In this document: positions 1 through 64,000 of the stretch, one piece after another | Numbering within the stretch: position 1 is the stretch's first letter | Layout of the letters: every line of letters begins with the position of its first letter | Source: a virus | Strand: one strand, 5' to 3' | IMG/VR virus record: IMGVR_UViG_3300031715_000002 | Location: 1 to 64,000 of that record | DNA length: 64,000 nucleotides | Program-made: the position numbers and the translations under genes | Notes under the pieces: model-generated | Told to the model about the DNA's origin: nothing | What the model saw: the letters and a program-made list of their open reading frames with translations, nothing else | Databases searched by the model: none

Positions 1-1
1 T

Positions 2-1015
2 CATCTCTTCCTCGTCCTTGTCATCCTCATCCGGTTCGTCATCGGCTCCCGGCTTGTCGGGCTTGTCGCTGCCGCTCTTCTTGAGTTTCGCCGCCTTCTC
101 CGCCTTGGCCAGCAGAACCAGTTTCTCACTGGGGCCAGCTTTGGCGAAGGCTTGCTGGTCAGCGGCTGACATCGTCACCACCAGTTTTTCTTCATCGCGC
201 TTGTTGCAGGCTTCCTTCATCATGCCCTTGCGCTTCTCTTCGTCCGCAGCCATGTACGCTTTCTTCTGGTCGTCCGTCATCGCCCCGAAGGCTTTGCGCT
301 CCTTCTTGGACATCTTCAGCACTAATCCGCTGATGGCTTTGGACACTGTGTTTTCGGCCAGCAGGGCTTCAGTGGCGGCTTTGAGCGTGGCAATGGTGCC
401 CTCCAGTTCGATTTGATTTTTCTCGATAGCTTCGAGAGTTGGCATGGTATCTCCTTTGTCTGACTTCAGAATTGGGGGCAATTCGTCATCGCCCTTGTCG
501 GGATTCGCAGCGCGCCAAGCCGCCCGAACGCGCGACTTAACGGATGCCAGTTTGTCTGATGGAATTTGAACCTTGTTTCCTCGGAACCCTTTACCGAGGG
601 CGGCCACAGCAGCGCCAACGATCTTTGCGTCTGGCTTGCCTCCTGGGGATGAAGTAAGTCTGAGTTTCCATGTCGATGGCTTGGTTTTATCCGGGGTGAA
701 TGCCCAATCCGAGGCAGGAAAACAAGACCCACCCTGAGTTTGGCAGACACCATCCTTGCAAACTCCTTCAGCGCCACCGCCGCCAACTGCCTTGCATATC
801 AGGTCGTTATCGTCCCATGCGTCGTCTGCCTTGCAGAGAGCACGTAACTCCTGCTCGTTCACGTCGGCACCTCCTGAATCTTTTGAATGTCGTTTCCATA
901 TAGCCACAACCGCGCGTTGGATCTTGCGCTGAGTTTTAGGATCTACTTCACTGCAGGCTGGAGCGTCAACTAGCGAGACCTCGTTCACCGCAAGAGAGCT
1001 AAGTTCATTCGGCAT
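2..1015 (-). CDS. Prohead protease C-terminal strand / capsid scaffold protein, runs off left edge (not in ORF track)
   Basis: Hand translation is open from ATG 1015: MPNELSSLAVNEVSLVDAPA... with an EVSLVDxPA motif, then a K/A/D-rich coiled coil. In-frame internal ATG at 445 preceded by AAAGGAG. Confidence 0.75.
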   Translation of the reverse strand, partial: MPNELSSLAVNEVSLVDAPACSEVDPKTQRKIQRAVVAIWKRHSKDSGGADVNEQELRALCKADDAWDDNDLICKAVGGGGAEGVCKDGVCQTQGGSCFPASDWAFTPDKTKPSTWKLRLTSSPGGKPDAKIVGAAVAALGKGFRGNKVQIPSDKLASVKSRVRAAWRAANPDKGDDELPPILKSDKGDTMPTLEAIEKNQIELEGTIATLKAATEALLAENTVSKAISGLVLKMSKKERKAFGAMTDDQKKAYMAADEEKRKGMMKEACNKRDEEKLVVTMSAADQQAFAKAGPSEKLVLLAKAEKAAKLKKSGSDKPDKPGADDEPDEDDKDEEEM

Positions 1016-1017
1016 AA

Positions 1018-1302
1018 CTAATCCCCTTGCAGCCCGCGATTCTCAATCAACCTTGCGAGCCTGCGCTCCGATGCGATTAAATCCTCTTTCATCACGGCAT
1101 TCTGCTGGATCTCTACAATGGATGCCCTGATATTGCTAACCTGCCGCTGAAGGTCGCTTTCGCGTTCTCTGGACTCTTTCACAAAATTCTCCACGTATCC
1201 TAACCTCTCAAAGAGTTCTTCCGCGTTGCGGATTGGAACGTTGCGCCTGAGTTTGCGCTTGTGCGTGACCAAAACACCATAAATGTGGGCATGGAGCGCC
1301 AA
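1018..1302 (-). CDS. Hypothetical coiled-coil protein (start uncertain)
   Basis: Co-oriented ORF filling the gap between neighbours. Confidence 0.4.
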   Translation of the reverse strand: MALHAHIYGVLVTHKRKLRRNVPIRNAEELFERLGYVENFVKESRERESDLQRQVSNIRASIVEIQQNAVMKEDLIASERRLARLIENRGLQGD

Positions 1303-1378
1303 CGGTTACGTAGGCACAGATAAGCGAGCAACACCAATTGGCAGCACAGGGATGTGATAATGAGAGGCATCTAGATCG

Positions 1379-1855
1379 TTACTTACCTTGTGGCATGCGA
1401 TCTTCTGAGGTCGCCATCCCCTTGACCACTTTGAAGAGATTGCTCAGACTGTGCACTTCTAGACGCTGAAATGGGGTGACATTGTAGACCCGCAGCATAT
1501 CGAGCCGATAACTCCCTGGTGGCACGTCAGGAACGATCAAGCCTTCAACCACTTGGTGACAACCTAACTCCAACTCCCTGACAACCATCCCTGGAAGCGG
1601 GTAAACTACTGAATCAATGAAGGAATAGTGCGTTTCTGCGCTAACATCACTGTATTTGCAATAACTCATCTTGTATTCCAGCGAACCGCCGATAGAGACT
1701 TCCTTTTCGACCACGTGGATTTGATCCGTCAGGATGAATGAGTTGCGGGGTCTACTCCACCAGACATACAGGCTCAATGGGATTAGCGCCAATGTGATGG
1801 CGACAACCGTAGCCAGCATCAACACATGGTTTGACGTTAAGTGGAATTCTTTCAC
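1379..1855 (-). CDS. Single-pass membrane protein with Cys-pair beta-rich domain
   Basis: N-terminal hydrophobic helix; GTGA overlap with upstream gene. Confidence 0.65.
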   Translation of the reverse strand: MKEFHLTSNHVLMLATVVAITLALIPLSLYVWWSRPRNSFILTDQIHVVEKEVSIGGSLEYKMSYCKYSDVSAETHYSFIDSVVYPLPGMVVRELELGCHQVVEGLIVPDVPPGSYRLDMLRVYNVTPFQRLEVHSLSNLFKVVKGMATSEDRMPQGK

Positions 1856-2187
1856 TTTTTGACATTCCAGATAAGGGCCAGAATGCTTCCCACCGCCGTA
1901 GTCAGAACAAGCCCGACCAATCCATAGACCACCCTTCTAACTGGATCAAAATCCGCTCTTGTGACGTATTGATCTTTAAGGCATTCCTCAATTGTCCCAA
2001 CCCGGCGTCGGATATCCCTGGATTCCGTTCGCACCTCCGTGAGCGGGTCCGTGCGCCAGCCGTGCGACTCATTATTCAGGTCATCGGCGAAACAGCATCC
2101 ACGAAATGGTAAGAACTCCCAAATGCTGATGCACATCGCGCATATTTGCACTGTAAGGTTCAGCAACAGCAGTTGTAGGAATGTCAT
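1852..2187 (-). CDS. Small membrane protein, XhlA/holin-accessory-like
   Basis: Coiled coil followed by C-terminal TM helix (VVYGLVGLVLTTAVGSILALIW). Confidence 0.55.
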   Translation of the reverse strand: MTFLQLLLLNLTVQICAMCISIWEFLPFRGCCFADDLNNESHGWRTDPLTEVRTESRDIRRRVGTIEECLKDQYVTRADFDPVRRVVYGLVGLVLTTAVGSILALIWNVKK

Positions 2188-2204
2188 GGGGACCCAGTTG
2201 TCTT

Positions 2205-5200
2205 TTACCCGGCGATTGCCGCGCGCTTGCCTTTGCCGCCAACGCTAAATGACCTCAATTCACCAGACGTAATGGATTGCCAGCAGGATTCGCTGGAAAT
2301 GCGAAAGCCAATCCACCAGCCACAGAATGGCATGAACATCGTGGCCGGGATGCCTTGGTCGTTGAGCGAGCGCGTCATCGCTTGCACTTTTTCGTCATCA
2401 AAGAAAACGCTCTCGACAAGTTCTCCTACTTGCTGCGGCTTGCCGTCGCCATCTGTCTCATGCATTTCTCCGGCGACGCGCGCATCCAAACAGTAAGAGT
2501 ATACAGCGGCCTCTAATGTTTTTGGGAGGATTACGTCTGCCTGAGTATCGACCACCGGCTTCCCATTTGCCGAGACAATCGAGGCCCACCCAAAAACAAG
2601 ATGCTGCGGCCTGTCGATCTTGATGATATTCCCGCTCAACTCAAATGCGCATTCCTCTTCTCGCTTGATGGTTGCGGTCTGCCCGCTCAGTGGAAATTCT
2701 TTCTTCTCGCCGCCAATCGACAGCGTGATTCTGTCGAACGTAACCGGGATATTCTCCGGCGTAGCCAGCAAGTGCGGCGCATGTGGCGCTAGGAACTTGA
2801 GCGTGATGTGTGGCGTGTAGCCGAAGTTCTCGCGCGGTTTGCCGCCGCCTTGCTTGATGGCATCCACGAGTTTCTGTCGGAATTGCTGAATGTCATCCGA
2901 ATGGAAACTGCGGTAGGCCACATCCTGCCCATCGGACTGTAGCGTTGCAGGGAATCGGCCGATGCCGCCGATGATGCCAGAGATCGGCGGTTCGTTGCTG
3001 GCGAACACGCGAATGGCATTCTCGATGACCGGCATGACGGTTGGGTCCGTCTCTTCTTGCTTGCCAAGATAGGCCAACGTTAGATGAATATCTTCCGGTG
3101 TCTCGCCACCCGGTACCGCTAGTGCTTTCTGCGTCTCCGCATCGGGCCAGAAGGCAATGAGCACACCATTGCCAGCCTTAGCGACTTCGTCGGGCCGTTT
3201 GCTGCGGTCGTCAATCAACTCGACCATGCCTGGGTCTTTCTCGTTCGTCACCGGCAGCACTTGTCCGATATGCGATTTACACCAGAACTCAATAGCGCGC
3301 TTAATTTTGCCGTCTGGGTCATCGGCCACGCGAGCGGTGAATATCTTGACTGCCTTGCCCTCTGCGAGTAGCCACTTGACGTAATCGACCATCTTGGGGA
3401 TGGGGTGCCCAATCCTGGTGCCATCGTAGGATTCAAGCGGAGCGGCGAGTGTACCATCGAGGTCCACAGAAATGCTCTGAGGCCATCGCCTTGCGTCTTC
3501 CTTCTTGACTATCTTCGCAGCCCACTTGCCGGCCGCTGTGCCGCCCCACGCGTCACGCGTTGAGGATGGCTCGGTAGCGCTGGCCCCATCTGCGAAGTGC
3601 TCCGCAATCTTACGTAGCGCCTCAACCGATAGCCCTCCGCCTTCTGCGAGCGGCGCAGTGATGTCGATGACAGCATTGCCTGAAGCATAAGCAGCGCGCG
3701 CCGCTTTTGCTATCTCTATAGGGGGCAGGTACTTCTTTACGTCAGGCTTGCCGGTCCAGGAGTCGCACACCTGATCGGCCTGTACGGGGTAGTGATCATA
3801 CATCTTGCAATTCCCCGCTGGATCGTAATAGCTACAGTTCGCGCACCGCTCCGTACCCGTAGTCTGGCGAAGATGTGGAGGGATTTGTGGTGCAGCCTTT
3901 TCGGTAGCCTGGAGTTCTTCATTTCCATCATCGGTATCGTCATCCGTCAGCGAGTGGAGAATCAGGTAGATGCCACCCTTGAACGGTTCGTCTTCTTCAA
4001 GGTCAATGTCTTTGATCTTGTCATCGTTCCAGCGTTTCATCGAAGCGTGGTCGCTGAAATCGTTCGGCGGGTCTTCGATATCCTTGGTATCCACATCGAA
4101 GTCGGCAGGGCAATCGTCATCGACCCAAGCATTGAGCAGAGCCTCAAAGCGTGAGTGATCCACCATGCCAATCTTTATGGTCGGGTCAGCCTGCCATCGC
4201 TCATACAGAGCCTTAGCCCATCCCAGTTGGCGCTTCTTGCTGGCGTTGAACGATTCGCCCGTTTGGCCGTCATTGCCTTTGCCTGGTGGCACTTCATCGG
4301 GATGCTTCACAAACCAGTTTATGAGATCTTGATTGTCGCCTCCCGATTTACCCTCAAATTCCCCGAGGTGCCATGGCTGAATTTCAGGGACTGGCTTGCC
4401 GCGGCGCATGGAGCGCGTAGCGTGGCGCGCAATGGCATCTGCCGTCTGAACAGAACGCCGTAGGGGGCTATTGTATAGGACATCTAGCCCCCCACGAGCG
4501 GCGATTCGTTGGCCTAATCGGTCGGCCAGCTTCTCGCCTTTGGCGTTTAGCGGGATGTTTGAGCTTCCTGAGATTCGTTTGGCGATGATTGCTTCGCCGC
4601 TGGCGTTACCTTGAGATCCTGACGGAACTCCCGCGCCATTCTTCTTCGCGCTCGCGCGATGTTTCTCTGCCTCTTCGTCATCTTCCTTTTCCGGTCTGTC
4701 GTCTGGACCTGCCGGCATTGGCAGGAAGTCAGCGCCGTTCTCTGGCGGGTCAACATCCTGCGTGCCTGGGTCGTCCTTATCCTCTGTCCGCTTCTTTTGA
4801 ATCGCCGCAATAATGGAGTCGTAATCGGACATGCCTAGTTCCGGCTTTTCCTCCATCAGTTCCACGAGCTTTTCAGTGAGCACATGGAGCGGTGCATCGG
4901 ACTTGATATCCTCGCGCGCCACTTCGAGCAACCGAAGGAATAGCGGCACATCCAGCGCTATCGTGTCGCCCTTGGCAGTAGGCACCAACAGTTGCCCCGC
5001 CTCTTTGGCCTTGCGCTTCTTTTCCTCTTCGTCTTCATCCTGTTCGTAACGCAATGCGCTGCCAATAGGCACGGGAGAGTGAACCATCCCAACAGTGGGT
5101 GATGCCTTTTGGACTTCCCACACGCCAAGGCCAGTCTCCACGTAGCCGGATTTCTCCAACTCCCGGTAGCCCTTGATGTAGGCGTGCATCTCAGAGCGGC

Positions 5201-5327
5201 CATCGGCTAACGCCTGATTCATCGCCATGCGAAAGATGGTCTGCGCATCCGCATCAGGCACGGCATCGCGAACCGATTCCGGAAGGTCCGAATTGCTGGA
5301 GAGGTGCATCACGCGGAGCGTTGCCAT
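2205..5327 (-). CDS. Multidomain XkdF-type prohead protease (ChaB-like, histidine-phosphatase-like, 4-Cys HiPIP-like, HAD, 2H phosphoesterase, XkdF)
   Basis: SNSDLPESVRD..AQTIFR (ChaB); SPLRRSVQTA and GESF; CxxC..C..C-W; DLDGT..FTAR..IDD; HLTL and HITL; VFGWA..D..MHE..WWIG..FSVGG. Confidence 0.85.
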   Translation of the reverse strand: MATLRVMHLSSNSDLPESVRDAVPDADAQTIFRMAMNQALADGRSEMHAYIKGYRELEKSGYVETGLGVWEVQKASPTVGMVHSPVPIGSALRYEQDEDEEEKKRKAKEAGQLLVPTAKGDTIALDVPLFLRLLEVAREDIKSDAPLHVLTEKLVELMEEKPELGMSDYDSIIAAIQKKRTEDKDDPGTQDVDPPENGADFLPMPAGPDDRPEKEDDEEAEKHRASAKKNGAGVPSGSQGNASGEAIIAKRISGSSNIPLNAKGEKLADRLGQRIAARGGLDVLYNSPLRRSVQTADAIARHATRSMRRGKPVPEIQPWHLGEFEGKSGGDNQDLINWFVKHPDEVPPGKGNDGQTGESFNASKKRQLGWAKALYERWQADPTIKIGMVDHSRFEALLNAWVDDDCPADFDVDTKDIEDPPNDFSDHASMKRWNDDKIKDIDLEEDEPFKGGIYLILHSLTDDDTDDGNEELQATEKAAPQIPPHLRQTTGTERCANCSYYDPAGNCKMYDHYPVQADQVCDSWTGKPDVKKYLPPIEIAKAARAAYASGNAVIDITAPLAEGGGLSVEALRKIAEHFADGASATEPSSTRDAWGGTAAGKWAAKIVKKEDARRWPQSISVDLDGTLAAPLESYDGTRIGHPIPKMVDYVKWLLAEGKAVKIFTARVADDPDGKIKRAIEFWCKSHIGQVLPVTNEKDPGMVELIDDRSKRPDEVAKAGNGVLIAFWPDAETQKALAVPGGETPEDIHLTLAYLGKQEETDPTVMPVIENAIRVFASNEPPISGIIGGIGRFPATLQSDGQDVAYRSFHSDDIQQFRQKLVDAIKQGGGKPRENFGYTPHITLKFLAPHAPHLLATPENIPVTFDRITLSIGGEKKEFPLSGQTATIKREEECAFELSGNIIKIDRPQHLVFGWASIVSANGKPVVDTQADVILPKTLEAAVYSYCLDARVAGEMHETDGDGKPQQVGELVESVFFDDEKVQAMTRSLNDQGIPATMFMPFCGWWIGFRISSESCWQSITSGELRSFSVGGKGKRAAIAG

Positions 5328-5497
5328 GTTATTTTGCGCGCCCTGATTTTGGCTGCGATATCATCGTCCGATTCACCTTGCTCCGCCATTTCTACGAGGC
5401 ACGCACATTCTTCTAACGTATCGTTCACGGCTCTGTCGATGGCGCACCGCACACTATCCACCATGCTTGCTGCGAATACTGCGCCTTGACTGGCCAT
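5309..5497 (-). CDS. Small hypothetical phage protein
   Basis: Co-oriented ORF with LEECA..IAAKIRAR. Confidence 0.45.
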   Translation of the reverse strand: MASQGAVFAASMVDSVRCAIDRAVNDTLEECACLVEMAEQGESDDDIAAKIRARKITWQRSA

Positions 5498-5742
5498 TCG
5501 TGGTTATCGCTTTGGAGGCGGAGAGTTCCAGAACATCAGGAAAACCACTATCATGGTGGCGGCAACTAAGATGGCGACAACAAGAGCGGGAGGCATTCAG
5601 TCGCTATCAATCACTGGAACTATTACCGTATCGCCCGGTTCGCCGTTGACTACAATCGTAACCGCCACGAACGATGTCGCGGGGACTTCCGTTTCCACGA
5701 GTTCAGTGAGGCAATCGAGCGCTATGGTGATTTGGTTTTGCA

Positions 5743-6729
5743 TCATGCTGCCCTTGGAAAGATCAATCCGTATCCGCAACGGCAGAGGGTGTGATATGGA
5801 GCGTACATGTCGCCGGTAGAGAACGGCTGGTCAAGCGGTATTGGACCTTCGGCTTCGATTCCCAAGCAGACGGGACACGTGGCATCGTCCCCTGAAGCGA
5901 TACTTTGCTTCAATGTGCCTATCGGGATAACATTGTTTCGCTTGGCCTGTTGATGCAGGGCAAATTGCCCAGTGTTAGCCGATCTTACTGTTTCGGTCCT
6001 CGCGATTGATTCAGCCCTGTACTTGAGATATCGATCATAGTAGCGCTGCACTTGCTGGTCAATCTGTTCCTGCGTCAGCGCTGTATCATTCCGCACCGCA
6101 GCCATCACCGTCCGGTCGAAGCGTTTATCGCGCAATTCCCGCTCTAGCGCATCGGCCATAGTATCCGGTGAAGAGAGCGCGCGGCGGTAATTCTCAACCG
6201 CTTGCTGCTGGCGCTGCGTCAAGCCGATGGAATCGCGGATTAATCGCGCCTGTTCGTAGGGATGCCCACCTTGCTCGAATGCATTCGTAATCACTTGACG
6301 GATGTTCTCTTTGGTGTCATCCGTGATCTGCTTAATGAGGTTGAACTGGTAGGATTGCAGGAACTTGACCGACTCCGGGTTCGTGATATCGAACGCCCAC
6401 CCGATGCCAATCTTTGCTGGAAGCGCCTCCTTCGCGGCCACGGCGCCCGCTGCAAAGGTTTCCCTGATGGCTGATTTGAACGACTGGATGCCGGTTTGCG
6501 TCTGCCCATTAAGCGCCGCAACAAAGTGCTGATCTACGGCCACAGCGGCAAGCGCTCCGTTGGCATCGCCGGTTGCAATGGCGTGCTCCAGTTCCGTAAG
6601 GGAGACTCTCTTTTTCAGGTAGGCCACGGCGGCAAGAAACGCATCCCGCAGCTTCGGCTCCATGCGCGAAGCCGCTTGCAAGATTGGATCTGTCTCGACT
6701 TGGGATTTACGGACGAAAGTTACGGGCAT
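5743..6729 (-). CDS. Phage minor head protein, MuF/SPP1 gp7 family
   Basis: RAESIARTE, TCPVC and PYHTLCRC motifs; directly downstream of portal. Confidence 0.9.
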   Translation of the reverse strand: MPVTFVRKSQVETDPILQAASRMEPKLRDAFLAAVAYLKKRVSLTELEHAIATGDANGALAAVAVDQHFVAALNGQTQTGIQSFKSAIRETFAAGAVAAKEALPAKIGIGWAFDITNPESVKFLQSYQFNLIKQITDDTKENIRQVITNAFEQGGHPYEQARLIRDSIGLTQRQQQAVENYRRALSSPDTMADALERELRDKRFDRTVMAAVRNDTALTQEQIDQQVQRYYDRYLKYRAESIARTETVRSANTGQFALHQQAKRNNVIPIGTLKQSIASGDDATCPVCLGIEAEGPIPLDQPFSTGDMYAPYHTLCRCGYGLIFPRAA

Positions 6730-6734
6730 GGATT

Positions 6735-8237
6735 CTACGCCACTTCCTGCAACCGCTCTGCTGCCTGTTCATCCGTCTCGCCTTGCACTGGAGCCGTCTT
6801 TCCCGCTGGCCTCTGAGGCGATTTAGGCCCTGTTGGCGGCTGGCCCTTACCTGAGGGCACGCCAGTCTGTTCAGGAGGCTCCTGAGCCACGGGAGACGGC
6901 GCGGCGGGGGCTTCCTTGGGTTCTTCTGGCAGCCTCGCAACCTTGCGCAAGTAGTTTGCCGTATCCGGGTCGAAGAACGACAGCCCAGACTGCGAGAGGC
7001 GCTGAATGTACGCCGAAAGCTCATCGAGGTCGCGTACCCCGATTTCGCCGGGTACCAGTTTCGGCGCAAGCGTTAGATCCATCTTGTTCAGCGCCATCAG
7101 GCGAGGGATGGCAATGCGGTTCATGACATCGGCCACCGAATCCATGAAGGCCCCGAGGGCAAGCGCAAAGATTTGAGTTGCGCTCATGTGGAGCGACCGG
7201 CTACCCGTGGGAGTCTGGCCAAACTGGATGAAGCCAGCCATCGCCGTATTGAGAATGTCTTGGTTATACCGATTGATGGTAGCTCCGGGGTCTGTCATCT
7301 TGCGGCCGGCGGCCTTGAGCAATTCCAGTTTGACCATGGGATTGCCCTTCTCGTCATAGGCGAGCGGCAAGAGAGCTCCCATCTGATCATCTACGCGAAT
7401 GTTAGTAATCATCTGCTTGGCGGCATCGACTCCGCCCATCGCGTTGATAACTTCCTGATTCGCGTAAAGTACCGGCAACCCGCACATGTCGCGCTCAATC
7501 CCGATGCCTTCCACTTCCTCGATCCTACGCTTGAAAAACCAGGGTCGGTAACAGTTGCGAAGGACCGAGCGACCCTCTGGATTATTCTTTATTGAAGTGG
7601 TGCGGAATAGCAGTAACTTTTCAATCGGAATCGGCACTGTGCGATAGTCCGGAGCTGCTAATTGGACTGCGCCCTGTAAGCCGCCCTCATCGTCCCATAT
7701 CCAGTACAGAATTGTTTCTTGGGCGCGCGGCGCGAGTTTGCGCCATCCGATAAGCCCGTCATCATACTTGCTGGCCTTACGGCCATCAGGACCGAGACGC
7801 CGCTTATAGACGGTTTCAAAGAGTCCATAGCCAAATGCAAACATGTTCACGCATTCTGCGATGAAGTCCGTCCACGTGTGGCTCATGTCGTTCATGTTGG
7901 ACTCTACGAATTCACCGTAATCGTCGCCCTTCGCTCCCTTCGATGGTTCAACACGCCATTCCGCCTTTCTGAGGATCATTTCCATCGCGTAGAACAGCGC
8001 CCCGATAATCGGATCATTGTCGCGCATTTCCCGGTAAACCAGTTTGGCTTGATATGTTGATAGGGAGCTCAGCCACTCTTCAAAAACATATCCGAGCAAC
8101 TTTGTTCTGGCGAGGCCAGATACGCCGATCTCCATCATCGGGTTTGGCTTTGGTAGGGTAACTCCAGCGCCAGGGATCGCTATAACCTCTCGCCGCGATG
8201 GTGTTATAGCCTTACGGATTGTCTCAAAGAATGACAT
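6735..8237 (-). CDS. Portal protein (DUF935/Mu gp29-like)
   Basis: 500 aa; YREMRDNDP, AFGYGLFETVY, NPEGRSVLR, GIERDMCGLPV; position next to MuF. Confidence 0.88.
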   Translation of the reverse strand: MSFFETIRKAITPSRREVIAIPGAGVTLPKPNPMMEIGVSGLARTKLLGYVFEEWLSSLSTYQAKLVYREMRDNDPIIGALFYAMEMILRKAEWRVEPSKGAKGDDYGEFVESNMNDMSHTWTDFIAECVNMFAFGYGLFETVYKRRLGPDGRKASKYDDGLIGWRKLAPRAQETILYWIWDDEGGLQGAVQLAAPDYRTVPIPIEKLLLFRTTSIKNNPEGRSVLRNCYRPWFFKRRIEEVEGIGIERDMCGLPVLYANQEVINAMGGVDAAKQMITNIRVDDQMGALLPLAYDEKGNPMVKLELLKAAGRKMTDPGATINRYNQDILNTAMAGFIQFGQTPTGSRSLHMSATQIFALALGAFMDSVADVMNRIAIPRLMALNKMDLTLAPKLVPGEIGVRDLDELSAYIQRLSQSGLSFFDPDTANYLRKVARLPEEPKEAPAAPSPVAQEPPEQTGVPSGKGQPPTGPKSPQRPAGKTAPVQGETDEQAAERLQEVA

Positions 8238-8285
8238 TGTTATAACTTGTGCGCGTCTACTTATTCAGTTTCTTCAGACGTGCCG

Positions 8286-8663
8286 TCATGCTTTCGGTTC
8301 GCCAGAAGTGGTTTCCGCGTGAGTCTCTGCGATGGTCGTTACCACTGTTGCTGGCGGATTCAGCGACTGCTGAGCCATCTGAACGGTAGTCGTTACGATC
8401 TTCATGTCTGGTATCGGCTTGGTGCGCAGAAAGTTTAGCATACTCAGCGTGCCGCTGATGGTGAACACGGCCAGCAATTCGATGAAAAACTTGGAGGTTC
8501 CGACAGCCAAATCCTTAGTCAACGTGGAGCCTACGAACGCCGCGCTAGCGCCAGTAGCTCCGCCGCTAACAAATGCGGAAACGAGTCCGCGTAGCCAGTC
8601 GGTGAAATCGAGGTTGCCAAAGCCTGCCGGAAGTGTCAGTTTCATGGGGGAATTGAGGAGCAT
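8286..8663 (-). CDS. Holin-like membrane protein (2 TM)
   Basis: Two hydrophobic segments; small size. Confidence 0.55.
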   Translation of the reverse strand: MLLNSPMKLTLPAGFGNLDFTDWLRGLVSAFVSGGATGASAAFVGSTLTKDLAVGTSKFFIELLAVFTISGTLSMLNFLRTKPIPDMKIVTTTVQMAQQSLNPPATVVTTIAETHAETTSGEPKA

Positions 8664-8699
8664 GGGCGAAGTCTGGGTGACTCCGCCCCGTGAGCACGG

Positions 8700-9317
8700 T
8701 TACGGTTCCGTCTCTACCATCTGCACGCCCGCGATACCGCCCGCTATCACGTCAATCGGCTCGCCGGTAGCCGTCAGGTTGATCGTTGGCAGCGTGGGAT
8801 CGGTAATCGTGACAGCAGCGGTAATCACGATGCCTGTGGCCAGTTGTGGCGGCGTGGATGGTGCGAAGGCAGCCACAAGCGGATTGATGGTGCTCGGCGT
8901 GACGACAACCGCAGGGCTGCTGGATGTCCACGTGGTCGCCACAGTTGAGGTCGTTGGTACCACTGCCGGAAGCCCGGCGGCGTCCACGAAGGAAAGGGTT
9001 GCGGTGCCGCTCCCGGAATCCGGGAGTTGCAGGTCGAGAGTTGTTGCCAGTGTGGTTTTGGCCATATTGATTTCTCCGTTAAGCGTCAAGGTAAGAATTG
9101 CGGCTGCGGGTGGTGGCGGGGTTAGTTGGACGATGATCTTTTCTGTGTTGGCGAGAACCTGATTCAAAGTCGCAAGAGCCTGCGATAAAAGCGTTAGGCT
9201 CTGAGCCAATTCGGCATTGGCGGTATGCTGCGATTGAGCTAAAGCCGCCTGCCCAGACAGCAGGGAGTTGAGCTTGTTGATTATCAGATCGACCATCCCC
9301 GCCAGCCACCCTAGCAT
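8700..9317 (-). CDS. Hypothetical protein: coiled coil + poly-Pro + Ig-like domain; internal start at 9065
   Basis: TWTSSSPAVVVT Ig-like strand; GGAG before ATG 9065. Confidence 0.6.
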   Translation of the reverse strand: MLGWLAGMVDLIINKLNSLLSGQAALAQSQHTANAELAQSLTLLSQALATLNQVLANTEKIIVQLTPPPPAAAILTLTLNGEINMAKTTLATTLDLQLPDSGSGTATLSFVDAAGLPAVVPTTSTVATTWTSSSPAVVVTPSTINPLVAAFAPSTPPQLATGIVITAAVTITDPTLPTINLTATGEPIDVIAGGIAGVQMVETEP

Positions 9318-9332
9318 GTTGGTTCCTCAAGT

Positions 9333-9671
9333 TTACGACGTTGCAGGCGCCGCTGGAGCCGGAGGCAATTTGGAAACGGCTGCCTCGATGGTGTTGAGGC
9401 CAGCCACTACATCGTCAATCACTGCGCTGAGCATGGCGGCGTCCAAGTGAGGCAACAGGGCCGTGATGATGTCGGTCGCGGCAGATTTCTTCGTGGCTCC
9501 TTGCCCTGTTCCAGTGGTTTGCTGCTCAATGGCTGCGATTGCTCCGATGACTGTCGCGGCAATCGGGCCGAATACGGGGATGGCGGAAATCAGGTTGTCA
9601 AAAGGGGCCACGTCTTTGGTTATGATGCCGAGGACGTGGCCGATAGACTTGATGACTGATAGAAAACTCAT
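9333..9671 (-). CDS. Amphipathic helical protein
   Basis: A/I/L-rich ORF with AGGA RBS. Confidence 0.65.
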   Translation of the reverse strand: MSFLSVIKSIGHVLGIITKDVAPFDNLISAIPVFGPIAATVIGAIAAIEQQTTGTGQGATKKSAATDIITALLPHLDAAMLSAVIDDVVAGLNTIEAAVSKLPPAPAAPATS

Positions 9672-9772
9672 GCGGTGAAATCCTATGACCCGTTACGAGA
9701 AGACAGCCGGCTGCCGCGCGGGCCACATGTGGGGCTTTGCGAACAGCCGGCCCTCCCCCGTAACGGAGAGAG

Positions 9773-10351
9773 TTAGGCGGCTGGCGTGCCCGTCGAAGAG
9801 GCAGGCGGTTTCAGCGCGCTAAGAGCAGCAGCCATGACGGCGAAAGAGGCAGCGATGGACGCCTGGGAATCGGCCAGCGATTGGACTGTCGTGGTGATAG
9901 TCGCACCCAAGGCCGCTACCTGTTCGGTCAAGGCCGAAACCTGAGTGGTGACGTTGGTCTGGACGGATTCGGCAATGCCTGCAGCGATTGCAGCGGAGGA
10001 TTGGTCGGTCGAGCGATTCGCCGGATAGGCAGCAGCAGCCATTGTGTCGCCGATGCCAGTACGGATCGGGCTGACAGTCTGCTGACCGCTGGTATCGCCG
10101 GTCTGCGCAGAGATAACGGCGTTCAGGCTACCAAGGTGATCGATTGTGGCCGCGTTCTCAGCGCGGCGCAGATTCAGGGCGGCGTAGGCGCGAGAGTTGG
10201 CTTGGTTGTCGGCAACGGACTGTTGCATCAACTGCATCACGCTGTCGAACAGCAGTTTGATGTTTTCCGGGCCACCCAAAAGGGTGTACGGCGGCACCAG
10301 ATGAGGAGACGAAGTGGAAGGGTAACTGCAAACCGATGCTGGGTCAGACAT
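9773..10351 (-). CDS. Ala/Gln/Thr-rich helical protein
   Basis: Strong RBS AAGGAG; co-oriented. Confidence 0.7.
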   Translation of the reverse strand: MSDPASVCSYPSTSSPHLVPPYTLLGGPENIKLLFDSVMQLMQQSVADNQANSRAYAALNLRRAENAATIDHLGSLNAVISAQTGDTSGQQTVSPIRTGIGDTMAAAAYPANRSTDQSSAAIAAGIAESVQTNVTTQVSALTEQVAALGATITTTVQSLADSQASIAASFAVMAAALSALKPPASSTGTPAA

Positions 10352-10453
10352 TTGGTTCTTTCTCCTTTTACGGGGTTGTTGGTGTCTCGGCTACTGCATT
10401 TTGTGTCTCGCACCGCCGCCAAGACGTGTAGGCTGCGCTGAGAAGATTCTGGA

Positions 10454-10840
10454 TTAGGAAGCCAGAATCGAAGGAAAGTTTGCCTTGAGCAAAGCCGCGT
10501 TGTTCGGGAACAAATTGGCAATCACGGCCGGATCGGTGGTCGTGCCATTCGGCAAATTGACGTACCACTTGGGTTGGGCGTAAAACCAACCGCCCACCAA
10601 TTGTCCAGGTGCCCAAGAGGGCGGCGTCAAAGTGACTTCACCGCCGAGCGTATCGGCAACTTGCTGAGCACACGAAAGCGTTGCCCAGTTCTGCGGGTTC
10701 AATCCTGTAGACTGCCCATTGGGAGCAAAGACTACAGTCGGATTGGTCATGTAAGGGTCGATGAACGGAGATGGCACTTGCCCGGCATTATCCGGGTTTG
10801 CGAGCCACTGCGCCCAGTTTCCGATTTTGGTAATGTCCAT
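10454..10840 (-). CDS. Hypothetical protein
   Basis: Strong RBS AAGGAG; co-oriented. Confidence 0.7.
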   Translation of the reverse strand: MDITKIGNWAQWLANPDNAGQVPSPFIDPYMTNPTVVFAPNGQSTGLNPQNWATLSCAQQVADTLGGEVTLTPPSWAPGQLVGGWFYAQPKWYVNLPNGTTTDPAVIANLFPNNAALLKANFPSILAS

Positions 10841-10884
10841 TTGGTTTCTCCTTTTGTTACGGGGGCTGGTAAATCTGATGACTT

Positions 10885-12681
10885 TTAGTGCTTAACTGAT
10901 GGTCCACTAGAAGATCGGGGGCCGTTGGAGGTGTTGCCTGAAATCGTCGCGCCTTGGAACTGATAGGATCCGCTGTCCCATGCCGTGCTGAGTGGCCGTG
11001 CTATCGCTGTCTGCGCGGGACACACCATAGCGTGCGTGCCAATGTCATAAGAACAGCCATCCGTGGTCTCGTACTTGCAAGCGTTGGCGGCATCGGTACC
11101 GATAGCAGGCTCGGAAGAGAATGCAGCCAAGGCCGTGCAGTAAGATTGATGGTTTGCTCCGGCCAACACGGTTGAATTGCTACTGACAGTCGGCGTGCAT
11201 GGTGTAGTAGAATCGTTGGCGCAATTATTACCGTTGCCGACAGTCCCAGATGAACCGGTGGTGTAGCCTTGCGTGGTTGCCTGCGCGTTCGTTTGGACGA
11301 TGTTGGTTGCGCTGTTGTAGCCTGTGCAACTGTTCGCGCCGCCCGTCGAGTCGTAGAACGGTGTGTTGATGAGCTGGTTGTTGAGGACCGTGAGATATTT
11401 CCCTCCGTTGCTGTTCGTGCTCGGTACGCAGGGGATCTCGAAGTCCACGAATGTGTTGTTGAACATGAACTGCCCGCCGGTGTTCGTGCAACCGTAAGTC
11501 GGCGGTCCGGCATAGGCCCAGCCGTTGCCGCCTTCAGGGGTAACGTCGTAGACGAGGTTGTTAAACCAGTACTCCGGGGCGCTCTCCGGGCAGAACCAGA
11601 AATGAACCTGGCCACTGCCAACTAATCCTGGGTCATCATGCCGCAGGACATTGTTGTAAAACACATTTGCGGTTGAAGGGTTCGCATCATCATTGCATTC
11701 GAGTACGTTGGTGTGCGAACCTGCCCCGGCGTTGTGATTGTACATGTGCTCGAAAATATTGTCGTGGATATCGTGGCAGGCTTGGCCAACTCCTTGGTTG
11801 GTGTAGCGGACGATGCTGTCACGGAAGTGGTTGAACCCAGGAAAAGTCCCCCACGCGCACGACCCTGGGCTGCTGTCCTGTCCATCCACCACAATGTGAT
11901 CGAAGGTCTGGGTGCCGTTGCTTCCGCCGCCGATGAGCGTGCAGGGCTGGTTATTGCCGCCTGTGCCCGCTGTTGTGGTGGCTGTCCAGCCATGGATATA
12001 GGCGTTCGTCAGGAAGGCATCCGCGCCGTTACCTGTGGAGGTCCCGACATAGGCAATGATGGTGTCCTGGGTACCCGAAGTCACGGTACTGTCGGAAGAG
12101 CAGAGGCCAGTAAACTCGAAGTTATCGAGGATTGAGCCACTGGCCATTGACACCATGTTGTTGTTGTCGAGTGGAGAGGGCGTGCCCGCGATCTGATGAG
12201 CACAACTCGCCACCAATGTGGTCGAGGTCGAGTTGTCTCCGGTCATGATAGGACGCGTCCATGAACCGCCCGTGAACCACGTTAGGTCCACGCCGAAATA
12301 CAGGCATCCAGTCTGCGTACCCTCGAATGTGCAGGTGGAGGAAATGTCATGTGTGTAGGTGTAGATGAAAAGATTAAATATGTCCCAAGTTCCCCCCGTG
12401 GCTGGAGCCGTTGAGGTTCCGAAGTGCCAGGTGTCACCGCCGCGAAAGATTATTCCGACTCCTCCGCTTCCAGGGGAGAACGAATTGCAGTTGCTGGAGC
12501 AGTTCGGCATTCCCGGAGCATGGAGCCACGAATGGGTCTCATCGTTTCCGGTGTTGGTGTCCAGACCAGACGCCGAGACGAACACGCAATGCGTGCCGGT
12601 GATCGGGATGCCGAATGGGCAAGCACCCACGGCCCACGCCAATCCGCTCGCCACCAGCAATAGGGCGATAGCCCTTAGCAA
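10885..12681 (-). CDS. Exported parallel beta-helix (pectin-lyase-fold) protein
   Basis: Signal peptide MLRAIALLLVASGLAWA; FVSASGLDTNTG; FYNNV/FNNLV/FNNTF repeats; C-terminal WDSGSYQF. Confidence 0.75.
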   Translation of the reverse strand: MLRAIALLLVASGLAWAVGACPFGIPITGTHCVFVSASGLDTNTGNDETHSWLHAPGMPNCSSNCNSFSPGSGGVGIIFRGGDTWHFGTSTAPATGGTWDIFNLFIYTYTHDISSTCTFEGTQTGCLYFGVDLTWFTGGSWTRPIMTGDNSTSTTLVASCAHQIAGTPSPLDNNNMVSMASGSILDNFEFTGLCSSDSTVTSGTQDTIIAYVGTSTGNGADAFLTNAYIHGWTATTTAGTGGNNQPCTLIGGGSNGTQTFDHIVVDGQDSSPGSCAWGTFPGFNHFRDSIVRYTNQGVGQACHDIHDNIFEHMYNHNAGAGSHTNVLECNDDANPSTANVFYNNVLRHDDPGLVGSGQVHFWFCPESAPEYWFNNLVYDVTPEGGNGWAYAGPPTYGCTNTGGQFMFNNTFVDFEIPCVPSTNSNGGKYLTVLNNQLINTPFYDSTGGANSCTGYNSATNIVQTNAQATTQGYTTGSSGTVGNGNNCANDSTTPCTPTVSSNSTVLAGANHQSYCTALAAFSSEPAIGTDAANACKYETTDGCSYDIGTHAMVCPAQTAIARPLSTAWDSGSYQFQGATISGNTSNGPRSSSGPSVKH

Positions 12682-14093
12682 GGCCCCGCTCCAAGGAGGG
12701 ACATCGTGCAGTTGGTGACTGCTCCGCTAGAGGTCCTGAATGAGGTCAGCAGAGCTTGCCATGGATTGCTCGATAGCTGGGTAACATTGTTAGCCGTGGC
12801 TCCGGATGAGGAATTTAGAACAAAGGCCCAGGCGTTAACCGTGTTGTTAGTGAAGCAGGAGACATTTTCGCCCGCTCCGTCAAATTGGTAGCAGGTCCAC
12901 GGGCTGCCTACCGAGGTAGCATGAGAAAATACGGTCGTGAAGCCAAACAGAATCTCCCCGGCAGCGGAAGGGGTGATGGATGGTGTTGTAATAGTTGCGC
13001 CGGTAGCACCGGAGGCTAAGGCGGAATCCACGTCATGCGTTACTGGGCAACCAGCAGAAGGAATGAACTCGGCGTACGCGACTTGCGCCTCGGTGAAGCC
13101 TCCTCCGGAAGTTGTCATAGTGACGGTTTGTGCACCGACAGCAGTCGTTGAGAGCACGTAGTATAAGCGCGGTTGTCCTGCGGTGCTCCCGGTATTTCCG
13201 ATAACCGACGTTGCAGTAGCCGTTTGACTGCCTACCGTCACGGAGGTAACCGTGCAATCAGTCAGACACCACGTATAGACCACTACTAGATCGCCTAGCT
13301 GCGTAATGTTCGCCGTCGCGGTGGGATTCCCAGAAGCTACTTCCGTTCCGTAGTCGAAGAACCCAATATCCGCAGTCCCAGAGCACGTCTGGTTAGCGCC
13401 TGAACCCTTGATCCCTAATATCATAGAGGCTGTTGTCTGGGAGCACCCCGCGTCGGGGGTAGCGGTCACCGTCGTGATCGATGATAAGATCCCATCCGCC
13501 GCCCAGTTGCCGTTTGGAAATCCGTTGTTGGTTTTGGTAATTCCAGTAGCCGTGATACTGGAGGCATTGGAGCTGCATTCGCCTACCATAATGATTGCTT
13601 CTGCATCAAACCCGTTGTGGAAAGAAATCACTCCAGACCCACCTGCCAAAGGGACAAGGCATAATGCGCCGCCCGCCGACCCGTACTGGCACATCACCAT
13701 CTTGTCGATGGTATTAGTGGTGTCGGTCCCAGAGATTTCCCATACCCAAAAGGCATTCATGGTTCCGCAGGTCGTGCAGGTGATTGCAGTGTTCGAGGCG
13801 TTGGAGCTCTTGACTACCCAGGCGCAGAAGAACTCCGGGGTTACTGTGTGGTAGCAAGAGCCTATCTTGGTGAATGTTGTGCCGCTCCCGCCCGTGGTCT
13901 GCACGCTGGCTGGACTGCTAGTAGAGTCAGTGACCGCGATGAGAGTATGCCCGGCGCTGGTGCTAGTGATCGTTAACGATGAAGACCCGAAGCCGTTTTT
14001 ACGCTGTACGATAGCGGGAGCCGCCGCAACGTTGGGTGCAATAAATACAGCCCCGATCAATATGCCCGAGAGTATTCCAAGGATGGTCTTCAT
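12675..14093 (-). CDS. Exported Thr/Ser/Cys-rich beta-sandwich repeat protein
   Basis: Signal peptide ending VAAA; two similar beta-rich halves. Confidence 0.7.
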   Translation of the reverse strand: MKTILGILSGILIGAVFIAPNVAAAPAIVQRKNGFGSSSLTITSTSAGHTLIAVTDSTSSPASVQTTGGSGTTFTKIGSCYHTVTPEFFCAWVVKSSNASNTAITCTTCGTMNAFWVWEISGTDTTNTIDKMVMCQYGSAGGALCLVPLAGGSGVISFHNGFDAEAIIMVGECSSNASSITATGITKTNNGFPNGNWAADGILSSITTVTATPDAGCSQTTASMILGIKGSGANQTCSGTADIGFFDYGTEVASGNPTATANITQLGDLVVVYTWCLTDCTVTSVTVGSQTATATSVIGNTGSTAGQPRLYYVLSTTAVGAQTVTMTTSGGGFTEAQVAYAEFIPSAGCPVTHDVDSALASGATGATITTPSITPSAAGEILFGFTTVFSHATSVGSPWTCYQFDGAGENVSCFTNNTVNAWAFVLNSSSGATANNVTQLSSNPWQALLTSFRTSSGAVTNCTMSLLGAGPC

Positions 14094-14108
14094 GCGTGCC
14101 TTCCAGGC

Positions 14109-15281
14109 TTACTGCTGTACGTATAGAACGGTCCCAGAGGTCTGTCCCGACCCGGAAAGAAGGAGACAGACATCATCCCCAAGAGTCGCGGTCTTGTTGA
14201 TCATTCCGGACCCCACTCCCGCAACGAATCCGCCATTGGCCGCAAAGTTCCAGCCTGTTGCGGCGGTCGCGCCCCCGGACATTCCAGCAGTGTTAGTTCC
14301 GCAAGTTGACCCCGTGCCTTCAACCAGCGCTATGTTCTGGGCGGTGGCCGTGATCAAAGGGGCTATCGCGCAAAGATATGTCTGCTTGCTGGCCACGCCG
14401 ACTATGATTCTTCCGCTTGCGGTAAGATTTACGGAAGCCACACTTGGCACTTGCTGATTGCATGGGTTGTAAGCCGTTTTCAGGTCCGAACTGGCTTGAG
14501 GTTTGATCGAGACCGTCATGGCTGAGTAGGTCTCGGAGGCAGAGATGGGGATGCTTTGGGTAAAGTTCGGGGCGTTATTGATGACCGCATGGGAGGAGTA
14601 GAAAACTGATAATGCCGCTCCACCAGACGGGGCTGTATTCTGCTGATCCGTTCCGATCAGTCCATTTGGAACAGTAGCGATTGAAACCGATCCAGAAGTC
14701 ACCGTGCCCGCACCCATTCCGACCCACACAGCGGCAAATTCATTCGGCAGAACTGATCCGAATTGGCCGATGCTAAGGGTAGTTGAAGTAGCCTGTACAG
14801 CGCCACTATAATCCCACGACTGCCCCACAGTAACGGCTCCCTTTAATTCGTAGCATGTAAATGCTGCGGCCCCTGAGACTGTAGTGAGCGTAATTGTATC
14901 CGTGGTGCCACCAACAATATTATTGGCTACGGACAAAGCATACCCTGGGGCGGCAGACGCACCGGAAACCACGCTGATATAGGTGTTGCTCTGCGAGTCG
15001 GTAAAGACCGGTACGGCGGAACCGGTGACTGCCGACTCAAACCCGCCGCATACAATCGTATTTCCGGCAGTCGTATTACCAGGAAAGGCATTTGTAAGGG
15101 TGGTTCCGGAGCCAGCAGAAATCTTGTTATTGATCTGGGCGGTTCCTGCCACCGTGGCCACTTGAACAGGAGGGTTTAAGACGCACGGCCCCCACGCTCC
15201 GCTGGACGATTGGCATTGAACGTTCTGCGCACTCAGGCATCCAGCATAAATAACAATTAGGAATAGTAGTCTGCGTTTCAT
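14109..15281 (-). CDS. Exported beta-rich structural/adhesin-like protein
   Basis: MKRRLLFLIVIYAGCLSA-Q; TTAGNTIV and FTDSQSNTY motifs shared with the 23651 gene. Confidence 0.7.
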   Translation of the reverse strand: MKRRLLFLIVIYAGCLSAQNVQCQSSSGAWGPCVLNPPVQVATVAGTAQINNKISAGSGTTLTNAFPGNTTAGNTIVCGGFESAVTGSAVPVFTDSQSNTYISVVSGASAAPGYALSVANNIVGGTTDTITLTTVSGAAAFTCYELKGAVTVGQSWDYSGAVQATSTTLSIGQFGSVLPNEFAAVWVGMGAGTVTSGSVSIATVPNGLIGTDQQNTAPSGGAALSVFYSSHAVINNAPNFTQSIPISASETYSAMTVSIKPQASSDLKTAYNPCNQQVPSVASVNLTASGRIIVGVASKQTYLCAIAPLITATAQNIALVEGTGSTCGTNTAGMSGGATAATGWNFAANGGFVAGVGSGMINKTATLGDDVCLLLSGSGQTSGTVLYVQQ

Positions 15282-17918
15282 TTAGTAAAGCCTCACAAAT
15301 GCGGTAACCGTCGATACGCTTGATGCCGTGGTTTTGACTACACCGACCCCCTCTCCTGTCGTACAACTCACTGATCCATTATCGTGAGCCAATCCGGCTG
15401 TTGATGACGCGCAAAGAATGTCTCCAAATGTGACATTCTGTGTTGCATCAATCACCACACTAGTTTCCCCGGTGGCTACCCACGTGGAGGAAGAGTTGAA
15501 TATCCCAAGAATGTTGTTTGATGGAGTCCCGACACAATTACCAATGGTATTCGAGGCGGTGTAACAAGCCAGATGGCCGCTGGTGATTGTACCTGCCGTG
15601 TCTGTAAATGTCGGGACCTCCGAGCATGATGCCCCAAGTGTACAAACTGTGCCATTTACCGTCACGGAAGAATTTGACAGTTTGGCATTGGCAATGCTTC
15701 CGGCCAGCATGGTGCTAGTAACCGATCCTGTATCTGTAGTGCTCACTATGTTAGCCGCAACCTTTCCAGAATCCGTTAAGGTACAGGTGGTGCTGGAAGT
15801 AGTGCATGAAAGAAGATCCCCTGTAGCAGGAACCGAGGTAGGCCCTAACATAGTGTTGCTGGTTGTGCTCGGAGATGCCCCGACAGTGAAGGTGCCTGAG
15901 CCGGTAGCGTTGCCGAATGCCCACGTGCCAGTGCTGGTACCAGGGACGCCCAATGTAGGAGTGATTGATTCTAAAGGAACACCAGATGAATTAGCTATCA
16001 CGGCCGCACCATTTACCGGCGTCACAAACGTGGTCCCCCCAGTTCCGCCTTGGATCACAATGTCATTTGCCGCGCCGCCGGCGATGTTCGTTGCTGTAGC
16101 GGCCGTTGTTGCGCTGCCAACGTTCAGTGAAGACTGAGCGGTTGATGTAGCCACGTTTGCCACGCCTACCCAGACATTTCCTGTGCTAAGAAATGTGGTC
16201 TCAACTTGCGATCCGTTAACCTGCACCGTGCCGCTTCCCTTACTTTGCAGATTAAGGCTGATGTTGCTGTCGGACCCGGTAGCTCCTAAACCGACCACCG
16301 CCGGATTGGCTGTTGCCGCATTGGTCACAGTCAGAGAATCGACAGCGCTTGCCGTTGCCGAGGACGTCATGAATGGATTTCCGTTGCCGTCGTCAATGGT
16401 CGTGACGTGTGGAGTGGTCAGTACTGGAGATGTGACTAGTGCGAAGTTACCGGACCCGCTTGTGTTGCCGGTAGCATCGGATGGAGTTACCGCGCTGCTG
16501 GTCACTGTCTGCGTAGATCCAGCGAAATGTGCCACGCCCGCGCCAGGACTGGAGGCTACTACTAAATTCGCCGCGACTACGCCGCTGTCCGTCGCCGTGT
16601 GGTTTCCATTGGCCGAAATGACATGACCCGATGTGTAGTTGCTTGAATTTGTGGTGACATTGGCAGCCACTACGCCGCTGTCCACCAGCAGGCCGCCGCC
16701 TGTCCCGCTAAAGCTTGCCAGATCACCGCTGGTATCCGATGCTGGCCCCTGCGTGAGCGGCAGATAGCTTCCGTTGTTCCAACTGCACAGCATCCCGTGC
16801 TGCGTTGAATCGGCATAACAGATATCTACGCCAGAGGCCGCGCCCACACTTGGAACCGTGCCCTCGCCATAGGCATCCACTCCGCCTGTCCCTGCTGTTA
16901 CGGATGGCGGGCTAGTCCCGGTAGATACACTGGCCGCCGTAAATGCCTCAGTTGTGCTAACGGTTGTCCCATTATCCACCACGCTGGAGTCAATGATTGA
17001 GTTAGCGCCGTTTGCCTTTGAGAGATGATTTGTGGTGAGACTCGTGCTGGTCGTGTTACCCGTCCCGCTCGGTGCCGCACAAGCCCCATCACCTCTGAGG
17101 AAGGTGCTACTGGAGCAAGAGCCTGTCCACAGGCCGTACACATCCGAGGATGCCGCATTGCTCAATGCTCCCGTGGTAGTGGTGTTTTTGACGATTCCCG
17201 TGCCCAAGGTGGCCCAATTTTGGTTTGAGGTACCCAACGTTAGGGTAGCCGTGTTCGCCACGCCCGTGCCCCCGTGCGCCGCCGCAATCGTGGTCCCATT
17301 CCACGTACCGGTCATGGTGGAACCAAGCAAAGCCAGCGACCCTCCGCCGCTTGGGAAGGTCCAAGTAGAGGTTGACGGGATGGCAAACGTGGGATTAAAC
17401 GCGCCGGTAAAGAGCAGATTTCCTGCAAGAGTTATGGTATTCGATCCGTTGTTGACGCCGGTACCACCGTAAGTTGCGCCCACCAAGCCGGAATTGATCT
17501 CAGTACCAGAGATGCTTTTGTTTGTCAAAGTCTGAACATCTGTGGTTCCTACCACAGCACCAGCAGGAGCCGCTACGGTAGCAACCGTGCATACGCCAGT
17601 GGTAGTAGAGCAAGTCAGCAACCCGCTGCTGAGCGCGCCAAGGTTGATGGCGTTGGCTGGTTCACTGGTCGATTGGTTGACGAGATAGAACCCGTTCGGA
17701 TTAGCGCCACCACCGCCAGTGCCACACACAGAGCCTGTCCCGCTCGGTACACCGGAATTGTTGACCTGCACGCATTGCGTCCCACCACCAGTGATCGGGA
17801 GCTTTAGCGTACCAAGTCCGCTCAGGTCAAGGCTCCCAGTGGCCGCCGCGTTATAGTTGGCGGATTGACCATAAGCAATCGTAGTTAGAAGTAAAGTAAG
17901 TAGGATTTTTCGCATCAT
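15282..17918 (-). CDS. Tail-fibre-like protein with signal peptide
   Basis: MMRKILLTLLLTTIAYG-Q; fibre-shaft motifs QTLTNKSI, GTWNGTTIAAAHGGTG, TSPVLTTP, SIANAKLSNSSVTVNG. Confidence 0.75.
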   Translation of the reverse strand: MMRKILLTLLLTTIAYGQSANYNAAATGSLDLSGLGTLKLPITGGGTQCVQVNNSGVPSGTGSVCGTGGGGANPNGFYLVNQSTSEPANAINLGALSSGLLTCSTTTGVCTVATVAAPAGAVVGTTDVQTLTNKSISGTEINSGLVGATYGGTGVNNGSNTITLAGNLLFTGAFNPTFAIPSTSTWTFPSGGGSLALLGSTMTGTWNGTTIAAAHGGTGVANTATLTLGTSNQNWATLGTGIVKNTTTTGALSNAASSDVYGLWTGSCSSSTFLRGDGACAAPSGTGNTTSTSLTTNHLSKANGANSIIDSSVVDNGTTVSTTEAFTAASVSTGTSPPSVTAGTGGVDAYGEGTVPSVGAASGVDICYADSTQHGMLCSWNNGSYLPLTQGPASDTSGDLASFSGTGGGLLVDSGVVAANVTTNSSNYTSGHVISANGNHTATDSGVVAANLVVASSPGAGVAHFAGSTQTVTSSAVTPSDATGNTSGSGNFALVTSPVLTTPHVTTIDDGNGNPFMTSSATASAVDSLTVTNAATANPAVVGLGATGSDSNISLNLQSKGSGTVQVNGSQVETTFLSTGNVWVGVANVATSTAQSSLNVGSATTAATATNIAGGAANDIVIQGGTGGTTFVTPVNGAAVIANSSGVPLESITPTLGVPGTSTGTWAFGNATGSGTFTVGASPSTTSNTMLGPTSVPATGDLLSCTTSSTTCTLTDSGKVAANIVSTTDTGSVTSTMLAGSIANAKLSNSSVTVNGTVCTLGASCSEVPTFTDTAGTITSGHLACYTASNTIGNCVGTPSNNILGIFNSSSTWVATGETSVVIDATQNVTFGDILCASSTAGLAHDNGSVSCTTGEGVGVVKTTASSVSTVTAFVRLY

Positions 17919-17947
17919 GGCACCATCGTTAACCGCGATTCCCTACG

Positions 17948-20900
17948 TCATTGGATGCGTGCTACCTGAAGGCCTTGAGGCATCCACGTGCCACCGATGA
18001 GCAATTCCACCTGATAGTACAGGAAGTGACGGGAAAGCGCTGGAACCTGGATTGTGCAGGATACCGGGCAGAAAAGCCCTGTGGCCGATTCGCTACCCCA
18101 ACTGAATATCTGGGGGCTGGCCGGAATGGTCGCTGTGACCGCTTGGCATTTGTCGAGCCTCGTCATGCAATGGTAATCGGTAGGAGCGCTTCCATTCTCG
18201 AAGTATCCGAAGTCCACGCGCGCCGCCGTGCTTCCTCCGCTGGCCGTGATGTTGATTGTATAGGGAACCGGATTCCATCGCTGTACGGCATCCGGAGTCG
18301 GAAAGGAGGGAAGCCTGGAGGCGCACACGGCGTTCCAAACTCCGTTCACAGCGATACACCACGTCAAATACCAGCTTCCGTCAGGAGTGACGCGCCCGTT
18401 GGCGTTGACGTTTAGAAAGCGCTGCCGCGTCAGGAAATGTCCCAGGCCACGGGCGTACTGCGCGTTAGGATCGGTCCCATTGGCCCAAGAGTATTGCGAA
18501 GGGGCATTGAGCCATGCGCCAGTATTGAAGAAGCCGACATCGTTTTGGGAGAACAACCCGATTCCGCCGAGTGGCAAAGGAACCAGATTGGGGCATGTAA
18601 AGACGATATCTCCCTGAGTGCGACCGCCGCCGCATTCCGTGGTAGTGCGCGCTTCACAGTATTGGTATGTTCCAGGTAGCCCGCTTGCTGGCCCTGAGAT
18701 GTCAGTCAGCGGCTGGGTTCCGCAAAAAGCCATGGTCGGTTGAACCTTTCGGTTCAGACTGTTGGCGATTCCAGATCCGCCAATGCCGTTGAAATCGTCG
18801 CCGTTGCTTGTAGTTCCAGCATAGTAGTAGGTGTTGCCGGAAATGTGAATAGCGGTGCCGGTCTTACTAGTCGGAGAGTTGACGGTGTCCATCGTTTCTC
18901 CGGTCCTAAAGTCCACCATATAATTCGCGCTGGTCTGGCTATCGCCGTATCCGCTAGTATGGTCCTGGGCGGCTTCAACGAACTGCGGAATTCCTTTGAT
19001 TCCTCCGAATAAAGGAGCTAGCGATAGGTAATAGGTCGGGGAAGAAGCCGTTAAACTCGTTAGAGCGGCATAGCCACCGGTCGGTGGTTCTCCTGGATTC
19101 GCACTCCATCCGTCCGCTCCCACGACATAGGATGGCCGTGGCGTCGGATGGTCGATATAATAGGCCGTCGCCACCTGGCCGCCTCCATTCAGGCCGTGAG
19201 GGTCTGTCGTATAATTCCAGGTCCATGACTCACTTCCATGGGGAACGGCGGCCGAGCACTGCATGTAAAGTGTGATCGTGCCAGATGGGCAAGCGCTTCC
19301 GCCGGAAGATGTGCAAAGCCCGCTATCGCTTACGCCGCGGCTGACAGAGATTGTCGGAGTGCTACCACCGCTCGTGCTCAACACCTGAACGTTCTCGCCA
19401 GAACCGCCGCCCTGGAAGCTGATCACATCGCCCACTGCGATGTTCTGAATGAAGCCATCCGAGCCGTTTGGTTGAGCCGCCAGCGTTAGAGTATTGCACC
19501 CATGGGGCACTCCGCCAGGGCAACCTCCTGTCCCTGGTGCGAACTGCGGGCTAGTGCCGATGGTTCCGCTCGAAACCGTGCTCGTCTGGAAACTCTGTCC
19601 CGCGCTTCCGCCGTTCGTCAGAGTCTTCCCGGCGATCCACATCGTACTGGTGTTGGCTTGGCCAGCAGAAAACAGGGTGTGAAGCGTACACCAACGGTTT
19701 GGCGAGGTGGAGGAACCGCCCCCCCAAGTACTCATAGCTGCCATGACGCATCCGGGACCGCCGCCGAGAGCGCTCACACACCCGGCGTTGCCTGCTTGTC
19801 CGTTAGTCGTGGCAACTGGGTCGAAGGAGTATACCCATCCGTAGGTGTCTTGCTGAGACTGGACACAATCGCCAATCAGTAGTGGATCTCCATTACTCCA
19901 CTGCTGCAAACCGCTGATGCCGCATCCCTGCGTTGAGAAGGTCGTTTTATTGAAACTCGGGGTTTGCCCAGTCGTAAAATTAACCAGCAGGCTCAATAAG
20001 TCAGCATTGATCGAACTTGGAGTAAGGTTCGTACCGCTGTTCCAATTCCAGGAGCCTGGCTGAAGAGTGGAACTTGGAGGAAAGGTGATAAGAACCTCTG
20101 TTCCGGTGTTATCTAGGCCGGTGCAGTAGATCTTGAAAGGACCGCTGCCGGTGATAGTGGTGGATGCGTTATTACATGCCTGCCCGCTTCCATTGCCCCA
20201 ACCGTCAGTTCCAGCCTTGCTCGGATAGTTTATAGTTGATAGGGCGTTTCCCTGACCAGTAACGGTATCGAAGAAATAGAAACCTGTTCCAGGCACCTGC
20301 ATGAGATATCCGGCATGCCCGGTAGTAGAGTTAGTTAGTTGCGTTAGGTCAAAGAGATCCGGAGAACCGCTGGCCGGCCACTGAACGGGCAGGCTGCTTG
20401 TTATGGAATATGTGGCGTACTGGATCTTGATCGTGTTCACCGTGTCCGTGGTCCAGATCAGCCAGCCGAAATTGGTGGCCGAGTAGGGCGCGCTGGAAAC
20501 CGGAACCGTGAGGGCAGGGCTACAGGCGCTAGGAGTGATCGTAAACGCCGTGATCGTGACAGCGCTCGTGATTATGCAAACCGAAGACCCAATAGTCACG
20601 ATACTTCCGGGGGACCAGTTTAGATTGAAATTCGTGATTGAATTCTGAGTCGGTATCACGAGTGAAACGTTTCCGCTTCCATCCACATTCACGTTGCCCG
20701 AGCGCTGCTGCATGTCGCCGTACAGAGACTGTTGTTGGCCTAGAAGAGGAGAAGAACCGGCGGGCGTCCAGGAATCTAGGATAGGAGTCGTTGTACCCAG
20801 AGTGACGGTCGAAAGAGATCCAGTGAGATTGGCGGTCTGGGTCTTCGTTGTGCCGTTAGTTGGCCAGCAGTTCGCATTATTGACGGTCGGGCACGCGATG

Positions 20901-21766
20901 ATAGGCGACGACGAGCCGGTGGTCAAGCCGGTGATGCTCAGGACCGCCGAGTCGATAGTATAGAAGTTCCCGCTGTTATCGAAGAGAACCGTATCGATCA
21001 CCGCCAACTTTCCGGAGCCAGCACCTGAAAACGTGGCATATACCCCAGGCGAGTTGAGCAGGATGTTGCCGGGGTTGGTCCACCCGCTCACGCTCGTAGC
21101 CGTTGTGAAGCTGTGCGTACCGCTAAAACCTCCGGTGAAGGGAAAGTCCTGTGGATAAGTAACAAGCTGAACGCCAATACCACTCTGTGTATCGGGAAGA
21201 ACTTCCGGATTGGCCCCCCGAACCATTGAAAGAAACTGCGGATAGGCGTACTGACCGCCAGGAACGTAATAAGCCGTGCTCAAGCTCAGGTCGGGCGGGA
21301 CATCCTCGTTGAAGGTATTTCCCAGGAGAATATTATCCGTCGTAAAAGAACCGGTGGCCGTTCCTCCGCACCCGCTAATCTGGTAATACACGGTTGTTAG
21401 CGGCTTTAGAGAACGAGAGTGGAAATAGCCGTCCAGCGCCCGCTCTGCGGCGCGCTTTCCCAGGATGAAGATTCGAGACGTGCCGTTGTTTACGGACCCG
21501 GTTCGGTTGTCCTGATTGCTCCCGCTATATAGACTCGGGTCCACATCCGCAAGCAGCGGTGATAGAGTTGGCGATTCGCTAGCCGCCACAGTACAGGTGG
21601 TATTCGCAGGAGCCGTGAAGGTGAGTTGGGCCTGCTGGGTGAGCGGCGAGACCGTTACGCTGAAACCACTGCCGGCCGCCGTAGTTCCACTTAGCATCGA
21701 CGGCGCGATCTGAGCCGAGCAGCTGAGCGCCACGAAAAATAGAGAAAATCTCAGTTGTACACCCAT
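17948..21766 (-). CDS. Large exported Cys-rich beta protein (~1270 aa)
   Basis: Likely start ATG 21766 gives MGVQLRFSLFFVALSCSA-Q; G/S/T/C-rich. Confidence 0.75.
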   Translation of the reverse strand: MGVQLRFSLFFVALSCSAQIAPSMLSGTTAAGSGFSVTVSPLTQQAQLTFTAPANTTCTVAASESPTLSPLLADVDPSLYSGSNQDNRTGSVNNGTSRIFILGKRAAERALDGYFHSRSLKPLTTVYYQISGCGGTATGSFTTDNILLGNTFNEDVPPDLSLSTAYYVPGGQYAYPQFLSMVRGANPEVLPDTQSGIGVQLVTYPQDFPFTGGFSGTHSFTTATSVSGWTNPGNILLNSPGVYATFSGAGSGKLAVIDTVLFDNSGNFYTIDSAVLSITGLTTGSSSPIIACPTVNNANCWPTNGTTKTQTANLTGSLSTVTLGTTTPILDSWTPAGSSPLLGQQQSLYGDMQQRSGNVNVDGSGNVSLVIPTQNSITNFNLNWSPGSIVTIGSSVCIITSAVTITAFTITPSACSPALTVPVSSAPYSATNFGWLIWTTDTVNTIKIQYATYSITSSLPVQWPASGSPDLFDLTQLTNSTTGHAGYLMQVPGTGFYFFDTVTGQGNALSTINYPSKAGTDGWGNGSGQACNNASTTITGSGPFKIYCTGLDNTGTEVLITFPPSSTLQPGSWNWNSGTNLTPSSINADLLSLLVNFTTGQTPSFNKTTFSTQGCGISGLQQWSNGDPLLIGDCVQSQQDTYGWVYSFDPVATTNGQAGNAGCVSALGGGPGCVMAAMSTWGGGSSTSPNRWCTLHTLFSAGQANTSTMWIAGKTLTNGGSAGQSFQTSTVSSGTIGTSPQFAPGTGGCPGGVPHGCNTLTLAAQPNGSDGFIQNIAVGDVISFQGGGSGENVQVLSTSGGSTPTISVSRGVSDSGLCTSSGGSACPSGTITLYMQCSAAVPHGSESWTWNYTTDPHGLNGGGQVATAYYIDHPTPRPSYVVGADGWSANPGEPPTGGYAALTSLTASSPTYYLSLAPLFGGIKGIPQFVEAAQDHTSGYGDSQTSANYMVDFRTGETMDTVNSPTSKTGTAIHISGNTYYYAGTTSNGDDFNGIGGSGIANSLNRKVQPTMAFCGTQPLTDISGPASGLPGTYQYCEARTTTECGGGRTQGDIVFTCPNLVPLPLGGIGLFSQNDVGFFNTGAWLNAPSQYSWANGTDPNAQYARGLGHFLTRQRFLNVNANGRVTPDGSWYLTWCIAVNGVWNAVCASRLPSFPTPDAVQRWNPVPYTINITASGGSTAARVDFGYFENGSAPTDYHCMTRLDKCQAVTATIPASPQIFSWGSESATGLFCPVSCTIQVPALSRHFLYYQVELLIGGTWMPQGLQVARIQ

Positions 21767-23649
21767 GAGCCACCCAGACAACGTACCGGGGCATGAACAC
21801 TCCCGGTTGTGCTTGGAGCAGCCAGGTAAGCCGGGCTGCTGGCGTTGGTCACCAGTCCGACCATGCGCTCCAGAACCGAACTGCAAGCTGGTAGGCCGCT
21901 GATCGTAGTGGGTGGGTTGTAAAAGTTCTCAATCCCGGCTATGGAAGTGACGTGCGAGAGGCCGGCAGAGGAAAGAGGAACGGAAATCTTCCCGTTTACA
22001 TTGACGGGAGCAGTGATGGCCATGCTGCTTACACTGCCCTGGGCGTCTACCAAATAGGGAGTGGCCGAAAATGACCCATTGTCGCTTACCCACCCATCGA
22101 CCTGAAGATTGGTTACCGGATTGATGGTCTGAAGCAAGAAAGCCCCGCTGGAACCGGCCGCGCTGGTATTCCTGTATAGCCCCACGTTCTTCACGATCAA
22201 GTTGCTTATCGTATTCTGAACGTTGACGCACGATGGTGCCAGGGGATTTGATGTAAGTTCGTTGGTGCAGTCGCTGTTCACCACGCTAATCGTGTTCCAT
22301 GAACCAACTGACTGGTATACGGGAGCTTGGACGGAGTGGGCATCGGAGACAAAGATTGGTCCGTTTGAATCGGCAGCCGTCAAGCCATTCCCGCTGGCCA
22401 TGTATACCAGGGCCTGCGTGACAACTGACCCCGCATCAACAGTGACTCCGTTGATTCTGATGTTCGTCAAAGGAAAAGCGCACGAGCCAGCACTGTTATA
22501 GCCCGCGACGGCAGAGAAGACATTCCCGACCTCTTCAGACTCAATATTCACATTGTCGATGGGGCCACAGTGACCCTCGGGGGCATTCAGCGCGATATCG
22601 GTGTCTGTGGTGGATGCCGTAGTGCCGGCCATGCCGCAGTAGTTTCTTGAGAAAAAAACGTCCTTCTCTGGACCATCCATATGGCGGCAATCTCGCCCTG
22701 ATCCACTTGGAACTGATATCCACGTCCCCGCCGTGTGAACGTTGATGTCTCGGTCGTAGAGAATACCGTATGATGGCGTGTTGAATATCCGGACGTTATC
22801 GATCCATAGGCCGTCTGTGTTGGCAATGTGGATGCCCGTGCAGTTCGCAGTGCCGTTGGAACAGCCATTGCCGGCCGCGATATTCGGCGCGTTCATGTTT
22901 ATGGAAAGATCCCGAATAACGATGTTCGACCCAGTAGCTCCTGGCGTAACCGTCGTGCTAATGGTCGCCGTTCCGCTGCAAGTGGCTGTTCCGTTGCTCG
23001 CCACAACAGTGGTGGGCGCTGACGTGAAGTTTCCGGGGAACGTGATCGTGAGCGCCGTACCGCCAGCAATCGTATTTGTGCCGGTCAGGGCTACAGTGGC
23101 TGTGGCTGGTATCCACCCAGGAGACACGTTGTTGAACGAGGTGAGCGTGCACGTCTGCGTGACGCTCCCGGTCGCCGTGATGCCGCTCGTATAAGTTCCC
23201 GACGCCAATCCTCCAGGTGGAGCCGCGTTGTTCAGATTGTTGGCGTATCCATTGGTGATCGCGCTGTCGGTTGCGCCTGCCTCCATGAAGATCCCGGCTC
23301 CTGGCGTTATGCCCTGAATGGCGCAAAATCCTCCGGTTGGGCATTGAATATGAGCGCTTAAGGCGATGCCTTGATCCAAGAGAATTACTACCGGGTTGGT
23401 CGCGCTGGCCCCAGACCAAGCCGCATTTATCAGGCCAGCATTTGCGCTCCCAGGATCTGAGCACGAGGGGTTCAGGACGTAAGGGCTAATCGTGCAGCCG
23501 CCCGTAACTCCTAGCTGAGAAGACAGGAAAGTTTTCGCGGTTGTGGAGACTTTTCCTTTGAATACAGTGTCCACGTTTACGCTAGTCTGCGGAGCAGACT
23601 GCATAGCGATTGCGAGGAACGCGATAACTAAGGCCGATTTAGTCTTCAT
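21751..23649 (-). CDS. Exported tailspike-like beta-helix protein (putative glycan-binding or depolymerase)
   Basis: Signal peptide; NIVIRDLSINMN, IDNVRIFNTPSYGI; C-terminal TISGLPAC..VTNA..PVRC..W spike-type motif. Confidence 0.7.
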   Translation of the reverse strand: MKTKSALVIAFLAIAMQSAPQTSVNVDTVFKGKVSTTAKTFLSSQLGVTGGCTISPYVLNPSCSDPGSANAGLINAAWSGASATNPVVILLDQGIALSAHIQCPTGGFCAIQGITPGAGIFMEAGATDSAITNGYANNLNNAAPPGGLASGTYTSGITATGSVTQTCTLTSFNNVSPGWIPATATVALTGTNTIAGGTALTITFPGNFTSAPTTVVASNGTATCSGTATISTTVTPGATGSNIVIRDLSINMNAPNIAAGNGCSNGTANCTGIHIANTDGLWIDNVRIFNTPSYGILYDRDINVHTAGTWISVPSGSGRDCRHMDGPEKDVFFSRNYCGMAGTTASTTDTDIALNAPEGHCGPIDNVNIESEEVGNVFSAVAGYNSAGSCAFPLTNIRINGVTVDAGSVVTQALVYMASGNGLTAADSNGPIFVSDAHSVQAPVYQSVGSWNTISVVNSDCTNELTSNPLAPSCVNVQNTISNLIVKNVGLYRNTSAAGSSGAFLLQTINPVTNLQVDGWVSDNGSFSATPYLVDAQGSVSSMAITAPVNVNGKISVPLSSAGLSHVTSIAGIENFYNPPTTISGLPACSSVLERMVGLVTNASSPAYLAAPSTTGSVHAPVRCLGGSWVYN

Positions 23650-23650
23650 A

Positions 23651-24751
23651 TTAGTGCTGCTTGAGTGCCACTACGACGCTGGTCCCGGCCGCTCCCGGAG
23701 TGGCTGGACAATTGAAAGACGGAGTACAAGCTAAATATGGATTGAAGGTCCCAGTGCTGCTAACGATCTGATCATACACCGCCTCCTTCCATTGAGACTG
23801 GGAAGTACTTGCCGTGGGTTGCCTGAAGTTCCAGGTTGACGACACGCTAGCGCAAGTCGAGCCAAAAGCCACATTTCCAGCTAGGCAGGTATTTCCGTTA
23901 CCGGAGTCGAGAGCCGATATTGCCAGGACGAGATCAGCAGCGTTGGTTGTGGTGACCCCAGACACACTCCCTAACGCGCAACCATTGGTAACTGTTTGGC
24001 ATCCATCGTTGACAACGCTCGACGCAGCGTCCACGGTCAGAATTGGACCATTCGCGTATTCAATCATCGTAACTGCAAATAAGGAAGTCCCTGTCGATGT
24101 GTTAGTCGTAGCCGTAACTGTAAATGTCCCGGTTGAACCAGAGACTATACTACCGAATAGTTGGAAATTAGCGAACCCTAAAGATTGGGTTACCAAAGAC
24201 GAGTAGGAGTTGCCTGTCTGGTTATCTGTGGGTGTCCCGAACGTTATGGCGGCTCCCGAAGTTTGATTTTGCGCGGCTGGAATTACTAGGATGGTGTCGC
24301 CTACCGTCGGCGTGGAACCGAAAGAGCAGTTTAGCGTGGCCACCCCCAAAGATCCTTGGCAGTATTGTTGCTGGACAAAGGTCGTGGCTGGACCGCTAAT
24401 AGTGTACGCTGCATTGCTGGTGTTGCTGTTCGTCTGTCCGACCTGCGTGGCGTACGCATACAGAGTCTCGGTCGTGGAGACTGAGACTGTCGTGGTGTAG
24501 GTCGTCCATCCGGCTCCGCACGTGCCAGCCGTCCCACCTTGAGACAGATTTGAAGTGGCGTAGCATCCGGTGGAGCCGCCAGGGTAGGTAATCGTGACGG
24601 TCTGCGTGCTGCTATACGACCCAGCAGGTGGAGAAAATGTCGGGGCCGCAAGTTGAACGGGAGGCTTATTAGAGCCAAAGAACCCAGAAGGCTGCGCCCA
24701 GGCAGCGACAGAAAACAGCACGCTAATTGAAATTTTTATTGAAATTTGCAT
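23651..24751 (-). CDS. Exported protein with Fn3-associated/CHB_HEX_C-like domain
   Basis: Start 24751 gives MQISIKISISVLFSVAAWA-Q; AAPTFSPPAGSYSSTQTVTI...AAYTI. Confidence 0.72.
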   Translation of the reverse strand: MQISIKISISVLFSVAAWAQPSGFFGSNKPPVQLAAPTFSPPAGSYSSTQTVTITYPGGSTGCYATSNLSQGGTAGTCGAGWTTYTTTVSVSTTETLYAYATQVGQTNSNTSNAAYTISGPATTFVQQQYCQGSLGVATLNCSFGSTPTVGDTILVIPAAQNQTSGAAITFGTPTDNQTGNSYSSLVTQSLGFANFQLFGSIVSGSTGTFTVTATTNTSTGTSLFAVTMIEYANGPILTVDAASSVVNDGCQTVTNGCALGSVSGVTTTNAADLVLAISALDSGNGNTCLAGNVAFGSTCASVSSTWNFRQPTASTSQSQWKEAVYDQIVSSTGTFNPYLACTPSFNCPATPGAAGTSVVVALKQH

Positions 24752-25394
24752 AGCACGCAGTAGCTCCGCTGTCGTATGTGAAGCTGAGGACATCTATCGC
24801 GTTGGCTCCAGCGGAAGGCGTGACGGCTCCGCCACCGCCGCCGCTTACCTTCCAGGTGCAGCCTGTTCCGAGTGTCAACCCCTCTCCGCCCGTGGAATCC
24901 TGAATTATCTTGGCCGTGTAGAACCCGCCGTTTACCAAGCCTGTCAAATTAAGAGTTCGGCTACCAGAGTGAACAGTGAAGGTCAAGGTCGCCTGCGCAT
25001 TTAGAACCGAGCCAATCGCCCACGTAACTGTCGCTCCGTCAGTGAGAGTAGTCCATGAAGAAGCAGCGAGGCCGGCCGGTGGCAAGCCTGTGACGTTTGT
25101 TAACGTGCCGCTGGAAGGCGTACCGAGCGCTCCGCCCGTAACGACCAGGGCGTTAGCGAACGTGTTGGTGGCACTGCAATGATGAGGAACGTAGCTGGCT
25201 GCGCTGTCGAACCACCAATCTTTGCCGGGCGTGCAGTTGGTGGGCGCGGTGGTCGCGGCAATCTGGTAGGCCGTCTTCTGGTTGATCTCAGCCGCAGCCG
25301 TAGTGGAATTGCTTGCCGATGTCGCCCACTGCGCGATGGCCGGCGCGATAGCGAGAAATGGACACACTGATAGGGCTATCAAAAATTTCTTCAT
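24723..25394 (-). CDS. Exported short tail-fibre-like protein
   Basis: MKKFLIALS...AIA-Q; ALGTPSSGTLTNVTGLP shaft motif; TLTDGATVTW..IIQDSTGG..ANAIDVLSF tip domain. Confidence 0.75.
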   Translation of the reverse strand: MKKFLIALSVCPFLAIAPAIAQWATSASNSTTAAAEINQKTAYQIAATTAPTNCTPGKDWWFDSAASYVPHHCSATNTFANALVVTGGALGTPSSGTLTNVTGLPPAGLAASSWTTLTDGATVTWAIGSVLNAQATLTFTVHSGSRTLNLTGLVNGGFYTAKIIQDSTGGEGLTLGTGCTWKVSGGGGGAVTPSAGANAIDVLSFTYDSGATACYANFNKNFN

Positions 25395-25402
25395 GTTTTA
25401 CC

Positions 25403-27061
25403 TCAGTTCACAATGACGCCGGTCCACTGTGCGTTCGTTAGGATTCCAGTCCATTGACCATTGGTTAGGTTGCCATGCCATGACAACCCTGCACTGCCAC
25501 CCGTTGCTCCTCCAACAACTAAGCAATTAAGTGTCTCGGATGACACATCGGTAATGTTCAAGCTGTTGGATGCAAGGTTCGCGAAAGGTACGCCGATAAC
25601 AGCCACTCCAGTGGAGTTGAAGCAAGTCACGCTGGCGGTGTAGGGACTGGCTAGGTTCAGACTATGAGTGATCGTGTATGGCGTGCCACCAGTGACGCTG
25701 ATGGAGTTGGCATTATAAGTCGTTCCTCCGCCGCTATTTCCACCGCTGCTGTTGATAGCCAGATATCCGCTTTGAGAGCCCGCGAAGGCCACTACAACGG
25801 TGAATGCTGACGACACAGTTATAGAGCTTGGCGTGATCTGGTTAGCCGGGCTGGAATTGTCGTATGCCGTAACGCTCAGAGCCGTTGTCGAGATTCCGTG
25901 TGTACTGGTCCCGTTACAGCCAGTGCCGACCGTAACTGTGACAACAGTCTGGCTGGTGAAGTTTATTTGGCAGCCCGTGCTAGTAGCGCCAGTTGACCCA
26001 GTCGGACCAGTGCTGCCAGACGGTCCCGTGGAACCCGTTACCCCCGTGATTCCGGTCGAGCCTGTCGGTCCAGTTGGACCGGTTGGTCCTGTGCTACCAG
26101 TAGCGCCTGTGCTTCCCGTCGCACCGTTAGTGCCATTCGTGCCAGCGGTTCCTGTAGCTCCCGTAGGACCAGTTGGTCCCGTTGGACCAGTGGCACCAGT
26201 TGGTCCCGTAGCTCCTCCACCGCCTCCACCTGTTTGGCAGAATACGGTTCCGTTGTACCCGAAGGCATAGGCGAAGCCCCCGACTAATGCACCCGCTGAT
26301 AGATTTGTAGCGCAGTCTGATAACTTGAGAGTCTTTGCGCCAAGGCTCGCAACGTTGAGCGTGCTCGATCCTGTATTCGTGGTCTGCGGGATGAAAACGA
26401 CAAATAGGCCGCTCAGCGTTGTGACGTTCGGAACTGGCGTCGGGCAAGTATAGGTTGTAGTGCTGCCGCTGGCATCGACGCACAGAGCGTTGTTGCCAGT
26501 GCCTGGCGTTCCCGTGGCACCAGTTGGTCCTGTTGCGCCGGTTGATCCGGAAGGACCAGCATTGCCTGTAACTCCAGTAGGACCAGTGGCACCGGTCGCT
26601 CCATTAGATCCAGCAGTTCCTGTTACTCCAGTAGGTCCCGTTGATCCGGTAGCCCCTGTTGCTCCATTGGCCCCAGTCGCACCTGCTGGCCCTGTGCCAT
26701 TTCCGTTGACCACGCACGTGATGTTAGCCGTAGATGAGAAGTTAAATACTACGCTTGTGACCGTGCTCGTGTTTCCGATAGTGTAGGCCGTGAACGGCGT
26801 AAATGGCCCGCTGCCTGTTCCGGTAAAACAGAACGTGATGATGTAGTTGAGGCTTGTGAGATTGAGCGCCGTGGTGTTGACGGCGAGTGTCGTAACTGCG
26901 GGAGTCGATTGGGCAAAGGCATTCGGCCCGCCAGCCACAGCTAAGTTGGAGTTGGGGACGCACCCGAGTTGCCCATTAGGCAGCGCGCCAAGATGGCCGT
27001 TAGCGCCGCACTGAGCAGCCAACGTGCCCGCAAACGCCAAGGCTATCAGGATTGTTTTCAT
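25403..27061 (-). CDS. Exported collagen-like (G-X-T repeat) fibre protein
   Basis: [17 protein letters not shown]; two long GAT/GPT/GST triplet tracts. Confidence 0.85.
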
Positions 27062-27083
27062 AATCAGAAAATTCTCAAGCTGC

Positions 27084-27440
27084 CTAGTAGTAAGTCAGGC
27101 TCGCCCGGTTGTTCCAGATGTTTGCGAATGTGGATGAGCCTACAGCCCATTGCGTTTGTGTCAGGTTCGATCCTGAGTAGGTAAACTTTTGGATGGCCCA
27201 AACCGCTTTAGTTGCATCAGGCGGTCCGCTACTCAGCGCCCATCCGATGTACAGGATGTTCGATCCACCGCCGTAATCGTAGAGTTTGCTGATGGCAAAA
27301 TCCGGGGGCGCATCGGTAGGAACGCAATCGTAGATAGCGCGGTGCGATGTGCTTTGCGCGTTGACTGTCGTCCCGGAGTTGAAACTGCCTGCCAGAAACC
27401 CAAACAGGATGCAAGCGAATGCGAGAGACTTTCGAGACAT
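27084..27440 (-). CDS. Small phage structural-type protein with signal peptide
   Basis: ...TVNA-Q; [21 protein letters not shown] motif. Confidence 0.7.
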
Positions 27441-28012
27441 TAGGTAGCCACTCCTTTTGCAGCGGCTAACGCTGCCTGCACTTCGTGGTCGTTGATGATT
27501 TCAAGTAGCGTGTCCGCGTAGCTCGGGGAGGTCGCGTATATCGGCGCGAAGGCGCGCACGCATTTATCGAGATTAACGTCTTGCTGGTACTGCTGCATGA
27601 TGGCAGCGTAAGGGGCGCGCGTGAACAGATTGGCGCGGTAGGCGAAACAATCGGCTAGCGTGGCGAAGGACGCGAACCAGTCCAGCACGTGGTACTTGTT
27701 TACGGCATTGCTGTGTTTGTCATACGTGGGCTTGTAAGTCTGATCAAGCGTTGCTGTGCGCCCACGGTCAAGCGCAAGAAATTGCGTTCGCTGCGCATCA
27801 GTGAAGTATTCTGTGGTCGGACAGAGTTTTTCGCTCCACTGGCCGGTGTACGCCTTGATCCCAAGCGCATTGTTCTCACCGCTCATGTAATCCAGCCAGC
27901 CGCTCTCCAGCGCTGCCTGTGCCATCACGATTACAGCGGGGCATGTGGGCACAAGCACTTCACAACGGACAGATGCTTGCGCAAGGGATTGCAGGACAGT
28001 GGGGGTTTTCAT
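27440..28012 (-). CDS. Endolysin, GH73 glucosaminidase/FlgJ-like
   Basis: AQAALESGW, NALGIKA, TTEY, YATSPSYA motifs. Confidence 0.88.
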   Translation of the reverse strand: MKTPTVLQSLAQASVRCEVLVPTCPAVIVMAQAALESGWLDYMSGENNALGIKAYTGQWSEKLCPTTEYFTDAQRTQFLALDRGRTATLDQTYKPTYDKHSNAVNKYHVLDWFASFATLADCFAYRANLFTRAPYAAIMQQYQQDVNLDKCVRAFAPIYATSPSYADTLLEIINDHEVQAALAAAKGVAT

Positions 28013-28042
28013 TTCTGCGCTATTTGTGCCACAATAGGAGAA

Positions 28043-28489
28043 ATGGCTATACCGATTTGGCTGCTTATTCTGATTGGCTATGCGATGATGAGTTGGCAAA
28101 CGGCGGCGGCTATCTTTGCAGATTGCCAGCATTTGTCTAGTCAAGAGTCTGCCGAACGCGACTACCGGCAAGACCTAGGGATTACATGGCTGTTTGCGAT
28201 TTTGCCGCCTATCTGGTTGGCAACGCCATTTGTTACTGGATTCTGGAAGCACGGCTGGAACTGGACATTCGCGCATAGGGAGCCAGAATCAGACATTGGC
28301 CGCGTACTCGCGAATGTAAGGACCGAAGCGGGCCTACCGATTTTACCAGCGTATAATGTGCCGGTAACGGTGCAATGGGTTCAGCCAGCCCCGCCCGTAT
28401 CCGACCACTCGTACACCACACTGAGCATTTACCACGGCGAAGGTTGCGCAATCTGCGGTAGGCCAAAAAAGGAGCATGTGAACCGATAA
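28043..28489 (+). CDS. Moron-like membrane protein (2 TM, C-terminal CxxC)
   Basis: AGGAG RBS before ATG 28043; opposite strand to neighbours. Confidence 0.6.
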   Translation: MAIPIWLLILIGYAMMSWQTAAAIFADCQHLSSQESAERDYRQDLGITWLFAILPPIWLATPFVTGFWKHGWNWTFAHREPESDIGRVLANVRTEAGLPILPAYNVPVTVQWVQPAPPVSDHSYTTLSIYHGEGCAICGRPKKEHVNR

Positions 28490-28856
28490 TGGCTGGCCGG
28501 CCGAAACTCAAGACTCCGTGCCCTTACCGCTGCGGTGCGTCTCCCATGGGAGCAAGAGAACTGCGAGCGCATCTGCCGAAGTGCCCGAAGAGAAAGCGCT
28601 AGGCCGCACTGTGCTTGCGCTCTCGCTCTCCCGCGTGGCCTTCTTTGGACTGCCACATCAGCACATCAACCGGAATTGTCTCTGGATTTCGCAACCGCAC
28701 ACCATCGCGCATGTAGACTTTGACCGGCCCGAACAGTTCATCATTTTGACGATCAGGCAGCGCGCAGAATGTCAGGCGGTCTTGATGCACCCGGCTATGG
28801 GCGCGCGAAGCGCCGTAGTAGTTGATGGAGAACACGGGCGGACAAAAGGATAGAAA

Positions 28857-29147
28857 CTAGATCGGTGCCGCTTCGACTTCGGGAGCAAGCGCCTTTGGCA
28901 TCGTCTCGCTAATCAGCCGCTTGATGGTGGCTACATCGGTAGGCTGCAAGTGGTCGAGATCACAAACACACACGGCATTAGGAATCGGCCAGAACCAAAT
29001 CACAGGATCGAAGCCGCGCACTTGGAGCAACTTGCGCATGTCGATAAGGCCCGCCATCAAATCAGGACGCGGTTCCTTCGGTGGGTCCACGATGATGAGA
29101 ACGTGCTTTGGCTTGCTTCCGAGGATGTGACCGTTGAAGCCGCTCAT
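28857..29147 (-). CDS. Hypothetical protein
   Basis: Coupled to upstream ORF. Confidence 0.5.
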   Translation of the reverse strand: MSGFNGHILGSKPKHVLIIVDPPKEPRPDLMAGLIDMRKLLQVRGFDPVIWFWPIPNAVCVCDLDHLQPTDVATIKRLISETMPKALAPEVEAAPI

Positions 29148-29149
29148 TA

Positions 29150-29431
29150 TTAGCTACCCGGCTTGATTGAGACAGTGACTTCCTGATATCCGCCAGCTTT
29201 TGTCTCGTAGTCGGAAAATCCCATGTGGCCGAATGCGCTCACGATGGCGGTTCTGTCTGGCCCAAAAGTGGACAGGCATTGATCTAATGCGTCTCGAATC
29301 ATTTCGACAGTCTTGCGTTCGCCGTCATCGTACAAACCAGCGGGTTTCTCTGCCAATGGTCCCTTGAATTGCTCGCTGAGGCTACCTCTTACGTCTGCTA
29401 CCTTGCCACTTGCGTTAACACTCCAACTCAT
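29150..29431 (-). CDS. Hypothetical phage protein
   Basis: MSWSVNASG start with ATGA overlap. Confidence 0.6.
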   Translation of the reverse strand: MSWSVNASGKVADVRGSLSEQFKGPLAEKPAGLYDDGERKTVEMIRDALDQCLSTFGPDRTAIVSAFGHMGFSDYETKAGGYQEVTVSIKPGS

Positions 29432-29778
29432 TTTGCAGCCCTTTCCGATTTCATTTTGTTCTCTTGCTTCGCCAACTTCTTGATGACCCTGTGCAACCGC
29501 TGCTGTGCTGCATCCGCATGGCGTACGCACTTGCGGAACTGCCGGCTGTCCTCTAAACCTGCCCACGCGGCGTCTAGCGCGGCCCGTATGCGCTCTAATT
29601 CGCCTTCAAGGCCCTTGAGGTAGGCTACGGTTGCCAGATGCCCCTGAAGCTCGGGAGGCGTAGCACCGCGGCCACGAGTGGCCTTGATCTCTTTATGCGT
29701 TTGGCCCAGGCCGTCAATCCATGCGGACACTTCCGTGGCGGTTTGCATTGGCTCCGTGGATTGGGTGCGTGCGCTCAT
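29428..29778 (-). CDS. Hypothetical coiled-coil protein
   Basis: Co-oriented and overlap-coupled. Confidence 0.55.
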   Translation of the reverse strand: MSARTQSTEPMQTATEVSAWIDGLGQTHKEIKATRGRGATPPELQGHLATVAYLKGLEGELERIRAALDAAWAGLEDSRQFRKCVRHADAAQQRLHRVIKKLAKQENKMKSERAAK

Positions 29779-29815
29779 GCTGGCACGCCTTCAGGAGAGA
29801 TCTGAAGTGTGAGAG

Positions 29816-30175
29816 TCATGCCGCAACGAACGATACTTCTACCGCTTGATCAGCCCGCGCTTCCACCGTCTCCACCCAATCCGCAATCTCTTGCCGCGTC
29901 CACAGGTGGTAGTCGTTCAAATGCACAATGATCCCGCACGTACCTTGCGCCACATGGCCGCACTCTGGGCAGGTCGCCGGCCGGTCGAACAGCGCCTTCC
30001 ACGCGACTGGCAGCAAGCCCGGATGATAACTGCCATTCAGGCCGATGGCGTCAAGCGCCGCTCCGAACGCGCACGTACTGGTTTCGGTGTACACGTCGCC
30101 GTAGCCCTGCTTGCGCATCAGTGAGCCAAGCCGGATAGCATCCGCTACTGTCAGTGTGGTTTCGATTGGGGTCAT
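29816..30175 (-). CDS. Phage hypothetical protein with CxxC and HLND..WTR..IADWVE motif
   Basis: Recurrent small phage protein motif. Confidence 0.65.
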   Translation of the reverse strand: MTPIETTLTVADAIRLGSLMRKQGYGDVYTETSTCAFGAALDAIGLNGSYHPGLLPVAWKALFDRPATCPECGHVAQGTCGIIVHLNDYHLWTRQEIADWVETVEARADQAVEVSFVAA

Positions 30176-30411
30176 ACGGCAACCTCAGCGCCATTGGCGG
30201 TATCTTCGCCAAGCGCCATGCTCATCAGTTTGTCTTGGGCGTCCCGCTCCTTGGCGCGCGCCTTCTCAGCCTCGCGACACAAGTCATTGATGCGCTTGCG
30301 CATCGCGTCGATTTCCCTGTCTAGGGCAACACGCGCCTCGTAGGCAGACTTAAGCTCTTGAGCCACCGCCGCTAATAAATCGCTCACGCTGCCCACTCCG
30401 TCTTTGCCCAT
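30172..30411 (-). CDS. Small coiled-coil protein
   Basis: Overlap-coupled. Confidence 0.5.
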   Translation of the reverse strand: MGKDGVGSVSDLLAAVAQELKSAYEARVALDREIDAMRKRINDLCREAEKARAKERDAQDKLMSMALGEDTANGAEVAV

Positions 30412-30593
30412 CGCTCCGCGACCTCAGTCTTTTCGATCAGCACCAATTCCTCGTGCAACTCCAACAATTCAACCTGCAACATATCGTGCAACCCCCGCAC
30501 GCTAGCACCAGCGCACCGACGCGCCAGAGCGATCAACTGCCCATCGCTCATCCCGATCCGGTCCTGTAGCTCCAGAATCTCTTCCCGTAGCAT
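30384..30593 (-). CDS. Small hypothetical protein
   Basis: GGAGG RBS upstream. Confidence 0.5.
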   Translation of the reverse strand: MLREEILELQDRIGMSDGQLIALARRCAGASVRGLHDMLQVELLELHEELVLIEKTEVAERWAKTEWAA

Positions 30594-31070
30594 GGTGACA
30601 TACCACCTCCGATCCCATGCTACAGGGTAATGGCATCATAAGCAACGGTAATAGTGTACTGGGCGTATGATTAGCCACGGAGGGGTTGGCCGAGACGCAC
30701 ACCGGTTCTCGACGGCAGTCTGCTTCTCATACTCGCAGAGTGGTAGATCGGGCCAAAGAAATTGCCTCCCGGCAAAACAGAAAGAGCTGCGTTCCACTCA
30801 GCCGGTTTGCTGTCTAGCGCCACCATGCCGTGCTTGGGGCACTGGAACTCCGCATGGCGGACGCCATGCTGGCCGAGACTGCCGGTCGGGCTGAGCCGTT
30901 CGGCCCTTGGATTAGGTACTTAAGTACTTTATTTTCAATGTAAAAGATAACAGTATAGAGCAATATACTGATAACCATTTTCTTTAAATTTTCCCCGAAC
31001 CCTTATTGACGCGGAGGCGTCCATCATGTTGACATATATATCAACACCATCTGTTGTTCTGGAGATATAT

Positions 31071-31391
31071 ATGAGCCATTGGGCTAAACCGAATGAATGG
31101 GCGGCGGACACTGACGATTTGGAGATTGTCGAAGAATCGGCACTTGCCATGGCGCAATCGACTATCCAGAACGCCATGAATAGGAGTGGGATCTCTCGTT
31201 CTGAGATGGCACGGCGCATGGACTGCCACCGCTCATTCGTCTCGCGAATGATGACCGGAGACCATAATCTGACGATTAAGACTATGGCGAGAAGTTTGGC
31301 TGTTTGTGGATTCGAGATCCGGTTTCAGCCGGTCACTCTCGAATGCACGTGGGCCGATGCTGGAGCCAGGGAGCGATACGTTGAGCGTTGA
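31071..31391 (+). CDS. XRE-family HTH protein (antitoxin-like)
   Basis: GISRSEMARRM..SFVSRMM.G..NLTIKTM; GGAG RBS. Confidence 0.8.
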   Translation: MSHWAKPNEWAADTDDLEIVEESALAMAQSTIQNAMNRSGISRSEMARRMDCHRSFVSRMMTGDHNLTIKTMARSLAVCGFEIRFQPVTLECTWADAGARERYVER

Positions 31392-31752
31392 TATTCCATC
31401 TGTCATCGAGCAAATGGACCTTCGGGTTTTCATCCGATTCGATGAAGACTACCGGGTCTACAGTGCGTGCTGTATAGATACTGGAGCGGTGGCCACTGGC
31501 GAAACCATCGAAGAGGCCGAATCGCTCATCAAGAGCATTCTTGAAAATGATCTTCGCCACGCAATACGAGAAGGCAGCCTCAAGAGTTTGTTTCACTCCC
31601 AAGCGCCTTATGATGCCATCGCTGGATGGTGGGAAGCAAAGGCAGTAGATCCTGAGGCCCTCAAGCGGATTGCTTTGGACGTTTCGCCTAGTCCACAAAA
31701 ACGTGGGGCGCAATCTGAATTCAGGTTCAAGGCCAGAGAGAGTGTAGCCTGA
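31381..31752 (+). CDS. HicB-like antitoxin
   Basis: YSACCIDTGAVATGETIEEAESLIK motif. Confidence 0.65.
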   Translation: MSVDIPSVIEQMDLRVFIRFDEDYRVYSACCIDTGAVATGETIEEAESLIKSILENDLRHAIREGSLKSLFHSQAPYDAIAGWWEAKAVDPEALKRIALDVSPSPQKRGAQSEFRFKARESVA

Positions 31753-32015
31753 GACAGCTTCCCTCTCTACCGGTCGCCCTGGTAATCAAAATCGCGTCGG
31801 CAAGAGGCATTTCTCACGCGTCTGTTTTAGGAAATCAGCGACTGATGGAGTTCTTTGCGGATGGGTTTCTGACGACAATTCACACAACCGCAGACCTGGA
31901 TATGGTTGACCCGAGCAATATCATGCGGCTGGTTAACTTCTTCTCTACGAAGCTGTCGGTAATCTCTTCTGGCCGATGGCATCGGCAGAGGACGCCTAAT
32001 GAAGAAAATGGTTGA
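31749..32015 (+). CDS. Possible HicA-like toxin (CTG start, not in ORF track)
   Basis: CTGA overlap with the HicB-like stop; 88 aa, LRQLPSLPVALVIKIA..G. Confidence 0.35.
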   Translation: MRQLPSLPVALVIKIASARGISHASVLGNQRLMEFFADGFLTTIHTTADLDMVDPSNIMRLVNFFSTKLSVISSGRWHRQRTPNEENG

Positions 32016-32073
32016 CATCCGCTTGGACCTTGCGATCATCCCCAGAAACTAATTGATTCCAAAGCCTGAATAA

Positions 32074-32286
32074 TCATTCATCCGCTCCAGCAACGCACCT
32101 GCGGACACTACCCGCCGTCTTGATGTTTATATGGGCGCAATCGGCAATCCAGCGAAGCCCGATAGAGCAATTACCGCCGCGCTCCGCGCCAGCAAGAATC
32201 AGGTAAATGCGCACGGCGGCATGGGTGAGACGGGCATCCGTCGTGACCTCCCACGGGATTCTGGAATATTGGGGCTTAGGCGTCAA
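32074..32286 (-). pseudogene. Truncated HTH replication-initiator-like fragment
   Basis: YSRIPWEVTTDARLTHAAVRIY..IAD; ends abruptly at the TA cassette. Confidence 0.45.
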
Positions 32287-32553
32287 AAGTGTGGCCTTCT
32301 ACTGGTACACCACTGTGGCCTTGTACCGGTACACGTACATACACAAACTATTACGCAGTACGCGAGAACCGCATGGCAATGCGATGAAGTTCGGCGAGAT
32401 ATGCGCGGTATGATCGGATTTGCTCACGCTCTTTGGCGTAGCAGTCTCCACAGACACCATGGCGCATCCTGCCGTTGGCATGGTGGCATCGGTCGCAGAC
32501 CTTCCGCTCTCCCCGCTTGTCGATTACGCTGAATCCGCTCATAGCGTTAATTC

Positions 32554-32799
32554 CTACAGAGACGCCATGCACTCCATTGGGATATCTGCTGCATCTTCTT
32601 CTGGACGATAGGCCGGAACTTCGGAGACGCACTCAAAAATGCAGATCCCTCTGCTCTCAAGTTTCAAATTCCGAGCTTTCTTTTCGCACTCCCCCAGGGA
32701 ATCGAACCATTCGACCATGCAGCCGAACGGATTTATGAACATGTACTTGTTTTTCATCACAGCCCTTAGCGCATCACTCGCTACTCGCGCAGTTTTCAT
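32554..32799 (-). CDS. Small hypothetical protein
   Basis: Follows TerL on the same strand. Confidence 0.4.
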   Translation of the reverse strand: MKTARVASDALRAVMKNKYMFINPFGCMVEWFDSLGECEKKARNLKLESRGICIFECVSEVPAYRPEEDAADIPMECMASL

Positions 32800-32828
32800 T
32801 TTACGCTACTGCGCACTAACGTATAGGA

Positions 32829-34127
32829 CTACCCCCGATTCCTCTGCATCCGGTACGGACTCGTCCAACCCTCTGGTTTTGTTGTATTTGAGGACATTGA
32901 GAGGTTTGCCGCCATGAAGGAACCGAACTGCTTGCCAGCAGATAGTACTTCTTTGGCCTTCGCTACACCCTGCCAGCCGATTGCGAGCGCCATCACCAAA
33001 TCGTCATGCCCCCCGGCCGGCGCCGAGTACTTCATCAGGCCGCCAGCGCCAGGCTTACCCTCAAACGCCTGCAATTCGCCAATCAGTGCCGGGTCATTCG
33101 GAATCTTGATTTCGCAGCGCTCGAAGGCCAGAGCCAAGGATTGAATGATCTCAGACTTGCTGGCGTAGGTCGTGGTGAATGCCTGAACCTTCAAGCCGTC
33201 GTTGGCAAGCTGCTCAATAACCGGCTGGCCCATGGAGTTCGCTTCAGCGATGATGAGCGGTTTGCCGTGACGCAGATACATGGCCTGTAGCCGGCCACGC
33301 TGAAGGCTGTACTCGATGCCCCGGAACCGGTCAAGTTCCAACACCTTGCCATCTTCGCTGATGCACGCAAACACGGTGTAGTCGTTCACTCGGCCCCAGT
33401 CCACACCGATGCACGACGGCACACCTTCGAGCGGTTGCACCGATACTGCATCCATGATCTTGCGGAAAACCGCGCCTTGCCACGTGACGAACTGCGCAAG
33501 CCCCTCCTGAGCAAAAGCCAGATCCGTCATATCCCGCTTCATCGCCTCGATCTCTGATGGCAACGTATGCGGGTTCATGTGGCTCGGCATCTGCCAGGAG
33601 CACCACTCTGGCTTTAGCGGATCTTGCCCGTAGGTGAACAGGATATAGAAATCATTAGCCGTGCCGCGCGGTGTGCTCAGAAACCAAGCATCGCCCTGGT
33701 AATCCATTAGTTGCGAACGCAGGTTGAGTTCCCACGCCGTTTTGAGGTTACTCACTTTGGCCGCCTCATCCACCACAATGCGAGCGTAAGCGCGACCGCG
33801 ACCCGAATCGGCATCGTTTAGTGACCAGCCCTCAATCACGCCGCCACCAATAATTTCCATGCGGTGATCTTTATCTGACTTGCCTACAATTACTTCTCTC
33901 AGCGTATGACAAAGTGCGCGCCAAACGTCCTCCAAATCTTTGTACGTCGGCGCGAACCACGCAGCGGGCTTACCCTTCAGTGCCGGATGGATTACCCGAT
34001 CCATTCCCAGTGTCGTCTTGCCGAACCGCCGGCCGCAATCCACTACCGTAAACCGCTTCGATTGCTGGATGATCTCCATTTGTGCCGGGTGCGGTTGCGG
34101 GAGCACCAATTGAATGTTCTTGCTCAT
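32829..34127 (-). CDS. terL: Terminase large subunit
   Basis: Walker A GRRFGKT, Walker B VVDEAA, STPRG, nuclease motifs GVDWG and HDDLVMALA. Confidence 0.95.
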   Translation of the reverse strand: MSKNIQLVLPQPHPAQMEIIQQSKRFTVVDCGRRFGKTTLGMDRVIHPALKGKPAAWFAPTYKDLEDVWRALCHTLREVIVGKSDKDHRMEIIGGGVIEGWSLNDADSGRGRAYARIVVDEAAKVSNLKTAWELNLRSQLMDYQGDAWFLSTPRGTANDFYILFTYGQDPLKPEWCSWQMPSHMNPHTLPSEIEAMKRDMTDLAFAQEGLAQFVTWQGAVFRKIMDAVSVQPLEGVPSCIGVDWGRVNDYTVFACISEDGKVLELDRFRGIEYSLQRGRLQAMYLRHGKPLIIAEANSMGQPVIEQLANDGLKVQAFTTTYASKSEIIQSLALAFERCEIKIPNDPALIGELQAFEGKPGAGGLMKYSAPAGGHDDLVMALAIGWQGVAKAKEVLSAGKQFGSFMAANLSMSSNTTKPEGWTSPYRMQRNRG

Positions 34128-34758
34128 GGCCGTTGCCGTTCGTAACGATTACCGTGCTGCGGGTTAGTTTGGTGTCGAGATGCTGGTAGGTGACAGTGAC
34201 GTTGACATCGCCGCCTGCCTTGATGCCTTCATCCCACTGGCCCATCTCGACAGCAATTTGTTTCTCATGCTCACGGAGTTCTCTCAGCAGTCCAGTGTCT
34301 ACCGGGTACTCTGGGATCAGTTTCGAGATTTCAACGAACTGCGTCTTGCCATCGACGACACGCTGCTCTGTGACGCGAGCCGATTTGAACTCCACTGCCA
34401 CGAGGCCGGTATCTCCGCCAGGAATCTCAGGCCGGTTGTAGACTTTGGCGCGTGCCTCGATAACCTTGTCCAGGCCCGTGCATCGCTTGTCTAGAGCTTG
34501 GATGCGCTTGTGGCGCAATGCCCGCCCGGAGTTTTCGGTCCTGCGGATGATTTTGGCAAGCTCGGATTGGATGCGGGCCTGGAATTCAGGATAGGTTTTC
34601 CACATCCTGATGGCACGGTCAGTGCAGCCAACCTGTGACCCGATTCCAGCATCGGTGAGCACGTCTTCTGCGAGCATTTGGGCTGCGCGCTCACGCTTTG
34701 GCGTCCACTTCCAAGGCTCCAAAGCCTTTGTTTCTGCGGGGTTTAAGCTACGATCCAT
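33970..34758 (-). CDS. terS: Terminase small subunit-like HTH protein
   Basis: N-terminal HTH ending RMWK..PEF; directly upstream of TerL. Confidence 0.7.
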   Translation of the reverse strand: MDRSLNPAETKALEPWKWTPKRERAAQMLAEDVLTDAGIGSQVGCTDRAIRMWKTYPEFQARIQSELAKIIRRTENSGRALRHKRIQALDKRCTGLDKVIEARAKVYNRPEIPGGDTGLVAVEFKSARVTEQRVVDGKTQFVEISKLIPEYPVDTGLLRELREHEKQIAVEMGQWDEGIKAGGDVNVTVTYQHLDTKLTRSTVIVTNGNGHEQEHSIGAPATAPGTNGDHPAIEAVYGSGLRPAVRQDDTGNGSGNPSGTEG

Positions 34759-34797
34759 AGGAAAATAACGGCAGGGCTATTGTATTAGCCCTGCTTA

Positions 34798-35409
34798 TTA
34801 TGCAGCATGTGCTTTATCGCCCAAACTAAACTTGCAACCGCACTCTGGGCAAGTGATCTGATTGGAGCCGCTGCCACTTCCGAGCGAAAGCGGGTCGTCA
34901 CCGCCGAAAGGGATGCCGACGGAAAGTTGGTCCAACAGGTCCGTCAAGCCTGGAGTGAGATTGGCCCCGAGGTCACTCTGGCGGATGTCACCGATGAGGG
35001 AATCGAGCAAGGATTGGTCTGTGCCTGCCATGGCGGCAATCGGGTCCATGGAAGCGAGCGCTAGTTTTTCTTCTGCTTCCGAAAGCTCCACGTAAGTGAT
35101 TGGGACTGTCGGCTGATTGCTGCTGATGGCCATCGCGATTCGCAAATGCCCATCGACCACGTGCTGAGTGGTAATGTTCACTACTACATTCTGGATCACG
35201 CCGATGGTTTCAAGCGTGCCAGCGAGCGCTTCCTGTTGCGCTTGAGGATGCAAGCGAAAGTTGAAAGGGTTGCTTAAAAGTTGATCTGGCGCTTCCTCGC
35301 CGTAGCCACGGATTCTGTTTTTCCAGACAACTGGGCCGGTTAACGGTTGGCCGTTCTGCGCCTGCTTTTCCTTCGCCAAGTGGCGAGCGCCGCGTTGCTC
35401 ACGCATCAA
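34798..35409 (-). CDS. ParB/Srx-like domain protein
   Basis: NPFNFRLHP, VVDGHLR, C-terminal CPECG. Confidence 0.8.
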   Translation of the reverse strand: MMREQRGARHLAKEKQAQNGQPLTGPVVWKNRIRGYGEEAPDQLLSNPFNFRLHPQAQQEALAGTLETIGVIQNVVVNITTQHVVDGHLRIAMAISSNQPTVPITYVELSEAEEKLALASMDPIAAMAGTDQSLLDSLIGDIRQSDLGANLTPGLTDLLDQLSVGIPFGGDDPLSLGSGSGSNQITCPECGCKFSLGDKAHAA

Positions 35410-35628
35410 CCGCCCACCTGATCAATACGCGCCGGAAAAATTTTCATTGAGACGACGGCCACTCCATCCTCGTAGGACAGCGAGAGGCTGCCATATAAGA
35501 TTGAAGAGTCAAACGAATCTCCGCTTTCGATGTCGAATGGCTGCAAGACCACGGACGCTCTGCCAAGCACATCTTGCTTCCTGATAATTCTCAGGCCAAT
35601 TTGCATATCGCTTCAGGATACCGCCGTT

Positions 35629-36069
35629 TTACGCCCCCATCCCCATCTGAATTCGGTAGCCCATGTGCTTCAACCAGTCTATCGAAACTGAGAGCACTGG
35701 CATTTCCGACTGGCGGTTGAGTTCGTGATATTCGCGGCGGGTGCGCTGGTAGATCGGGCAATCTGGCGTGACACGCACCGGCATGGCGAAGGCTTCTTTG
35801 GCCTGGATGTACTTGACACGCGACCGCGACCCGCCCACGAGGAACATGCCGGTCAAGATGAACAGCTTGGCGTCCTCGAAAGGAACATCGGCAACGAACT
35901 TGCGCTCATGGTCCAAGTACATGACGCTCTGTGCTTTAGTGGCGGATACCGCATCCGCAATGTGTTTTTCTTGGAGGAGTGCCATCGGAAGGAATTTTGA
36001 CCGGCTGGAAATAGAACCGCCCCGCGGTGTCGGGCTACCGCAGGTGATTCTATCCAGCCACGCGCTCAC
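35629..36069 (-). CDS. Hypothetical protein (start probably downstream, MALLQ)
   Basis: First ORF of the packaging-side transcript. Confidence 0.5.
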   Translation of the reverse strand: MSAWLDRITCGSPTPRGGSISSRSKFLPMALLQEKHIADAVSATKAQSVMYLDHERKFVADVPFEDAKLFILTGMFLVGGSRSRVKYIQAKEAFAMPVRVTPDCPIYQRTRREYHELNRQSEMPVLSVSIDWLKHMGYRIQMGMGA

Positions 36070-36186
36070 AGCTTAGCGGACCCGCGCGTCGGCCCGTAGT
36101 GCGGTGATTGCTTAGGACGTTGTGCCCTTTGGCATTTCGTAAGCGATTGTACCTTATAGCGCAATGGTAATGGAAGAAAAATGCCA

Positions 36187-36216
36187 TTGACTCCACAGGA
36201 TTACATGTTATATCCT
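36187..36216 (+). promoter_or_regulatory. Sigma70-like promoter of the plus-strand island
   Basis: TTGACT-18-TATCCT in an AT-rich divergent gap. Confidence 0.45.
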
Positions 36217-36226
36217 ATGTTGTCTC

Positions 36227-36424
36227 ATGATTCCATCGAAGCCGCACCCAAAGCGCTCCACAGACCCTCAGATGGACGGCTACCTCACACCACAGCAGGC
36301 GGCCAAGGCGATAGGCGTCACGCGGAGGACCATCTACAGAATGATCTCAACTCATAAGCTCAAGGCGCGGCAACCCAGCGGCCCACATGGGGTGTGGCGG
36401 ATAAGGCGGGAGGATCTACCGTGA
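36227..36424 (+). CDS. Excisionase-like HTH_17 DNA-binding protein
   Basis: YLTPQQAAKAIGVTRRTIYRMI...WRI. Confidence 0.8.
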   Translation: MIPSKPHPKRSTDPQMDGYLTPQQAAKAIGVTRRTIYRMISTHKLKARQPSGPHGVWRIRREDLP

Positions 36425-37107
36425 CCGGTGAACTGCAAGAGATGTACATCGCTCTCGGGATATCTCTGTTGTCTCTTATCGCGAGTTGTATCGTACTTAG
36501 AATCCCACACCGCCTGTTTCACCAGTGGGAAAAGTGGCAGGAGATTCCACCAGACCCAATTGGCATTCAATCCCTGTACTTGATTCAAGAGCGCTGCTGC
36601 AAGACGTGCGGGCTGAATAAAGATGAGGTGATCGACAAGGTTACCGGGAGGTTGGCGTTGCTATGACTATGCTCCAGGACGCCATCGCGCGCGTTTACCG
36701 GCAGTTGCAGTATGCACTTGACCGCCGAGAACTGAACGCCAAAGAGCGTCGCCTGTTTGAGATTACGAGGGCCGCTACGGAGCGATACAGCCGAGAGGAA
36801 ACGAGGAAATAAAGTCATGTTCTTTCGCGTCCAAGCCGCGCCACGCCGCGCTGAAGCACCGACTGATACTCAGGGGCCTGCCAGCAATTCGGAAGGCGCA
36901 GAACGCCCACGGCACATCGACGCATGGAATCCGAGCGGCAAGGTGTAGGGATACCCCCAAACGCGGGGAGTACCTAACTCGTACTACCCGCATCTTTTCC
37001 CTTGCAATGATCGCTATCCAAGCGCAGAATGAGAATTGCCAAGCGGTTCCTACACACTCTGGATCAGAGCAAAAGGTGCTGAGAACCGTGAGGCAAATTT
37101 TACTCAT

Positions 37108-38463
37108 ATGACACCAACAGCAGATCGTCCCACCACGCCGGAAGGCAACCTGATCTACCGTATCCCCGAGGGCAACATGGAGGCCCTTAAGGTTCGGGTT
37201 GAGAAACTGAACCGCCGCGCCGCCAAGCTGCACATGGGGCCGCTGGTGCTGTCTGAGATCGGCGAGGCATTCGAGACGCGCGTAAAGCACGCCGATTCGA
37301 CTGGCGACTTCGGCCCGCGCCGCCGCATCGAGTATCAGTTACGCTTTGCCCTCGTGACACTCACTGGAAACTGCCCGCGCGTCAACGGTTGGGCCATGGC
37401 CGCTACCATTCAGCACGAAGATGGCGGAAATATTCTGCGCACCGTGCCGGGATTTGAAACCAGCCTGCCGCTTGAGTATCGTACCGCCGAAACTGGATGC
37501 GATCATTGCCAAACCAAACGCATCCGCAAGGACACCTATGTCCTTCAGTCCGAAACCGGCGAATGGAAGCAGGTCGGGCGCAACTGCCTTGCCGATTTCT
37601 TGCGCACCGAGAACGCAGCGGGATTGGCTGAATACGCCGAACTGCTTGCGGGGCTGGACGGCGAGCTTGGCGCTTACGAGGATGAGGGTTTCGGCGGCTC
37701 TGGCATCCGGGTTTACTGGAACACGCTAACGTTGCTCACCCAGGTTGCTTGCTGCGTACGCGCCGATGGATGGTGCTCTCGGACAGAGGCGCGGAACTCT
37801 TATGTTCCCAAGTGCGCTACGGTAGACGCCGCGCTCAATTGCTTCGACCAGAACTTCTGGGACCGGCTCACGGCCAGCAAGCAAGCTGCGTACACCCCGA
37901 CCGAAGAGGATAAAGCCAAGGCAACCGGCGCTATCGAATGGGCACAATCGCTCTCAGCCGATGTCACCAACGATTACCTCTGGAACATTCGCGTCGTCAG
38001 CCAGCGTGAGCAGATTGGCCCGCGCGAAGCCGGCTTGGCCGGTTCCATCATCGCCGCCTACAACCGCTATCTGGAACAAGAGATGGCCCGCAAGTACGAA
38101 CGCGATAATCCGAGCAACTGGTTCGGCGAAGTCGGCAAGCGCGAAGTATTCACGTTTACCGTGATGGGTTTGCGCGAAATGGAGAACGATTTTGGCCTGA
38201 CTACGCTGGTAACGTTCCGCGATGCCGCCGGCAACCGCGCGAAGTGGTTCTGCTCCGGGGAATGCAGCATGGAGGTCGGCTCCGTGGTTACGGTAAAGGC
38301 GACCGTCAAAGAGCACGACGAATATAAGGGAAGCAAGCAGACGCTGCTGAGCCGTGTGTCTCTGTACGATGCGGCCGCAGAGGCGGCGGCAAAGGCTGAA
38401 AAGAAAGTAGCCGCCAAAGCCGCTCGCAATGCAGCCAAGGCCAACTTGCAGGAGGTGGCTTAA
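37108..38463 (+). CDS. Conserved phage protein with Zn finger and C-terminal OB-like fold
   Basis: CDHC..RIRKDTY..QVGRNCL; VKATVKEHDEYKG.KQT.L.R. Confidence 0.75.
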   Translation: MTPTADRPTTPEGNLIYRIPEGNMEALKVRVEKLNRRAAKLHMGPLVLSEIGEAFETRVKHADSTGDFGPRRRIEYQLRFALVTLTGNCPRVNGWAMAATIQHEDGGNILRTVPGFETSLPLEYRTAETGCDHCQTKRIRKDTYVLQSETGEWKQVGRNCLADFLRTENAAGLAEYAELLAGLDGELGAYEDEGFGGSGIRVYWNTLTLLTQVACCVRADGWCSRTEARNSYVPKCATVDAALNCFDQNFWDRLTASKQAAYTPTEEDKAKATGAIEWAQSLSADVTNDYLWNIRVVSQREQIGPREAGLAGSIIAAYNRYLEQEMARKYERDNPSNWFGEVGKREVFTFTVMGLREMENDFGLTTLVTFRDAAGNRAKWFCSGECSMEVGSVVTVKATVKEHDEYKGSKQTLLSRVSLYDAAAEAAAKAEKKVAAKAARNAAKANLQEVA

Positions 38464-39165
38464 TGATCCGCTACACCATCACCACGAATGGCTACGGCAC
38501 CATCGAGCTTGGCGGGATGGCCGATAAGGCCATCGAGTACGAACGGGAGCGCGCCAAGATGACGGCGGGGCAGCGCGCGGCGAGCCTGTGCGCGCAGGAG
38601 AGGGACTGATGACTTGGGACGAAGAAACCGAGAACTTTCTGCCGGCCCAATGCGATTGCGGCAACTGCGATGAGTGTTGTGAGCGCGCAGTGCGCGAGAT
38701 GAACCGCGCGGGAGAGGTCGAGGAACAACAACTGGCGGTCGAACTGCCGGAGGAACTTCAATGATCCTCTGCTCTCTCGTTTGCCTCGCTATTGTGGTCT
38801 GCCCAATCGCGCTTGGCGCGGTGCTCTGGTGGGCCGCAGAACGCACGGCACTGGTGGTCGATGAATGGCTGGAGGGACGCCATGAGTTGGATTGAGATCA
38901 CCATAGCGTGGATCTTTGCAGTATGGATGCCGCTGTCGTTTGTGGCCGTGATGGTCTGGGCGGCATGGCAAGGAATCAAGTTTCTCGCGGCGCTGCTGCG
39001 AGGTTGAGCCGGGATGGCTCCCGTTAGCCCTTTGGGCGAAAGGCCAGTTGCCGGACTTACAACCGGTAGCCAACCGCCATGGTGGCAGTGCGCGAAAGCT
39101 GGCGGTGACTTTTTGCGGAAGAGTTGGGTTTTCAAGACGAAAACTCACCGAAATTTATAGCGAGT

Positions 39166-39195
39166 TTGCAAAGTTTACGGCCCTTGCCCTATAAT
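39166..39195 (+). promoter_or_regulatory. Sigma70-like promoter
   Basis: TTGCAA-18-TATAAT upstream of a structured leader. Confidence 0.55.
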
Positions 39196-39662
39196 GGGGT
39201 TCCCAGTCTCTCCGCGGGGATTGGAAAGGTCGTATAGAGCGATACCACGGGCGGTTGCGCTATCAGCCGCCCAGTCGCTCTCAACCCTATAGCGAGGGTT
39301 TGTGAGAACAATCAAACGAAGGCCATCCCGAAGCATTAACCCAACACACCCTCATACCGCGCTTCGCTCATTTCGAGGTGCGGCGGGTGTCTTGCGCCGC
39401 GTGTGGTGGACCTCCGGCACAAGCGTTTCTCGAAGCCAACCATCGCAACCAGTTGCTTTACTATCTAGCCCGATACCCCAGTCCCCGAGGGGGATGCGCG
39501 CGGATACCTGCGTCTGGCTGACGTAGGTTAAAACTCCGGAGACCTGCGCTTAATGGGCTTGCGCAGGCTGAACCGGTTAGATGGTTTAGCTTTAGAGTTT
39601 ACCCGCATAGGGAAGGCTAAGGATTTGAAGAAAACACCTAGCCCAAGGGCGTTTTGCGTACT

Positions 39663-39934
39663 TTATTTCCCCAACCTGAACATCGCACGCATCCGCATTG
39701 CCCCTTCTGCCTCGGTAATCGGCTTCTCTGCGCATACCCCATGGCTGCAAATCAATCCACGCGGCCCTGTCCCCATCAATCGGCACACCATCGGGCGCAC
39801 TTCGTAAACGGAGCATCTGTGGTCCTTCAACAGACTGCAATCAAGCGTTCCGGACTTATGCGCCATGAACAGGCTTCGGTCGCCTTCCGGCTCATGGCCG
39901 ATGAACTCAGAGATGCGCTCCCATTCAACCCGCG
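39663..39934 (-). pseudogene. YkgJ (CxxCxxCC) family C-terminal remnant
   Basis: VEWERI..CSLLKDHRCSVYEVRPMVCRL; N-terminus replaced by transposase. Confidence 0.7.
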
Positions 39935-40741
39935 TCTTTGCGGCGGCGAAGGATCAGGTGGCGCTCGTGCATCAACTTCCGGCGCTGCTTGACCTCCATC
40001 GACTCCCTGAGTTCCTTGCGGACGGCATCCAGGCAGTGATTCGCTATCTTGACCACATGGAACTTGTCCACCACGACTTTGGCATTGGGCAGCACCTTCA
40101 GTGCTGCGTCCCTGTAGGGACGCCACATATCCATCGTCACGATATCTACGGCGTTCTTATTCAACCGTTCAGTCATCCACTTGATTACAGTGGGCTTATT
40201 CCGGTCCACCAAAAGGTCGATAAGCGAATTCATCTCGACGTTCGTGAGCACACACCGGGGCTTGCGGATCAGGAACAACTCGTCAATGCCTAACCAATTC
40301 GGCGTCACCGGACGGTACTCGGCGTCGAGCTTGTCCGTGTGCTCCGTGAAGATGTTGCGGACGGTCTTCTCGTCAACACCAACGTCGGCGGCGACTTCCG
40401 TGAACGTGCGCTCCAAGGAACGCTTCTTGATGTACTCGATCAGGCGGCGAGTCATCGTGCGCTTCTCGTCCATGTCGGGGAGAACCTGCTGGAAGGTCTT
40501 TCCGCAGTCGCCGCACTTGTACCGCACCCGCATGACCTTCAGGCCCACCCGGCTTACCGTGGATGGGCGTATCTCCGAAGTGCTGTTCCTCCACGCCATG
40601 CCGATTCAGCTTCGGCGGCGTGACTCCACAGCGAACACAACACACGGGAGCCTTGGTGTACTCTGCCGTAATCACCATGTCGTCGTCGTTGTGGTTTGTT
40701 TCCAACACGTTCCAGTCTTTCAATCCAATGATATTGGGCAC
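39925..40741 (-). pseudogene. ISL3-family transposase, frameshifted (~40550) and truncated
   Basis: Zn finger CVRCG..RYKCGDCGKTF; LGIDE; VTMDMWRPY; VVDKFHVV. Confidence 0.9.
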
Positions 40742-41491
40742 TCTGTCATAATATCAAACATCGGATTACACTGTGGAGTACTCACGGTACTACTTTCGGA
40801 TTCTGCCGTGAAGAAGACTTGCTGAGAGAGACGGCCAGCGGCAATCTCGCAGTACTTCTCTTCGATCTCGATGCCAATACCACGACGCCCAAGGTGCTTT
40901 GCTGCCACCATTGTTGTGCCGCTCCCCATGAATGGGTCCAGGACGGTTTCCCCCGGTCTGCTCCCCAACGAAACAAGCCATTTCATCCAACTGAGTGGCT
41001 TTGGGCAGTGGCTTTGGGCACGGATGCCCATTCTTCTCGCCGATGTCGGTGCTGGAGATGGCGATGGCCTTCGATCCCTTATGCAAATCGGGAGATGAAC
41101 CGTAGAACATGCAGTGGGCAAGCGACGAAAACCCCCAAGCATTCCGGCCACACGCAGCAGGAAGAAACACTCCACCAACGGCTGTGGGGCGGGGGAAGTC
41201 CCACATCATCGTGCCAGCGCAAAAAACGATGGCCCTCTCTGAGTGCTTTATCGCTGCGTCAACCACGGGCACGACCACACTCAAGAAGTTGGCATATGTG
41301 TCGTCGTATGATGCGTACTTCTGCTTGGCTAGGTATTGTGGACGCTTCTCCTTCGATGCGTCATGGTTGCCGAGATTCACGCCGTAAGGTGGGTCCGTCA
41401 ATACCAGATGAACGGGTGCGAGTGCTGGTATAACGTCCCGGCTGTCGCCGTGGTAGATCGTAATTCCGTCCTGTTGGTAGTAAGGTTTCAA
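40720..41491 (-). pseudogene. N6/N4 DNA methyltransferase (beta class) frameshifted by a 13-bp duplication
   Basis: TDPPYG, HPCPKP, LDPFMGSGTT in two frames. Confidence 0.88.
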
Positions 41492-41902
41492 ATGATGTCC
41501 TTGGCGGATTCCGCCGTGTTCAACCACGCTACATTCCGATTTTGCATAGACGAGTTATTGGGGAGAACAGAGTACGAAACTCCACAGTCAAATCCGAATA
41601 GCCTTTTCAATTTGAATCAGCTTTTTCGCGGGAATCATACTCACGGTTCAGCCTTTCAATCTCAACCTCAAACGACATACCCCACAGAGCCTCGAACTTG
41701 TGCCGACCGAGGCGTTCTACTGAAAGCATCCCGGCTTGATGCCTTGCTGGCTTGCCAGAATGGGGTTCTTTGCCACTTTCCCGCCTCTGTGGGCCACGTT
41801 CGGCTCCCGGTTGAGGGATAATGGCACCCCCTCCCTTGCGCGTGGCATTGAGGCTTGTGCACTTCAGTGACTTTTTGCGGATCAGTGGCTTGCGGTGGGG
41901 AA

Positions 41903-42852
41903 TCATCTGGACGGCCAAAAACATTCGGCAATATGGAGCGAAAGAGGGAATGGGATTCTGGCGATCATGGCGCTGGCGGCCTTGCGCCGCGGTGAATTGC
42001 TCGGGAAGTGGGCAGCCACGTCGGGATCTGCTAACCATGCGCGTCCGGAGTGCCCCGGCTGCTTCACTCCGCTCACCGCCACCGCCGCGCTCTGAAACGA
42101 GCCTCCCGCCATCCCCTTCTCGTGCTGATGGAAGTTGAAGCCGTCCACCTTGACGTGCCCCTTGGCCGAAACAGACGCCATCCCGAACTCAAGCGGCCCG
42201 CTGCGCACGATGCGACCGCCCACGTCTTCCACATCGCCCCAGAGGTAGTACGAGCCGTAGTGCGCCTTCGCCCGGCCTACCCACGGCTGCGCGCCCTTAA
42301 CGTTCTCGACCACCATGGGGATATAGCGTGGCGCGAATTCGCATCCGTCAAGTTTCGTGGCAGGGTGATAAATTCCGCAGCGTGCGCAACCATACGCCTC
42401 CGTGGCCGCTTCGCTGGCCTCTCGCTGGATGCGGAAGCAGGCGTCGAACAGAGCATTAAGGCTCTCTAGGCGGTCGCCGAACGGAGAATCCCGCTCCCAC
42501 CTCTGCCACCGAACCTCCGCTTGGCCAGATTCCACGGCATGGCCATGTAGGAGTACCGCTGGCACGGAGGCGAAGCGACAATGCAGGCGGCATCGCGAAA
42601 CTGGCTACCATGGATCGTGCGAACATCCTGAAGCACCAACTCCGCGCCTTCAGGCACAGGCCCATGGTGCGGGCAGTGCTCAATATCAAACCCGATTGCT
42701 CTACCGCCAAGCGAGAGCCAGCCCGCGCTCCATCCGAAGCTGCCTGCAAACAGTTCGATCATTAGAGGCGGGTTCACGCAAAGAGTTCCTGGTTCTTGCT
42801 CTTGCTCATCGTGAAGCCCTCCGTCTTGATTCAGAAATGCTGGCAGGGTCAC
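41903..42852 (-). pseudogene. C5-cytosine methyltransferase-like gene, frameshifted near 42520
   Basis: ELFAG and ASPPCQ in one frame; VENV in the next. Confidence 0.75.
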
Positions 42853-43366
42853 CGAAACGCAGGCGCGGTGGTGGCGTGGCCATTACTGGCTCCGCTGGAA
42901 TAGCGAGCGGTTCGCATTTCTCGCCGACCATCACAGCATCGCAGAAGGCCGCAATGCGCTCTTTGCTTGCGTGCTGGCCGTCCCAGTCTCCACCGTACCT
43001 TGGACCTTCGCCACGATCCGGTGAATGGAAACTACACTGCCCGAATCCCGGCAAGTCCACATAGAGCACTTGGGATGCTCGCTCACCAAACACCACGGCT
43101 GGATCTTCTTTCCAACCCCAAACAAACCCGAGCGATTCGCCGTGTATGCTCAGCAAGCGGCACAGTTCTCCGAGGGACCATTGCTTTACGTCGTAGGCCG
43201 CGCGCCGCCATTTGCCACGGCGGTAATCCTTAGCCCGGCTGCTACGCTTCTGGCAACGGAACAAGGCCACGGCGATTTCGCCGAGTGTCCCGCGTGAAGC
43301 CAACTCAGCATAGTACGCTTTGGTGACTTGCCCGTCGTTCTGCGAGAAAACCTGTGCCGCTGTCAT
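42806..43366 (-). CDS. Hypothetical phage protein
   Basis: VLYVDLP..GQCSFH..Y.G.WDG motif; ATGA overlap. Confidence 0.7.
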   Translation of the reverse strand: MTAAQVFSQNDGQVTKAYYAELASRGTLGEIAVALFRCQKRSSRAKDYRRGKWRRAAYDVKQWSLGELCRLLSIHGESLGFVWGWKEDPAVVFGERASQVLYVDLPGFGQCSFHSPDRGEGPRYGGDWDGQHASKERIAAFCDAVMVGEKCEPLAIPAEPVMATPPPRLRFGDPASISESRRRASR

Positions 43367-43929
43367 GATGGCCGCTCCACTTCAAGTACGTGTGTCAGAT
43401 GCCATCCGCCATTGGCCTTTGGCTCGCATTGCTTAAGGAGCCACGGCACAACACTATCGTGCCATTCGGACAACGGAACCCATCCACCAACGCTCATGCA
43501 ATTCACATCGAAGATATTCGGCTCTTCACTTTGAATTGAGGAGTCAGCAACTATCCAGTGAGTGTGCCGATAGCGGACCAGAATCGGAACCCCCGGAGCC
43601 GTCCATGGGCCTTCCCATTGCACGCGCACCAATCCGAAGCGTGGCCAAGGGTGCAGGCCATCGTTGAACCAAGCCGTACCGCCTATCGCCTTACGTGGAC
43701 TCCAATTGAGTCCAAGACGGTTCAGGCACTCAAACATCAATGTTGGGTTGGTATACCCCTTACTCTCGAAATCGCCCATGTGGGGTCGCAGTGCGTCTGG
43801 GGTTAGCCCGGAAACAACAGCCAACGCCGCCGGGCCACAATTGAAACCCCACTCGTCGCCGGCGCGCTCTGCATCGGACAGCGTGAATCGTGGCGCTACT
43901 AATCGAGAAACAATGCGTGCCGCTGCCAT
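43363..43929 (-). CDS. Peptidase C39-like (papain-fold) protein
   Basis: NCGPAALA..HWIV..IFDVN catalytic pattern. Confidence 0.55.
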   Translation of the reverse strand: MAAARIVSRLVAPRFTLSDAERAGDEWGFNCGPAALAVVSGLTPDALRPHMGDFESKGYTNPTLMFECLNRLGLNWSPRKAIGGTAWFNDGLHPWPRFGLVRVQWEGPWTAPGVPILVRYRHTHWIVADSSIQSEEPNIFDVNCMSVGGWVPLSEWHDSVVPWLLKQCEPKANGGWHLTHVLEVERPS

Positions 43930-43946
43930 ATGGACTTCAGCCTTTG

Positions 43947-44231
43947 TTATTTCGAGAACTGTTTGATTAAGCCCGCCATGTGGGCATCTATCTCAGTGAC
44001 TTCATGCACGTCGAAATTGACGTGAGCCTTTGCCGGATATGCCGCCATGAGAGCATCCAACGCCTGCTTATCTGGCACGGAAACCACAGCGTACTCGCCT
44101 GAGCCGTCCTTAAATCCGCCGATGCTCTGGAAGAATCTCTGGTTGGCCGAAAGCCACTCCGCAGCCTGATGAAAGGTTTCCGCAGTCGGGTTCGTACCCG
44201 GCTTTGGTGAAACGGTGATATGGAACGTCAT
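43947..44231 (-). CDS. Small dimeric alpha/beta-barrel-like protein (DUF3303/MIase-like)
   Basis: GAGGAGG RBS; G.YAVV.V...LDALM..YP pattern. Confidence 0.45.
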   Translation of the reverse strand: MTFHITVSPKPGTNPTAETFHQAAEWLSANQRFFQSIGGFKDGSGEYAVVSVPDKQALDALMAAYPAKAHVNFDVHEVTEIDAHMAGLIKQFSK

Positions 44232-44256
44232 TGTTGCCTCCTCCTCTGAAAGTTAT

Positions 44257-45174
44257 TTATGCGGTGGCTCCGTAGTTTGGTACGCCTGGGAGTTGCGGCC
44301 CGTAAGGCAGCACCGGAACATCGTCCCAAGTACGAGCATCAAGCGTTCGCCCGGCTTTCTTTTTGTCTGCAAATCGCACCATCGGAGCGGCGATGTGATA
44401 AGCAGCACCAGATATTGGAGCAAACTGTCCCCACTGCTTCCAAAGAAACGGCAGTGGCCACGGTCGTCCCATATCAGCGCGATTGCGGCAATCATCGCGA
44501 AGTTTTCTCGCCCAGTCCACTTGGCAGGGGCGCGCGCGAGGACCAGATTCGCCACCACCGATCACCCAATCGAAGTAAGGTAGCCATGAGTTGTAGTTTA
44601 TGACATGCGTATCCCGATAGGGCTGTGGTGTCCAATCCAACTCGCTTAGGAGCGGCTCGCACGATGCAAATATCAGTGATCCAGGGAAGACGCGCTGGAA
44701 TTGGATGATGTGTGGCATGCGCTCATCAAGTCGCCTTTGGTTCTCCAGCGTCACACCGAACATAGCATTACGCGGCCAATCTTTGTCCCAATAGGCAGGA
44801 AACATCCGTACCGCGTTCTCTGGGCGCTTCGTCAAAAATAGCCAAAGCAGATTCGGTGTGCTCACGGCAATATCGAACACGCGACGGCGTAGCGGCTCAA
44901 GTTCCTCGCGGTCCTCAAGCACGTCGCACATAGATCCACAGAACACGCGGTGCATAACGCCAAGTCTCTCAGCCGCCTTGTTCCATTTGAACGGCTGCTG
45001 CCAGTGATTCTCCCCGAAGAAACGGCGGTCTACATCTTGCCCCCAGACTTTCAGGCCAACCCGCTTTGAAAATGATTCGGCGTAGCAATTCTGGCATCCC
45101 TCGCTCACTTTGGTACATCCCCAGATCATGTTAAAAGTGTGCTCCGTCCATTCGATCTTTGAATTTTCGGCCAT
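44257..45174 (-). CDS. DUF5131 (phage Gp37/Gp68) radical-SAM-like protein
   Basis: SKIEWTEHTFN..GCTKVSEGCQNCYA; LTKRPEN; WVIGGGESG. Confidence 0.9.
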   Translation of the reverse strand: MAENSKIEWTEHTFNMIWGCTKVSEGCQNCYAESFSKRVGLKVWGQDVDRRFFGENHWQQPFKWNKAAERLGVMHRVFCGSMCDVLEDREELEPLRRRVFDIAVSTPNLLWLFLTKRPENAVRMFPAYWDKDWPRNAMFGVTLENQRRLDERMPHIIQFQRVFPGSLIFASCEPLLSELDWTPQPYRDTHVINYNSWLPYFDWVIGGGESGPRARPCQVDWARKLRDDCRNRADMGRPWPLPFLWKQWGQFAPISGAAYHIAAPMVRFADKKKAGRTLDARTWDDVPVLPYGPQLPGVPNYGATA

Positions 45175-45686
45175 TACGCCCCCTTCGTTTCCGCACTCGG
45201 CACGCACACCACCAGATCGGCATCTGCCTTGCGCGCCAGACTGCCTCTGATTTCCTCCACCGGCTTCGCTTCAATGCGCTCGATTTCGCGTAGCGCCACT
45301 TCCCGGAAGGTGGTTTCATACGCCGCGCACCAGCCCAACAGGGTGACTGCCACGCCGCCGGCCTCTTGCTGCGGTTGCCCCGCTGGGCGTCCGTAGACAT
45401 GGAAAATTTGCCGCATCACTGGGTCGAACGGGATGCCTTCTGCTTGCGCCAACTCGACTGCCTCTTCGAGCAAGCGGATGGCGCGCTCCTGCGGGGCAAT
45501 ATGGTCCGCTCCGATGCGCGTGCGAATCCATTCGGCTACGCGGCGCTCAAGAAACCCAGAGGGCATCTCGCCTTCGATGATAATCGGCGCAGGCGACTTC
45601 AGGGATTCTATCTTTGTTGGCTCAAAACCGGCCATGCTGCCATCTTGCGCCTTGCTATCAAGGTATCGTTCGTATTCAGCGATCAT
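45174..45686 (-). CDS. MazG-like nucleotide pyrophosphohydrolase
   Basis: ERAIRLLEEAVELAQA..QEAGGV..EIERI. Confidence 0.65.
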   Translation of the reverse strand: MIAEYERYLDSKAQDGSMAGFEPTKIESLKSPAPIIIEGEMPSGFLERRVAEWIRTRIGADHIAPQERAIRLLEEAVELAQAEGIPFDPVMRQIFHVYGRPAGQPQQEAGGVAVTLLGWCAAYETTFREVALREIERIEAKPVEEIRGSLARKADADLVVCVPSAETKGA

Positions 45687-45906
45687 GCAAACAGCCCCAC
45701 CTTCTCGCCTTGCGCCGGCCGCACATCCCACCCGGCATGGTGATCCAATCCAGGCACAATCTCATATCCACGGACGCGCAGCCAGCCTTCCAACTCTTCG
45801 GTAGGCCGGTGCTGGCCAACCCACAGGTTCATGAACCAATCCGAAAGGCGGATGGCACGCTGCTTGCGGTTTACGAGGGCGAGTACGGATTCGGAGAGGA
45901 TGAGGT

Positions 45907-46458
45907 TCATAAAACGCTCCGACTGCCAACTGCGGGGCAACTCACCGAATGCGGGACGATGCCCTGCTTGGCCAACTCGCGCGACGCGACCAACCTAGGC
46001 CCAGGTTCCTCTTGCCACTGCACCCGATTAGTTGCCACCAATGCCTTAGCAATTTCATCTACGCGGGCATTGAAGGCACGGCCCTCAGCCAGAATCTCTT
46101 TCCATGGCTTGCCGCACATGCAACAATCAGGCGCGAGCGAGATTGGCTGCGGAGGGCCGTATTTTTTCCGCCATTCCTTCTCTCGATCAATACGGACTTC
46201 TTCTTGTGCGGTAGTATTCGCATTCACCTGACGGATGATTTCTACGATGGTGGCGGGCGCAGGACACTCCTCACATTGATCAACCGCCATATCGACTACC
46301 TGCCGTACAGCCGAGTCAGACTTGCATCCGCCCAGGAGCACGCGTTTGAATTCGGCGGCTCGCGCCTTCGCCTGCTCTGGAGAACTCTTGGCACCTGGCG
46401 CGAAAGGGATTTGCATCAACCTGGCAATTTGTTTGTTAATTCCGGCGTCATCAATCAT
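45907..46458 (-). CDS. Replication accessory (loader/inhibitor-like) protein
   Basis: Follows initiator; C..CPAPATI. Confidence 0.5.
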   Translation of the reverse strand: MIDDAGINKQIARLMQIPFAPGAKSSPEQAKARAAEFKRVLLGGCKSDSAVRQVVDMAVDQCEECPAPATIVEIIRQVNANTTAQEEVRIDREKEWRKKYGPPQPISLAPDCCMCGKPWKEILAEGRAFNARVDEIAKALVATNRVQWQEEPGPRLVASRELAKQGIVPHSVSCPAVGSRSVL

Positions 46459-46459
46459 G

Positions 46460-47269
46460 CTATGCCTCTTCGATAATTTCGCTCATGGTTTTAGCGCGCG
46501 CTGGCCAACGCGAGGTCCACCCATCCTCCGCACATTGAGCCAACCAGCCCATTTTCCCGTTGGTACTGCCGGGGTTCATGATTGCCCCACGCGCCACGTC
46601 CGCAGACTTGCAATAGCTTTCCAGGCAAGCGAAAATGGCACCCTCGTTATCGGTGGAAACATACATCATCCACTCGCGCTCTACGCCAGCCCGGCCATAC
46701 TTCCTGGGGTAGAGTTCCCAGAATTCCTCAAAACGGCTGGATGCTGCGGTAGAGGGAATTTTACGCGCGGTTCCATTTGTATGTACTGTTGTGTTTTGTA
46801 CTGTTGTTCCTTGTACTGTTATGTCTTGTCCTGTAACGCCACTTTTTGCCAACGTGGTGGGATTTTCCGCCACTTCATCGGCAGATTCCGCCACTTCATC
46901 GGCAGAATTTCCCAAAGCCTCTGTTTGCAGGGCTTCTAGCCATCCTATTTCGACCAATCGGGGGATTACCTCTTGGAATACTTGGGCTGGCAATCGGGAG
47001 ATTCTCCCAAGGGAGCGGCAGATTCCGCCAATGCCTTGGGGGATTCCGCTAGGAAGAGTACCGCGATTTTCGCGCGGGGTTTGCTTTGCGGCGATCTCAA
47101 TTATAGCCACCCAAGCTCCGAAATGGGCCGCTCCGTTTGGATGGTCCACGAGGGCCGTATATCCTTCCCCGTCCATCTTTGTTGGAACTGCCACCCAATC
47201 GAGGCGCTTTAGTTTTCGGCTGGCAGCGTTCTCAAAATCTCTATCCCAATTAGTTATGCGGTAGATCAC
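46460..47269 (-). CDS. Phage replication initiator protein
   Basis: RITNWDRDFE N-terminus; FEEFWELYPRK; internal repeats. Confidence 0.75.
   Translation of the reverse strand: MIYRITNWDRDFENAASRKLKRLDWVAVPTKMDGEGYTALVDHPNGAAHFGAWVAIIEIAAKQTPRENRGTLPSGIPQGIGGICRSLGRISRLPAQVFQEVIPRLVEIGWLEALQTEALGNSADEVAESADEVAENPTTLAKSGVTGQDITVQGTTVQNTTVHTNGTARKIPSTAASSRFEEFWELYPRKYGRAGVEREWMMYVSTDNEGAIFACLESYCKSADVARGAIMNPGSTNGKMGWLAQCAEDGWTSRWPARAKTMSEIIEEA
46781..46910. repeat. Putative origin repeats: ~15-bp TGTACTGTT units and a 21-bp TTCCGCCACTTCATCGGCAGA tandem pair
   Basis: Direct repeats in the middle of the initiator gene. Confidence 0.6.
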
Positions 47270-47362
47270 TTATCGGCCATCCCTCAATGGCTGTCAGCGG
47301 GAGCGGTATGAGGGTACCGCCCCGCTGCTGACATTTCCGTGGGCTTTCGCCCAACAGAACGC

Positions 47363-47390
47363 ATTGTACCGCAACTCACGGTAGATTCAA
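47363..47390 (-). promoter_or_regulatory. Sigma70-like promoter of the replication operon
   Basis: TTGAAT-16-TACAAT. Confidence 0.5.
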
Positions 47391-47614
47391 AGCCAAAAAA
47401 TGGTGCTCCTGTGGCCCTCACGGCGCCACCTCCAGGAAATCCGCATGGAACTCCTCTGAGCGCTCCCTGCCATCAATCCGCACCGTTACCAACTCATTCC
47501 GCTGGCCAACCACGATAGCTCGCGTGAAGCGCTGGTCTACGAGCTTCTCTCTGGCCTCGTGGCTGAGCACGACGTGCTGGCGTGGACGGAAGCGCTTGGG
47601 AGGAGTCATGGAGT

Positions 47615-48454
47615 TTACGCAGGCGTGCCGTTCAGGATTGTGGTTTCGGTTGCTGCGGCAATCTGATTCACGATGGCCCTGAAGGCATCCCGTTCGATGT
47701 TGGCCGCGCGCCAGAGGTCGTACCACATGGCCAGTTTACCGGCCGCCAAGCGCCACCGGAGCCGCGCTACCACCTTGACCGGATCGCCGCCCTGGTAGAT
47801 CGGTATCTGGATGGTGAACGTCTCCGGCACGGCAAACTCACCCGCCGCGCCGCAGACGCCCTTGACCATCTCGTTGTAGCGGAACTTGATGCCCGCGTTG
47901 GTGCGGACGGCCGACTCGCAGTTGATTTCACCCGAGGCCACGATGGTCCGGGCGATCTCCAACATGGTGGCGGGCGCCGGGTCCACGATGTCTGGCGAGT
48001 TGTCTTCGATGAACTGAGCGAAGACATCCTGGGCCACCTGCTTGCCGTCCTGGCTAGTCCTCCACAGAATCCACTCATCCGATTTGCGGAGCGCGATTTC
48101 TATGGTGTGCTGGCACCAGCGCGGGACGGCCACACCGTATTCGTCTCCCAGGCCCTCATGGTAATCCAGCACCGCCTTGATCTGGCCGCTCTTTTCGTCC
48201 GCGAAGATACGGGAATCTCCATCGCTGAAATCGCCGAAGTACTTCACGAACGACAGCGCGTCGTGAAACTTCACATTGGCTTTGATGCGCGGGGGCCGCT
48301 CGCGCAGTTGCTCGTTGACGGGCAATTGGACCACAGAGTAGCCTAGCGGCGCGAGAACACTCGGAACACCCCCATCGAGCGATGAGGTAAACGTTTCCCC
48401 GGCGCGCGCCAGCGCCGCAATCTCTTGAATCGCTTCTTTGGTGATGTCAGCCAC
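47615..48454 (-). CDS. DUF2303 family protein (YfdQ-like)
   Basis: AVLDYH, FAQFIEDN..DI, PETFTIQIPIY.G, ARLRWR. Confidence 0.85.
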   Translation of the reverse strand: MADITKEAIQEIAALARAGETFTSSLDGGVPSVLAPLGYSVVQLPVNEQLRERPPRIKANVKFHDALSFVKYFGDFSDGDSRIFADEKSGQIKAVLDYHEGLGDEYGVAVPRWCQHTIEIALRKSDEWILWRTSQDGKQVAQDVFAQFIEDNSPDIVDPAPATMLEIARTIVASGEINCESAVRTNAGIKFRYNEMVKGVCGAAGEFAVPETFTIQIPIYQGGDPVKVVARLRWRLAAGKLAMWYDLWRAANIERDAFRAIVNQIAAATETTILNGTPA

Positions 48455-48782
48455 GTGGTTCTCCTACGGAAGCACTCTTGCGGTCTGGCTCGAAGAGTTT
48501 CTGCTGGCGCGGGTCCTCGCGCGTCAGTGTGCCATCCTGAGCCAAGAAAAAGATGGAAGACCCGATGGAGAATTCTGGTTTCTTGACCTTGGAATCATAA
48601 TCGATCTTCATCTCAATCTGGCCGTCCTTCTGCTTTGATGGGCTAAGGGAAAACTTGATCGACATCTCCCCTTTCATATTGGTTTCCGCCACGGCCTCTA
48701 CCAACTCGGTGAATTTCCGGCTGATATCGATGGCCACATTACCGTCTCGCATCTCGGCTAAAACAGACAGAATGTCTGTCAT
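48447..48782 (-). CDS. Conserved partner of DUF2303
   Basis: IFFLAQDGTLTREDPRQ. Confidence 0.75.
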   Translation of the reverse strand: MTDILSVLAEMRDGNVAIDISRKFTELVEAVAETNMKGEMSIKFSLSPSKQKDGQIEMKIDYDSKVKKPEFSIGSSIFFLAQDGTLTREDPRQQKLFEPDRKSASVGEPRG

Positions 48783-48796
48783 TGTTTCCTCCTAAC

Positions 48797-49333
48797 CTAC
48801 TCCTGCTCCTTCAGCCACAACTCGAAGGCCTCTTCCAGCACCTGCTCCTGAGTGATCTTGCGGTAATCAAGGACCGCCTGAATCCGCGCTACGAAGGCCA
48901 GAGGGACCACGGCCAAACTCATATCTATGGTCGCCAAGCGTAGGGATGCTGGCCGCCCCGTGCGCCTGGGCTTCGGCGGATTAGCGCGGAAAGCCTCAAC
49001 CTCTACACGCTGGAAGATGTACTCTTGTCCACGAGCGTGCTTACGCCACGATGGCGTGAGTTTGCCAATGCGCACCATGCGACGAATCGTTCCATCGGAT
49101 ATATCGAGGTACTCCGCCGCCTCACGCACCGTCATCACCGGGCTTGGGCTCGGCTCCTGATGGCTCATAGCCTCGAATCCTACGCCCCATTCCGGTGCAT
49201 CGGTCGGCAAACTCTCCATGGCCTTAGCGATTTCCTCGCGGGTTAGCCCGTTCATCCGGACGGCGAACTCTTGCTGCGTCATCCCTAAATCTCCATTCCG
49301 TGCCATCGGTGCCTTAGCCGTAGCAGTCATCAT
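48797..49333 (-). CDS. HTH_17 DNA-binding protein
   Basis: MTVREAAEYLDISDGTIRRMV. Confidence 0.75.
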   Translation of the reverse strand: MMTATAKAPMARNGDLGMTQQEFAVRMNGLTREEIAKAMESLPTDAPEWGVGFEAMSHQEPSPSPVMTVREAAEYLDISDGTIRRMVRIGKLTPSWRKHARGQEYIFQRVEVEAFRANPPKPRRTGRPASLRLATIDMSLAVVPLAFVARIQAVLDYRKITQEQVLEEAFELWLKEQE

Positions 49334-49336
49334 GGG

Positions 49337-49816
49337 TTACCATTCCTCGAATCTCAAATCAGGGTACTTCGCCATGAACCACTTTGCCTTGATCCTGTAA
49401 GCATCTGGGCGAAATCCCTTGGCGTCCACGACCACCGTTTCACCGGTGGCTATTTCCTTGTACCGGAAGTCTGCAATATAGTACACCGGGCGCACGTGCT
49501 TTCCCCACTTCGTATCGAAGGAATCTTGAAGTGCAAAACGCGGCTGCACCTGGAGAGCGACAATGTGGCCGCACCGTTCCATGGCCAGCAGTTTTTGATA
49601 CGCTTCCGCTTCTCGGATGCTCTGGAATACCGCACCGCCACTCATCCTGTAGGCCAGCACTTCTTTCCGGTTCTCAAATACCTGTCCCTCGGCAGAGACG
49701 AACTTGTTGCCGTATTTCTCACGCTTCGGCAGAGCGGTGGCCGTGGTCTTTATGACATCAGGTTGCTTGAGCCTATCGAAGTGGGCCAGCACGTCTGATT
49801 CTGTCCAGCCACTCAT
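49337..49816 (-). CDS. DUF1064 family PD-(D/E)XK endonuclease
   Basis: KYGNK, QPRFAL, YIADFRY, VVDAKG. Confidence 0.85.
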   Translation of the reverse strand: MSGWTESDVLAHFDRLKQPDVIKTTATALPKREKYGNKFVSAEGQVFENRKEVLAYRMSGGAVFQSIREAEAYQKLLAMERCGHIVALQVQPRFALQDSFDTKWGKHVRPVYYIADFRYKEIATGETVVVDAKGFRPDAYRIKAKWFMAKYPDLRFEEW

Positions 49817-49880
49817 TTCCGTCTCTTCCCCGCAGCAATTAGAGCGCCCTTTTTAACTGCTTCGAGTGCTTGTCCAAAGT

Positions 49881-50324
49881 TCATATTTTTACCCCCATCA
49901 ACGCCAACTCCACCAGTGGCTCCCGGTGGTCACACTGCCCCACAGCCCGGCACACGGCACATGGCCGCTTGTAGGCAATCGCCAGCAGAGTCTTAACCCG
50001 GTTGGCCTGTAAAACGGCAGGAAGCGGGCTTTCCGTTCTCTCTGTGGGCATTGGGCGCGGCTTAGGCTCCTCCAATACCACCGGAGGGCCTACCGCGGCC
50101 TGGTGACAGTGGTAATGTACTACCGAGTGATCTATCCGCAGCGCTTCACTGGTGTCCCGCTGAGACAACCCCATGCTGCGTAACTGCTGGCACGCATCGC
50201 GGCGGGCGCGGGTGACTCTGCGCGAGCGTGCCCCTTGCAATATCGCGGATGGCAGCACGTTGTTGCGCCTGGCAACTGCGGCGATGATGCGCTCAACGCG
50301 GGACCGGGAAAGGCGGGTGGTCAT
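49881..50324 (-). CDS. DnaA C-terminal-like HTH protein
   Basis: RSRRVTRAR..LS..RIDHSVVHY. Confidence 0.6.
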   Translation of the reverse strand: MTTRLSRSRVERIIAAVARRNNVLPSAILQGARSRRVTRARRDACQQLRSMGLSQRDTSEALRIDHSVVHYHCHQAAVGPPVVLEEPKPRPMPTERTESPLPAVLQANRVKTLLAIAYKRPCAVCRAVGQCDHREPLVELALMGVKI

Positions 50325-50935
50325 TGTGCCGCTACCTCCGCTGTAGGTGCTTTGCGGGTGGCGGCATCGTATTGCTGAATACCCCAGACGATTGCATAGA
50401 GGCACCACAATAAGTGATAGGCGTACTCTTTTCCGTCTGGCAACTCGCAAGTGTCAAACTGAAACCCATCGTGCTTGAAGTCCCGAGCCGCTATCAGCAG
50501 ATCTAGCTTACAGTCTTGGCAAAGCACCTCATCCCGTAGCGCTTCCATGACAGATTGCAACCGATCTCCTTCAAGGTCATAGTATTCAGTTAACTGGGCA
50601 ACGAGGCGCTGCTTAAATAATTCCTCGGAGAATACCTTAGCCCCGTCCCTGCCGCCGTGCGTTCCATGCTGAAGTTTTTCAGCCCAATAGCTCGCATTGA
50701 TGCGCAGTTTGGAATCGCGGAAGAATGAGAACATGTCTGGCAATCGCGCGAATGTCCAGCACCCCATGTCGGCTGCGATTGTGAGAAACCCAGGCCACGT
50801 CACAAGATCGAACCACATATTCCAGTGATTGTCTGGACGCTTAAACTTGATGTGCCGATAAATCCCGCTATCGAGCAAAATGTTGATCTTGTGATCCCGA
50901 ACATCGCGCAGGAAATCTTCAGGGGTTATGCTCAT
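50321..50935 (-). CDS. Conserved phage hypothetical protein
   Basis: FDLVTWPG.L.I..DMG.W.F.RL.DMF.FFR. Confidence 0.75.
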   Translation of the reverse strand: MSITPEDFLRDVRDHKINILLDSGIYRHIKFKRPDNHWNMWFDLVTWPGFLTIAADMGCWTFARLPDMFSFFRDSKLRINASYWAEKLQHGTHGGRDGAKVFSEELFKQRLVAQLTEYYDLEGDRLQSVMEALRDEVLCQDCKLDLLIAARDFKHDGFQFDTCELPDGKEYAYHLLWCLYAIVWGIQQYDAATRKAPTAEVAAQ

Positions 50936-51501
50936 CGCGCAACCTCTTTCTCAGGCGACAATGCCGGATTAGAACAAATCAATCTGATGTGATGCCAGTA
51001 TTCCGCTGTAAGCCAATGGAAGCGCTGCGCGCTGTACCGACGAATGTCCAGCATTCCCAAATGGCCGTCCGAGGCAAAACCCTCAACCGCTCCAACCACT
51101 TCGGCCCCCGGTAGCATTTGTGCTGTGGGATCATGAATCAGGTGCATCCATGCTATTCCAGAGACCAGAATCAATTTGGAGCACTCCAGGCAGGATGGAG
51201 CCATACTCGCGCAAGGCTTGTTGTCCCTCATCTTCACGTGCAACATCCATGATCCTGCTAGGCGTTCGAGAGCGGCGATTATTGCCGCCTGTTCAGCATG
51301 AATCGCCGTTTTTCCACAGTTCCGTTTACATCGGTCGCTGCCATCACACTCAAACGGCCCTGGCTGATGATTGTACCCATGGGAGATGAACCGATTATCA
51401 GCGGAGGCAATGACCACTCCACGCTTGCTTTGACATGGCGAGTACGCCGCCGTTGAGAGAGCATACGGGACCCAAGAAGCAATTTGGGATTCGGTACTCA
51501 T
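50932..51501 (-). CDS. dCMP deaminase-like protein
   Basis: GYN, HAEQAAI, CLECSKLI. Confidence 0.8.
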   Translation of the reverse strand: MSTESQIASWVPYALSTAAYSPCQSKRGVVIASADNRFISHGYNHQPGPFECDGSDRCKRNCGKTAIHAEQAAIIAALERLAGSWMLHVKMRDNKPCASMAPSCLECSKLILVSGIAWMHLIHDPTAQMLPGAEVVGAVEGFASDGHLGMLDIRRYSAQRFHWLTAEYWHHIRLICSNPALSPEKEVAR

Positions 51502-51875
51502 TTCGCCGCCTCTTTCTCCGGCGACCACAGCGCCTCTTGCGGCTCATCGCCATTGCAGGCGCGACCGTCGCTCAATCTCTCTCCCCAGATCCAACGATTA
51601 ACGTACCAGACAAATGCTATCGCCGCATCGCCAGCGTGGCCGGTGGCTTCATCAATTGCGGCTTCCAACCCGTTGCGCGGCGGCACATGGCCAGTCTCTT
51701 TGCTGAACTGCGCAACAATATCAGCATCCTGCGCGGCGAAGTTCAGGCAACCGTACCACGCGGGCAACACGATCTCACTAGTTGGCATCAGCGCGTGAAT
51801 GCGCTCTTGCACAGAGGCAACGGATTGCTTCGTGATGCGCCTTGGCGCACCAATGGCTTTTGACTTTTCCTTCAC
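51498..51875 (-). CDS. Hypothetical protein
   Basis: First gene after promoter and structured leader. Confidence 0.6.
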   Translation of the reverse strand: MKEKSKAIGAPRRITKQSVASVQERIHALMPTSEIVLPAWYGCLNFAAQDADIVAQFSKETGHVPPRNGLEAAIDEATGHAGDAAIAFVWYVNRWIWGERLSDGRACNGDEPQEALWSPEKEAAK

Positions 51876-52003
51876 TGGCTTCCCTCGGCCTCTCGATAAA
51901 CCGCGAGAGGGGCGGGTCGGAGGCCGAGGAAGGCGTTAAGCGATCCCTACCCCTCGTCCCGCAGTTTCACAACACCCAACGTGGCCTACGCTGGATATCG
52001 TGA

Positions 52004-52032
52004 ATAGTATTACGAATCCATTGTTAAGTCAA
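52004..52032 (-). promoter_or_regulatory. Sigma70-like promoter
   Basis: TTGACT-17-TACTAT. Confidence 0.65.
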
Positions 52033-52224
52033 TAACAAATTTCACAGTGTTGGCTAAGCCCCTGTACCCTTTGGCCAGCGGCGTTGCGGTTCCAACTCCA
52101 CGGCCTTTGTCGTCTGCCGTTTCACTGGCTGTGGCGGGTTGTCCAGCAGGGACAAGAGGGCCTTCATCTTTGCGCGCATCCGTGGGTAGTGGGCTACTTT
52201 CGATTCCCGGCAGCTTGAGCGGCT

Positions 52225-53225
52225 CGCCGTCTCCGTGAGTACGTCCAGCGCCGATCTCTGGAGCGGACCTTTACGGAAGTTGGCGTCGATATTGGCGTGG
52301 ACGAGAAGACCATCCGTAACATCTTCAACGAATACGTTGCGGATCTCGATGCAAAGTATTGGCCGCTCACGCCGAACTGGATTGGCATTGACGAACTGTT
52401 TCTCGTCCGCAAGCCCCGCTGCATCTTCACGAACGTCCAGCAACGCACCATCATGGACCTGTTGCCCAATCGAGATCAGGCCAGCGTTTTGAAGTGGCTC
52501 ATGCGGCGACAACTGCGAGAACTGGTGGAAGTTGTCACGATGGATATGTGGCGACCCTACCGGAACGCTGCGCTCGAAGCGATGCCGAACGCCGTGGTGG
52601 TCGTTGACAAATTCCACGTTGTCAAAATGGCGAACCATGCTCTCGATTCCATCCGCAAAGGTCTTCGAGACGGCATGGACCTGAAGGAACGCCGGAAGCT
52701 CCTGAGAAGCCGCCACTTGATCCTTCGCCGCCGCAAGGATCTCAGCGACAAAGACTACGCAGCGATGGAAGAGTGGACGAACGCCATTCCCGCACTGTTC
52801 GCCGCCTACCAAGCCAAAGAGGACTTCTTCGACATCTATGAGTGCAAATCGAAGGTCGAAGCGATGGAACTCTACGACACCTGGAAGGCTTGCCTGGACA
52901 AGCGAACCGCCGCTGCCTTCTTCGAGTTGATCCGAGCCGTGGATAATTGGCGTCCCGAAATCTTCAACTACTTCGATTTTCCAGGGGCCACCAATGCGTA
53001 CACGGAGGCCGCTAACGGCATGGCGAAGGTCGCCAATAGATTGGGCCGGGGATACTCGTTTGAGGCCATCAGAGCCAAGGTATTGTTCGGACAGGCCAAG
53101 CATATCAAGCGCCCCAAATTCGGAGAAACAGCGCTGGAAAGCGCTGACACCTACGGTGTGTCCCTGCCAAGTTTGATCGAGATGTTGGACGCAAATCATT
53201 CAGACACACTCAATTCCGAATAGCC
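52225..53225 (+). mobile_element. ISL3-related element copy 2: 5'-truncated transposase + terminal repeat
   Basis: IGIDE, MDMWRPY, DKFHVV, TNAYTEAAN..RGYSF; ends CACACTCAATTCCGAATAGCC. Confidence 0.9.
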
Positions 53226-53624
53226 GATCTGCGGATTCTTCGGAATCGACACCTCCCCGATCCACTCGAAGCCGCCCGCCTCGAACAGATCCACCACCGC
53301 CCCCCGGAAGTCCCGCCGCCCCATGTACCCGTGCTGATTCTTGTACCGAAGGAGCTGCTGGATGTGAATGCACACGTTCCGCCCCGGCTTCATCACCCGC
53401 AGCAGTTGGTGGATGAAGAACCGCATATGCAGCCCGAACTGCGACCCCCGCATATCCACCCCGTCCGGGTTGTTCCCGATATCCTCCGGCTTCCCCGAGT
53501 ACATAAAGAGCGCCCCGAACGGGATCGAACTCACCGTCAGGTCGATACTCTCCGGCTCCAGGTGCCCGAACATCGCCGGAATATTGTCCTCGTTCCAGAT
53601 CTGAGCGTTAATCCCCACAGACAT
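53226..53624 (-). pseudogene. DNA methyltransferase N-terminal half interrupted by ISL3 copy 2
   Basis: SIDLTVSSIPF..YSG..DIGN..LRVMKPGR; cut at IPKNPQI. Confidence 0.75.
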
Positions 53625-54798
53625 CCTCCAGGAATGGCTGTACCACGCCATCCGCAAACATCGGCTCCAACACTGCATCCCCCGCCGGTTCGGTACCATC
53701 CCACCCGCGCGGCCACGTATTCGCCTCAGTCAACTCACGAATCCGGGCTTCCTCCTCAGGGTTAATGAGGTCGATCTTCGGCTGCCCGACTTGCTCTGCT
53801 GCGTCGTTAATCTCCCCCTGCACACCCAGCACAGTAGACAACCCGAACTCGCGTGCCTCCATCGTCAACGGCCCGACCCTCTGCTGGTTTTGCGACAGCG
53901 TGCCATCCTTCCGCCGCTCGCCGCCCGCCTTACGGATGCGATGGGCGTGGTTGAAAGTCAGCTCCTCGTAGAGCGGCTTAAGCCGAAGAAGCGGGGCTAG
54001 GTAAGACCATTCCGGCCGCTCTACTACGCCGCGCAATGCCTTGTCTTGACTCGCCAGCGGACAACCGATACATCCGGTCCGTGCGTTGATCTCCACGGCC
54101 TCATCGCCGCCGTAGACGTTCGCCACCATCCGCGTCGGGTATTCGTGCTCCCCGAACATTAGCCAATCCCACACGTGGCATACGCGCCAGTGAAGCAACG
54201 GAGCCAAGGTATCCGCCACCGCCTCCGGAGTCGCCTCCTGGAACCATCCCTGCCCGCACTCCGCCCCATCCCGCGAGCAACTCATGATAATCCTGCTGTC
54301 GCGCGCCGCAGATTCCCCTAGCCGGACCCCCGTGAGCATCAGGAGCTTCTCGCCGGCGGTTTCCCGGAGTTCCTTGAGCGCGTTCAACATCGGCTCGATC
54401 TTGATCTGGCTGGTACACCAGCGAAATCGGTTCTTCGGCGGGGGAACCCCGCGGCCGAACATGTACACGAAGTAACGGTCGTCCATCGCCGGTAGAACCA
54501 CCCGCGCGCTAAAGCCCTTGCTCCGCAACTTCTCCATCATCCGCATCGCGGATACCTGGAGCGGTGGTATCTCCATCCGGGTGTCCGCATAAAGGATCGT
54601 CAGCGACTCCGGCCGTGGAATCACGCCACTCTCGATCAGGTGCGCGACAATCGTCACCGTCGCACTGGAGTCTTTCCCTCCGCTGTAAGCGATGGCCCAA
54701 TGCTTGAACCGCGGAGCGTACGCCCTCAGCGACTCCACCGTTAACTCGATGGATTTCGGTAGTGTCAGTCGCTCCGACTCGAAGAGATTTGCGTTCAT
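53608..54798 (-). CDS. PAPS-reductase family protein, DndC-like
   Basis: AYSGGKDS, RWCT..KIEP, GVR..ES..R, RTGCIGCP, GPLT.EAR. Confidence 0.88.
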   Translation of the reverse strand: MNANLFESERLTLPKSIELTVESLRAYAPRFKHWAIAYSGGKDSSATVTIVAHLIESGVIPRPESLTILYADTRMEIPPLQVSAMRMMEKLRSKGFSARVVLPAMDDRYFVYMFGRGVPPPKNRFRWCTSQIKIEPMLNALKELRETAGEKLLMLTGVRLGESAARDSRIIMSCSRDGAECGQGWFQEATPEAVADTLAPLLHWRVCHVWDWLMFGEHEYPTRMVANVYGGDEAVEINARTGCIGCPLASQDKALRGVVERPEWSYLAPLLRLKPLYEELTFNHAHRIRKAGGERRKDGTLSQNQQRVGPLTMEAREFGLSTVLGVQGEINDAAEQVGQPKIDLINPEEEARIRELTEANTWPRGWDGTEPAGDAVLEPMFADGVVQPFLEDVCGD

Positions 54799-55694
54799 GC
54801 CGCCATCCCCTCCAGCGCTATCTTGTAATAGCGCTCCTGCTCCTCCGCGTCCGCCTCGAAGTTCCCCGCCTTGCGCAGGATATTCTCCAGGATCGGCCCC
54901 TCCAGCTCCACGATGAACGGAATATGAATCCGCACCTCCAAATGGTTATGGATGGCGTAGCCCATCATCAGTACGAATGCCACGATCACAACAGCAACCA
55001 TCATCATTGCTTGCCTCCAGGCGGTATCAACCGCTCGCCTATCTCATCTGGCCTGTACCCGTGACTACGCAGTCCACAGCGTAGCCAATGCGTGCCGTTC
55101 CATTCGGCCACTTCCCAATCCTCCACGAAGCGGACCCAGTAGAAGCCGTGGGCTGTCATCATTCCTCGCTGTCCTGTGCTTCCAGAACGCCGATTTGCTG
55201 GCCGGCGATGAACTCGCGATGCTCTGCGGTGCCAGCCGGATACGGATTACTCTGATGCGATTTTAGTTCGGAACTGGGCCATTCTGCTTGCATGTAGGAA
55301 TAGTAAACCTGCTGGCGTGGGGTCATCGCCTTGAACTGCTTCAGTTTTACCGGACTCATAATTCCTCTTTCCGCTCTCGCAACGCCGTGATGATGCGGCT
55401 CGCCTCGGCAGTGGTCAATTCGTCCAGAAATCGGATGGTACGCCCCAACTCTTCGCTCATGAATGCCTTTCGCGCAGCGCGGTCGAACCCAAGATCGTTG
55501 AACAGGATCTCCAGATAGTTAATCTGTGGAGTCGTCGCATTCATACCCGTCCTCCGGGTCATCCCACGGTGCGCAGCCAAAAGCAAAGAACAGTCCGCAC
55601 TTTCGACACCGATTGCCGTAGTACTCCTCAATGAAGAAGCACTCGCCACCTTTGGCGCAATCTACGCCGCTATTACCTTCCGTGAGGGCACTCA

Positions 55695-55931
55695 TCACAA
55701 TGGCCTTTTGCGATGTGTCGCGCCAGCAAACATCCCCAAATCTGCCAACCTCACAGATGCAGCAAGCATTGGGACCTGAAACGCCTTGCAGAATGCCTTG
55801 AGAAAATCATCATCCACAAGGCTTACGCCTTCTGGGTAATGCTTTCTAATCCATTCAAGCACCAGTCTCTCAGGCATCAGTAAGCACATGGCGAACAGGT
55901 TAGCTTCGCGGTCTTGCTCTACGGTGCTCAT
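55695..55931 (-). CDS. ImmA/IrrE-like C-terminal fragment
   Basis: EANLFAMCLLMP..FQV...AA.VRL; no HEXXH. Confidence 0.5.
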   Translation of the reverse strand: MSTVEQDREANLFAMCLLMPERLVLEWIRKHYPEGVSLVDDDFLKAFCKAFQVPMLAASVRLADLGMFAGATHRKRPL

Positions 55932-56647
55932 ACCTGCACACACACTAAAGGCTGATTCTCGCTACCTCCAGCCTCTAGGAATAAACACGACTCGCGTCCT
56001 TTGAGGCGCACCGGACGACCAGCCGCTTTCTCTGTTTCCACCACTGCTTTGACTTGGGCCAATTTCTCTGGAGAGCGCCATTGCAATGCCAGAATCATCG
56101 CCGCTGGAAGATCCCGCTTGGCATCATCCTCGACCATATCGACAATCTCTTTGGCGAGTTCAGTCTTGAGTAACTTCACGTCTTCATCTGGCGCTCGACG
56201 CATCTGCTCGACGTAGACCTCAAAGGCCCGCCAGACCAAAAAAGGGACAGACTTATCTGCCATCATCGTTTTCAGTAGGCCTTCTGCGAACTGCCGGATT
56301 TGCTTTACCGGAGCGGCCAACATAGGAGTCAGCAATTCATCAATTCGCGCCTCATGCCTGTCGGCTTCGTCTTTATCGTGTGCGATAGCCAATCCGACAA
56401 AGACACGATGCCATTTCTCGATCATCTCTGTAACATTCATGGCCTTTTTCCTCTTGCGGCTAGGCTCCTTACATGCATAGAAGCAAATACAGCCGACCTC
56501 TCTCGCCCAATGAACCGGAGACGGATAACTCCGACTAGACACATTTAGCGCGTAGATAAACTTTCCAAAATCGTAGCAACTGAGTACGAGCGTTCGCACG
56601 CCTTCGGCAGGATCAACCACCGATGTAGGTATATGCGGACCACTCAT
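55928..56647 (-). CDS. Hypothetical protein
   Basis: Long co-oriented ORF; start uncertain. Confidence 0.55.
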   Translation of the reverse strand: MSGPHIPTSVVDPAEGVRTLVLSCYDFGKFIYALNVSSRSYPSPVHWAREVGCICFYACKEPSRKRKKAMNVTEMIEKWHRVFVGLAIAHDKDEADRHEARIDELLTPMLAAPVKQIRQFAEGLLKTMMADKSVPFLVWRAFEVYVEQMRRAPDEDVKLLKTELAKEIVDMVEDDAKRDLPAAMILALQWRSPEKLAQVKAVVETEKAAGRPVRLKGRESCLFLEAGGSENQPLVCVQV

Positions 56648-56897
56648 TTCGCTCTCCCCTTCCACCTCGGAGTGGCCGCCGCCAACCACAACAGACCAGC
56701 GAGACGCTTCTGCCACTCTACTAAGGATTTGTCAGCCCAGTCTGCCGTATTCTGAATAGCACTCTCTACCGTATCGCCACATGAAGGAAAGGCAACGAGA
56801 AATACACGCTCCCAGAAATCGCGCTCCATTCCCCTCATAGTATCCGCAGCGCGAAGTGTCAATAGCGTTTCCTCAAAATTCATTTCGTTACTCTCCA

Positions 56898-58289
56898 TTA
56901 CAAATTGACGATATGGAAATCGGAATCCGAGAGTCGCGAGATAAACCACTGCAACCCGGTTTGCTTCGCAGCGGCAACGAAGCTATCAAAGTGCGCCGTG
57001 TCCAAGCATTCCAGCCCGTCTGCGCACACGATGCCTAAATCTTTCGCGCGCATCGCGCCGATCTTAACCCAGAACTGCGTGCGCCGCTGCGTGTTGATTT
57101 CCGAGAGCGGTACGCCGTTGAGGTAGGGCACGCCGGCCTCGACCTTCAGCCCTGGTATCGGCAGATTCTTCATCAGGTCTTCGCGGATGGCGTCCACATG
57201 AGCTATTGCCGCTGTCATGAGCGTAGATTTCTTTTCGAGCAAGTCTGCCACGCGCTCAGCCTCTTCAGCTATCTTGACGGTTTGTGCGGCCCGCTGTTGG
57301 CCCTCGGCGTTCTTACGCGCTTCAGCCTGTTCAGTTATCAACCGCTCGCGCTCCGGTCGCGTGTCGTCTTCCAGTTGCTTCAGCGCCGCCTGATGTTCGG
57401 CCATCAGGGTATCGACCGCAGATTGCGCCAGCGCCTTAGCAGCATCGGTACGCTTTGTGCGCTCCGCTTCCAGCAGCCTGATCTGCGCGTCTATCTCTTT
57501 GTCGATGGTTTCCTTTTCAGCGCGTAGCAACTCGGAGATATTCATCCGCGCTCCAGCCGTGTGCTTCTCGGCCGCAATGCGCGTCTCGGTTTGCTTGCTG
57601 GCAAGCGCTTGGATTTCCTCTTGGATGGCTTGTGCCTTTGCGCCCCAATCGACGCCATTCTGGGCTTCTGGGCCGATGGACTCACGCAACTGCTGTCCGT
57701 TAATCTTCTTGCTCTTGGCCTCCCGGTTCACATCCGTCCGGAGATCGTAGACGGTATTCGCAACCAACTTGAGAGCGTCAAGCGCCGGCAATTTCTCAGC
57801 CTTCTTGAGCGCGGCATTGACCTCCGGCGATGCCACATCGGCTACTGCGGCAATGAGCTTCGCCTTATCCAGCGTGAGCGGGATAGTTTCCAAGATAATC
57901 TCAGCCTGCCGCTCCTCACTGGCATTCATCGCCTGCCCAATTGGGTCGATGGAAACCGAATCAAGTATGGATTCCAGAAACGTAGCGGGCGCCCCGAGCC
58001 TACCGGCTGAACTGCTCTTGATGCTGATGGCCTTTGCTTTCCCAGGCTCGAACGACCTGCGAATCTCCCAAGTCTCGCCCTCGTCTTCGATGACGGCGCG
58101 AATCTCGCCGCTAGTAGCGCCAGCGCGGAGCATACGCGGTTGCGCCTTGCCGAAAAGGCCAACAACCAACTGGATTAGGCTTGTCTTATTCGATCCATTT
58201 TTGCCAAGAGCCGCGACACACTCCCCGCATTCGAGAGAGAACGTCTCGAAGCCTTTTATGTTGCTGGCGGCGAGTGATTTAATCCTCAT
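56898..58289 (-). CDS. SMC/Rad50-like AAA ATPase
   Basis: MRIKSL...NIKG, GKNGSNKTS, long coiled coil, ADGLECLD. Confidence 0.85.
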   Translation of the reverse strand: MRIKSLAASNIKGFETFSLECGECVAALGKNGSNKTSLIQLVVGLFGKAQPRMLRAGATSGEIRAVIEDEGETWEIRRSFEPGKAKAISIKSSSAGRLGAPATFLESILDSVSIDPIGQAMNASEERQAEIILETIPLTLDKAKLIAAVADVASPEVNAALKKAEKLPALDALKLVANTVYDLRTDVNREAKSKKINGQQLRESIGPEAQNGVDWGAKAQAIQEEIQALASKQTETRIAAEKHTAGARMNISELLRAEKETIDKEIDAQIRLLEAERTKRTDAAKALAQSAVDTLMAEHQAALKQLEDDTRPERERLITEQAEARKNAEGQQRAAQTVKIAEEAERVADLLEKKSTLMTAAIAHVDAIREDLMKNLPIPGLKVEAGVPYLNGVPLSEINTQRRTQFWVKIGAMRAKDLGIVCADGLECLDTAHFDSFVAAAKQTGLQWFISRLSDSDFHIVNL

Positions 58290-58555
58290 GGCTTTCCTCC
58301 AGATGGAGCGCATCCAGGTCGTGGCCCAGTGTCTTCAATGACAGCCTTGAGCGTCCCGAGTACGGCGTTGCACCAAACGATACTGGCAGTGGCTTCCTCA
58401 TAGGCATGGCGACCCTTGACCGCATCCTCCATCACCTCTGAGCCAGTCCATGCAATGTAGTGAGTCTGAAGGCTGGCCATCAGTTCGTCCTTCAACGCCT
58501 GCTGTTTGGCGATGGCTTCGCGGATTTGGGATTCAGTTAGCATTAGTTTAACCAC
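58286..58555 (-). CDS. Hypothetical protein
   Basis: Overlap-coupled. Confidence 0.5.
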   Translation of the reverse strand: MVKLMLTESQIREAIAKQQALKDELMASLQTHYIAWTGSEVMEDAVKGRHAYEEATASIVWCNAVLGTLKAVIEDTGPRPGCAPSGGKP

Positions 58556-58557
58556 GG

Positions 58558-59037
58558 CTATTTAACAAACACTTGCTGCGGCACTGCCTCCGCAACGCGC
58601 TTCTGCTTCGCTCTCAGTTTGGCGGCCATCTTATAAGCTCGCCCTCCGATGTTGTTCATGGATGACCGCCCCTCATCTAGCCATCGGTCGCGCCACTGTT
58701 CTCGCTTGGCTGGATCGTCAATCAATTCCAGGCCAGCCTTGTACGTGCTGCGGTCCTGCTGATACCCAATCAGGCAGGACTCGAAGCATTTCGCCAACTC
58801 AGCCGATTTCTCTTCGGTGACGCGGGTTATCAGGGCATCCAGCGTGCAACCGAAGTGCTCTTGGCAGTATTCCTCGTGGCCTCCTAAAAGAAACAGAGGT
58901 ATCTCGATTGCCCCACCATCAATCGGCTTAAAGCCGTACTGGCCACTTCCGAGAAACAGGCAGGCCACTAGCGCCACGTCAAGTGATGGAGCCTCAATGG
59001 TGTATGGATCGCTTGGGTTAATGATTTCGTAGAGCAT
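58558..59037 (-). CDS. Hypothetical phage protein
   Basis: MLYEIINPSDPYT motif. Confidence 0.65.
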   Translation of the reverse strand: MLYEIINPSDPYTIEAPSLDVALVACLFLGSGQYGFKPIDGGAIEIPLFLLGGHEEYCQEHFGCTLDALITRVTEEKSAELAKCFESCLIGYQQDRSTYKAGLELIDDPAKREQWRDRWLDEGRSSMNNIGGRAYKMAAKLRAKQKRVAEAVPQQVFVK

Positions 59038-59057
59038 GGATTTTGCTATCTTCCGTC

Positions 59058-59240
59058 CCCGTACCCGGACCCGTACCCGTACCCGTACCCGTACCCGGAC
59101 CCGGACCCGGACCCGGACCCGTCCCCGGACCCGTCCCCGGACCCGTCCCCGTACCCGGACCCGGACCCGGACCCGTCCCCGTACCCGGACCCGGACCCGT
59201 ACCCGGCCCCGGACCCGGACCCGGACCCGTACCCGGACCC
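59058..59240 (-). repeat. Hexamer tandem repeat encoding a Gly-(Tyr/Ser/Asp) peptide (ORF 59046-59261)
   Basis: CCGGAC/CCGTAC/CCGTCC units. Confidence 0.9.
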
Positions 59241-59590
59241 TATTTGAAGTTGCGTAGGCATTTCTCAGACTCCTTCGAGCAAGGGATTATCTCGATCCTG
59301 CCTTGCACGAAATTTTCGGGCGCTTCAACCGACACCTTGCCGCCAGAGATACCAGATACGGCGATCTCAGTACAAGATAATGCCCCCTGCCAACTCCAGA
59401 TACGCCGTGTTTCCTTCAGTGTTACTTCTCCACCGTTTACTGCTGTGACGATGCCCACATGCACGCCAGCCGAGCAGCACCGCACGACACAGTATTTGCC
59501 GATAGCAGCGTGGTTACCGTTTTGCGCTGGCTGGCTGAAAAGCTTTGCCAATTCGCGCGCTTGTCCGATAGTCAGTTCGTCTATGTTCAT
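59240..59590 (-). CDS. DUF6948-like phage protein
   Basis: VVRCCSAGVHVG..RRIWSW..LS..EIA..G..EIIPCS. Confidence 0.7.
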   Translation of the reverse strand: MNIDELTIGQARELAKLFSQPAQNGNHAAIGKYCVVRCCSAGVHVGIVTAVNGGEVTLKETRRIWSWQGALSCTEIAVSGISGGKVSVEAPENFVQGRIEIIPCSKESEKCLRNFK

Positions 59591-59599
59591 AGGAATCCT

Positions 59600-60979
59600 T
59601 TACTCAAAACTCAGCGCATCCGTATGTCGCTCGCGTTTGCCTTTCTTGGTTTCGGCCTTGGGTGGCTCGCCTGCAGGACCAGTTAGGCCAATCGACCCCA
59701 TGGTCTGCCACTTCGGGAACTCACCCGGCTCCTCGATGACGCGGTATAGCACACCCTCGTAGATGCACTCGGTACCCAGTTTCAGGTCATCCGGAGCGGG
59801 CATCTCGCCTTTGGCGTATGTGATGATCGGCGGTTTGCCAGATGCCGTTTCCTGGGGTTTCTGGGACGTTTGCTGGCCTGTTGGCTCCGGGGTGGCAGTA
59901 GAAGGCTTGGGTGCCTCCTGGGCAGGCTCAGCGGGCTTGGGAGTGGCGTCGGCGGCGGGCTGCGGAGCGCTGCCGGCCGGTTCCGTTTTCATGCGCACGG
60001 TATCGTCCTGCTGCTTTTTCTTTTGCGCTTCGATCTTTTCCAAGATAGCCAGTTTGGCGGCGGTGGGCTTCTCACCTTCCTCTGGCTGTTCGTTCAGCGC
60101 CATCACGTCTTTCCACGTGGCTACGCCTTCGCAGATGGCCATGTAGATGCCGCGGAGGTTCACGTACTCGCCGGGCGTGCTGGCGGACACCGGATGCCCT
60201 AAGTATCGCTCAATCATGGACGGCAGGATGCCCTTGTCCGCGAAGGCGTCAAGAATCTTTTTCTTGGTGCCCTCCGGGTCGCTCATCGCAGAATTGGCAA
60301 GCGTATCCCAGATCTTACGCTTCCACTCCTGTTTGTAGTGCGGCGGGAGCAACTTTTCGGCCAGCGTGCGGATGGCCTTGCTCACCGATGCTGCTTCCGA
60401 TTGGGAAACTTCGGCGTCCGTCGCCTGAATGATGTACACGGTATCGCCGTAGCTGTTCTCGCGTGTGGCAAGCGGCGTTTGGCCCTGTTTGATTTTCCGG
60501 CGCTCAACGGTTTTCGGAGTCGTGATGACCCGCCAATAGGCGTTATTGCTTTCGATATCCCAGACACCGACACGTGTTACGCGCTTTTGTTCGTCTTCTG
60601 CCAGCACAATGGTTTGCACGTCGATGTTGCCAGCCTCATAAATGACGGCCTCTAGGAATCTGATAGAGAATCCGGTGGGCCACTCTTCGGGAGCCTTCAG
60701 CAACCGCTCGCGTTTGTCTAAGTCGGCCCAACCTTCTGGCGCGCGGCTGATTGGCTTGACGTAGAGTGCTTCTGCGCAGAACTCGCTATCGCGGCAGAGC
60801 TTCATCATGTTCTGCCGCACGTCGTCCCATGAACGCCGGTTGCGGATGGCGACCATGATTCTGGCCTCGACCATGGCGCGCTCTTGCGCCGCCAGCGCGA
60901 CGGCTACTGGGTCTTGGTTCCTCGCCACTGCGTAATCATCGCGGCGGACGATATCGGTTGATTCTCGTAAAGGTGTCAT
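59600..60979 (-). CDS. Putative single-strand annealing/recombination protein
   Basis: Directly after YqaJ; GFSIRFLE, WDIESN, SKAIR. Confidence 0.6.
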   Translation of the reverse strand: MTPLRESTDIVRRDDYAVARNQDPVAVALAAQERAMVEARIMVAIRNRRSWDDVRQNMMKLCRDSEFCAEALYVKPISRAPEGWADLDKRERLLKAPEEWPTGFSIRFLEAVIYEAGNIDVQTIVLAEDEQKRVTRVGVWDIESNNAYWRVITTPKTVERRKIKQGQTPLATRENSYGDTVYIIQATDAEVSQSEAASVSKAIRTLAEKLLPPHYKQEWKRKIWDTLANSAMSDPEGTKKKILDAFADKGILPSMIERYLGHPVSASTPGEYVNLRGIYMAICEGVATWKDVMALNEQPEEGEKPTAAKLAILEKIEAQKKKQQDDTVRMKTEPAGSAPQPAADATPKPAEPAQEAPKPSTATPEPTGQQTSQKPQETASGKPPIITYAKGEMPAPDDLKLGTECIYEGVLYRVIEEPGEFPKWQTMGSIGLTGPAGEPPKAETKKGKRERHTDALSFE

Positions 60980-60988
60980 CTCTTCTCC

Positions 60989-62035
60989 CTACTTCCAGTT
61001 TCTTGGGCACAGCAACTTGCGCGCGCCATGCTTTGTAACTATCTGGCTTTGTGCCGCCAGTTGCTCGAACGTTTGCGCCCACCAGTCGGGATACGTTTGG
61101 TCCGCTACTAGCGCGTATCGCTTCAGTAGCTCAACCCGCCACCCCAACTCCCGCGCTACCTTTTCCCAGTCCACCCCAACGCTATCCGCATCCTTGCGCC
61201 ACGTCACCTTGCCCAGGCTGCTATTCAGGCCGTCCGCATCGCCAATCAACTGCTTGACTTCATTGCTGAGCGATTCTTTCTCCTGTTCGGCGCGGTTGAA
61301 CTCGTCGCGCGCCAACTTCAGGCGCATCAGTAGCGCCTCTTCCTCTCCCGTGGCCTGCCGTAGCACTTCCACGTTGCGCGGGAATCGCTGCCTGAGATAT
61401 TCCTTGGCCGTCTCCGTACAGCCGATGGGCGGCGCTACGCGCGCCAGCACGTGCTCACGCCAGAACTTTTCGCACTCTTCCAGCAGCACCGCTTCCAAAT
61501 CGGCATCGAAGTGGATGCGGTAAATACGAAGATCATCAAGCCCGCAGATTGCCGCGGCATCGGACCATGGCAGGCCGGTTGTGGAACAAGCCCACTGCAA
61601 CTGAAGGCTCACACGGTCGGGTACCTTATCGGAGCCAGTCTCGCCCCATTCATAGGCCTGGTCCCAAGACACCGTTTTCGCATCAACCATCCCGAGCGCT
61701 TGGATTCCAGCGGCAGGCACATAAATCGGCGTGGCAGAAGACGCTTCGCTACTGATTACGAAAGCATCGGGGCTTACTACCTGCCATTCTCGGTCGGGAT
61801 GCCGGATGGTTTCATCGAACCAATAGCATTTACACCTACGCTCATCGCCGTACCACGCGACTACGCCACGTTCCAGGTATTTTCCGCGGCGCATTCTGGC
61901 GTTTGGCGGTTGCCGCTTTACTAGCCCCAGCTTATCGGCGTAAACTGAGAACCTGTCGCGGCGCGTATCTAGGCCAACGACGGCACACACATCACTGCCA
62001 CCAATTCCACGTGCGCGTATGCGATTGTCAATCAT
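60989..62035 (-). CDS. YqaJ-like viral recombinase/exonuclease
   Basis: RARGIGGSD, G.YLE, SPDA, DAKT, QLQW. Confidence 0.9.
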   Translation of the reverse strand: MIDNRIRARGIGGSDVCAVVGLDTRRDRFSVYADKLGLVKRQPPNARMRRGKYLERGVVAWYGDERRCKCYWFDETIRHPDREWQVVSPDAFVISSEASSATPIYVPAAGIQALGMVDAKTVSWDQAYEWGETGSDKVPDRVSLQLQWACSTTGLPWSDAAAICGLDDLRIYRIHFDADLEAVLLEECEKFWREHVLARVAPPIGCTETAKEYLRQRFPRNVEVLRQATGEEEALLMRLKLARDEFNRAEQEKESLSNEVKQLIGDADGLNSSLGKVTWRKDADSVGVDWEKVARELGWRVELLKRYALVADQTYPDWWAQTFEQLAAQSQIVTKHGARKLLCPRNWK

Positions 62036-62264
62036 TTACTCCTCTTCCGCCTAACTGCCTGCCAACCGCTTCGCCACTCGAAACTTTCAGCGCTCGCAAG
62101 CGGATAAGGATTATCGAGCAATCGCCTTCCATCACGATTCGCTCGCATACCTGCTCTCTCTGCCTTTAGCAAGGCTCGCTCATGCGCTTGCTCGGCCTCC
62201 ACTTGCTCATCCACCATAGCGATTACGCTGGCCCAGTCCACGCGCTCAAGAGATGAGGGGAAGC

Positions 62265-62828
62265 TCATTGCCTCAACCTCCACGCCAGTTTTGCCGCCAG
62301 CCGCGCATCGGCCAGTGCATCGTGCGCGCCATCAACCGGAATCCCCAGAAATTCGCATACCGTGGTTAGCTTTAGGTTGTTCGGCTTGTCTGCGCGGTCG
62401 AAGTACTTCCAGGCGGCCAATTGCAGGCAGTCCAACACGTGGTAGCTGCACGGAAAGAACTGATCACCGTACAACCGTCGTAGCCTCGGAAAATCGAACG
62501 TCAGCGCATTGTAGCCAGCCAACCGCGCCATGCTGTACGGATTCCCCGTTCGCTTCGAGATCATCTCAATCGACCGGTATGGCTCCATCCACTTCGAGAA
62601 CTTGCGCACGGCATCCGCTGGCGGGATGGCTTCAGCCTTCCAGACTTCGCGGTCGTAGCCGTTCATCTTCAGCGCTTCGGGATCGGCATCGACTTCGTTG
62701 AATTGCAACTTGGCCTCAAACTGCGAGACTTCCGTGCCTGAATCGTCAACGGCAATTGCCGCCAACTGGATGTCCGGTTGCGTGTCAAGCAAGCCGCCGG
62801 TTTCGAGGTCGAAGAAAATGGTGAACAT
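62265..62828 (-). CDS. DnaQ-like 3'-5' exonuclease
   Basis: DLETGG, GYN..FD, AHDALADA. Confidence 0.9.
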   Translation of the reverse strand: MFTIFFDLETGGLLDTQPDIQLAAIAVDDSGTEVSQFEAKLQFNEVDADPEALKMNGYDREVWKAEAIPPADAVRKFSKWMEPYRSIEMISKRTGNPYSMARLAGYNALTFDFPRLRRLYGDQFFPCSYHVLDCLQLAAWKYFDRADKPNNLKLTTVCEFLGIPVDGAHDALADARLAAKLAWRLRQ

Positions 62829-62861
62829 GTTTATCCAGCCAGAAGCACAGCCAAAAGTCTG

Positions 62862-63842
62862 GGCTTTCCGGATTTCGTTGTGTCGCTTCGTACATTGTTC
62901 GCTCTCATTCATTTAGTTCTCTCTACGGATTTTGCTGTGGCGGAACACACTCAAATCCGGTGTTCATACTGATCTGTTCCGGCTCCGCTACGAGTTCGCA
63001 TAGCGGCAAGACCGACTGCGATAACCGCTTGGCAGCGATCTCGCAATACTTCTCTTCAATCTCGATTCCGATGGCCCTTCGGTAGCACTGCTTTGCGGCC
63101 AGCAATGTGGTTCCGCTGCCCATGAAGGGGTCCAAGATCACGCCATCCGGCGCATGGCGCATGAGGGATGCCAACAAGGGCAACGGCTTACGGTGCGGGT
63201 GCTGGTTACGCCCCACGCATCCGTTACCCGTCCTAAATCGGAGGATCGAAAAGGAGCCATCATCTACCCGACGCCAGCCAGCCCCCCGCACGAAGATCGG
63301 CTCGTGGTTATAACGCCACGGCCCCCCGTTTAGGCCACCTTCAGCCTTATCCCAAACCAGCCTGTAATCCCAATCGCCCGGAGGCTCTGGTAGCCGTGGG
63401 GTTGAGAAGATCAGCATTGGCTTGTTGGTGGCACCGATAAGCCAATCACGCACCGCACAATCCAAGTCGTTAGCGATCACATCGCCGTGTCTGCCGTAGC
63501 TTCCCGCTAACGCCTGAAGGCCGTAGGGCGGGTCAGTGATGACGCAATCCACTTTTGGCAGATACGATAGGATTTCCTTGCAATCGCCGTGATAGATCGT
63601 GATGCCGTCTTCGTTGTAGTATGGCTTCAGCATGGCATCCCGCTCCCGTTGTAAAAGTTCACGTTCCGCTCTCCAGTCCAGTTCGCCCCACAGTGCGCCG
63701 AACTTATCCGGCCCGTCGTAGGCTTCACACCACGCAATCTCCCGGTCACATCGTTCGATTGCGGCGGCGTAGCTGGTAATCGGGATTGGCTTGCCCATAG
63801 CGTTGAATCCGCTATCGGCATCAGTCTCAATTTTGGATGGCC
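62862..63842. mobile_element. Non-autonomous ISL3-end cassette (copy 3) carrying an intact MTase
   Basis: Left end GGCTTTCCGGATTTCGTTGTG with an inverted site pair; right end (rc) GGCCATCCAAAATTGAGACTG matches the 53225 end at 15/21. Confidence 0.65.
62923..63633 (-). CDS. N6/N4 DNA methyltransferase (beta class), apparently intact; in-frame upstream extension
   Basis: TDPPYG, HPHRKP, LDPFMGSGTT, IGIEIEEKY. Confidence 0.92.
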   Translation of the reverse strand: MLKPYYNEDGITIYHGDCKEILSYLPKVDCVITDPPYGLQALAGSYGRHGDVIANDLDCAVRDWLIGATNKPMLIFSTPRLPEPPGDWDYRLVWDKAEGGLNGGPWRYNHEPIFVRGAGWRRVDDGSFSILRFRTGNGCVGRNQHPHRKPLPLLASLMRHAPDGVILDPFMGSGTTLLAAKQCYRRAIGIEIEEKYCEIAAKRLSQSVLPLCELVAEPEQISMNTGFECVPPQQNP

Positions 63843-64000
63843 TCGCCTGTCCAAGAAATTCCGCCATTATCGGTCTCCCTTAACCCTTGGAAGTCCAGCC
63901 CTGAGAGCAAGCACGATGATGTCTCTCTTCGGCAATTGCCTGTCGATGCTCACATGCTCAATCTCGCAGTTCAGATCGGCAGGAACCCTCACCCGCAATG

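Follow-up and report, generated by a model that had tools for sequence, protein, structure and literature searches.

A probable head-loaded polyvalent protein of an uncultured phage combines an XkdF prohead protease with three phosphoesterase domains

The DNA analysed here (the window, 64,000 nucleotides) comes from an uncultured 96-kb phage genome with a CheckV completeness of 100%. Close to its start, on the minus strand, lies a long open reading frame, whose product we call P0001, among genes of the head module:

2205..5327, (-): polyprotein ORF (P0001), a single 1040-aa open frame, stop codon included
5743..6729, (-): MuF-like head morphogenesis gene, upstream neighbour (phrog_3517, E 4.9e-67; Pfam Phage_Mu_F below cut-off)
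6735..8237, (-): portal gene (phrog_113, E 8.6e-75; Pfam Portal_Mu, E 1.7e-28)
1..1015, (-): start of a scaffold-like gene (497 aa), which runs over the contig end

The scaffold-like gene was reconstructed across the 130-bp terminal overlap of the contig and encodes a separate coiled-coil protein, distinct from P0001. The gene order is portal, MuF, P0001, scaffold, decoration protein and capsid protein (MCP), which puts P0001 in the prohead-protease slot. The initial annotation had taken 2205-5327 for one multidomain prohead-protease gene, and the uninterrupted frame between the portal/MuF and scaffold/capsid genes bears this out. That the frame is an assembly or frameshift artefact joining separate genes seems to us scarcely credible. 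The contig is metagenome-derived, and the XkdF gene, fused in this phage, is separate but adjacent in several relatives with the same synteny; however, the frame shows no stop and no frame break over 3.1 kb, and full-length proteins built in the same way, with XkdF last, are encoded on independent contigs of several origins (P0002-P0014, P0017 and P0019).

All eight modules named earlier were recovered by profiles or by fold (including AF2 models), and the nucleotide ranges given for the domains were right to within a few codons. From the N-terminus, the modules and one conserved linker motif are as follows:

5109..5315, (-): ChaB-like N-terminal domain (aa 5-73; pLDDT about 90-95)
4782..4967, (-): three-helix module, DVPLFLRLLE... 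(aa 121-182; AF2 helices 127-140, 145-160 and 166-182)
4752..4775, (-): linker motif DDPGTQDV (aa 185-192), kept in most relatives
3918..4577, (-): histidine phosphatase, apparently circularly permuted (aa 251-470; conserved His458, His391, Arg291 and Glu325)
3747..3884, (-): HiPIP-like four-Cys module (aa 482-527)
3489..3731, (-): WGG helical module (aa 533-613; pLDDT above 90)
3192..3488, (-): capless HAD phosphatase (aa 614-712; D622xD624GT and D706-D707)
2676..3173, (-): LigT-like 2H phosphoesterase (aa 719-884; H748-L-T and H840-I-T)
2238..2642, (-): XkdF-type prohead protease domain (aa 896-1030; invariant H956, E972-S973 and S1028)

The C-terminal domain matches XkdF (PF14550, Peptidase_S78_2) over about aa 901-1035 with E 1.8e-13 to 7.5e-15 (51-55 bits against a cut-off of 24), as the initial annotation had proposed. 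All 17 XkdF-bearing relatives share H956, E972-S973 and S1028; the serine that acts as nucleophile is assigned provisionally, by analogy with HK97 gp4. This is the sole XkdF match of the genome and its only detectable prohead protease, as a search of the 100%-complete sequence found no S78, Mu-I or ClpP protease.

Ahead of the protease, P0001 carries three different phosphoesterases, the possible targets of which are damaged RNA ends or defence signalling nucleotides. The 2H domain matches Pfam 2_5_RNA_ligase2 above the cut-off (E 1.2e-11) and LigT_PEase (E 3.6e-9), and resembles the D. radiodurans CPDase (5h7e; Z 17.8, rmsd 2.8, 160 aligned), 1iuh (Z 16.8) and LigT (ThpR; Z 15.6). Both HxT motifs sit on this LigT-like fold as claimed, with H748 and H840 conserved in 32-33 of about 34 members. 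The suggested analogy with the anti-defence enzyme Acb1 found no support, however: the domain is LigT/CPDase-like and falls short of the Pfam Acb1 model (PF23474), which matched neither P0001 at E up to 1 nor the 2H domain alone at E up to 5. Three relatives reach E 1e-4 only, below the cut-off, and Acb1 is only a distant 2H relative, with BFVD Acb1 models at ranks 41 and 50. The HAD domain, in agreement with the earlier reading, has D622-L-D-G-T and D706-D707 on a Rossmann-like, Pnkp-like core, and D622, D624 and D706/707 are conserved in relatives. Its VIA Z scores are 10.1 to BT_0820 (2obb) and 9.6 and 8.9 to the phosphatase of T4 Pnkp (9.6 to 5uj0). It matches phrog_1238 (E 4e-8), and reaches 13.5 bits (E 0.08) with Pfam HAD_PNKP (PF25109), where the cut-off is 27.6. 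A full RNA-repair role, also put forward at first, is not borne out, as a genome-wide search found no Rnl-type ligase, RtcB or AAA_33 kinase in the genome or in P0001.

The histidine phosphatase matches His_Phos_1 (PF00300) over about aa 249-394 (E 8e-16 to 6.9e-17; 58.7-62.2 bits against a cut-off of 21.7) and its fold aligns with PhoE and PspA at VIA Z 16.4-16.6. The profile match begins only at profile position 14-15, and all structural matches (Z 15-16.6) begin past the RHG strand of the target; the usual N-terminal beta1-RHG motif is missing from P0001 in both comparisons. Its counterpart is L-H458-S on the C-terminal strand, at a position where standalone relatives read VRHAVTEWN, IRHGLTAYN or VRHGATKYN. 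Of about 40 members, 38-39 retain H458, H391, R291 and E325. Taken together, the matches that start past RHG and the C-terminal L-H458-S indicate a circularly permuted enzyme which has kept the nucleophile His and lost the Arg of RHG, an unusual topology within its superfamily.

The remaining modules are less readily placed in families. ChaB (PF06150) matches aa 15-71 with 23 bits (E 1.2e-4) against a Pfam cut-off of 27, and is matched in 10 of the 41 relatives (best E 1.2e-5). The three-helix module is kept in relatives and gave no family match in the Pfam search; the adjoining DDPGTQDV motif occurs, within the genome, in P0001 only. HIPIP (PF01355) matches aa 487-525 at profile positions 24-66 with 19.5 bits (E 1.2e-3), just under the cut-off of 22, and the cysteine spacing, read directly as CANC...C...C-DSW, fits the pattern C-x2-C...C...C-x-x-W; the module is an insert found in 8 of 41 relatives. 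The WGG module has a conserved YLPPxEV...NAWGG..A.KWA among relatives and no Pfam or PHROG match over aa 533-613, its sole lead being DUF6321 (Atlas score 0.81).

The 41 relatives, at 37-57% identity, vary in architecture. Their same frame carries shuffled ART, Fic, Zeta/AAA_33 kinase, ParB_N, PARP-like, PD-(D/E)xK-like and GNAT-like modules, and a 2H-XkdF pair is widespread as a minimal unit. Polyvalent proteins of phages and conjugative elements, for which packaging and injection have been predicted, unite 2-15 conflict-related domains per polypeptide (Iyer, Burroughs, Anand, de Souza and Aravind 2017; PMC5512222). P0001 is a variant of these proteins. It has eight modules, including four enzymes, in a virus record; its family swaps effector-type modules; and it has portal and MuF genes directly upstream and an embedded C-terminal peptidase. 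Common to both are the shuffled conflict-type domains, the MuF/portal linkage, a 2H phosphoesterase and a C-terminal processing peptidase (PMC5512222). The peptidases differ, being zincin-like, assemblin-like, DD or LonC in the published set (PMC5512222) and XkdF in P0001. XkdF, histidine phosphatase, HAD and ChaB domains go unmentioned in that paper, which describes neither a cleavage motif nor a copy of the capsid N-terminus (PMC5512222).

A putative cleavage motif and such a copy lie in the linkers of P0001. The six Lys-ending tetrapeptides listed in the initial annotation are all present, each in or beside an inter-domain stretch of low pLDDT in the AF2 model:

5103..5114, (-): junction 1, V72-Q-K74/A75, putative cleavage site (VQKA, aa 72-75; low-pLDDT linker 74-120)
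4575..4586, (-): junction 2, I248-A-K250/R251 (IAKR, aa 248-251; closes the low-pLDDT stretch 181-250)
3894..3908, (-): junction 3, T475-E-K477/A478 (TEKA, aa 475-478; low pLDDT 476-481)
3729..3743, (-): junction 4, V530-K531-K532/Y533 (VKKY, aa 530-533; adjoins low-pLDDT 523-529)
3174..3185, (-): junction 5, V715-A-K717/A718 (VAKA, aa 715-718; low pLDDT 713-718)
2661..2672, (-): junction 6, T886-I-K888/R889 (TIKR, aa 886-889; low pLDDT 885-895)

Among about 50-70 relatives, (V/I)-x-K is conserved at three junctions (1, 2 and 5). At junction 1, 71 regex matches (a few of them spurious) have V at P3 in 46 and K at P1 in 60; junction 2 has P1 K in 46/46 and P3 V/I in 43/46 relatives, and junction 5 has these in 44 and 40 of 54, respectively. 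Relatives show a conserved GN..L followed by L-x-K at junction 3, and the linker of junction 6 also contains Lys in relatives, with less regular flanks. Three observations count against cleavage: P1 is K at junction 4 in about half of the relatives (25/47), P3 is Thr rather than V/I/L at K477 and K888, and P0001 as a whole is not enriched in [VI]xK (10 against 8.4 expected). The scaffold, by contrast, is enriched (14 against 5.3 +/- 2.1 expected), and the MCP has one such motif. Among 96 related MCPs, 82 have Met directly ahead of the DVHVNRPL motif, and 14 have hydrophobic-x-K at most 14 residues upstream of it. The 11 distinct clear cases carry extensions of 5-12 residues, every one ending in hydrophobic-x-K at that point, and an XkdF gene lies within the short flank fetched at 8 of 12 loci with such extended MCPs. 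The junction logos, the scaffold enrichment and the MCP extensions are three independent in silico lines in support of the cleavage motif; a literature search found no measurement of XkdF protease specificity.

P0001 might instead be mainly structural: an internal core protein or an additional scaffold, with enzyme folds that fill space or bind nucleic acid, which would be degraded and expelled as the scaffold is. Its protease-scaffold-like position, the widespread 2H-XkdF pair and the histidine phosphatase without the Arg of RHG would suit such a role, but [VI]xK clusters at the junctions and does not riddle the domains, a scaffold is already encoded separately, and all four enzyme domains keep their catalytic residues almost unchanged among relatives at 37-57% identity. 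We consider a mainly structural role quite improbable.

Immediately behind the Lys of junction 1 lies a further feature:

5058..5105, (-): copy of the capsid protein N-terminus, ASPTVGMVHSPVPIGS (aa 75-90)

The 14 residues past Lys74 match the MCP N-terminus, with K74 aligned to MCP Met1. An HMM built from 50 polyprotein 14-mers found MCP N-termini at E 1e-6 to 1e-4 (0.017 for L011), and its next unrelated match among 3262 six-frame ORFs was at E 0.086; in 8 genomes the motif is confined to the MCP and the polyprotein. The copy in P0001 is degenerate, which counts against this reading: 6 of 16 residues are identical to its own MCP, and it scores 17.4 bits against 25.9 for that MCP. Cognate MCP/copy pairs show no co-variation (p = 0.19), and the segment is disordered in the AF2 model. 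With a copy of the capsid N-terminus directly behind one of its Lys linkers, P0001 probably enters the head and is cleaved into pieces inside it.

Alternatively, P0001 could be a cytoplasmic polyprotein whose enzymes work at a late stage in the cell that produces the phage, with RNA ends or nucleotide pools as conceivable targets, and are not virion-borne, the fusion to a protease serving co-expression and release only. The facultative nature of the XkdF fusion (the chain comes without XkdF in 24 of 41 relatives, and several encode it separately) would agree with this. However, relatives that have no protease domain still carry the ChaB/helical unit and the copy of the capsid N-terminus, the gene always lies within the head module, adjoining MuF, and prohead proteases such as those of HK97 and T4 normally turn active only within the procapsid. 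The ART, Fic, Zeta and ParB modules found alongside are, moreover, typical of injected effectors (PMC5512222), and we regard cytoplasmic action as unlikely.

The scaffold begins with a hairpin (MPNEL..VNEVSLVDAPA..AVVAIWKR), in an N-terminus kept in 8 relatives, which gives weak Pfam S78 matches at profile positions 130-153 of 165 (E 0.05-0.13) and resembles in sequence the final strands that the protease fold lacks. Complex prediction of XkdF 890-1040 with scaffold 1-60 scored 0.52 (runs 0.51, 0.52 and 0.65); at scores of 0.60 or below, the mark was reached by only 7 of 80 solved test complexes and by both mismatched pairs that passed. The best control scored 0.00, the partner pLDDT was 46-60 and contact agreement was at least 63%. 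The model lends weak support to binding of the scaffold N-terminus to the XkdF domain.

We favour P0001 as a phage polyvalent head protein that joins a series of cargo domains to a prohead protease and acts by the mechanism proposed here, with a probability of roughly two in three; support for capsid-loaded, self-processed cargo is in silico throughout. The cleavage, packaging, delivery and substrates that we infer would run as follows. P0001 would be made late, along with portal, MuF, scaffold and capsid protein, and enter the procapsid with the scaffold core, where the scaffold hairpin may dock on the XkdF fold and perhaps complete it. The active protease would cut behind the Lys of (V/I/L)-x-K, degrading the scaffold and freeing the modules of P0001 at K74, K250, K477, K531/532, K717 and K888. 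The K74 cut would bare an N-terminus copying that of the mature capsid protein, by which the cargo probably uses the same docking site or partner in the shell. The freed permuted histidine phosphatase, Pnkp-like HAD and LigT-like 2H enzymes would remain in the head, enter the next host with the DNA and there act on phosphate-bearing RNA ends or nucleotide signals. Two parts of this scheme form a joint proposal that we advance tentatively and with some doubt: that the cut at Lys74 yields a cargo N-terminus imitating the mature MCP (x-x-P-T-x-G-D-V-H-V-N-R-P-L) as an address, by which cargo would dock within the shell to the site or partner that the MCP N-arm itself normally engages, and that an incomplete protease is completed, and thereby recruited and switched on, by the scaffold hairpin. 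If true, this would be a combined scheme of cargo loading and protease activation not described for any phage.

Detailed knowledge of how phages bring non-structural proteins into the head is confined to T4-like phages, and the role of such proteins in the first minutes of infection is poorly understood. The T4 internal proteins and Alt are loaded into the prohead via a short capsid targeting sequence and later injected; this N-terminal leader attaches to the scaffold core, and the prohead protease gp21 removes it by cleavage after Glu. P0001 would likewise have a short address peptide beside a protease site. Unlike in T4, its peptide copies the capsid N-terminus, would be exposed rather than removed and lies behind a Lys site, and the cargo chain itself includes the protease. 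Physical coupling of head protease to scaffold occurs in P2 gpO, lambda C/Nu3, Mu I/Z and HK97 gp4, and the HK97 protease cuts its capsid protein after a Lys. In contrast to these, the protease fold here appears split, with its last strands possibly on the scaffold gene as the weakly supported complex model would have it, and the N-terminal side of the protease carries enzymes instead of scaffold. The family offers a compact case, with one protease, a readable cut motif and a putative address peptide copied from the capsid protein, that lends itself to co-expression tests in a heterologous host. Should the rules for address and cut prove right, capsid cargo would become predictable from sequence in many uncultured phages, and proteins could be loaded by design into HK97-fold shells.

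The same order of 2H and XkdF domains, also in the head module, is found in actinophage fusions deposited as 'RNA ligase' or 'capsid maturation protease' (among them gene 18 of Arthrobacter phages Shrooms, Laroye and Salgado, and a fusion of Gordonia phage GTE6), for which we found no functional study in the open literature searched. Unlike P0001, to which they are 23-35% identical, they span about 370 aa only and lack the phosphatases, HiPIP module, ChaB domain and capsid N-terminus copy. The MCPs of these actinophages belong to the same family as that of the present phage (35-37% identity), and the Shrooms MCP is without the DVHVNRPL N-terminus.

The 1040-aa polyprotein P0001 is encoded by one unbroken 1040-codon frame within the head module, whose genes follow one another on the minus strand. 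The window covers the first 64 kb of the source IMG/VR virus record (96,199 bp, CheckV completeness 100%). The first 130 bases of the record are found again, but for a mismatch, close to its right end, which makes circular permutation or terminal redundancy probable.

Head-module genes in minus-strand order (window coordinates unless genome is stated)
8237..6735, minus strand: portal gene, first in order
6729..5743, minus strand: MuF-like protein gene, between portal and P0001
2205-5327, minus strand: P0001
1018-2187, minus strand: three small ORFs (111, 158 and 94 aa), between the P0001 protease and the scaffold
1-1015, continuing over the contig end at genome 95591-96069, minus strand: 497-aa coiled-coil scaffold-like protein, starting at 1015 downstream of the small ORFs; its middle domain spans columns about 210-300 of alignment A2
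between scaffold and MCP, minus strand: 125-aa protein, phrog_673
genome 94987..93983, minus strand: major capsid protein (MCP) P0042, phrog_1005

This order of portal, MuF, P0001, scaffold and MCP places P0001 in the prohead-protease slot. Its C-terminal protease domain XkdF (Pfam Peptidase_S78_2) is the sole XkdF match of the whole genome, and a genome-wide search for S78, Mu-I and ClpP-type proteases found none. Two of the three small ORFs have hydrophobic, membrane-like segments, and relatives carry different, longer, moron-gene-like inserts at their position. Just past the head-tail connector genes, a gene at genome 88698-89408 (-), equal to L001:4699-5409, matches phrog_4603 (annotated as alpha-2,3-sialyltransferase, E 1e-38).

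An AlphaFold2 model of the full P0001 chain (mean pLDDT 77.8) contains eight well-folded blocks, with disordered stretches between them at residues 74-120, 181-250, 476-481, 523-529, 713-718 and 885-895. These blocks, Pfam profiles and structural matches bear out the domains and coordinates given in the initial annotation.

Modules of P0001 (residues; all encoded on the minus strand)
5-73: ChaB-like; Pfam match below cut-off (E 1.2e-4)
121-182: three-helix module; no match in the family search
251-470: histidine phosphatase; Pfam E 7e-17, Z 16.4-16.6 to PhoE and PspA
482-527: HiPIP-like four-Cys insert; 19.5 bits against a cut-off of 22
533-613: 'WGG' helical module; no match in the family search
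614-712: capless HAD phosphatase with D622-L-D-G-T; Z 10.1 to BT_0820, 9.6 to T4 Pnkp phosphatase
719-884: LigT-like 2H phosphoesterase with H748-L-T and H840-I-T; Z 17.8 to D. radiodurans CPDase
896-1030: XkdF; Pfam E 7.5e-15

The cysteine spacing of the four-Cys insert (C-A-N-C ... C ... C-D-S-W) is that of HiPIP. For the WGG module the Atlas yielded only a sub-threshold DUF6321 lead, and the fold-search lists were taken up by the HAD domain; a sequence search of solved structures with XkdF returned no match. In all four enzyme domains the putative catalytic residues show almost no variation among relatives of only 37-57% identity. Most relatives keep a short acidic motif, DDPGTQDV (aa 185-192, window 4752-4775 (-)), within their disordered linker, some of them twice; in this genome P0001 alone has it.

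The histidine phosphatase domain is apparently circularly permuted, with its beta1-RHG element moved to the C-terminal end. First, for P0001 as for all relatives scanned in detail, the Pfam match begins at profile position 12-16. Second, all structural matches begin just past the beta1-RHG element of the target; for example, they run from target residues 16-19, whereas the nucleophile His is residue 9-11. Lastly, the domain ends in a strand (452-457) followed by L-H458-S-L-T, and standalone relatives have at this place V-R-H-A-V-T-E-W-N, I-R-H-G-L-T-A-Y-N or V-R-H-G-A-T-K-Y-N, near-canonical signatures of the histidine phosphatase family. The nucleophile would thus be kept as His458, present in 39 of 40 members, and the Arg of RHG lost.

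The Lys-ending linkers to which the initial annotation had drawn attention hold up as module boundaries, all six junctions (K74, K250, K477, K531/532, K717 and K888) lying in or beside low-pLDDT linkers. We built junction logos across relatives, anchored on the conserved sequence that follows each junction.

Residues before the putative cut at four junctions
Junction 1 (K74): P1 Lys in 60 of 71 regex matches, a few of them spurious; P3 Val in 46
Junction 2 (K250): P1 Lys in 46 of 46; P3 Val or Ile in 43
Junction 5 (K717): P1 Lys in 44 of 54; P3 Val or Ile in 40
Junction 4 (K531/532): P1 Lys in 25 of 47; P3 mixed

The scaffold contains 14 [VI]-x-K motifs against 5.3 +/- 2.1 expected from its composition, a count reached by none of 2000 shuffles, and the MCP contains one. 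A DNA pattern scan for D-V-H-V-N-R-P-L hit more than 120 viral contigs, nearly always at MCP N-termini; cultured phages with this N-terminus include KPP23, RSP and RDJL Phi 1. Of the 96 MCPs examined, 82 begin at a Met directly before the motif, and 14 have a hydrophobic-x-K within 14 residues upstream. The 11 distinct, clear cases carry extensions of 5-12 residues, every one with its hydrophobic-x-K ending exactly at the motif (F-A-K, I-K-K, L-Q-K, I-R-K, V-Q-K, I-S-K, L-T-K, I-N-K, F-R-K or V-M-K), and an XkdF gene was present in 8 of 12 loci with extended MCPs, within the few kilobases fetched. On account of the logos, the scaffold enrichment and the MCP extensions, the most economical interpretation is that the XkdF proteases in the P0001 lineage would cut after the Lys of (V/I/L)-x-K. 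HK97 gp4 cuts its own capsid protein after a Lys, and the predicted rule is alike in this respect. The literature searched offered nothing useful on XkdF specificity or on the phage BCSR5 phosphodiesterase.

Directly after junction 1, the polyprotein family carries a copy of the capsid protein's N-terminus. Relatives' MCPs start M-P-L-P-T-L-G-D-V-H-V-N-R-P-L and the MCP of this genome M-P-T-P-T-L-Q-M-V-H-V-N-R-P-L; the family reads K-D-S-P-T-V-G-D-V-H-V-N-R-P-L-G, and P0001 itself K74-A-S-P-T-V-G-M-V-H-S-P-V-P-I, a degenerate copy (6/16 identical to its own MCP). An HMM made solely from 50 distinct polyprotein 14-mers, searched against 3262 six-frame ORFs, recovered the MCP N-termini of 8/8 genomes and of Pseudomonas phage KPP23 at E 1e-6 to 1e-4; that of locus L011 was weaker (E 0.017), and the best unrelated match had E 0.086. 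By regular expression, the motif is confined to MCP and polyprotein in the eight genomes. The register is exact, with Lys74 at the position of MCP Met1 or of the Lys in an MCP extension; given this register, a cut after Lys74 would expose on the cargo the free N-terminus that the mature MCP has. Shared 'MVH' and 'PTQ' variants looked like co-variation between cognate MCP and polyprotein copies and were dismissed as evidence, because the test was not significant (p = 0.19). The motif is retained in relatives lacking the ChaB domain or the protease, and AlphaFold2 leaves the segment disordered in P0001. We read it as a putative docking or address peptide; the main alternative is that it serves MCP and polyprotein as a shared protease-recognition element.

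The scaffold may also engage the protease. Its N-terminus (M-P-N-E-L ... V-N-E-V-S-L-V-D-A-P-A ... A-V-V-A-I-W-K-R) is conserved in eight relatives, and the scaffold genes of KPP23 and Shrooms begin similarly. Pfam Peptidase_S78 matches two of nine scaffold N-termini (E 0.05 and 0.13) over positions 130-153 of its 165-position profile. This stretch forms the final strands in proteases of the HK97-type fold and lies outside the XkdF model, which has 126 positions. When XkdF 890-1040 was modelled as a complex with scaffold 1-60, the score was 0.52 (runs 0.51, 0.52 and 0.65; best control 0.00). In the tool's calibration, scores of 0.60 or below included only 7 of 80 solved complexes and both mismatched pairs that passed; these counts are approximate here because custom alignments were supplied. 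The tool returned 'weak support', with a partner pLDDT of 46-60 and runs that agreed on 63% or more of their contacts; if the two chains form one split fold, likeness between them could also produce a score. An EVSLVD.PAN strand following XkdF in one chain occurred in 0 of 173 proteins, and the split-fold idea therefore draws on the weak S78 matches and the weak complex prediction. Docking of the scaffold on the protease is a plausible hypothesis. A globular domain in the middle of the scaffold-like protein, between the N-terminal hairpin and the coiled coil, is strongly conserved (FP.SD.AYTP..PS.WKLRLT..PGGKPD..IVGAAVAALGKGFRG) and matches phrog_19463.

Forty relatives of P0001 were found, their genomic context coming from related-locus retrieval and the DNA pattern scan. 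They share the order ChaB, helical module, histidine phosphatase, WGG, HAD and 2H, into or onto which ADP-ribosyltransferase, Fic, Zeta/AAA_33 kinase, ParB-N, PARP-like and PD-(D/E)xK-like domains are inserted or appended. XkdF forms the C-terminal end in 17 of 41; in several relatives it is a separate gene directly downstream, with synteny unchanged. Among 1.8 billion library representatives there are many short proteins of the 2H-XkdF type, as well as minimal ChaB-WGG-2H-XkdF forms. Phages of Arthrobacter and Gordonia likewise encode the 2H-XkdF core, under the deposited names 'RNA ligase' or 'capsid maturation protease'. Stenotrophomonas phage DLP5, which carries an XkdF gene, was considered as a relative, and no link was seen. 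Relatives without fused XkdF end in about 150 aa with a PD-(D/E)xK-like signature (FDLRNDD ... IGIEVKT), and the separate XkdF ORF that follows has an N-terminal 'GQFASN.GY.DLI' domain.

Relatives with the PD-(D/E)xK-like C-terminal end (about 150 aa)
L008:1198-4569
L010:6299-9715
L011:5912-7897
L013:10004-12367

In relative P0013 (residues about 840-1254) XkdF is internal, followed by a GGPGSG linker and more modules, the last one apparently GNAT-like; the protease therefore need not be terminal. Such shuffling resembles the polyvalent proteins of Iyer et al. (PMC5512222), whose list includes 2H domains and C-terminal assemblin-like peptidases, whereas XkdF, histidine phosphatase, HAD and ChaB are absent from it.

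The three phosphoesterases of P0001 look like an RNA 3'-end healing set, in which the 2H domain would open a 2',3'-cyclic phosphate and the Pnkp-like HAD and histidine phosphatase would take off the remaining phosphate. An Rnl-type ligase, RtcB and an AAA_33 kinase were searched for in the genome and none was found. Iyer et al. (PMC5512222) made the same observation for the 2H domains of polyvalent proteins and proposed instead that they act as RNases or break down 2'-5' or cyclic nucleotide signals. The anti-CBASS analogy drawn earlier between the 2H domain and Acb1 found no support at family level in profile and structure-model comparison. An enzyme delivered with the DNA might process the ends of host or phage RNA, or it might destroy nucleotides that signal in defence; both functions fit. 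On sequence logic, the best reading, at a probability of about two in three, is that P0001 is a self-processing, capsid-loaded cargo, as first proposed from sequence. What this analysis adds is evidence from MCP extensions that bears on the cut rule, a capsid N-terminus copied in exact register, a protease fold that may be split, and support for permutation of the histidine phosphatase.

The cultured phage KPP23 (L016, AB910392, 6695-9975) has the same MCP N-terminus, MKPTPGDVHVNRPLS, and a standalone XkdF (ORF084) adjoining a scaffold (ORF085) that starts ...VVKELSGVDRPAH. The KPP23 paper reports N-terminal sequencing of the MCP without printing the sequence, and the phage could serve in the laboratory as a model both of the cut rule and of what the MCP N-terminus does.

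Follow-up and report, generated by a model that had tools for sequence, protein, structure and literature searches.

Ten leader-bearing fibre-, knob- and beta-helix-type genes within the lysis region of a siphovirus-like phage of soil Acidobacteria: a putative exported cassette

Introduction

Multi-spike phages encode, as does the locus described here, several different glycan-directed proteins per genome. Tailspikes TSP1-4 of CBA120, those of HK620 and Sf6, and the capsule depolymerases of Klebsiella and Acinetobacter match the beta-helix of one gene of this locus (gene 10; Z 14.5-16.5), and the knob of another (gene 3) matches the N-terminal domain of TSP4 and the C-terminal domain of a tailspike (Z 8.4-8.8). 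However, such spikes lack a signal peptide, fold in the cytoplasm, are encoded by tail-module genes and have defined N-terminal particle-binding or adaptor domains. Tailspike-like beta-helices are also known from polysaccharide biosynthesis clusters, namely WceF of Pantoea stewartii (6tgf) and RbmB of Vibrio cholerae (9ozl). Gene 10 matches both (Z 14.5-17.1) and its host homologues lie in a similar cluster, but gene 10 itself is phage-borne, stands beside nine other putatively exported proteins, is placed with lysis genes and is known from its sequence and predicted fold.

Leader-bearing proteins related to phages have been described in two bacteria. The MAT fibres of Bdellovibrio bacteriovorus are leader-bearing, mosaic and trimeric, derive from phage tail-fibre parts and are displayed outside the cytoplasm (PMC10769870). 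Homologues of gene 7 pair leaders with Peptidase_S74, as many MAT proteins do. Nevertheless, MAT genes belong to the chromosome of a predatory bacterium and have no virion genes around them, whereas the present array is part of a complete phage genome that also encodes head, tail and lysis proteins, and Pfam gave no Peptidase_S74 match in any of its ten proteins. In Porphyromonas gingivalis prophages, five genes of unknown function whose leaders leave an N-terminal Gln were read as outer-membrane modifiers (PMC10367356), and exposure of Gln by signal peptidase I is a rule in Bacteroidetes (PMC5837995). The array likewise is phage-encoded with predicted signal-peptidase-I cleavage exposing Gln; the prophages, however, are temperate, belong to another host phylum and do not carry fibre/spike arrays in a lytic-type late operon.

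Two cultured phages are also comparable. In Cellulophaga phage phi10:1 (KC821618.1), gp091-gp095 are consecutive leader-bearing genes, as in the array, located after tail genes and before a holin-like gene, and each has a Sec-type leader ending ...AQ or ...GQ. GenBank annotates gp091-094 as 'structural protein ... experimental MS/MS proteomics', a detection that could come from material co-purified with particles, and gp095 as a pectate lyase. Unlike the array, phi10:1 has a Bacteroidota host and five such genes instead of ten, in the tail-fibre slot, with proteins that have few Cys (0-2) and a milder depletion of charge; no similarity in sequence to the array genes was detected. By analogy, and with unrelated proteins, phi10:1 thus offers indirect support for leader-bearing fibres reaching particles. 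Tunturiibacter phage Tunturi 1 (PP887698), a cultured Acidobacteriota phage, has leaders cut before Gln in gp12, gp13, gp14, gp16 and gp17. These genes adjoin a tail protein and are annotated as tail spike or virion structural protein; as in the array, the products are large, of low charge (4-8%) and with up to 32 Cys. Tunturi 1 differs in being a 63-kb podovirus, and its annotations come from similarity, not proteomics. The paper describing it makes no mention of signal peptides (PMC11924767). No such leaders occurred on the tail-module proteins checked in the cultured siphovirus Tunturi 4. Our literature search found no paper discussing the phi10:1 leaders and none describing exported fibre/spike arrays for tailed phages.

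Results

Genomic context of the array

The window analysed comprises 64,000 nucleotides (positions 1 to 64,000 of IMG/VR record IMGVR_UViG_3300031715_000002) of a complete, siphovirus-like genome of 96.2 kb, from a phage whose host group is soil Acidobacteria. Ten back-to-back minus-strand ORFs occupy 27440-10885, with the endolysin on one side and holin-like genes on the other, and they also lie between the large terminase and the portal genes. The flanking features are as follows.

32829..34127, minus strand: large terminase, the upstream limit of the packaging module, which is interrupted by the array (Pfam Terminase_6N and Terminase_6C)
27440..28171, minus strand: endolysin with a glucosaminidase domain, without leader (Pfam PF01832, 7.6e-13, and PHROG endolysin matches)
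9333..9671, minus strand: holin candidate of 112 aa downstream of the array, with one or two hydrophobic segments (weak PHROG holin matches, 5.6e-4, and hydropathy)
8286..8663, minus strand: second small membrane protein of 125 aa, with a single hydrophobic segment (hydropathy only), possibly a lysis partner
6735..8237, minus strand: portal protein, at the downstream edge of the array region and followed by head genes (Pfam Portal_Mu, 1.7e-28; PHROG 113, 8.6e-75)

Neighbouring genes within the array are separated by at most 29 bases or overlap by at most 29 bases, and the final base of the endolysin stop codon is also the first base of gene 1, so that the ORF list bears out the tightly coupled ten-gene run after the endolysin reported in the initial annotation. 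From its sequence, the endolysin is likely to start at an internal ATG (MKTPTV...). The tail module sits apart from the array, at genome positions 64-82 kb, and has its own leaderless collagen-like fibre and a spike. This 741-aa spike has a longer hydrophobic segment, more anchor-like than the array leaders. The complete 96-kb record gave no match to tyrosine integrase (PF00589) or serine recombinase (PF00239), and neither a resolvase nor an integrase was found in the genome.

Leaders and composition of the array proteins

The ten genes, with the evidence for each and the predicted leader cut marked by a slash where given, are listed below.

27084..27440, minus strand: gene 1, small leader-bearing protein, 118 aa, ...TVNA/QSTSH (ORF and leader test)
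25403..27061, minus strand: gene 2, collagen-like protein, 552 aa, TLAA/QCG (Pfam Collagen, 2.5e-15; PHROG tail-fibre families via the collagen blocks)
24723..25394, minus strand: gene 3, knob protein, 223 aa, AIA/QW (alignment, AF2, BFVD, PDB fold search, trimer model)
23651..24751, minus strand: gene 4, 366 aa from the internal start MQISIK..., AWA/QP (ORF and leader test)
21751..23649, minus strand: gene 5, leader-bearing protein, 632 aa (homologue comparison)
17948..21766, minus strand: gene 6, 1272 aa from MGVQLRF..., CSA/QI (ORF and leader test)
15282..17918, minus strand: gene 7, G/S/T-rich mosaic fibre shaft, 878 aa, AYG/QS (homologue modules)
14109..15281, minus strand: gene 8, 390 aa, LSA/QN (ORF and leader test)
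12675..14093, minus strand: gene 9, leader-bearing protein, 472 aa (homologue comparison)
10885..12681, minus strand: gene 10, right-handed beta-helix, 598 aa, AWA/VGAC (AF2, fold search, homologues)

Leaders were called by a heuristic of our own, not by SignalP, that looks for a basic n-region, an uncharged hydrophobic stretch of at least 10 residues and a small -3/-1 site; start codons were scanned in one way for the array genes and for the other ORFs. All ten array genes present these three elements, and a Sec-type leader was assigned to 10/10 of them vs 4/104 of the remaining ORFs in this 96-kb genome (Fisher p = 1.5e-11). The leaders of genes 4 and 6 depend on in-frame internal starts, at 24751 and 21766 respectively. 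As controls, the portal, MuF, major capsid, tape measure and terminase proteins were not flagged by the same heuristic. Gln occupies position +1 in seven of the ten proteins, preceded by A/G-x-A/G. The leaders differ in sequence among the ten, and neither a shared N-terminal adaptor module nor paralogy was found among them. Leaders are also present in homologues of four families (93/120, 74/120, 90/119 for gene 7 and 104/150 for gene 10).

The array proteins are rich in G+S+T+A+N (47-66% vs 35% elsewhere) and poor in K+R+D+E (1.4-10% vs 21% elsewhere), and this bias in charge and in G/S/T is restricted to the array. Mature Cys counts for genes 1 to 10 are 1, 12, 4, 10, 16, 28, 16, 8, 16 and 22, an even number in 9/10. 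The Sec signal peptides that had been proposed for all ten proteins, as well as their description as Cys-containing and G/S/T-rich, agree with these data. Given the leader statistics, the Cys parity, the leader-bearing homologues and the Gln at +1, export and periplasmic disulfide formation are well supported as predictions from sequence.

Predicted folds and homologues

Gene 2 encodes, after the leader, an N-terminal Cys loop, two collagen G-X-Y blocks (at about residues 123-190 and 280-360) and a C-terminal domain. Charged residues are only 1.4% of this protein, and it matches PF01391 in three stretches with 56.4 bits (cut-off 27.2).

In gene 3 the leader is followed by a linker with a GTPSSGTLTN motif and by a C-terminal beta-sandwich knob of 110 aa, in which the alignment shows two Cys, C179 and C214, to be invariant. 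AF2 modelled residues 110-223 with a pLDDT of about 95, and the knob had 205 viral matches in BFVD. The top six matches of an unbiased PDB search were phage spikes or baseplate proteins (Z 8.4-9.1), after which Z dropped to 5.8 and 4.2; clear matches were limited to phage spike, baseplate and fibre proteins, and the fold resembles docking domains of the TSP4 and gp10 types. The knob is predicted to be a homotrimer: the trimer model of residues 100-223 scored 0.93 vs 0.00 for the best control, with contact agreement of at least 74% and partner pLDDT of at least 88 in the runs. The mark was reached in calibration by 20/30 solved pairs and 1/23 single chains, and resemblance to phage trimers of solved structure may account for the pass. 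A pattern scan found the knob in 16 viral contigs and in none of 185,579 species genomes. Some relatives of gene 3 consist of leader and knob only (about 105 mature residues), a poor fit with a fibre, which requires an attachment end.

Gene 7 is built of short modules common to 165 homologues at 70-87% identity, some of which bear Peptidase_S74, pectate-lyase-like, K1-lyase_C, collagen or knob domains. Its shaft modules thus also occur in bearers of tail-fibre chaperone domains. One weak match to gene 7 was obtained in 151 genomes of the Acidobacteriaceae family. Some array members are true phage-appendage proteins.

Genes 9 and 10 come from host operons. Gene 10 has 666 representative homologues and 139 matches in Acidobacteriota genomes, and it is up to 71% identical, in a colinear way over residues 8-580, to a secreted protein of Acidobacteriaceae exopolysaccharide operons that bears the same kind of leader. 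The operon around this host homologue encodes AsnB, deacetylase, FemAB/GNAT, GT2, GT4 and pyruvyl transferase. Since colinearity with the host protein is end to end, there is no room in gene 10 for a particle-docking domain. The host counterpart of gene 9, a leader-bearing protein of about 260 aa, follows the gene-10 homologue in these operons and is 48-49% identical to the C-terminal half of gene 9 (residues 224-461). The AF2 model of gene 10 (pTM 0.87) matched lyases, RbmB, WceF and tailspikes with Z 15-19, including BT_1002 (Z 18.8, 322 aligned residues, rmsd 3.9) and Pel9A (Z 18.6, 358 aligned residues, rmsd 4.2). According to this model, gene 10 has the fold of polysaccharide lyases/hydrolases (PL6/PL9/GH136-like and tailspike-like). 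The alignment of the family revealed invariant His/Asp columns (H54, D83, H230, D266, D269 and H323).

No fold assignment was reached for the other five proteins. Gene 5 contains, at residues 147-235, an 88-aa mobile domain that is found at 60-70% identity in more than 130 otherwise unrelated, mostly leader-bearing proteins; no relatives were found for the rest of gene 5, and it had no PDB sequence match. Gene 1 had no family match in Pfam or PHROG and no homologue in the loci compared, and gene 4 had no Pfam or PHROG match. Gene 6 matched no known family, and neither it nor gene 8, which has an N-terminal Cys loop, was found in the 151 Acidobacteriaceae-family genomes searched; the only lead for gene 6 was an Atlas one (0.75), to an all-viral cluster. 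Thus, among the motifs recognised in the initial annotation, the collagen of gene 2, the fibre-type knob of gene 3 and the beta-helix, located in gene 10, were recovered, whereas the Fn3-associated domain was not recovered in gene 4.

Finally, leader-bearing arrays recur in about 50 viral loci, and leader-bearing low-charge genes reach 2.2 per 10 kb in viral loci vs 0.54 in bacterial loci. In smaller related-type phages such genes occupy the tail-fibre slot. Relatives with head genes 50-65% identical have their array content replaced: the number of such genes seen in them ranges from zero within 10 kb of the portal to 7, and their content is unrelated. Replaced content beside kept head genes is typical of host-range genes.

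Discussion

We hold with moderate confidence that the ten genes form a cassette, expressed late and exchanged rapidly, for Sec-exported, disulfide-stabilised proteins that would bind or cut the envelope polysaccharide of Acidobacteriaceae. Export itself, cleavage of the leaders, the disulfides, their timing and any docking onto particles are what we infer from the features described above. Weighing against this explanation are the place of the array apart from the tail module with its leaderless fibre, the lack of an adaptor or of paralogy among the ten, the host-like extent of gene 10, the leader-plus-knob relatives of gene 3 and the five proteins that received no fold.

A possible but rather unlikely alternative is that none of the ten proteins joins the particle. 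They would be secreted or periplasmic enzymes and lectins that strip or mask exopolysaccharide or receptor around lysis, so that the progeny escape the matrix and avoid loss on debris, a role in receptor destruction or masking that recalls T5 Llp and free phage depolymerases. This would suit an array embedded in the lysis cassette and not in the tail module, which already supplies a fibre and a spike, and also genes 10 and 9 as copies of secreted proteins of host exopolysaccharide operons, the fold matches of gene 10 to the matrix-modifying RbmB and WceF, and the existence of minimal leader-plus-knob proteins. However, particle-bound fibres are built from knob, collagen and mosaic shaft modules, and the smaller related-type phages, Tunturi 1 and phi10:1 hold their leader-bearing genes in the tail-fibre slot, those of phi10:1 being annotated particle proteins. 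In addition, a cytoplasmic protein would also be freed at lysis, and export must therefore add something, for example disulfides.

In the full model of the initial annotation, all ten proteins would form a single branched coat that binds glycans or acts as a depolymerase and is joined to the particle at lysis or later. Its export and disulfides, and its several fibre and spike types, agree with our results; as a whole this model is improbable. It can draw on the existence of multi-spike phages, with the CBA120 TSP structures among the fold matches, on the resemblance of the knob to domains that serve as docking platforms in TSP4 and gp10-type proteins, and on the expression and export route common to all ten. 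Nevertheless, the array is outside the tail module, the ten proteins have neither a common adaptor module nor paralogy, gene 10 adds no domain to those of the host enzyme, and the number and content of such genes vary among relatives as described above. Ten or eleven different appendages would also be exceptional on a 96-kb siphovirus.

It is slightly less probable still that the N-terminal segments are uncleaved membrane anchors or assembly helices and that the proteins are retained in the cytoplasm or at its membrane. The leaders were called by a heuristic, and the 741-aa spike of the tail module does have an anchor-like segment. Against this, the array segments have the canonical n/h/c layout, with A-x-A before Gln in most; Cys parity persists once the leader is removed; the host homologue of gene 10 has a similar leader; and the leader sequences are not conserved, unlike those of an assembly helix.

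The least probable explanation is lysogenic conversion, also raised in the initial annotation, in which prophage-made proteins would be displayed on the host surface to act as adhesins or to exclude superinfecting phages: although P. gingivalis prophage proteins with N-terminal-Gln leaders and chromosomal leader-bearing fibre proteins such as the MAT family are precedents, it is weak because no integrase or resolvase was found in the complete genome and the genes are in a late operon, co-oriented and coupled with lysis and morphogenesis genes, and the knob is confined to viral contigs in the pattern scan.

Under the exported-cassette explanation that we favour, the array would be transcribed together with the endolysin, holin, terminase, portal and head genes. 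The preproteins would cross the inner membrane via the host Sec system, and signal peptidase I would cut the leader, mostly exposing Gln. Folding, trimerisation of the fibre-like members and disulfide formation would follow in the periplasm; most likely, then, the ten proteins fold outside the cytoplasm, the compartment where the particle is built. They would meet the cytoplasm-built particles and the exopolysaccharide only once holin and endolysin open the envelope. At lysis, particles would acquire the fibre-like products of genes 2, 3 and 7 by docking, while the enzyme-like gene 10 product, with that of gene 9, would act as a free depolymerase like its host counterparts. A mix of particle-bound fibres and free enzymes would thus be expected from this cassette.

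Genome organization and position of the array

The virus record is 96,199 bp long and complete by CheckV, and the window is its initial 64 kb, in which the minus strand holds nearly all genes. The ten genes studied here (the array) are consecutive and are numbered from gene 1, at the 27440 end, to gene 10.

Features of the phage genome around the array
34127-32829, minus strand: large terminase, first in transcription order, then small genes
28171-27440, minus strand: glucosaminidase endolysin, upstream of the array
27440-10885, minus strand: array of ten genes, between the endolysin and five small ORFs
3' of the array: the five small ORFs, of which two contain hydrophobic segments and one matches holins weakly
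8237-6735, minus strand: portal, then a MuF-like head protein and protease fusion
Past the record ends, in transcription order: major capsid protein, glycosyltransferase cluster, tape measure
After the tape measure: 1575-aa tail protein, leaderless collagen-like fibre (737 aa)
End of the tail module: 741-aa pectate-lyase-like spike, glycosyltransferase fusion

Large terminase and portal genes are usually adjacent. In this genome they are separated by about 24.6 kb (window 6735-34127) containing small genes, the endolysin, the array and holin-like genes. From this gene order, the array is located inside the lysis cassette, distant from the tail module, and splits terminase from portal. In two relatives (L013 and L014), genes bearing predicted Sec-type N-terminal export signals (leaders) likewise adjoin the terminase. 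A promoter and terminator scan of 8.3-28.3 kb gave counts no higher than chance. The scan was thus uninformative, and it is only the gene spacing, which ranges within the array from a 29-base gap to a 29-base overlap, that suggests co-transcription of the array with the late genes.

Glycosyltransferase-like genes lie among the head, connector and tail genes (L003:918-5408 and L002:164-2416 in the rest of the record; genome 64-89 kb), and these include PHROG matches to a beta-1,4-glycosyltransferase and to an alpha-2,3-sialyltransferase-like family. An ISL3-family transposase (DDE_Tnp_ISL3, 1.6e-29, plus a HTH domain) is found at window 39925-40599. In addition, the plus strand at 59036-59257 contains a simple repeat, reading (Arg-Thr)n / (Arg-Pro-Arg-Thr)n and antisense to minus-strand genes, which is probably a hexanucleotide microsatellite and not a gene.

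Predicted export signals, composition and cysteine content

The initial annotation had proposed that all ten genes encode Cys-containing, G/S/T-rich proteins with Sec signal peptides, and each of these points was borne out. By a heuristic, a leader (basic n-region, uncharged hydrophobic core, small residues at -3/-1) was identified in every member, that of genes 4 and 6 being seen from in-frame internal starts. The calls combine this heuristic with homologue evidence, and identical start scanning was applied to all 114 called ORFs; 10 of 10 array genes were positive vs 4 of the 104 other ORFs (Fisher p = 1.5e-11). Two of those four are the 741-aa spike of the tail module and a probably spurious antisense ORF. 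Leaders also prevail among the homologues of four families (93/120, 74/120, 104/150 and 90/119). Charged residues account for 1.4-10% of the ten proteins vs 21% elsewhere, and G/S/T/A/N for 47-66% vs 35%. After the predicted leader, genes 1-10 encode 1, 12, 4, 10, 16, 28, 16, 8, 16 and 22 cysteines, respectively. The count is even in nine of them (chance about 0.01), as disulfide pairing would predict. We consider it very probable that the array proteins are exported, have their leaders cleaved and form disulfides in the periplasm.

The first residue after predicted cleavage (+1) is Gln at seven of the ten sites, and this also occurs in leader-bearing proteins of the Tunturiibacter phage Tunturi 1 (L138) and in many metagenomic homologues. 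Cleavage exposing an N-terminal Gln has been presented as a Bacteroidetes-specific rule in a work that does not mention Acidobacteria (PMC5837995); the rule may extend to Acidobacteriota. A lipoprotein reading was rejected, as none of the leaders has a lipobox directly before Cys. By-eye inspection of the ten C-termini gave neither T9SS nor PEP-CTERM sorting tails.

Directly after the gene 2 leader (window 26960-27015) there is a Cys-loop motif, Q-C-G-x(5-9)-N-P-x-T/N-G-x-x-D/G-C, which recurs in the unrelated leader-bearing proteins P0046, P0108, P0178, P0209 and P0508. At their mature N-termini, genes 8 and 10 likewise have two Cys enclosing a loop of about ten residues, and such a loop might serve as a common handle. 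Outside the window, the 741-aa gene of the tail module (L002:2897-5122, genome 66897-69122), directly 3' of the leaderless collagen-like fibre, encodes a protein with an N-terminal hydrophobic segment MINKEKTRRIAGLLLGLFALLFC..., 10 Cys, 7% charged residues and a pectate-lyase-like beta-helix (PF12708, 27.4 bits for a cut-off of 27). The protein seems to be an eleventh member of this class, placed in the canonical spike slot.

Identity of genes 1-8

All-against-all blastp revealed no paralogy among the ten, nor with the tail-module proteins. Of the motif readings made initially, collagen in gene 2 was confirmed by Pfam and PHROGs and the Fn3-associated domain in gene 4 was not recovered; at strict and loose thresholds of both databases, the collagen repeats were the sole match among the ten. 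No homologue of gene 1 or of the small downstream ORFs was found in any compared locus.

The C-terminal domain of gene 3 (223 aa), of 110 residues (the knob), is conserved at 50-70% identity across hundreds of metagenomic proteins, with two invariant cysteines, and was modelled by AlphaFold with a pLDDT of about 95. Foldseek matched it to 205 viral proteins at E <= 0.001, many named tail fibre. Unbiased alignment against 48,161 PDB chains gave phage virion proteins in the top six places (Z 8.4-9.1), followed by scores of 5.8 and then 4.2. The six include the Pa223 capsid spike, the KP1 baseplate protein, an Acinetobacter phage tailspike, the N-terminal region of CBA120 TSP4 (two crystal forms) and the chaperone-substrate complex 6o38, which we take to be the phage Mu fibre with its chaperone. 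Three copies of gene 3 were predicted to form a trimer with a score of 0.93 vs 0.00 for the best control, on a scale whose mark was reached by 20 of 30 solved pairs and 1 of 23 single chains; contact agreement was at least 74% and pLDDT at least 88. This predicted trimer may reflect likeness to solved phage trimers.

Gene 5 contains one mobile domain of 88 residues (residues 147-235, window 22945-23211; SGTYTSGITATGS...TATCSGTATIS), covered by no Pfam family, that recurs with 60-70% identity, at any chain position, in over 130 proteins that show no other relation to one another and for the most part bear leaders; Terracidiphilus MAG proteins are among them. The IMG/VR scan with gene 5 gave no close relative, and that with gene 7 gave one locus. 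Gene 7 consists in part of short modules common, at 70-87% identity, to 165 proteins, some of which end in Peptidase_S74, K1-lyase_C, pectate-lyase-like, collagen or knob domains. For gene 6, the ESM Atlas provided a lead only (0.75), to an all-viral unnamed cluster. Against PDB sequences, phmmer returned no usable match for genes 5, 6 and 7, and against GenBank phages tblastn returned none at all for genes 3 and 7. A search of 151 host-family genomes detected neither gene 6 nor gene 8 and gave one weak match on a tiny contig for gene 7; its positive control, gene 10, was recovered in only 5 of the 151.

Genes 9 and 10 and the host exopolysaccharide operon

The gene 10 family has 666 representatives at E <= 0.001. 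Its model is a right-handed beta-helix (pTM 0.87) similar to polysaccharide lyases and hydrolases, the Vibrio matrix lyase RbmB and phage tailspikes (Z 15-19), as well as to Pantoea WceF (Z 14.5). A scan of one genome per species detected 139 relatives, almost all in Acidobacteriota (Acidobacteriaceae, Terracidiphilus, Edaphobacter, Silvibacterium bohemicum, Sulfotelmatobacter), the best chromosomal match having 71% identity over residues 8-580. Compared with the host protein, phage gene 10 has no extra domain.

In an Acidobacteriaceae MAG, the host homologue belongs to a long operon (L057:682-20369) with an AsnB-type amidotransferase, a polysaccharide deacetylase, FemAB/GNAT acyltransferases, GT2 and GT4 glycosyltransferases, a methyltransferase and a pyruvyl transferase, and judging from this gene content the operon is an exopolysaccharide biosynthesis locus. 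The gene directly 3' of the gene 10 homologue encodes a leader-bearing product of about 260 aa, which matches gene 9 over the C-terminal half of the latter at 48-49% identity. Together, the two matches relate genes 9 and 10 to a pair of secreted host proteins. Next in the operon comes a protein of about 500 aa with low charge and no Pfam match that probably spans the membrane; the secreted beta-helix protein, the secreted protein of about 260 aa and this one form a conserved trio, whose setting (AsnB-type amidotransferase, FemAB-like, deacetylase) resembles exosortase-linked loci.

The gene 10 family is also present in 35 viral contigs, where leader-bearing low-charge genes around it reach 2.2 per 10 kb vs 0.54 around bacterial copies. 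Through its link with this operon, gene 10 allows the host to be placed concretely in the Acidobacteriaceae, offers a candidate substrate and suggests a route by which bacteriophages acquire depolymerases.

Leader-bearing genes in other bacteriophages

In portal relatives (63-70% portal identity) the head genes are 50-65% identical and none of the ten was detected upstream of the portal. Different leader-bearing genes adjoin the terminase or portal in L011, L013 and L014; in L006 and L015 none was found within 10 kb. Sixteen knob-bearing contigs mostly show runs of 2-5 leader-bearing, Cys-rich, low-charge genes, often directly 3' of large leaderless proteins and in some cases preceding small membrane proteins, which would be the position expected for tail fibres. 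PHROGs gave no identity for these large and small neighbours. The knob had no confirmed relative in 185,579 species genomes, in a single-pattern scan that is not proof of absence.

Two cultured bacteriophages display similar genes. In the Cellulophaga phage phi10:1 (KC821618.1), gp091-094, located after the tail genes, have clear leaders and are annotated in GenBank as structural on MS/MS evidence; gp095, a pectate lyase, bears a leader too. In the podovirus Tunturi 1 (PP887698), which infects an Acidobacteriota host, gp12-14, gp16 and gp17 have leaders cut before Gln, 4-8% charged residues and up to 32 Cys; signal peptides are nowhere mentioned in the paper describing it (PMC11924767).

Possible destination of the array proteins

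Docking to particles is favoured by the fibre-type building blocks, by an array content that turns over as is typical of host-range genes, by the tail-slot position of leader-bearing genes in other bacteriophages and by the proteomics annotation of phi10:1. Against docking, at least of some members, stand the location in the lysis/packaging region, a tail module already equipped with fibre and spike, the absence of an adaptor common to the ten, the colinearity of gene 10 with a host enzyme over its whole length and the existence of minimal leader-plus-knob proteins. The best reading of these data is that the array is a mixed cassette of fibre-like and enzyme-like members. The former would attach to particles once the holin opens the membrane, and the latter would act as free depolymerases against the host exopolysaccharide. 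The single branched coat of all ten proteins proposed initially is improbable. Lysogenic conversion by these proteins is improbable too; searches of the phage record found neither a tyrosine integrase nor a serine recombinase (resolvase).

More broadly, we tentatively propose, as a possibility that we still regard as rather doubtful, a two-compartment assembly in many tailed phages of Acidobacteriota and Bacteroidota, in which head and tail would be made in the cytoplasm and fibres and spikes would be Sec-exported, disulfide-bonded in the periplasm and attached at holin opening, some spikes being captured host exopolysaccharide-processing enzymes that kept their native export signal.

In textbooks, the assembly of tailed phages is entirely cytoplasmic. 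A survey took the absence of signal peptides on phage-encoded binding proteins to support their phage origin (PMC6199706), and in Porphyromonas gingivalis prophages there are leader-bearing proteins, of unknown function, that are left with an N-terminal Gln after cleavage (PMC10367356). In our literature searches, no account of tailed phages with exported receptor-binding proteins came up. Phage fibres, spikes and depolymerases are known kinds of protein and the export route is a variant that we did not find in print, latent in the GenBank records of cultured phages. Specific to this window are the size of the array, its place between endolysin and holin as well as between terminase and portal, and the fact that two members connect directly to a host exopolysaccharide operon.

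Cultured systems for tests exist in Tunturi 1/Tunturiibacter and phi10:1/Cellulophaga. If the host-recognition proteins of abundant soil phages mature in the periplasm, this would call for changed annotation rules and revised models of the last assembly step, would bear on host-range prediction, and would mean that recombinant soil-phage depolymerases have to be folded under oxidising conditions.

Follow-up and report, generated by a model that had tools for sequence, protein, structure and literature searches.

ISL3-related remnants in the phage genome

The window, i.e. the complete 64,000-nt stretch analysed here, belongs to the 96,199-bp genome of a soil phage. At three places it carries parts of ISL3-related insertion sequences (copies 1, 2 and 3), each adjoining a DNA methyltransferase (MTase) gene or remnant (Table 1).

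Table 1. Features of the three ISL3-related copies and of the isolated motif match in the window
Feature	Position	Strand	Remarks
tnp1	39925-40741	-	ISL3 transposase remnant; GTG start; 1-nt frameshift near 40565
MTase1	40720-41491	-	Beta-class N4/N6 DNA methyltransferase, pseudogene; cargo slot; same sense as tnp; TTG start
Copy 1 tnp-proximal module	40762-40810	-	Site d (40797-40810), AGTAC..GTACTC, site e (40762-40775); right-end orientation
13-bp tandem duplication	40995-41020		GTGGCTTTGGGCA twice; shifts the MTase1 frame
Copy 1 subterminal left-end module	41505-41582	-	44-bp spacer and inverted site pair b/c
Copy 1 site c	41505-41518		Inverted pair with b
Copy 1 site b	41525-41538		Inverted pair with c
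Copy 1 spacer motif	41565-41578	-	GAACAGAGTACGAA, inside the 44-bp spacer
Copy 1 left terminal inverted repeat (IRL)	41583-41603	-	GGCTATTCGGATTTGACTGTG; contains site a (41583-41596)
Tenth motif match	51821-51834	-	Within an unrelated ORF; no element features adjoining
tnp2	52219-53223	+	ISL3 transposase remnant; ~100 N-terminal residues missing
Copy 2 right terminal inverted repeat	53205-53225	+	CACACTCAATTCCGAATAGCC; same sequence type as the L003, L165 and L268 right ends
MTase2 remnant	53226-53699	-	N-terminal part of a larger phage methyltransferase
Copy 3 left-end module	62862-62959	+	Terminal repeat with site a, spacer, sites b and c
Copy 3 sites a, b, c	62869-62882, 62926-62939, 62946-62959		
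Copy 3 spacer		+	43 bp; holds TTCGTACATTGTTC
MTase3	62923-63636	-	Intact beta-class N4/N6 methyltransferase; antisense to element

The motif CACNNNNNAWTCCG (CAC-N5-AWTCCG) has 10 exact matches in the window, against approximately 1.3 expected by chance; in 100 shuffles of the window the mean was 1.32 and the maximum 5, so that none reached 10. The remainder of the genome contained no further match. Nine of the ten fall within the three ISL3-linked places, and these are the nine sites that an earlier note on this DNA had listed. Since 1.3 chance matches are expected and no element features lie nearby, the tenth, at 51821(-), is probably a chance match.

The terminal repeats GGCTATTCGGATT (41603), GGCTATTCGGAAT (53225) and GGCTTTCCGGATT (62862) start with GG, which is an ISL3 trait, and in relatives such repeats pair as left and right ends. 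The IRL of copy 1 matches the right end of copy 2 as well as the ends of relatives. Sequence and alignment bore out the proposal that the ends at 41603 (minus strand) and 62862 (plus strand) have one layout: GGCT(A/T)T(T/C)CGGATT..GTG, a spacer (44 and 43 bp, respectively) containing GAACAnnGTACGAA, and two inverted sites separated by 6 bp. The two evidently represent homologous left-end modules of ~100 bp. The 14-bp motif, further copies of which lie within the left end and ahead of the transposase gene, would then be the core of the terminal inverted repeat in this lineage and presumably the binding site of the transposase. Alternatively, the sites could be phage regulatory operators, for instance of MTase genes, and unrelated to transposition; the pairs do lie at the edges of MTase genes, and a palindromic pair resembles an operator. 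However, the sites form terminal repeats beside transposase genes, with 8-bp target duplications, and they occur in relatives without an MTase and in short transposase-free elements, while outside the three ISL3-linked places only the isolated match at 51821 was found. The operator reading is already contradicted by these observations and is hardly credible.

Copy 1 retains a left end, a cargo gene and part of a transposase gene. The start codon of MTase1 is located 13 bp past site c and thus within the element, and the gene is flanked by the left-end module on one side and the tnp-proximal module on the other; the right boundary of the copy is lost. Alignments of homologues to MTase1 change frame at ~41006, and in silico deletion of one copy of the 13-bp repeat yielded an ORF of 252 aa with DPPY, KP..L and FMGSGTT motifs. 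MTase1 is a pseudogene, inactivated by the tandem duplication. Profile searches with tnp1 gave matches to Pfam PF01610 (DDE_Tnp_ISL3, 1.6e-29) and PF13542 (HTH_Tnp_ISL3, 1.5e-10), in agreement with the ISL3 relationship proposed before. It covers positions 1-126 of the 240 of the DDE profile and then stops, and its DNA is 73% identical to the tnp gene of the relative L003. The frame with the CxxC zinc-finger stretch had no Pfam match alone; it was aligned with L003 by eye, and close homologues have PF14690. An assembly error could account for the 1-nt frameshift of tnp1.

In copy 2, tnp2 lacks the N-terminal HTH and zinc-finger DNA-binding region. Its product shows 64% identity to tnp1 and 66% to the L003 transposase, with which it aligns over residues 102-428, placing this copy in the ISL3 family too. 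The MTase2 remnant next to the right end matches phrog_67 (E 1.4e-4) and is located downstream of a PAPS-reductase-like gene (53608-54798). In a homologous ORF (L175), residues 119-208 of 383 align to 53510-53226, one base from the end of the repeat at 53225, and the C-terminal part of MTase2 was not found in the genome. The insertion of copy 2 cut a resident methyltransferase instead of carrying one. The idea that copy 2 sits inside a third MTase gene was right in that its right end truncates MTase2, but the copy is not whole within the gene, as its left part is missing.

Copy 3 consists of a left end next to MTase3. Over 79-98 bp this end shows identities of 96% with L164, 91% with L163 and 86% with L003, and homology stops at the site pair. 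MTase3 (Pfam N6_N4_Mtase, 1.8e-19; CcrM-type NCBIfam) has the same orientation as the adjacent phage genes; its final ~25 codons run through the site pair, and the ORF is open upstream to 63867. Copy 3 had been described as lacking a transposase, and indeed no transposase remnant, site e or right end was found to the right of MTase3. A credible second end was not found: the stretch 63822-63842, formerly proposed as the right end, agrees with the consensus at 13 of 21 positions, which is chance level, and shows no duplication. With one end only and no target duplication, copy 3 was also rejected as a mobile insertion cassette.

An intact transposase ORF (~400-440 aa) is absent from the 96-kb genome; both transposase copies are truncated, one is also frameshifted, and the genome has no third. 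Because of this, none of the three copies moves by itself. This, with one end per copy, does not support the mobile system that had been envisaged, and the copies are best seen as remnants, apparently unable to move on their own now, rather than functional members. A close relative of the phage with empty-site alleles was searched for but not found. Probably, passenger-carrying ISL3 insertion sequences of a single phage-associated lineage entered the window three times independently, and all three insertions have since decayed. Copy 1 would have kept the left end, the inactivated slot MTase and the 5' half of the frameshifted transposase gene, and copy 2 the 3' three-quarters of the transposase gene and the right end that interrupts the resident MTase.

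Organisation of intact relatives

L003 is an intact relative, with sites at +7, +64 and +84 as in the window, followed by cargo ORFs, site e, a gene for a 428-aa transposase and a right end. In an alignment of ten ends the sites are invariant columns, the spacers drift and homology stops ~8 bp past site c, so the multi-site left end is, as claimed earlier, a conserved feature of the family. The order of an intact element, as seen in relatives, is a ~100-bp left-end module, a variable cargo slot, a ~75-bp tnp-proximal module, a ~428-aa transposase and the right end. In the left-end module, site a at the terminus is followed by a spacer of 43-44 bp and then by the inverted sites b and c; the slot begins ~8 bp past site c.

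Site e and its leader are kept in L003, L165, L268 and L164, and in copy 1 a promoter-like TCCACA-18-TATTAT overlaps site e. The site would lie between the -35 and the extended -10 of the transposase promoter. Both its conservation and its position are consistent with the autoregulation suggested before for the direct site pair in front of tnp.

Target duplications of 8 bp surround whole cargo-carrying units in L268 (TTAACTTG), L165 (GTTTTTTT), L259, L258, L255 and L035, and were found as well in K256, K251 g2, Val-yong3, Fraca and Seahorse; none was seen in L003 and L166. The whole unit would accordingly insert with an 8-bp target duplication. Each copy in the window keeps one end, and the co-mobility of cargo with the element is seen in relatives only. 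The family also includes short units that lack a transposase and have two ends with target duplications outside them: L258 (577 bp), L259 (813 bp), L268 536-988 (453 bp) and L255 (296 bp). Site e may be a vestigial internal right end through which such cassettes, made up of left end, cargo and internal end, can move, and it may also repress tnp.

Cargo of the lineage

Near-identical left ends adjoin different genes: the neighbour is MTase3 in the window, but L164 has a deaminase-like gene there, L163 an ORF of 168 aa and L003 a pair of small ORFs. The cargo slot thus appears to turn over quickly, as ends that are 86-96% identical adjoin unrelated cargo. That other genes fill the slot in relatives supports the view that MTase1 occupies a genuine passenger slot.

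Methyltransferases recur in this slot. L166 carries one with an N6_N4_Mtase match (1.7e-47), L268 has an antisense MTase-like ORF (DPPY and FPGTG motifs) which, like MTase3, runs on through the site pair, and the 577-bp cassette of L258 contains an MTase-like ORF. The cultured Vibrio phages K256 and K251 g2 share the same element of 2,484 bp (99.96% identical) with a D12-class methyltransferase, at different sites and with different duplications (GAAAAGAG and GAAAAAAG). By Pfam family or motif type, the methyltransferase cargo of L166, L268, L258 and K256/K251 falls into at least four groups. A Dam-type methyltransferase immediately precedes tnp in Lysinibacillus phage vB_LspM-01; the ends of that element were not found. 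Other cargo includes a dCMP-deaminase-like gene, a radical-SAM-like gene and small ORFs; members of the wider clade carry Lar, Tad2-like, Bro-N and YopX genes. Among 112 slot ORFs from a wider sample of phage ISL3 elements, one matched a DNA-methyltransferase Pfam family. Enrichment for MTases seems clear in the close subfamily only, where numbers are small, the L268 and L258 calls are made at motif level and the window was itself chosen for having methyltransferases. Of the proposal that the family ferries MTases, the recurrence of several MTase classes as cargo in related phage elements is borne out, but the cargo is not MTase-specific.

The association could also be an effect of landing or survival site, with methyltransferase genes as preferred or tolerated targets and not as cargo. 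The right end of copy 2 does cut MTase2; in L261/L262 homology to a C5-methyltransferase (phrog_363, 1.5e-37, residues 3-231) stops at the site pair, and in L008 a Dam fragment adjoins a truncated transposase. However, in K256, K251 g2, L268 and L258 the methyltransferase is within the inverted repeats and the target duplications are outside, and the start codon of MTase1 is inside the element. Moreover, the duplicated targets are short A/T-rich 8-mers, unlike methyltransferase sequence. We therefore consider such a landing or survival effect quite improbable as the source of the association.

As had been noted, both left ends in the window adjoin beta-class N4/N6 methyltransferases in opposite orientation. 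MTase1 and MTase3 are 37% identical, are not sister sequences and are each closer to IS-free phage methyltransferases than to the other, which fits an independent origin of the two. The suggested repeated, independent capture of MTases agrees with this and with their recurrence in relatives, but not with copy 2, which breaks one.

MTase3 may be cargo of copy 3 or a resident gene next to a lone left end. As cargo it would make copy 3 the left part of an L268-type element from which the transposase and right end were deleted. As an ordinary resident phage gene it would adjoin a left-end remnant by accident, the interior having been deleted up to the gene. Its closest relatives (52% identity, L083 and L084) are phage methyltransferases without ISL3 ends or a transposase nearby, the gene is co-oriented with its phage neighbours, its right side lacks the other element features, and no target duplication is seen. 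Against this, the antisense ORF of L268 exits through the site pair inside a unit flanked by target duplications, and antisense cargo begins directly past site c in L164, L165 and L163 as well. A random deletion would also have had to end only a few codons away from where the protein naturally terminates, given that most of the phage homologues (n = 574) end at residues ~210-216. A resident MTase3 is in our estimate somewhat unlikely.

Comparison with described elements

ISPpu12/ISPpu12a is a passenger-carrying ('transporter') ISL3 element of 3,372 bp with a czcD-like passenger (PMC4447125), and its TnpR is described as regulating transposition (Christie-Oleza 2010, as cited in bioRxiv 10.1101/2023.06.07.543989). 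The window lineage has in common with this type the ISL3 DDE transposase, GG..CGGATT inverted repeats, the 8-bp duplication and passengers between the left end and tnp; at 80 genome loci compared, the stretch from left end to tnp measures 0.7-3.4 kb in many relatives. However, its transposase is only ~35-45% identical, most of its occurrences are on virus contigs (among 401 sampled genomes of the phylum, one had a close transposase), and it adds the inverted site pair at the left end and the conserved site at the promoter of tnp. The cargo of the window lineage is of phage type (DNA modification genes), whereas ISPpu12-type cargo consists of metal resistance genes or regulators.

An ISL3 element is annotated in Burkholderia phage Bcep22 (AY349011.3), where 'putative insertion sequence boundary' features surround gp34, gp33 and gp32, the last being the ISL3 transposase. 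This element is likewise phage-borne, with two small passenger ORFs upstream of tnp within the repeats, and in its left end the terminal site is followed by another in direct orientation, just ahead of the first cargo start. It differs in its transposase (39% identical) and has no inverted partner site, site e or methyltransferase cargo. The K256/K251 g2 element (OZ195684.1, OZ195767.1) has its methyltransferase in a slot directly past the second left-end site, and the spacing from terminal to second site is the same as in the window lineage (~43 nt). In contrast to the window copies, it has a transposase of 39% identity and a D12-class (alpha-type) instead of a beta-class methyltransferase, is intact and apparently moved recently. 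The short transposase-free units of the family are comparable to mobile insertion cassettes or MITE-like derivatives (IS ends, a passenger and no transposase), of which copy 3, unlike them single-ended and without target duplication, resembles the left part.

Possible role in phages

The earlier proposal of MTase ferrying is partly supported at the level of the family; the phage in the window appears to hold fossils and not an active system. For the 96-kb soil phage itself the meaning is more modest: three past insertions that would have left one dead and, if MTase3 is cargo, one live cargo methyltransferase, and one methyltransferase destroyed. Methyltransferase cargo may have been kept since it protects phage DNA from restriction; the swapping of the phage methylation repertoire that had been proposed is at most a hypothesis.

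In phage genomes, insertion sequences are regarded as rare and costly. A lineage residing chiefly in phages, with a defined cargo slot, transposase-free cassettes and repeated DNA methyltransferase cargo, would be a route, little described so far, for exchanging anti-restriction and other counter-defence genes. End recognition by ISL3 elements is poorly studied, and the conserved left end with its several sites, together with the site near the promoter, offers concrete DNA targets for an ISL3 transposase. We tentatively put forward, as a rather unlikely scenario, that this phage-specialised lineage is a vehicle for cassette exchange. Sites c and e, which are direct copies, would bound the slot and be used by the transposase as alternative ends, so that genes for DNA modification and counter-defence could be acquired, exchanged and passed among unrelated phages, whether together with the transposase or in cassettes that lack it. 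Candidates for exchanged genes are several methyltransferase classes, a deaminase and a radical-SAM enzyme, together with Lar and Tad2-like genes in the wider clade.

Motif sites and left ends

The motif CACNNNNNAWTCCG has 10 matches in the window against a mean of 1.32 in shuffled sequences (0 of 100 shuffles reached 10), and it is absent from the remaining 32 kb of the genome. Nine of the matches lie in three places linked to ISL3 genes. Counting the sites and reading both ends confirmed that the earlier note had described the motif sites and the layout of the two ends accurately. Read inward, the ends at 41603 (- strand) and 62862 (+ strand) have an identical order of parts: GGCTWTYCGGATT..GTG, a spacer of 44 or 43 bp containing GAACAnnGTACGAA, and two inverted sites 6 bp apart. 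The two left ends point away from each other, so a composite 21-kb transposon bounded by them (41603-62862) was rejected. Also rejected was a role of the sites as methyltransferase operators. The tenth match, at 51821, lacks context and was set aside as an element part; it is probably a chance occurrence.

Positions of features in the window, its source genome and related elements
Feature	Position	Strand	Remarks
Cysteine-cluster ORF	39666-39953	-	CxxC-rich
tnp1, N-terminal part of ISL3 transposase	39925-40741	-	PF01610 at 1.6e-29, PF13542 at 1.5e-10
MTase1	40720-41491	-	beta-class N4/N6 methyltransferase
Tandem duplication in MTase1	40995-41020		perfect, 13 bp
Motif cluster	40762-41603		five sites
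dCMP-deaminase-like gene	50932-51528	-	resident
tnp2, second transposase remnant	52219-53223	+
Motif site	53205		one site
PAPS-reductase-like gene	53608-54798	-	phrog_12882 at 4.8e-161
Exonuclease ORF	62265-62912	-
First ~27 codons of exonuclease ORF	62833-62912	-	from left-end module
Motif cluster	62869-62959		three sites
MTase3	62923-63636	-	beta-class N4/N6 methyltransferase, intact
Upstream extension of MTase3 ORF	63637-63867	-	77 codons
Repeat at record ends	1-125 and 96075-96199		~125 bp
L003, intact element	2666-4678
L164, cargo gene	142-735		dCMP-deaminase-like
L268, transposase-free derivative	536-988		453 bp; same ends; 7-8 bp flanking match
L255, transposase-free derivative	5894-6189		same ends; 8-bp target duplication
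L259, transposase-free derivative	222-1034		same ends; 8-bp target duplication
L256, transposase-free derivative	3130-3402		same ends; no target duplication seen
L344 (OZ195684.1), Vibrio phage element	2391-4874		K256
L351 (OZ195767.1), Vibrio phage element	1391-3874		K251 g2

Three element remnants

Copy 1 retains the left two-thirds of its element, with cargo in sense orientation. Its transposase, tnp1, has a frameshift near 40565 and stops at position 126 of the 240 of the DDE profile. In alignments with homologues MTase1 switches frame at about 41006, which is explained by the tandem duplication; removal of one copy gives a 252-aa ORF with all motifs. Copy 1 was inactivated by the duplication in the cargo, the frameshift in tnp1 and deletion of the 3' half of the transposase and the right end. 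The small cysteine-cluster ORF, YkgJ-like by eye and without a match in PHROGs, starts within tnp1, about 25 bp from the truncated end, and marks the boundary of this deletion.

Copy 2 is a right-hand remnant, the insertion of which truncated a resident methyltransferase. The transposase tnp2 is 64% identical to tnp1, lacks about 100 N-terminal residues and is immediately followed by CACACTCAATTCCGAATAGCC, ending at 53225; the motif therefore belongs to the terminal inverted repeat. To the left of 53699, an ORF encodes the N-terminal portion of a larger, third methyltransferase (MTase2), with residues 119-208 of a 383-residue homologue aligning up to 53226, and no C-terminal part of MTase2 was found in the genome. 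About 700 bp left of copy 2 lies the resident deaminase-like gene, which is 69% (protein) and 69.5% (DNA) identical to the cargo gene of the related element L164, so that a neighbour of the element here is slot cargo elsewhere. This likeness may reflect a past capture, or it may be coincidental.

Copy 3 corresponds to the left portion of an L268-type element with antisense cargo that has lost its transposase, its right end and the tnp-proximal module. Most of the 574 phage relatives of MTase3 end at residues 210-216, and its last ~25 codons are consequently read-through into the site pair. The antisense 240-aa ORF in the L268 slot runs out through the site pair in the same way. With only a left end next to it, MTase3 could instead be a resident gene and the end at 62862 a solitary remnant; set beside the L268 arrangement we regard this as the less likely reading, and MTase3 as probable cargo. 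The right end of copy 3 that was proposed earlier, at about 63842, was discarded: 13 of 21 positions match, which is chance density, and there is no duplication.

The MTase3 ORF is open upstream of its conserved MLKPYY start; this upstream stretch, for which Pfam and PHROG gave no match, may either encode a small protein of its own or lengthen the N-terminus of MTase3. On the other side of the left end, the exonuclease ORF begins within the left-end module (MNESEQCT...) and its DnaQ-type domain begins close to an ATG within the ORF, at about 62832. An outward-facing ORF starts in the same way at the left end of L003, so such an end may provide the gene beside it with a start or with signals for expression.

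Architecture of intact relatives

The intact element on MAG contig L003 has left-end sites at +7, +64 and +84, the same positions as in the end at 62862. Two small ORFs come next, then one more site, 20 nt ahead of the ORF for a 428-aa transposase, and lastly the right end. When ten left ends were aligned (from the window, L003, one metagenome contig and seven virus contigs), the three sites formed invariant columns, the spacers drifted and similarity ended about 8 bp past the third site. Six aligned tnp-proximal regions share a conserved AGTAC..GTACTC, a site designated e (CACAnnnnAATCCG), and a leader with TG-n-TAtccT before the start codon; the copy in the window also has a promoter-like TCCACA-18-TATTAT overlapping site e. 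At locus L166 the site preceding tnp reproduces the right-end repeat in full, and we infer from this that site e resembles an internal right end.

Target duplications of 8 bp flank whole units, cargo included, at L268, L165 and the Massilia locus L035, and also transposase-free derivatives of 296-813 bp at L255, L258 and L259. Altogether the short transposase-free derivatives measure 273-813 bp, and one of them shares its virus contig with a full element, 2.7 kb away. The distant phage elements Bcep22, K256, Fraca, Val-yong3, Seahorse and L035 (the ends of which are near-identical to those of virus contig L315) also have the terminal site, then a spacer with a TATAAT-like hexamer and, immediately ahead of where the first cargo gene starts, a second site in direct orientation. 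Multi-site left ends are thus a general feature of this clade.

Contents of the cargo slot

L164, L163 and L003 have left ends that are 96%, 91% and 86% identical, respectively, to the one at 62862. In all four elements homology goes no further than the site pair, beyond which unrelated genes follow: MTase3 in the window, a dCMP-deaminase-like gene in L164, a 168-aa ORF in L163 and two small ORFs in L003. Such near-identical ends beside unrelated genes are the strongest indication that slot contents turn over faster than the ends diverge.

Methyltransferases were found in several slots. These are MTase1 in copy 1, an N6_N4_Mtase (1.7e-47) in L166, a class-I methyltransferase by motifs in the 577-bp cassette of L258, and a D12-class enzyme (1.4e-16) in the cultured Vibrio phage types K256 and K251 g2. 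The 240-aa ORF of L268, without a sequence match in Pfam, NCBIfam or PDB, is called a putative methyltransferase only by its motifs (DPPY, FPGTG) and a low-scoring match in PHROGs. K256 and K251 g2 carry a 2,484-bp element, 99.96% identical, at different sites and with different 8-bp duplications, GAAAAGAG and GAAAAAAG; homology is confined to the element. This shows directly that a methyltransferase-carrying ISL3 unit has moved between Vibrio phage genomes. Both records annotate only 'DNA methyltransferase' and 'transposase'.

In Lysinibacillus phage vB_LspM-01 a Dam-type methyltransferase (7.9e-31) lies directly upstream of an ISL3 transposase; inverted repeats and ends were looked for and not found, so adjacency alone is claimed. 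The case of a C5-methyltransferase at L261/L262 is ambiguous, as the position of the boundary there could not be fixed. MTase1 and MTase3 are 37% identical, and a quick tree places each of them nearer to phage methyltransferases without an IS than to its counterpart. Enrichment and independent capture of methyltransferases are plausible.

Slot cargo is broader than methyltransferases. The slot of L165 holds a radical-SAM-like gene. A wider phage sample (52 non-redundant ISL3 elements) yielded 112 slot ORFs, with restriction-alleviation Lar in 5 (three redundant), Bro-N in 4 (redundant), YopX in 3, a Thoeris anti-defence Tad2-like domain, a PAPS-reductase-like gene (PAPS_reduct) and N6_N4_Mtase in just 1, several counts stemming from near-identical elements. 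ORF6C and Fic domains also occur in slots of the wider clade (virus loci L269-L343, alignment A3). Among 150 flanking ORFs, none of the 25 families listed is a methyltransferase or Lar.

Comparison with known elements

The earlier note had proposed an ISL3-related transposon family with multi-site ends that ferries methyltransferases and swaps the methylation repertoire of the phage. Its reading of family, ends and cargo slot is borne out by the ISL3 domains, the end alignments and the slots of relatives. An active mobile system within this phage is not, as there is no intact transposase anywhere in the genome.

Passenger-carrying ISL3 elements are already known; ISPpu12a, for instance, spans 3,372 bp and carries a czcD-like gene (PMC4447125). 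The regulator TnpR is encoded by an isoform of ISPpu12, as cited in bioRxiv 10.1101/2023.06.07.543989 (its reference 21). The record of Burkholderia phage Bcep22 annotates an ISL3 element with two passengers. In a literature search of limited scope we found no description of a multi-site ISL3 left end, of a promoter-proximal site of ISL3 elements or of a phage-associated ISL3 lineage with methyltransferase cargo.

Genome setting

The source record measures 96,199 bp, of which the window is bases 1-64000, and is rated complete by CheckV. The repeat shared by its ends means that the assembly closes on itself, and the 'linear' record is either a closed assembly or terminally redundant. Megablast of 39500-64000 gave no match to GenBank phages, and a pattern search of IMG/VR found no relatives of the exonuclease neighbour. 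Among sequencing runs, a search gave one run with 0.04 of the sampled words. Relatives of the PAPS-reductase-like gene, which lies directly upstream of the broken MTase2, are encoded on 87 virus contigs with different gene neighbours. That gene is all they have in common with this phage, and they yielded neither synteny nor alleles with an empty site. The best cellular link is L003, a contig of a Bryobacteraceae (Acidobacteriota) MAG, on which lie the most similar intact relative of the element and an endolysin-like gene sharing 43% identity with a counterpart in the window.
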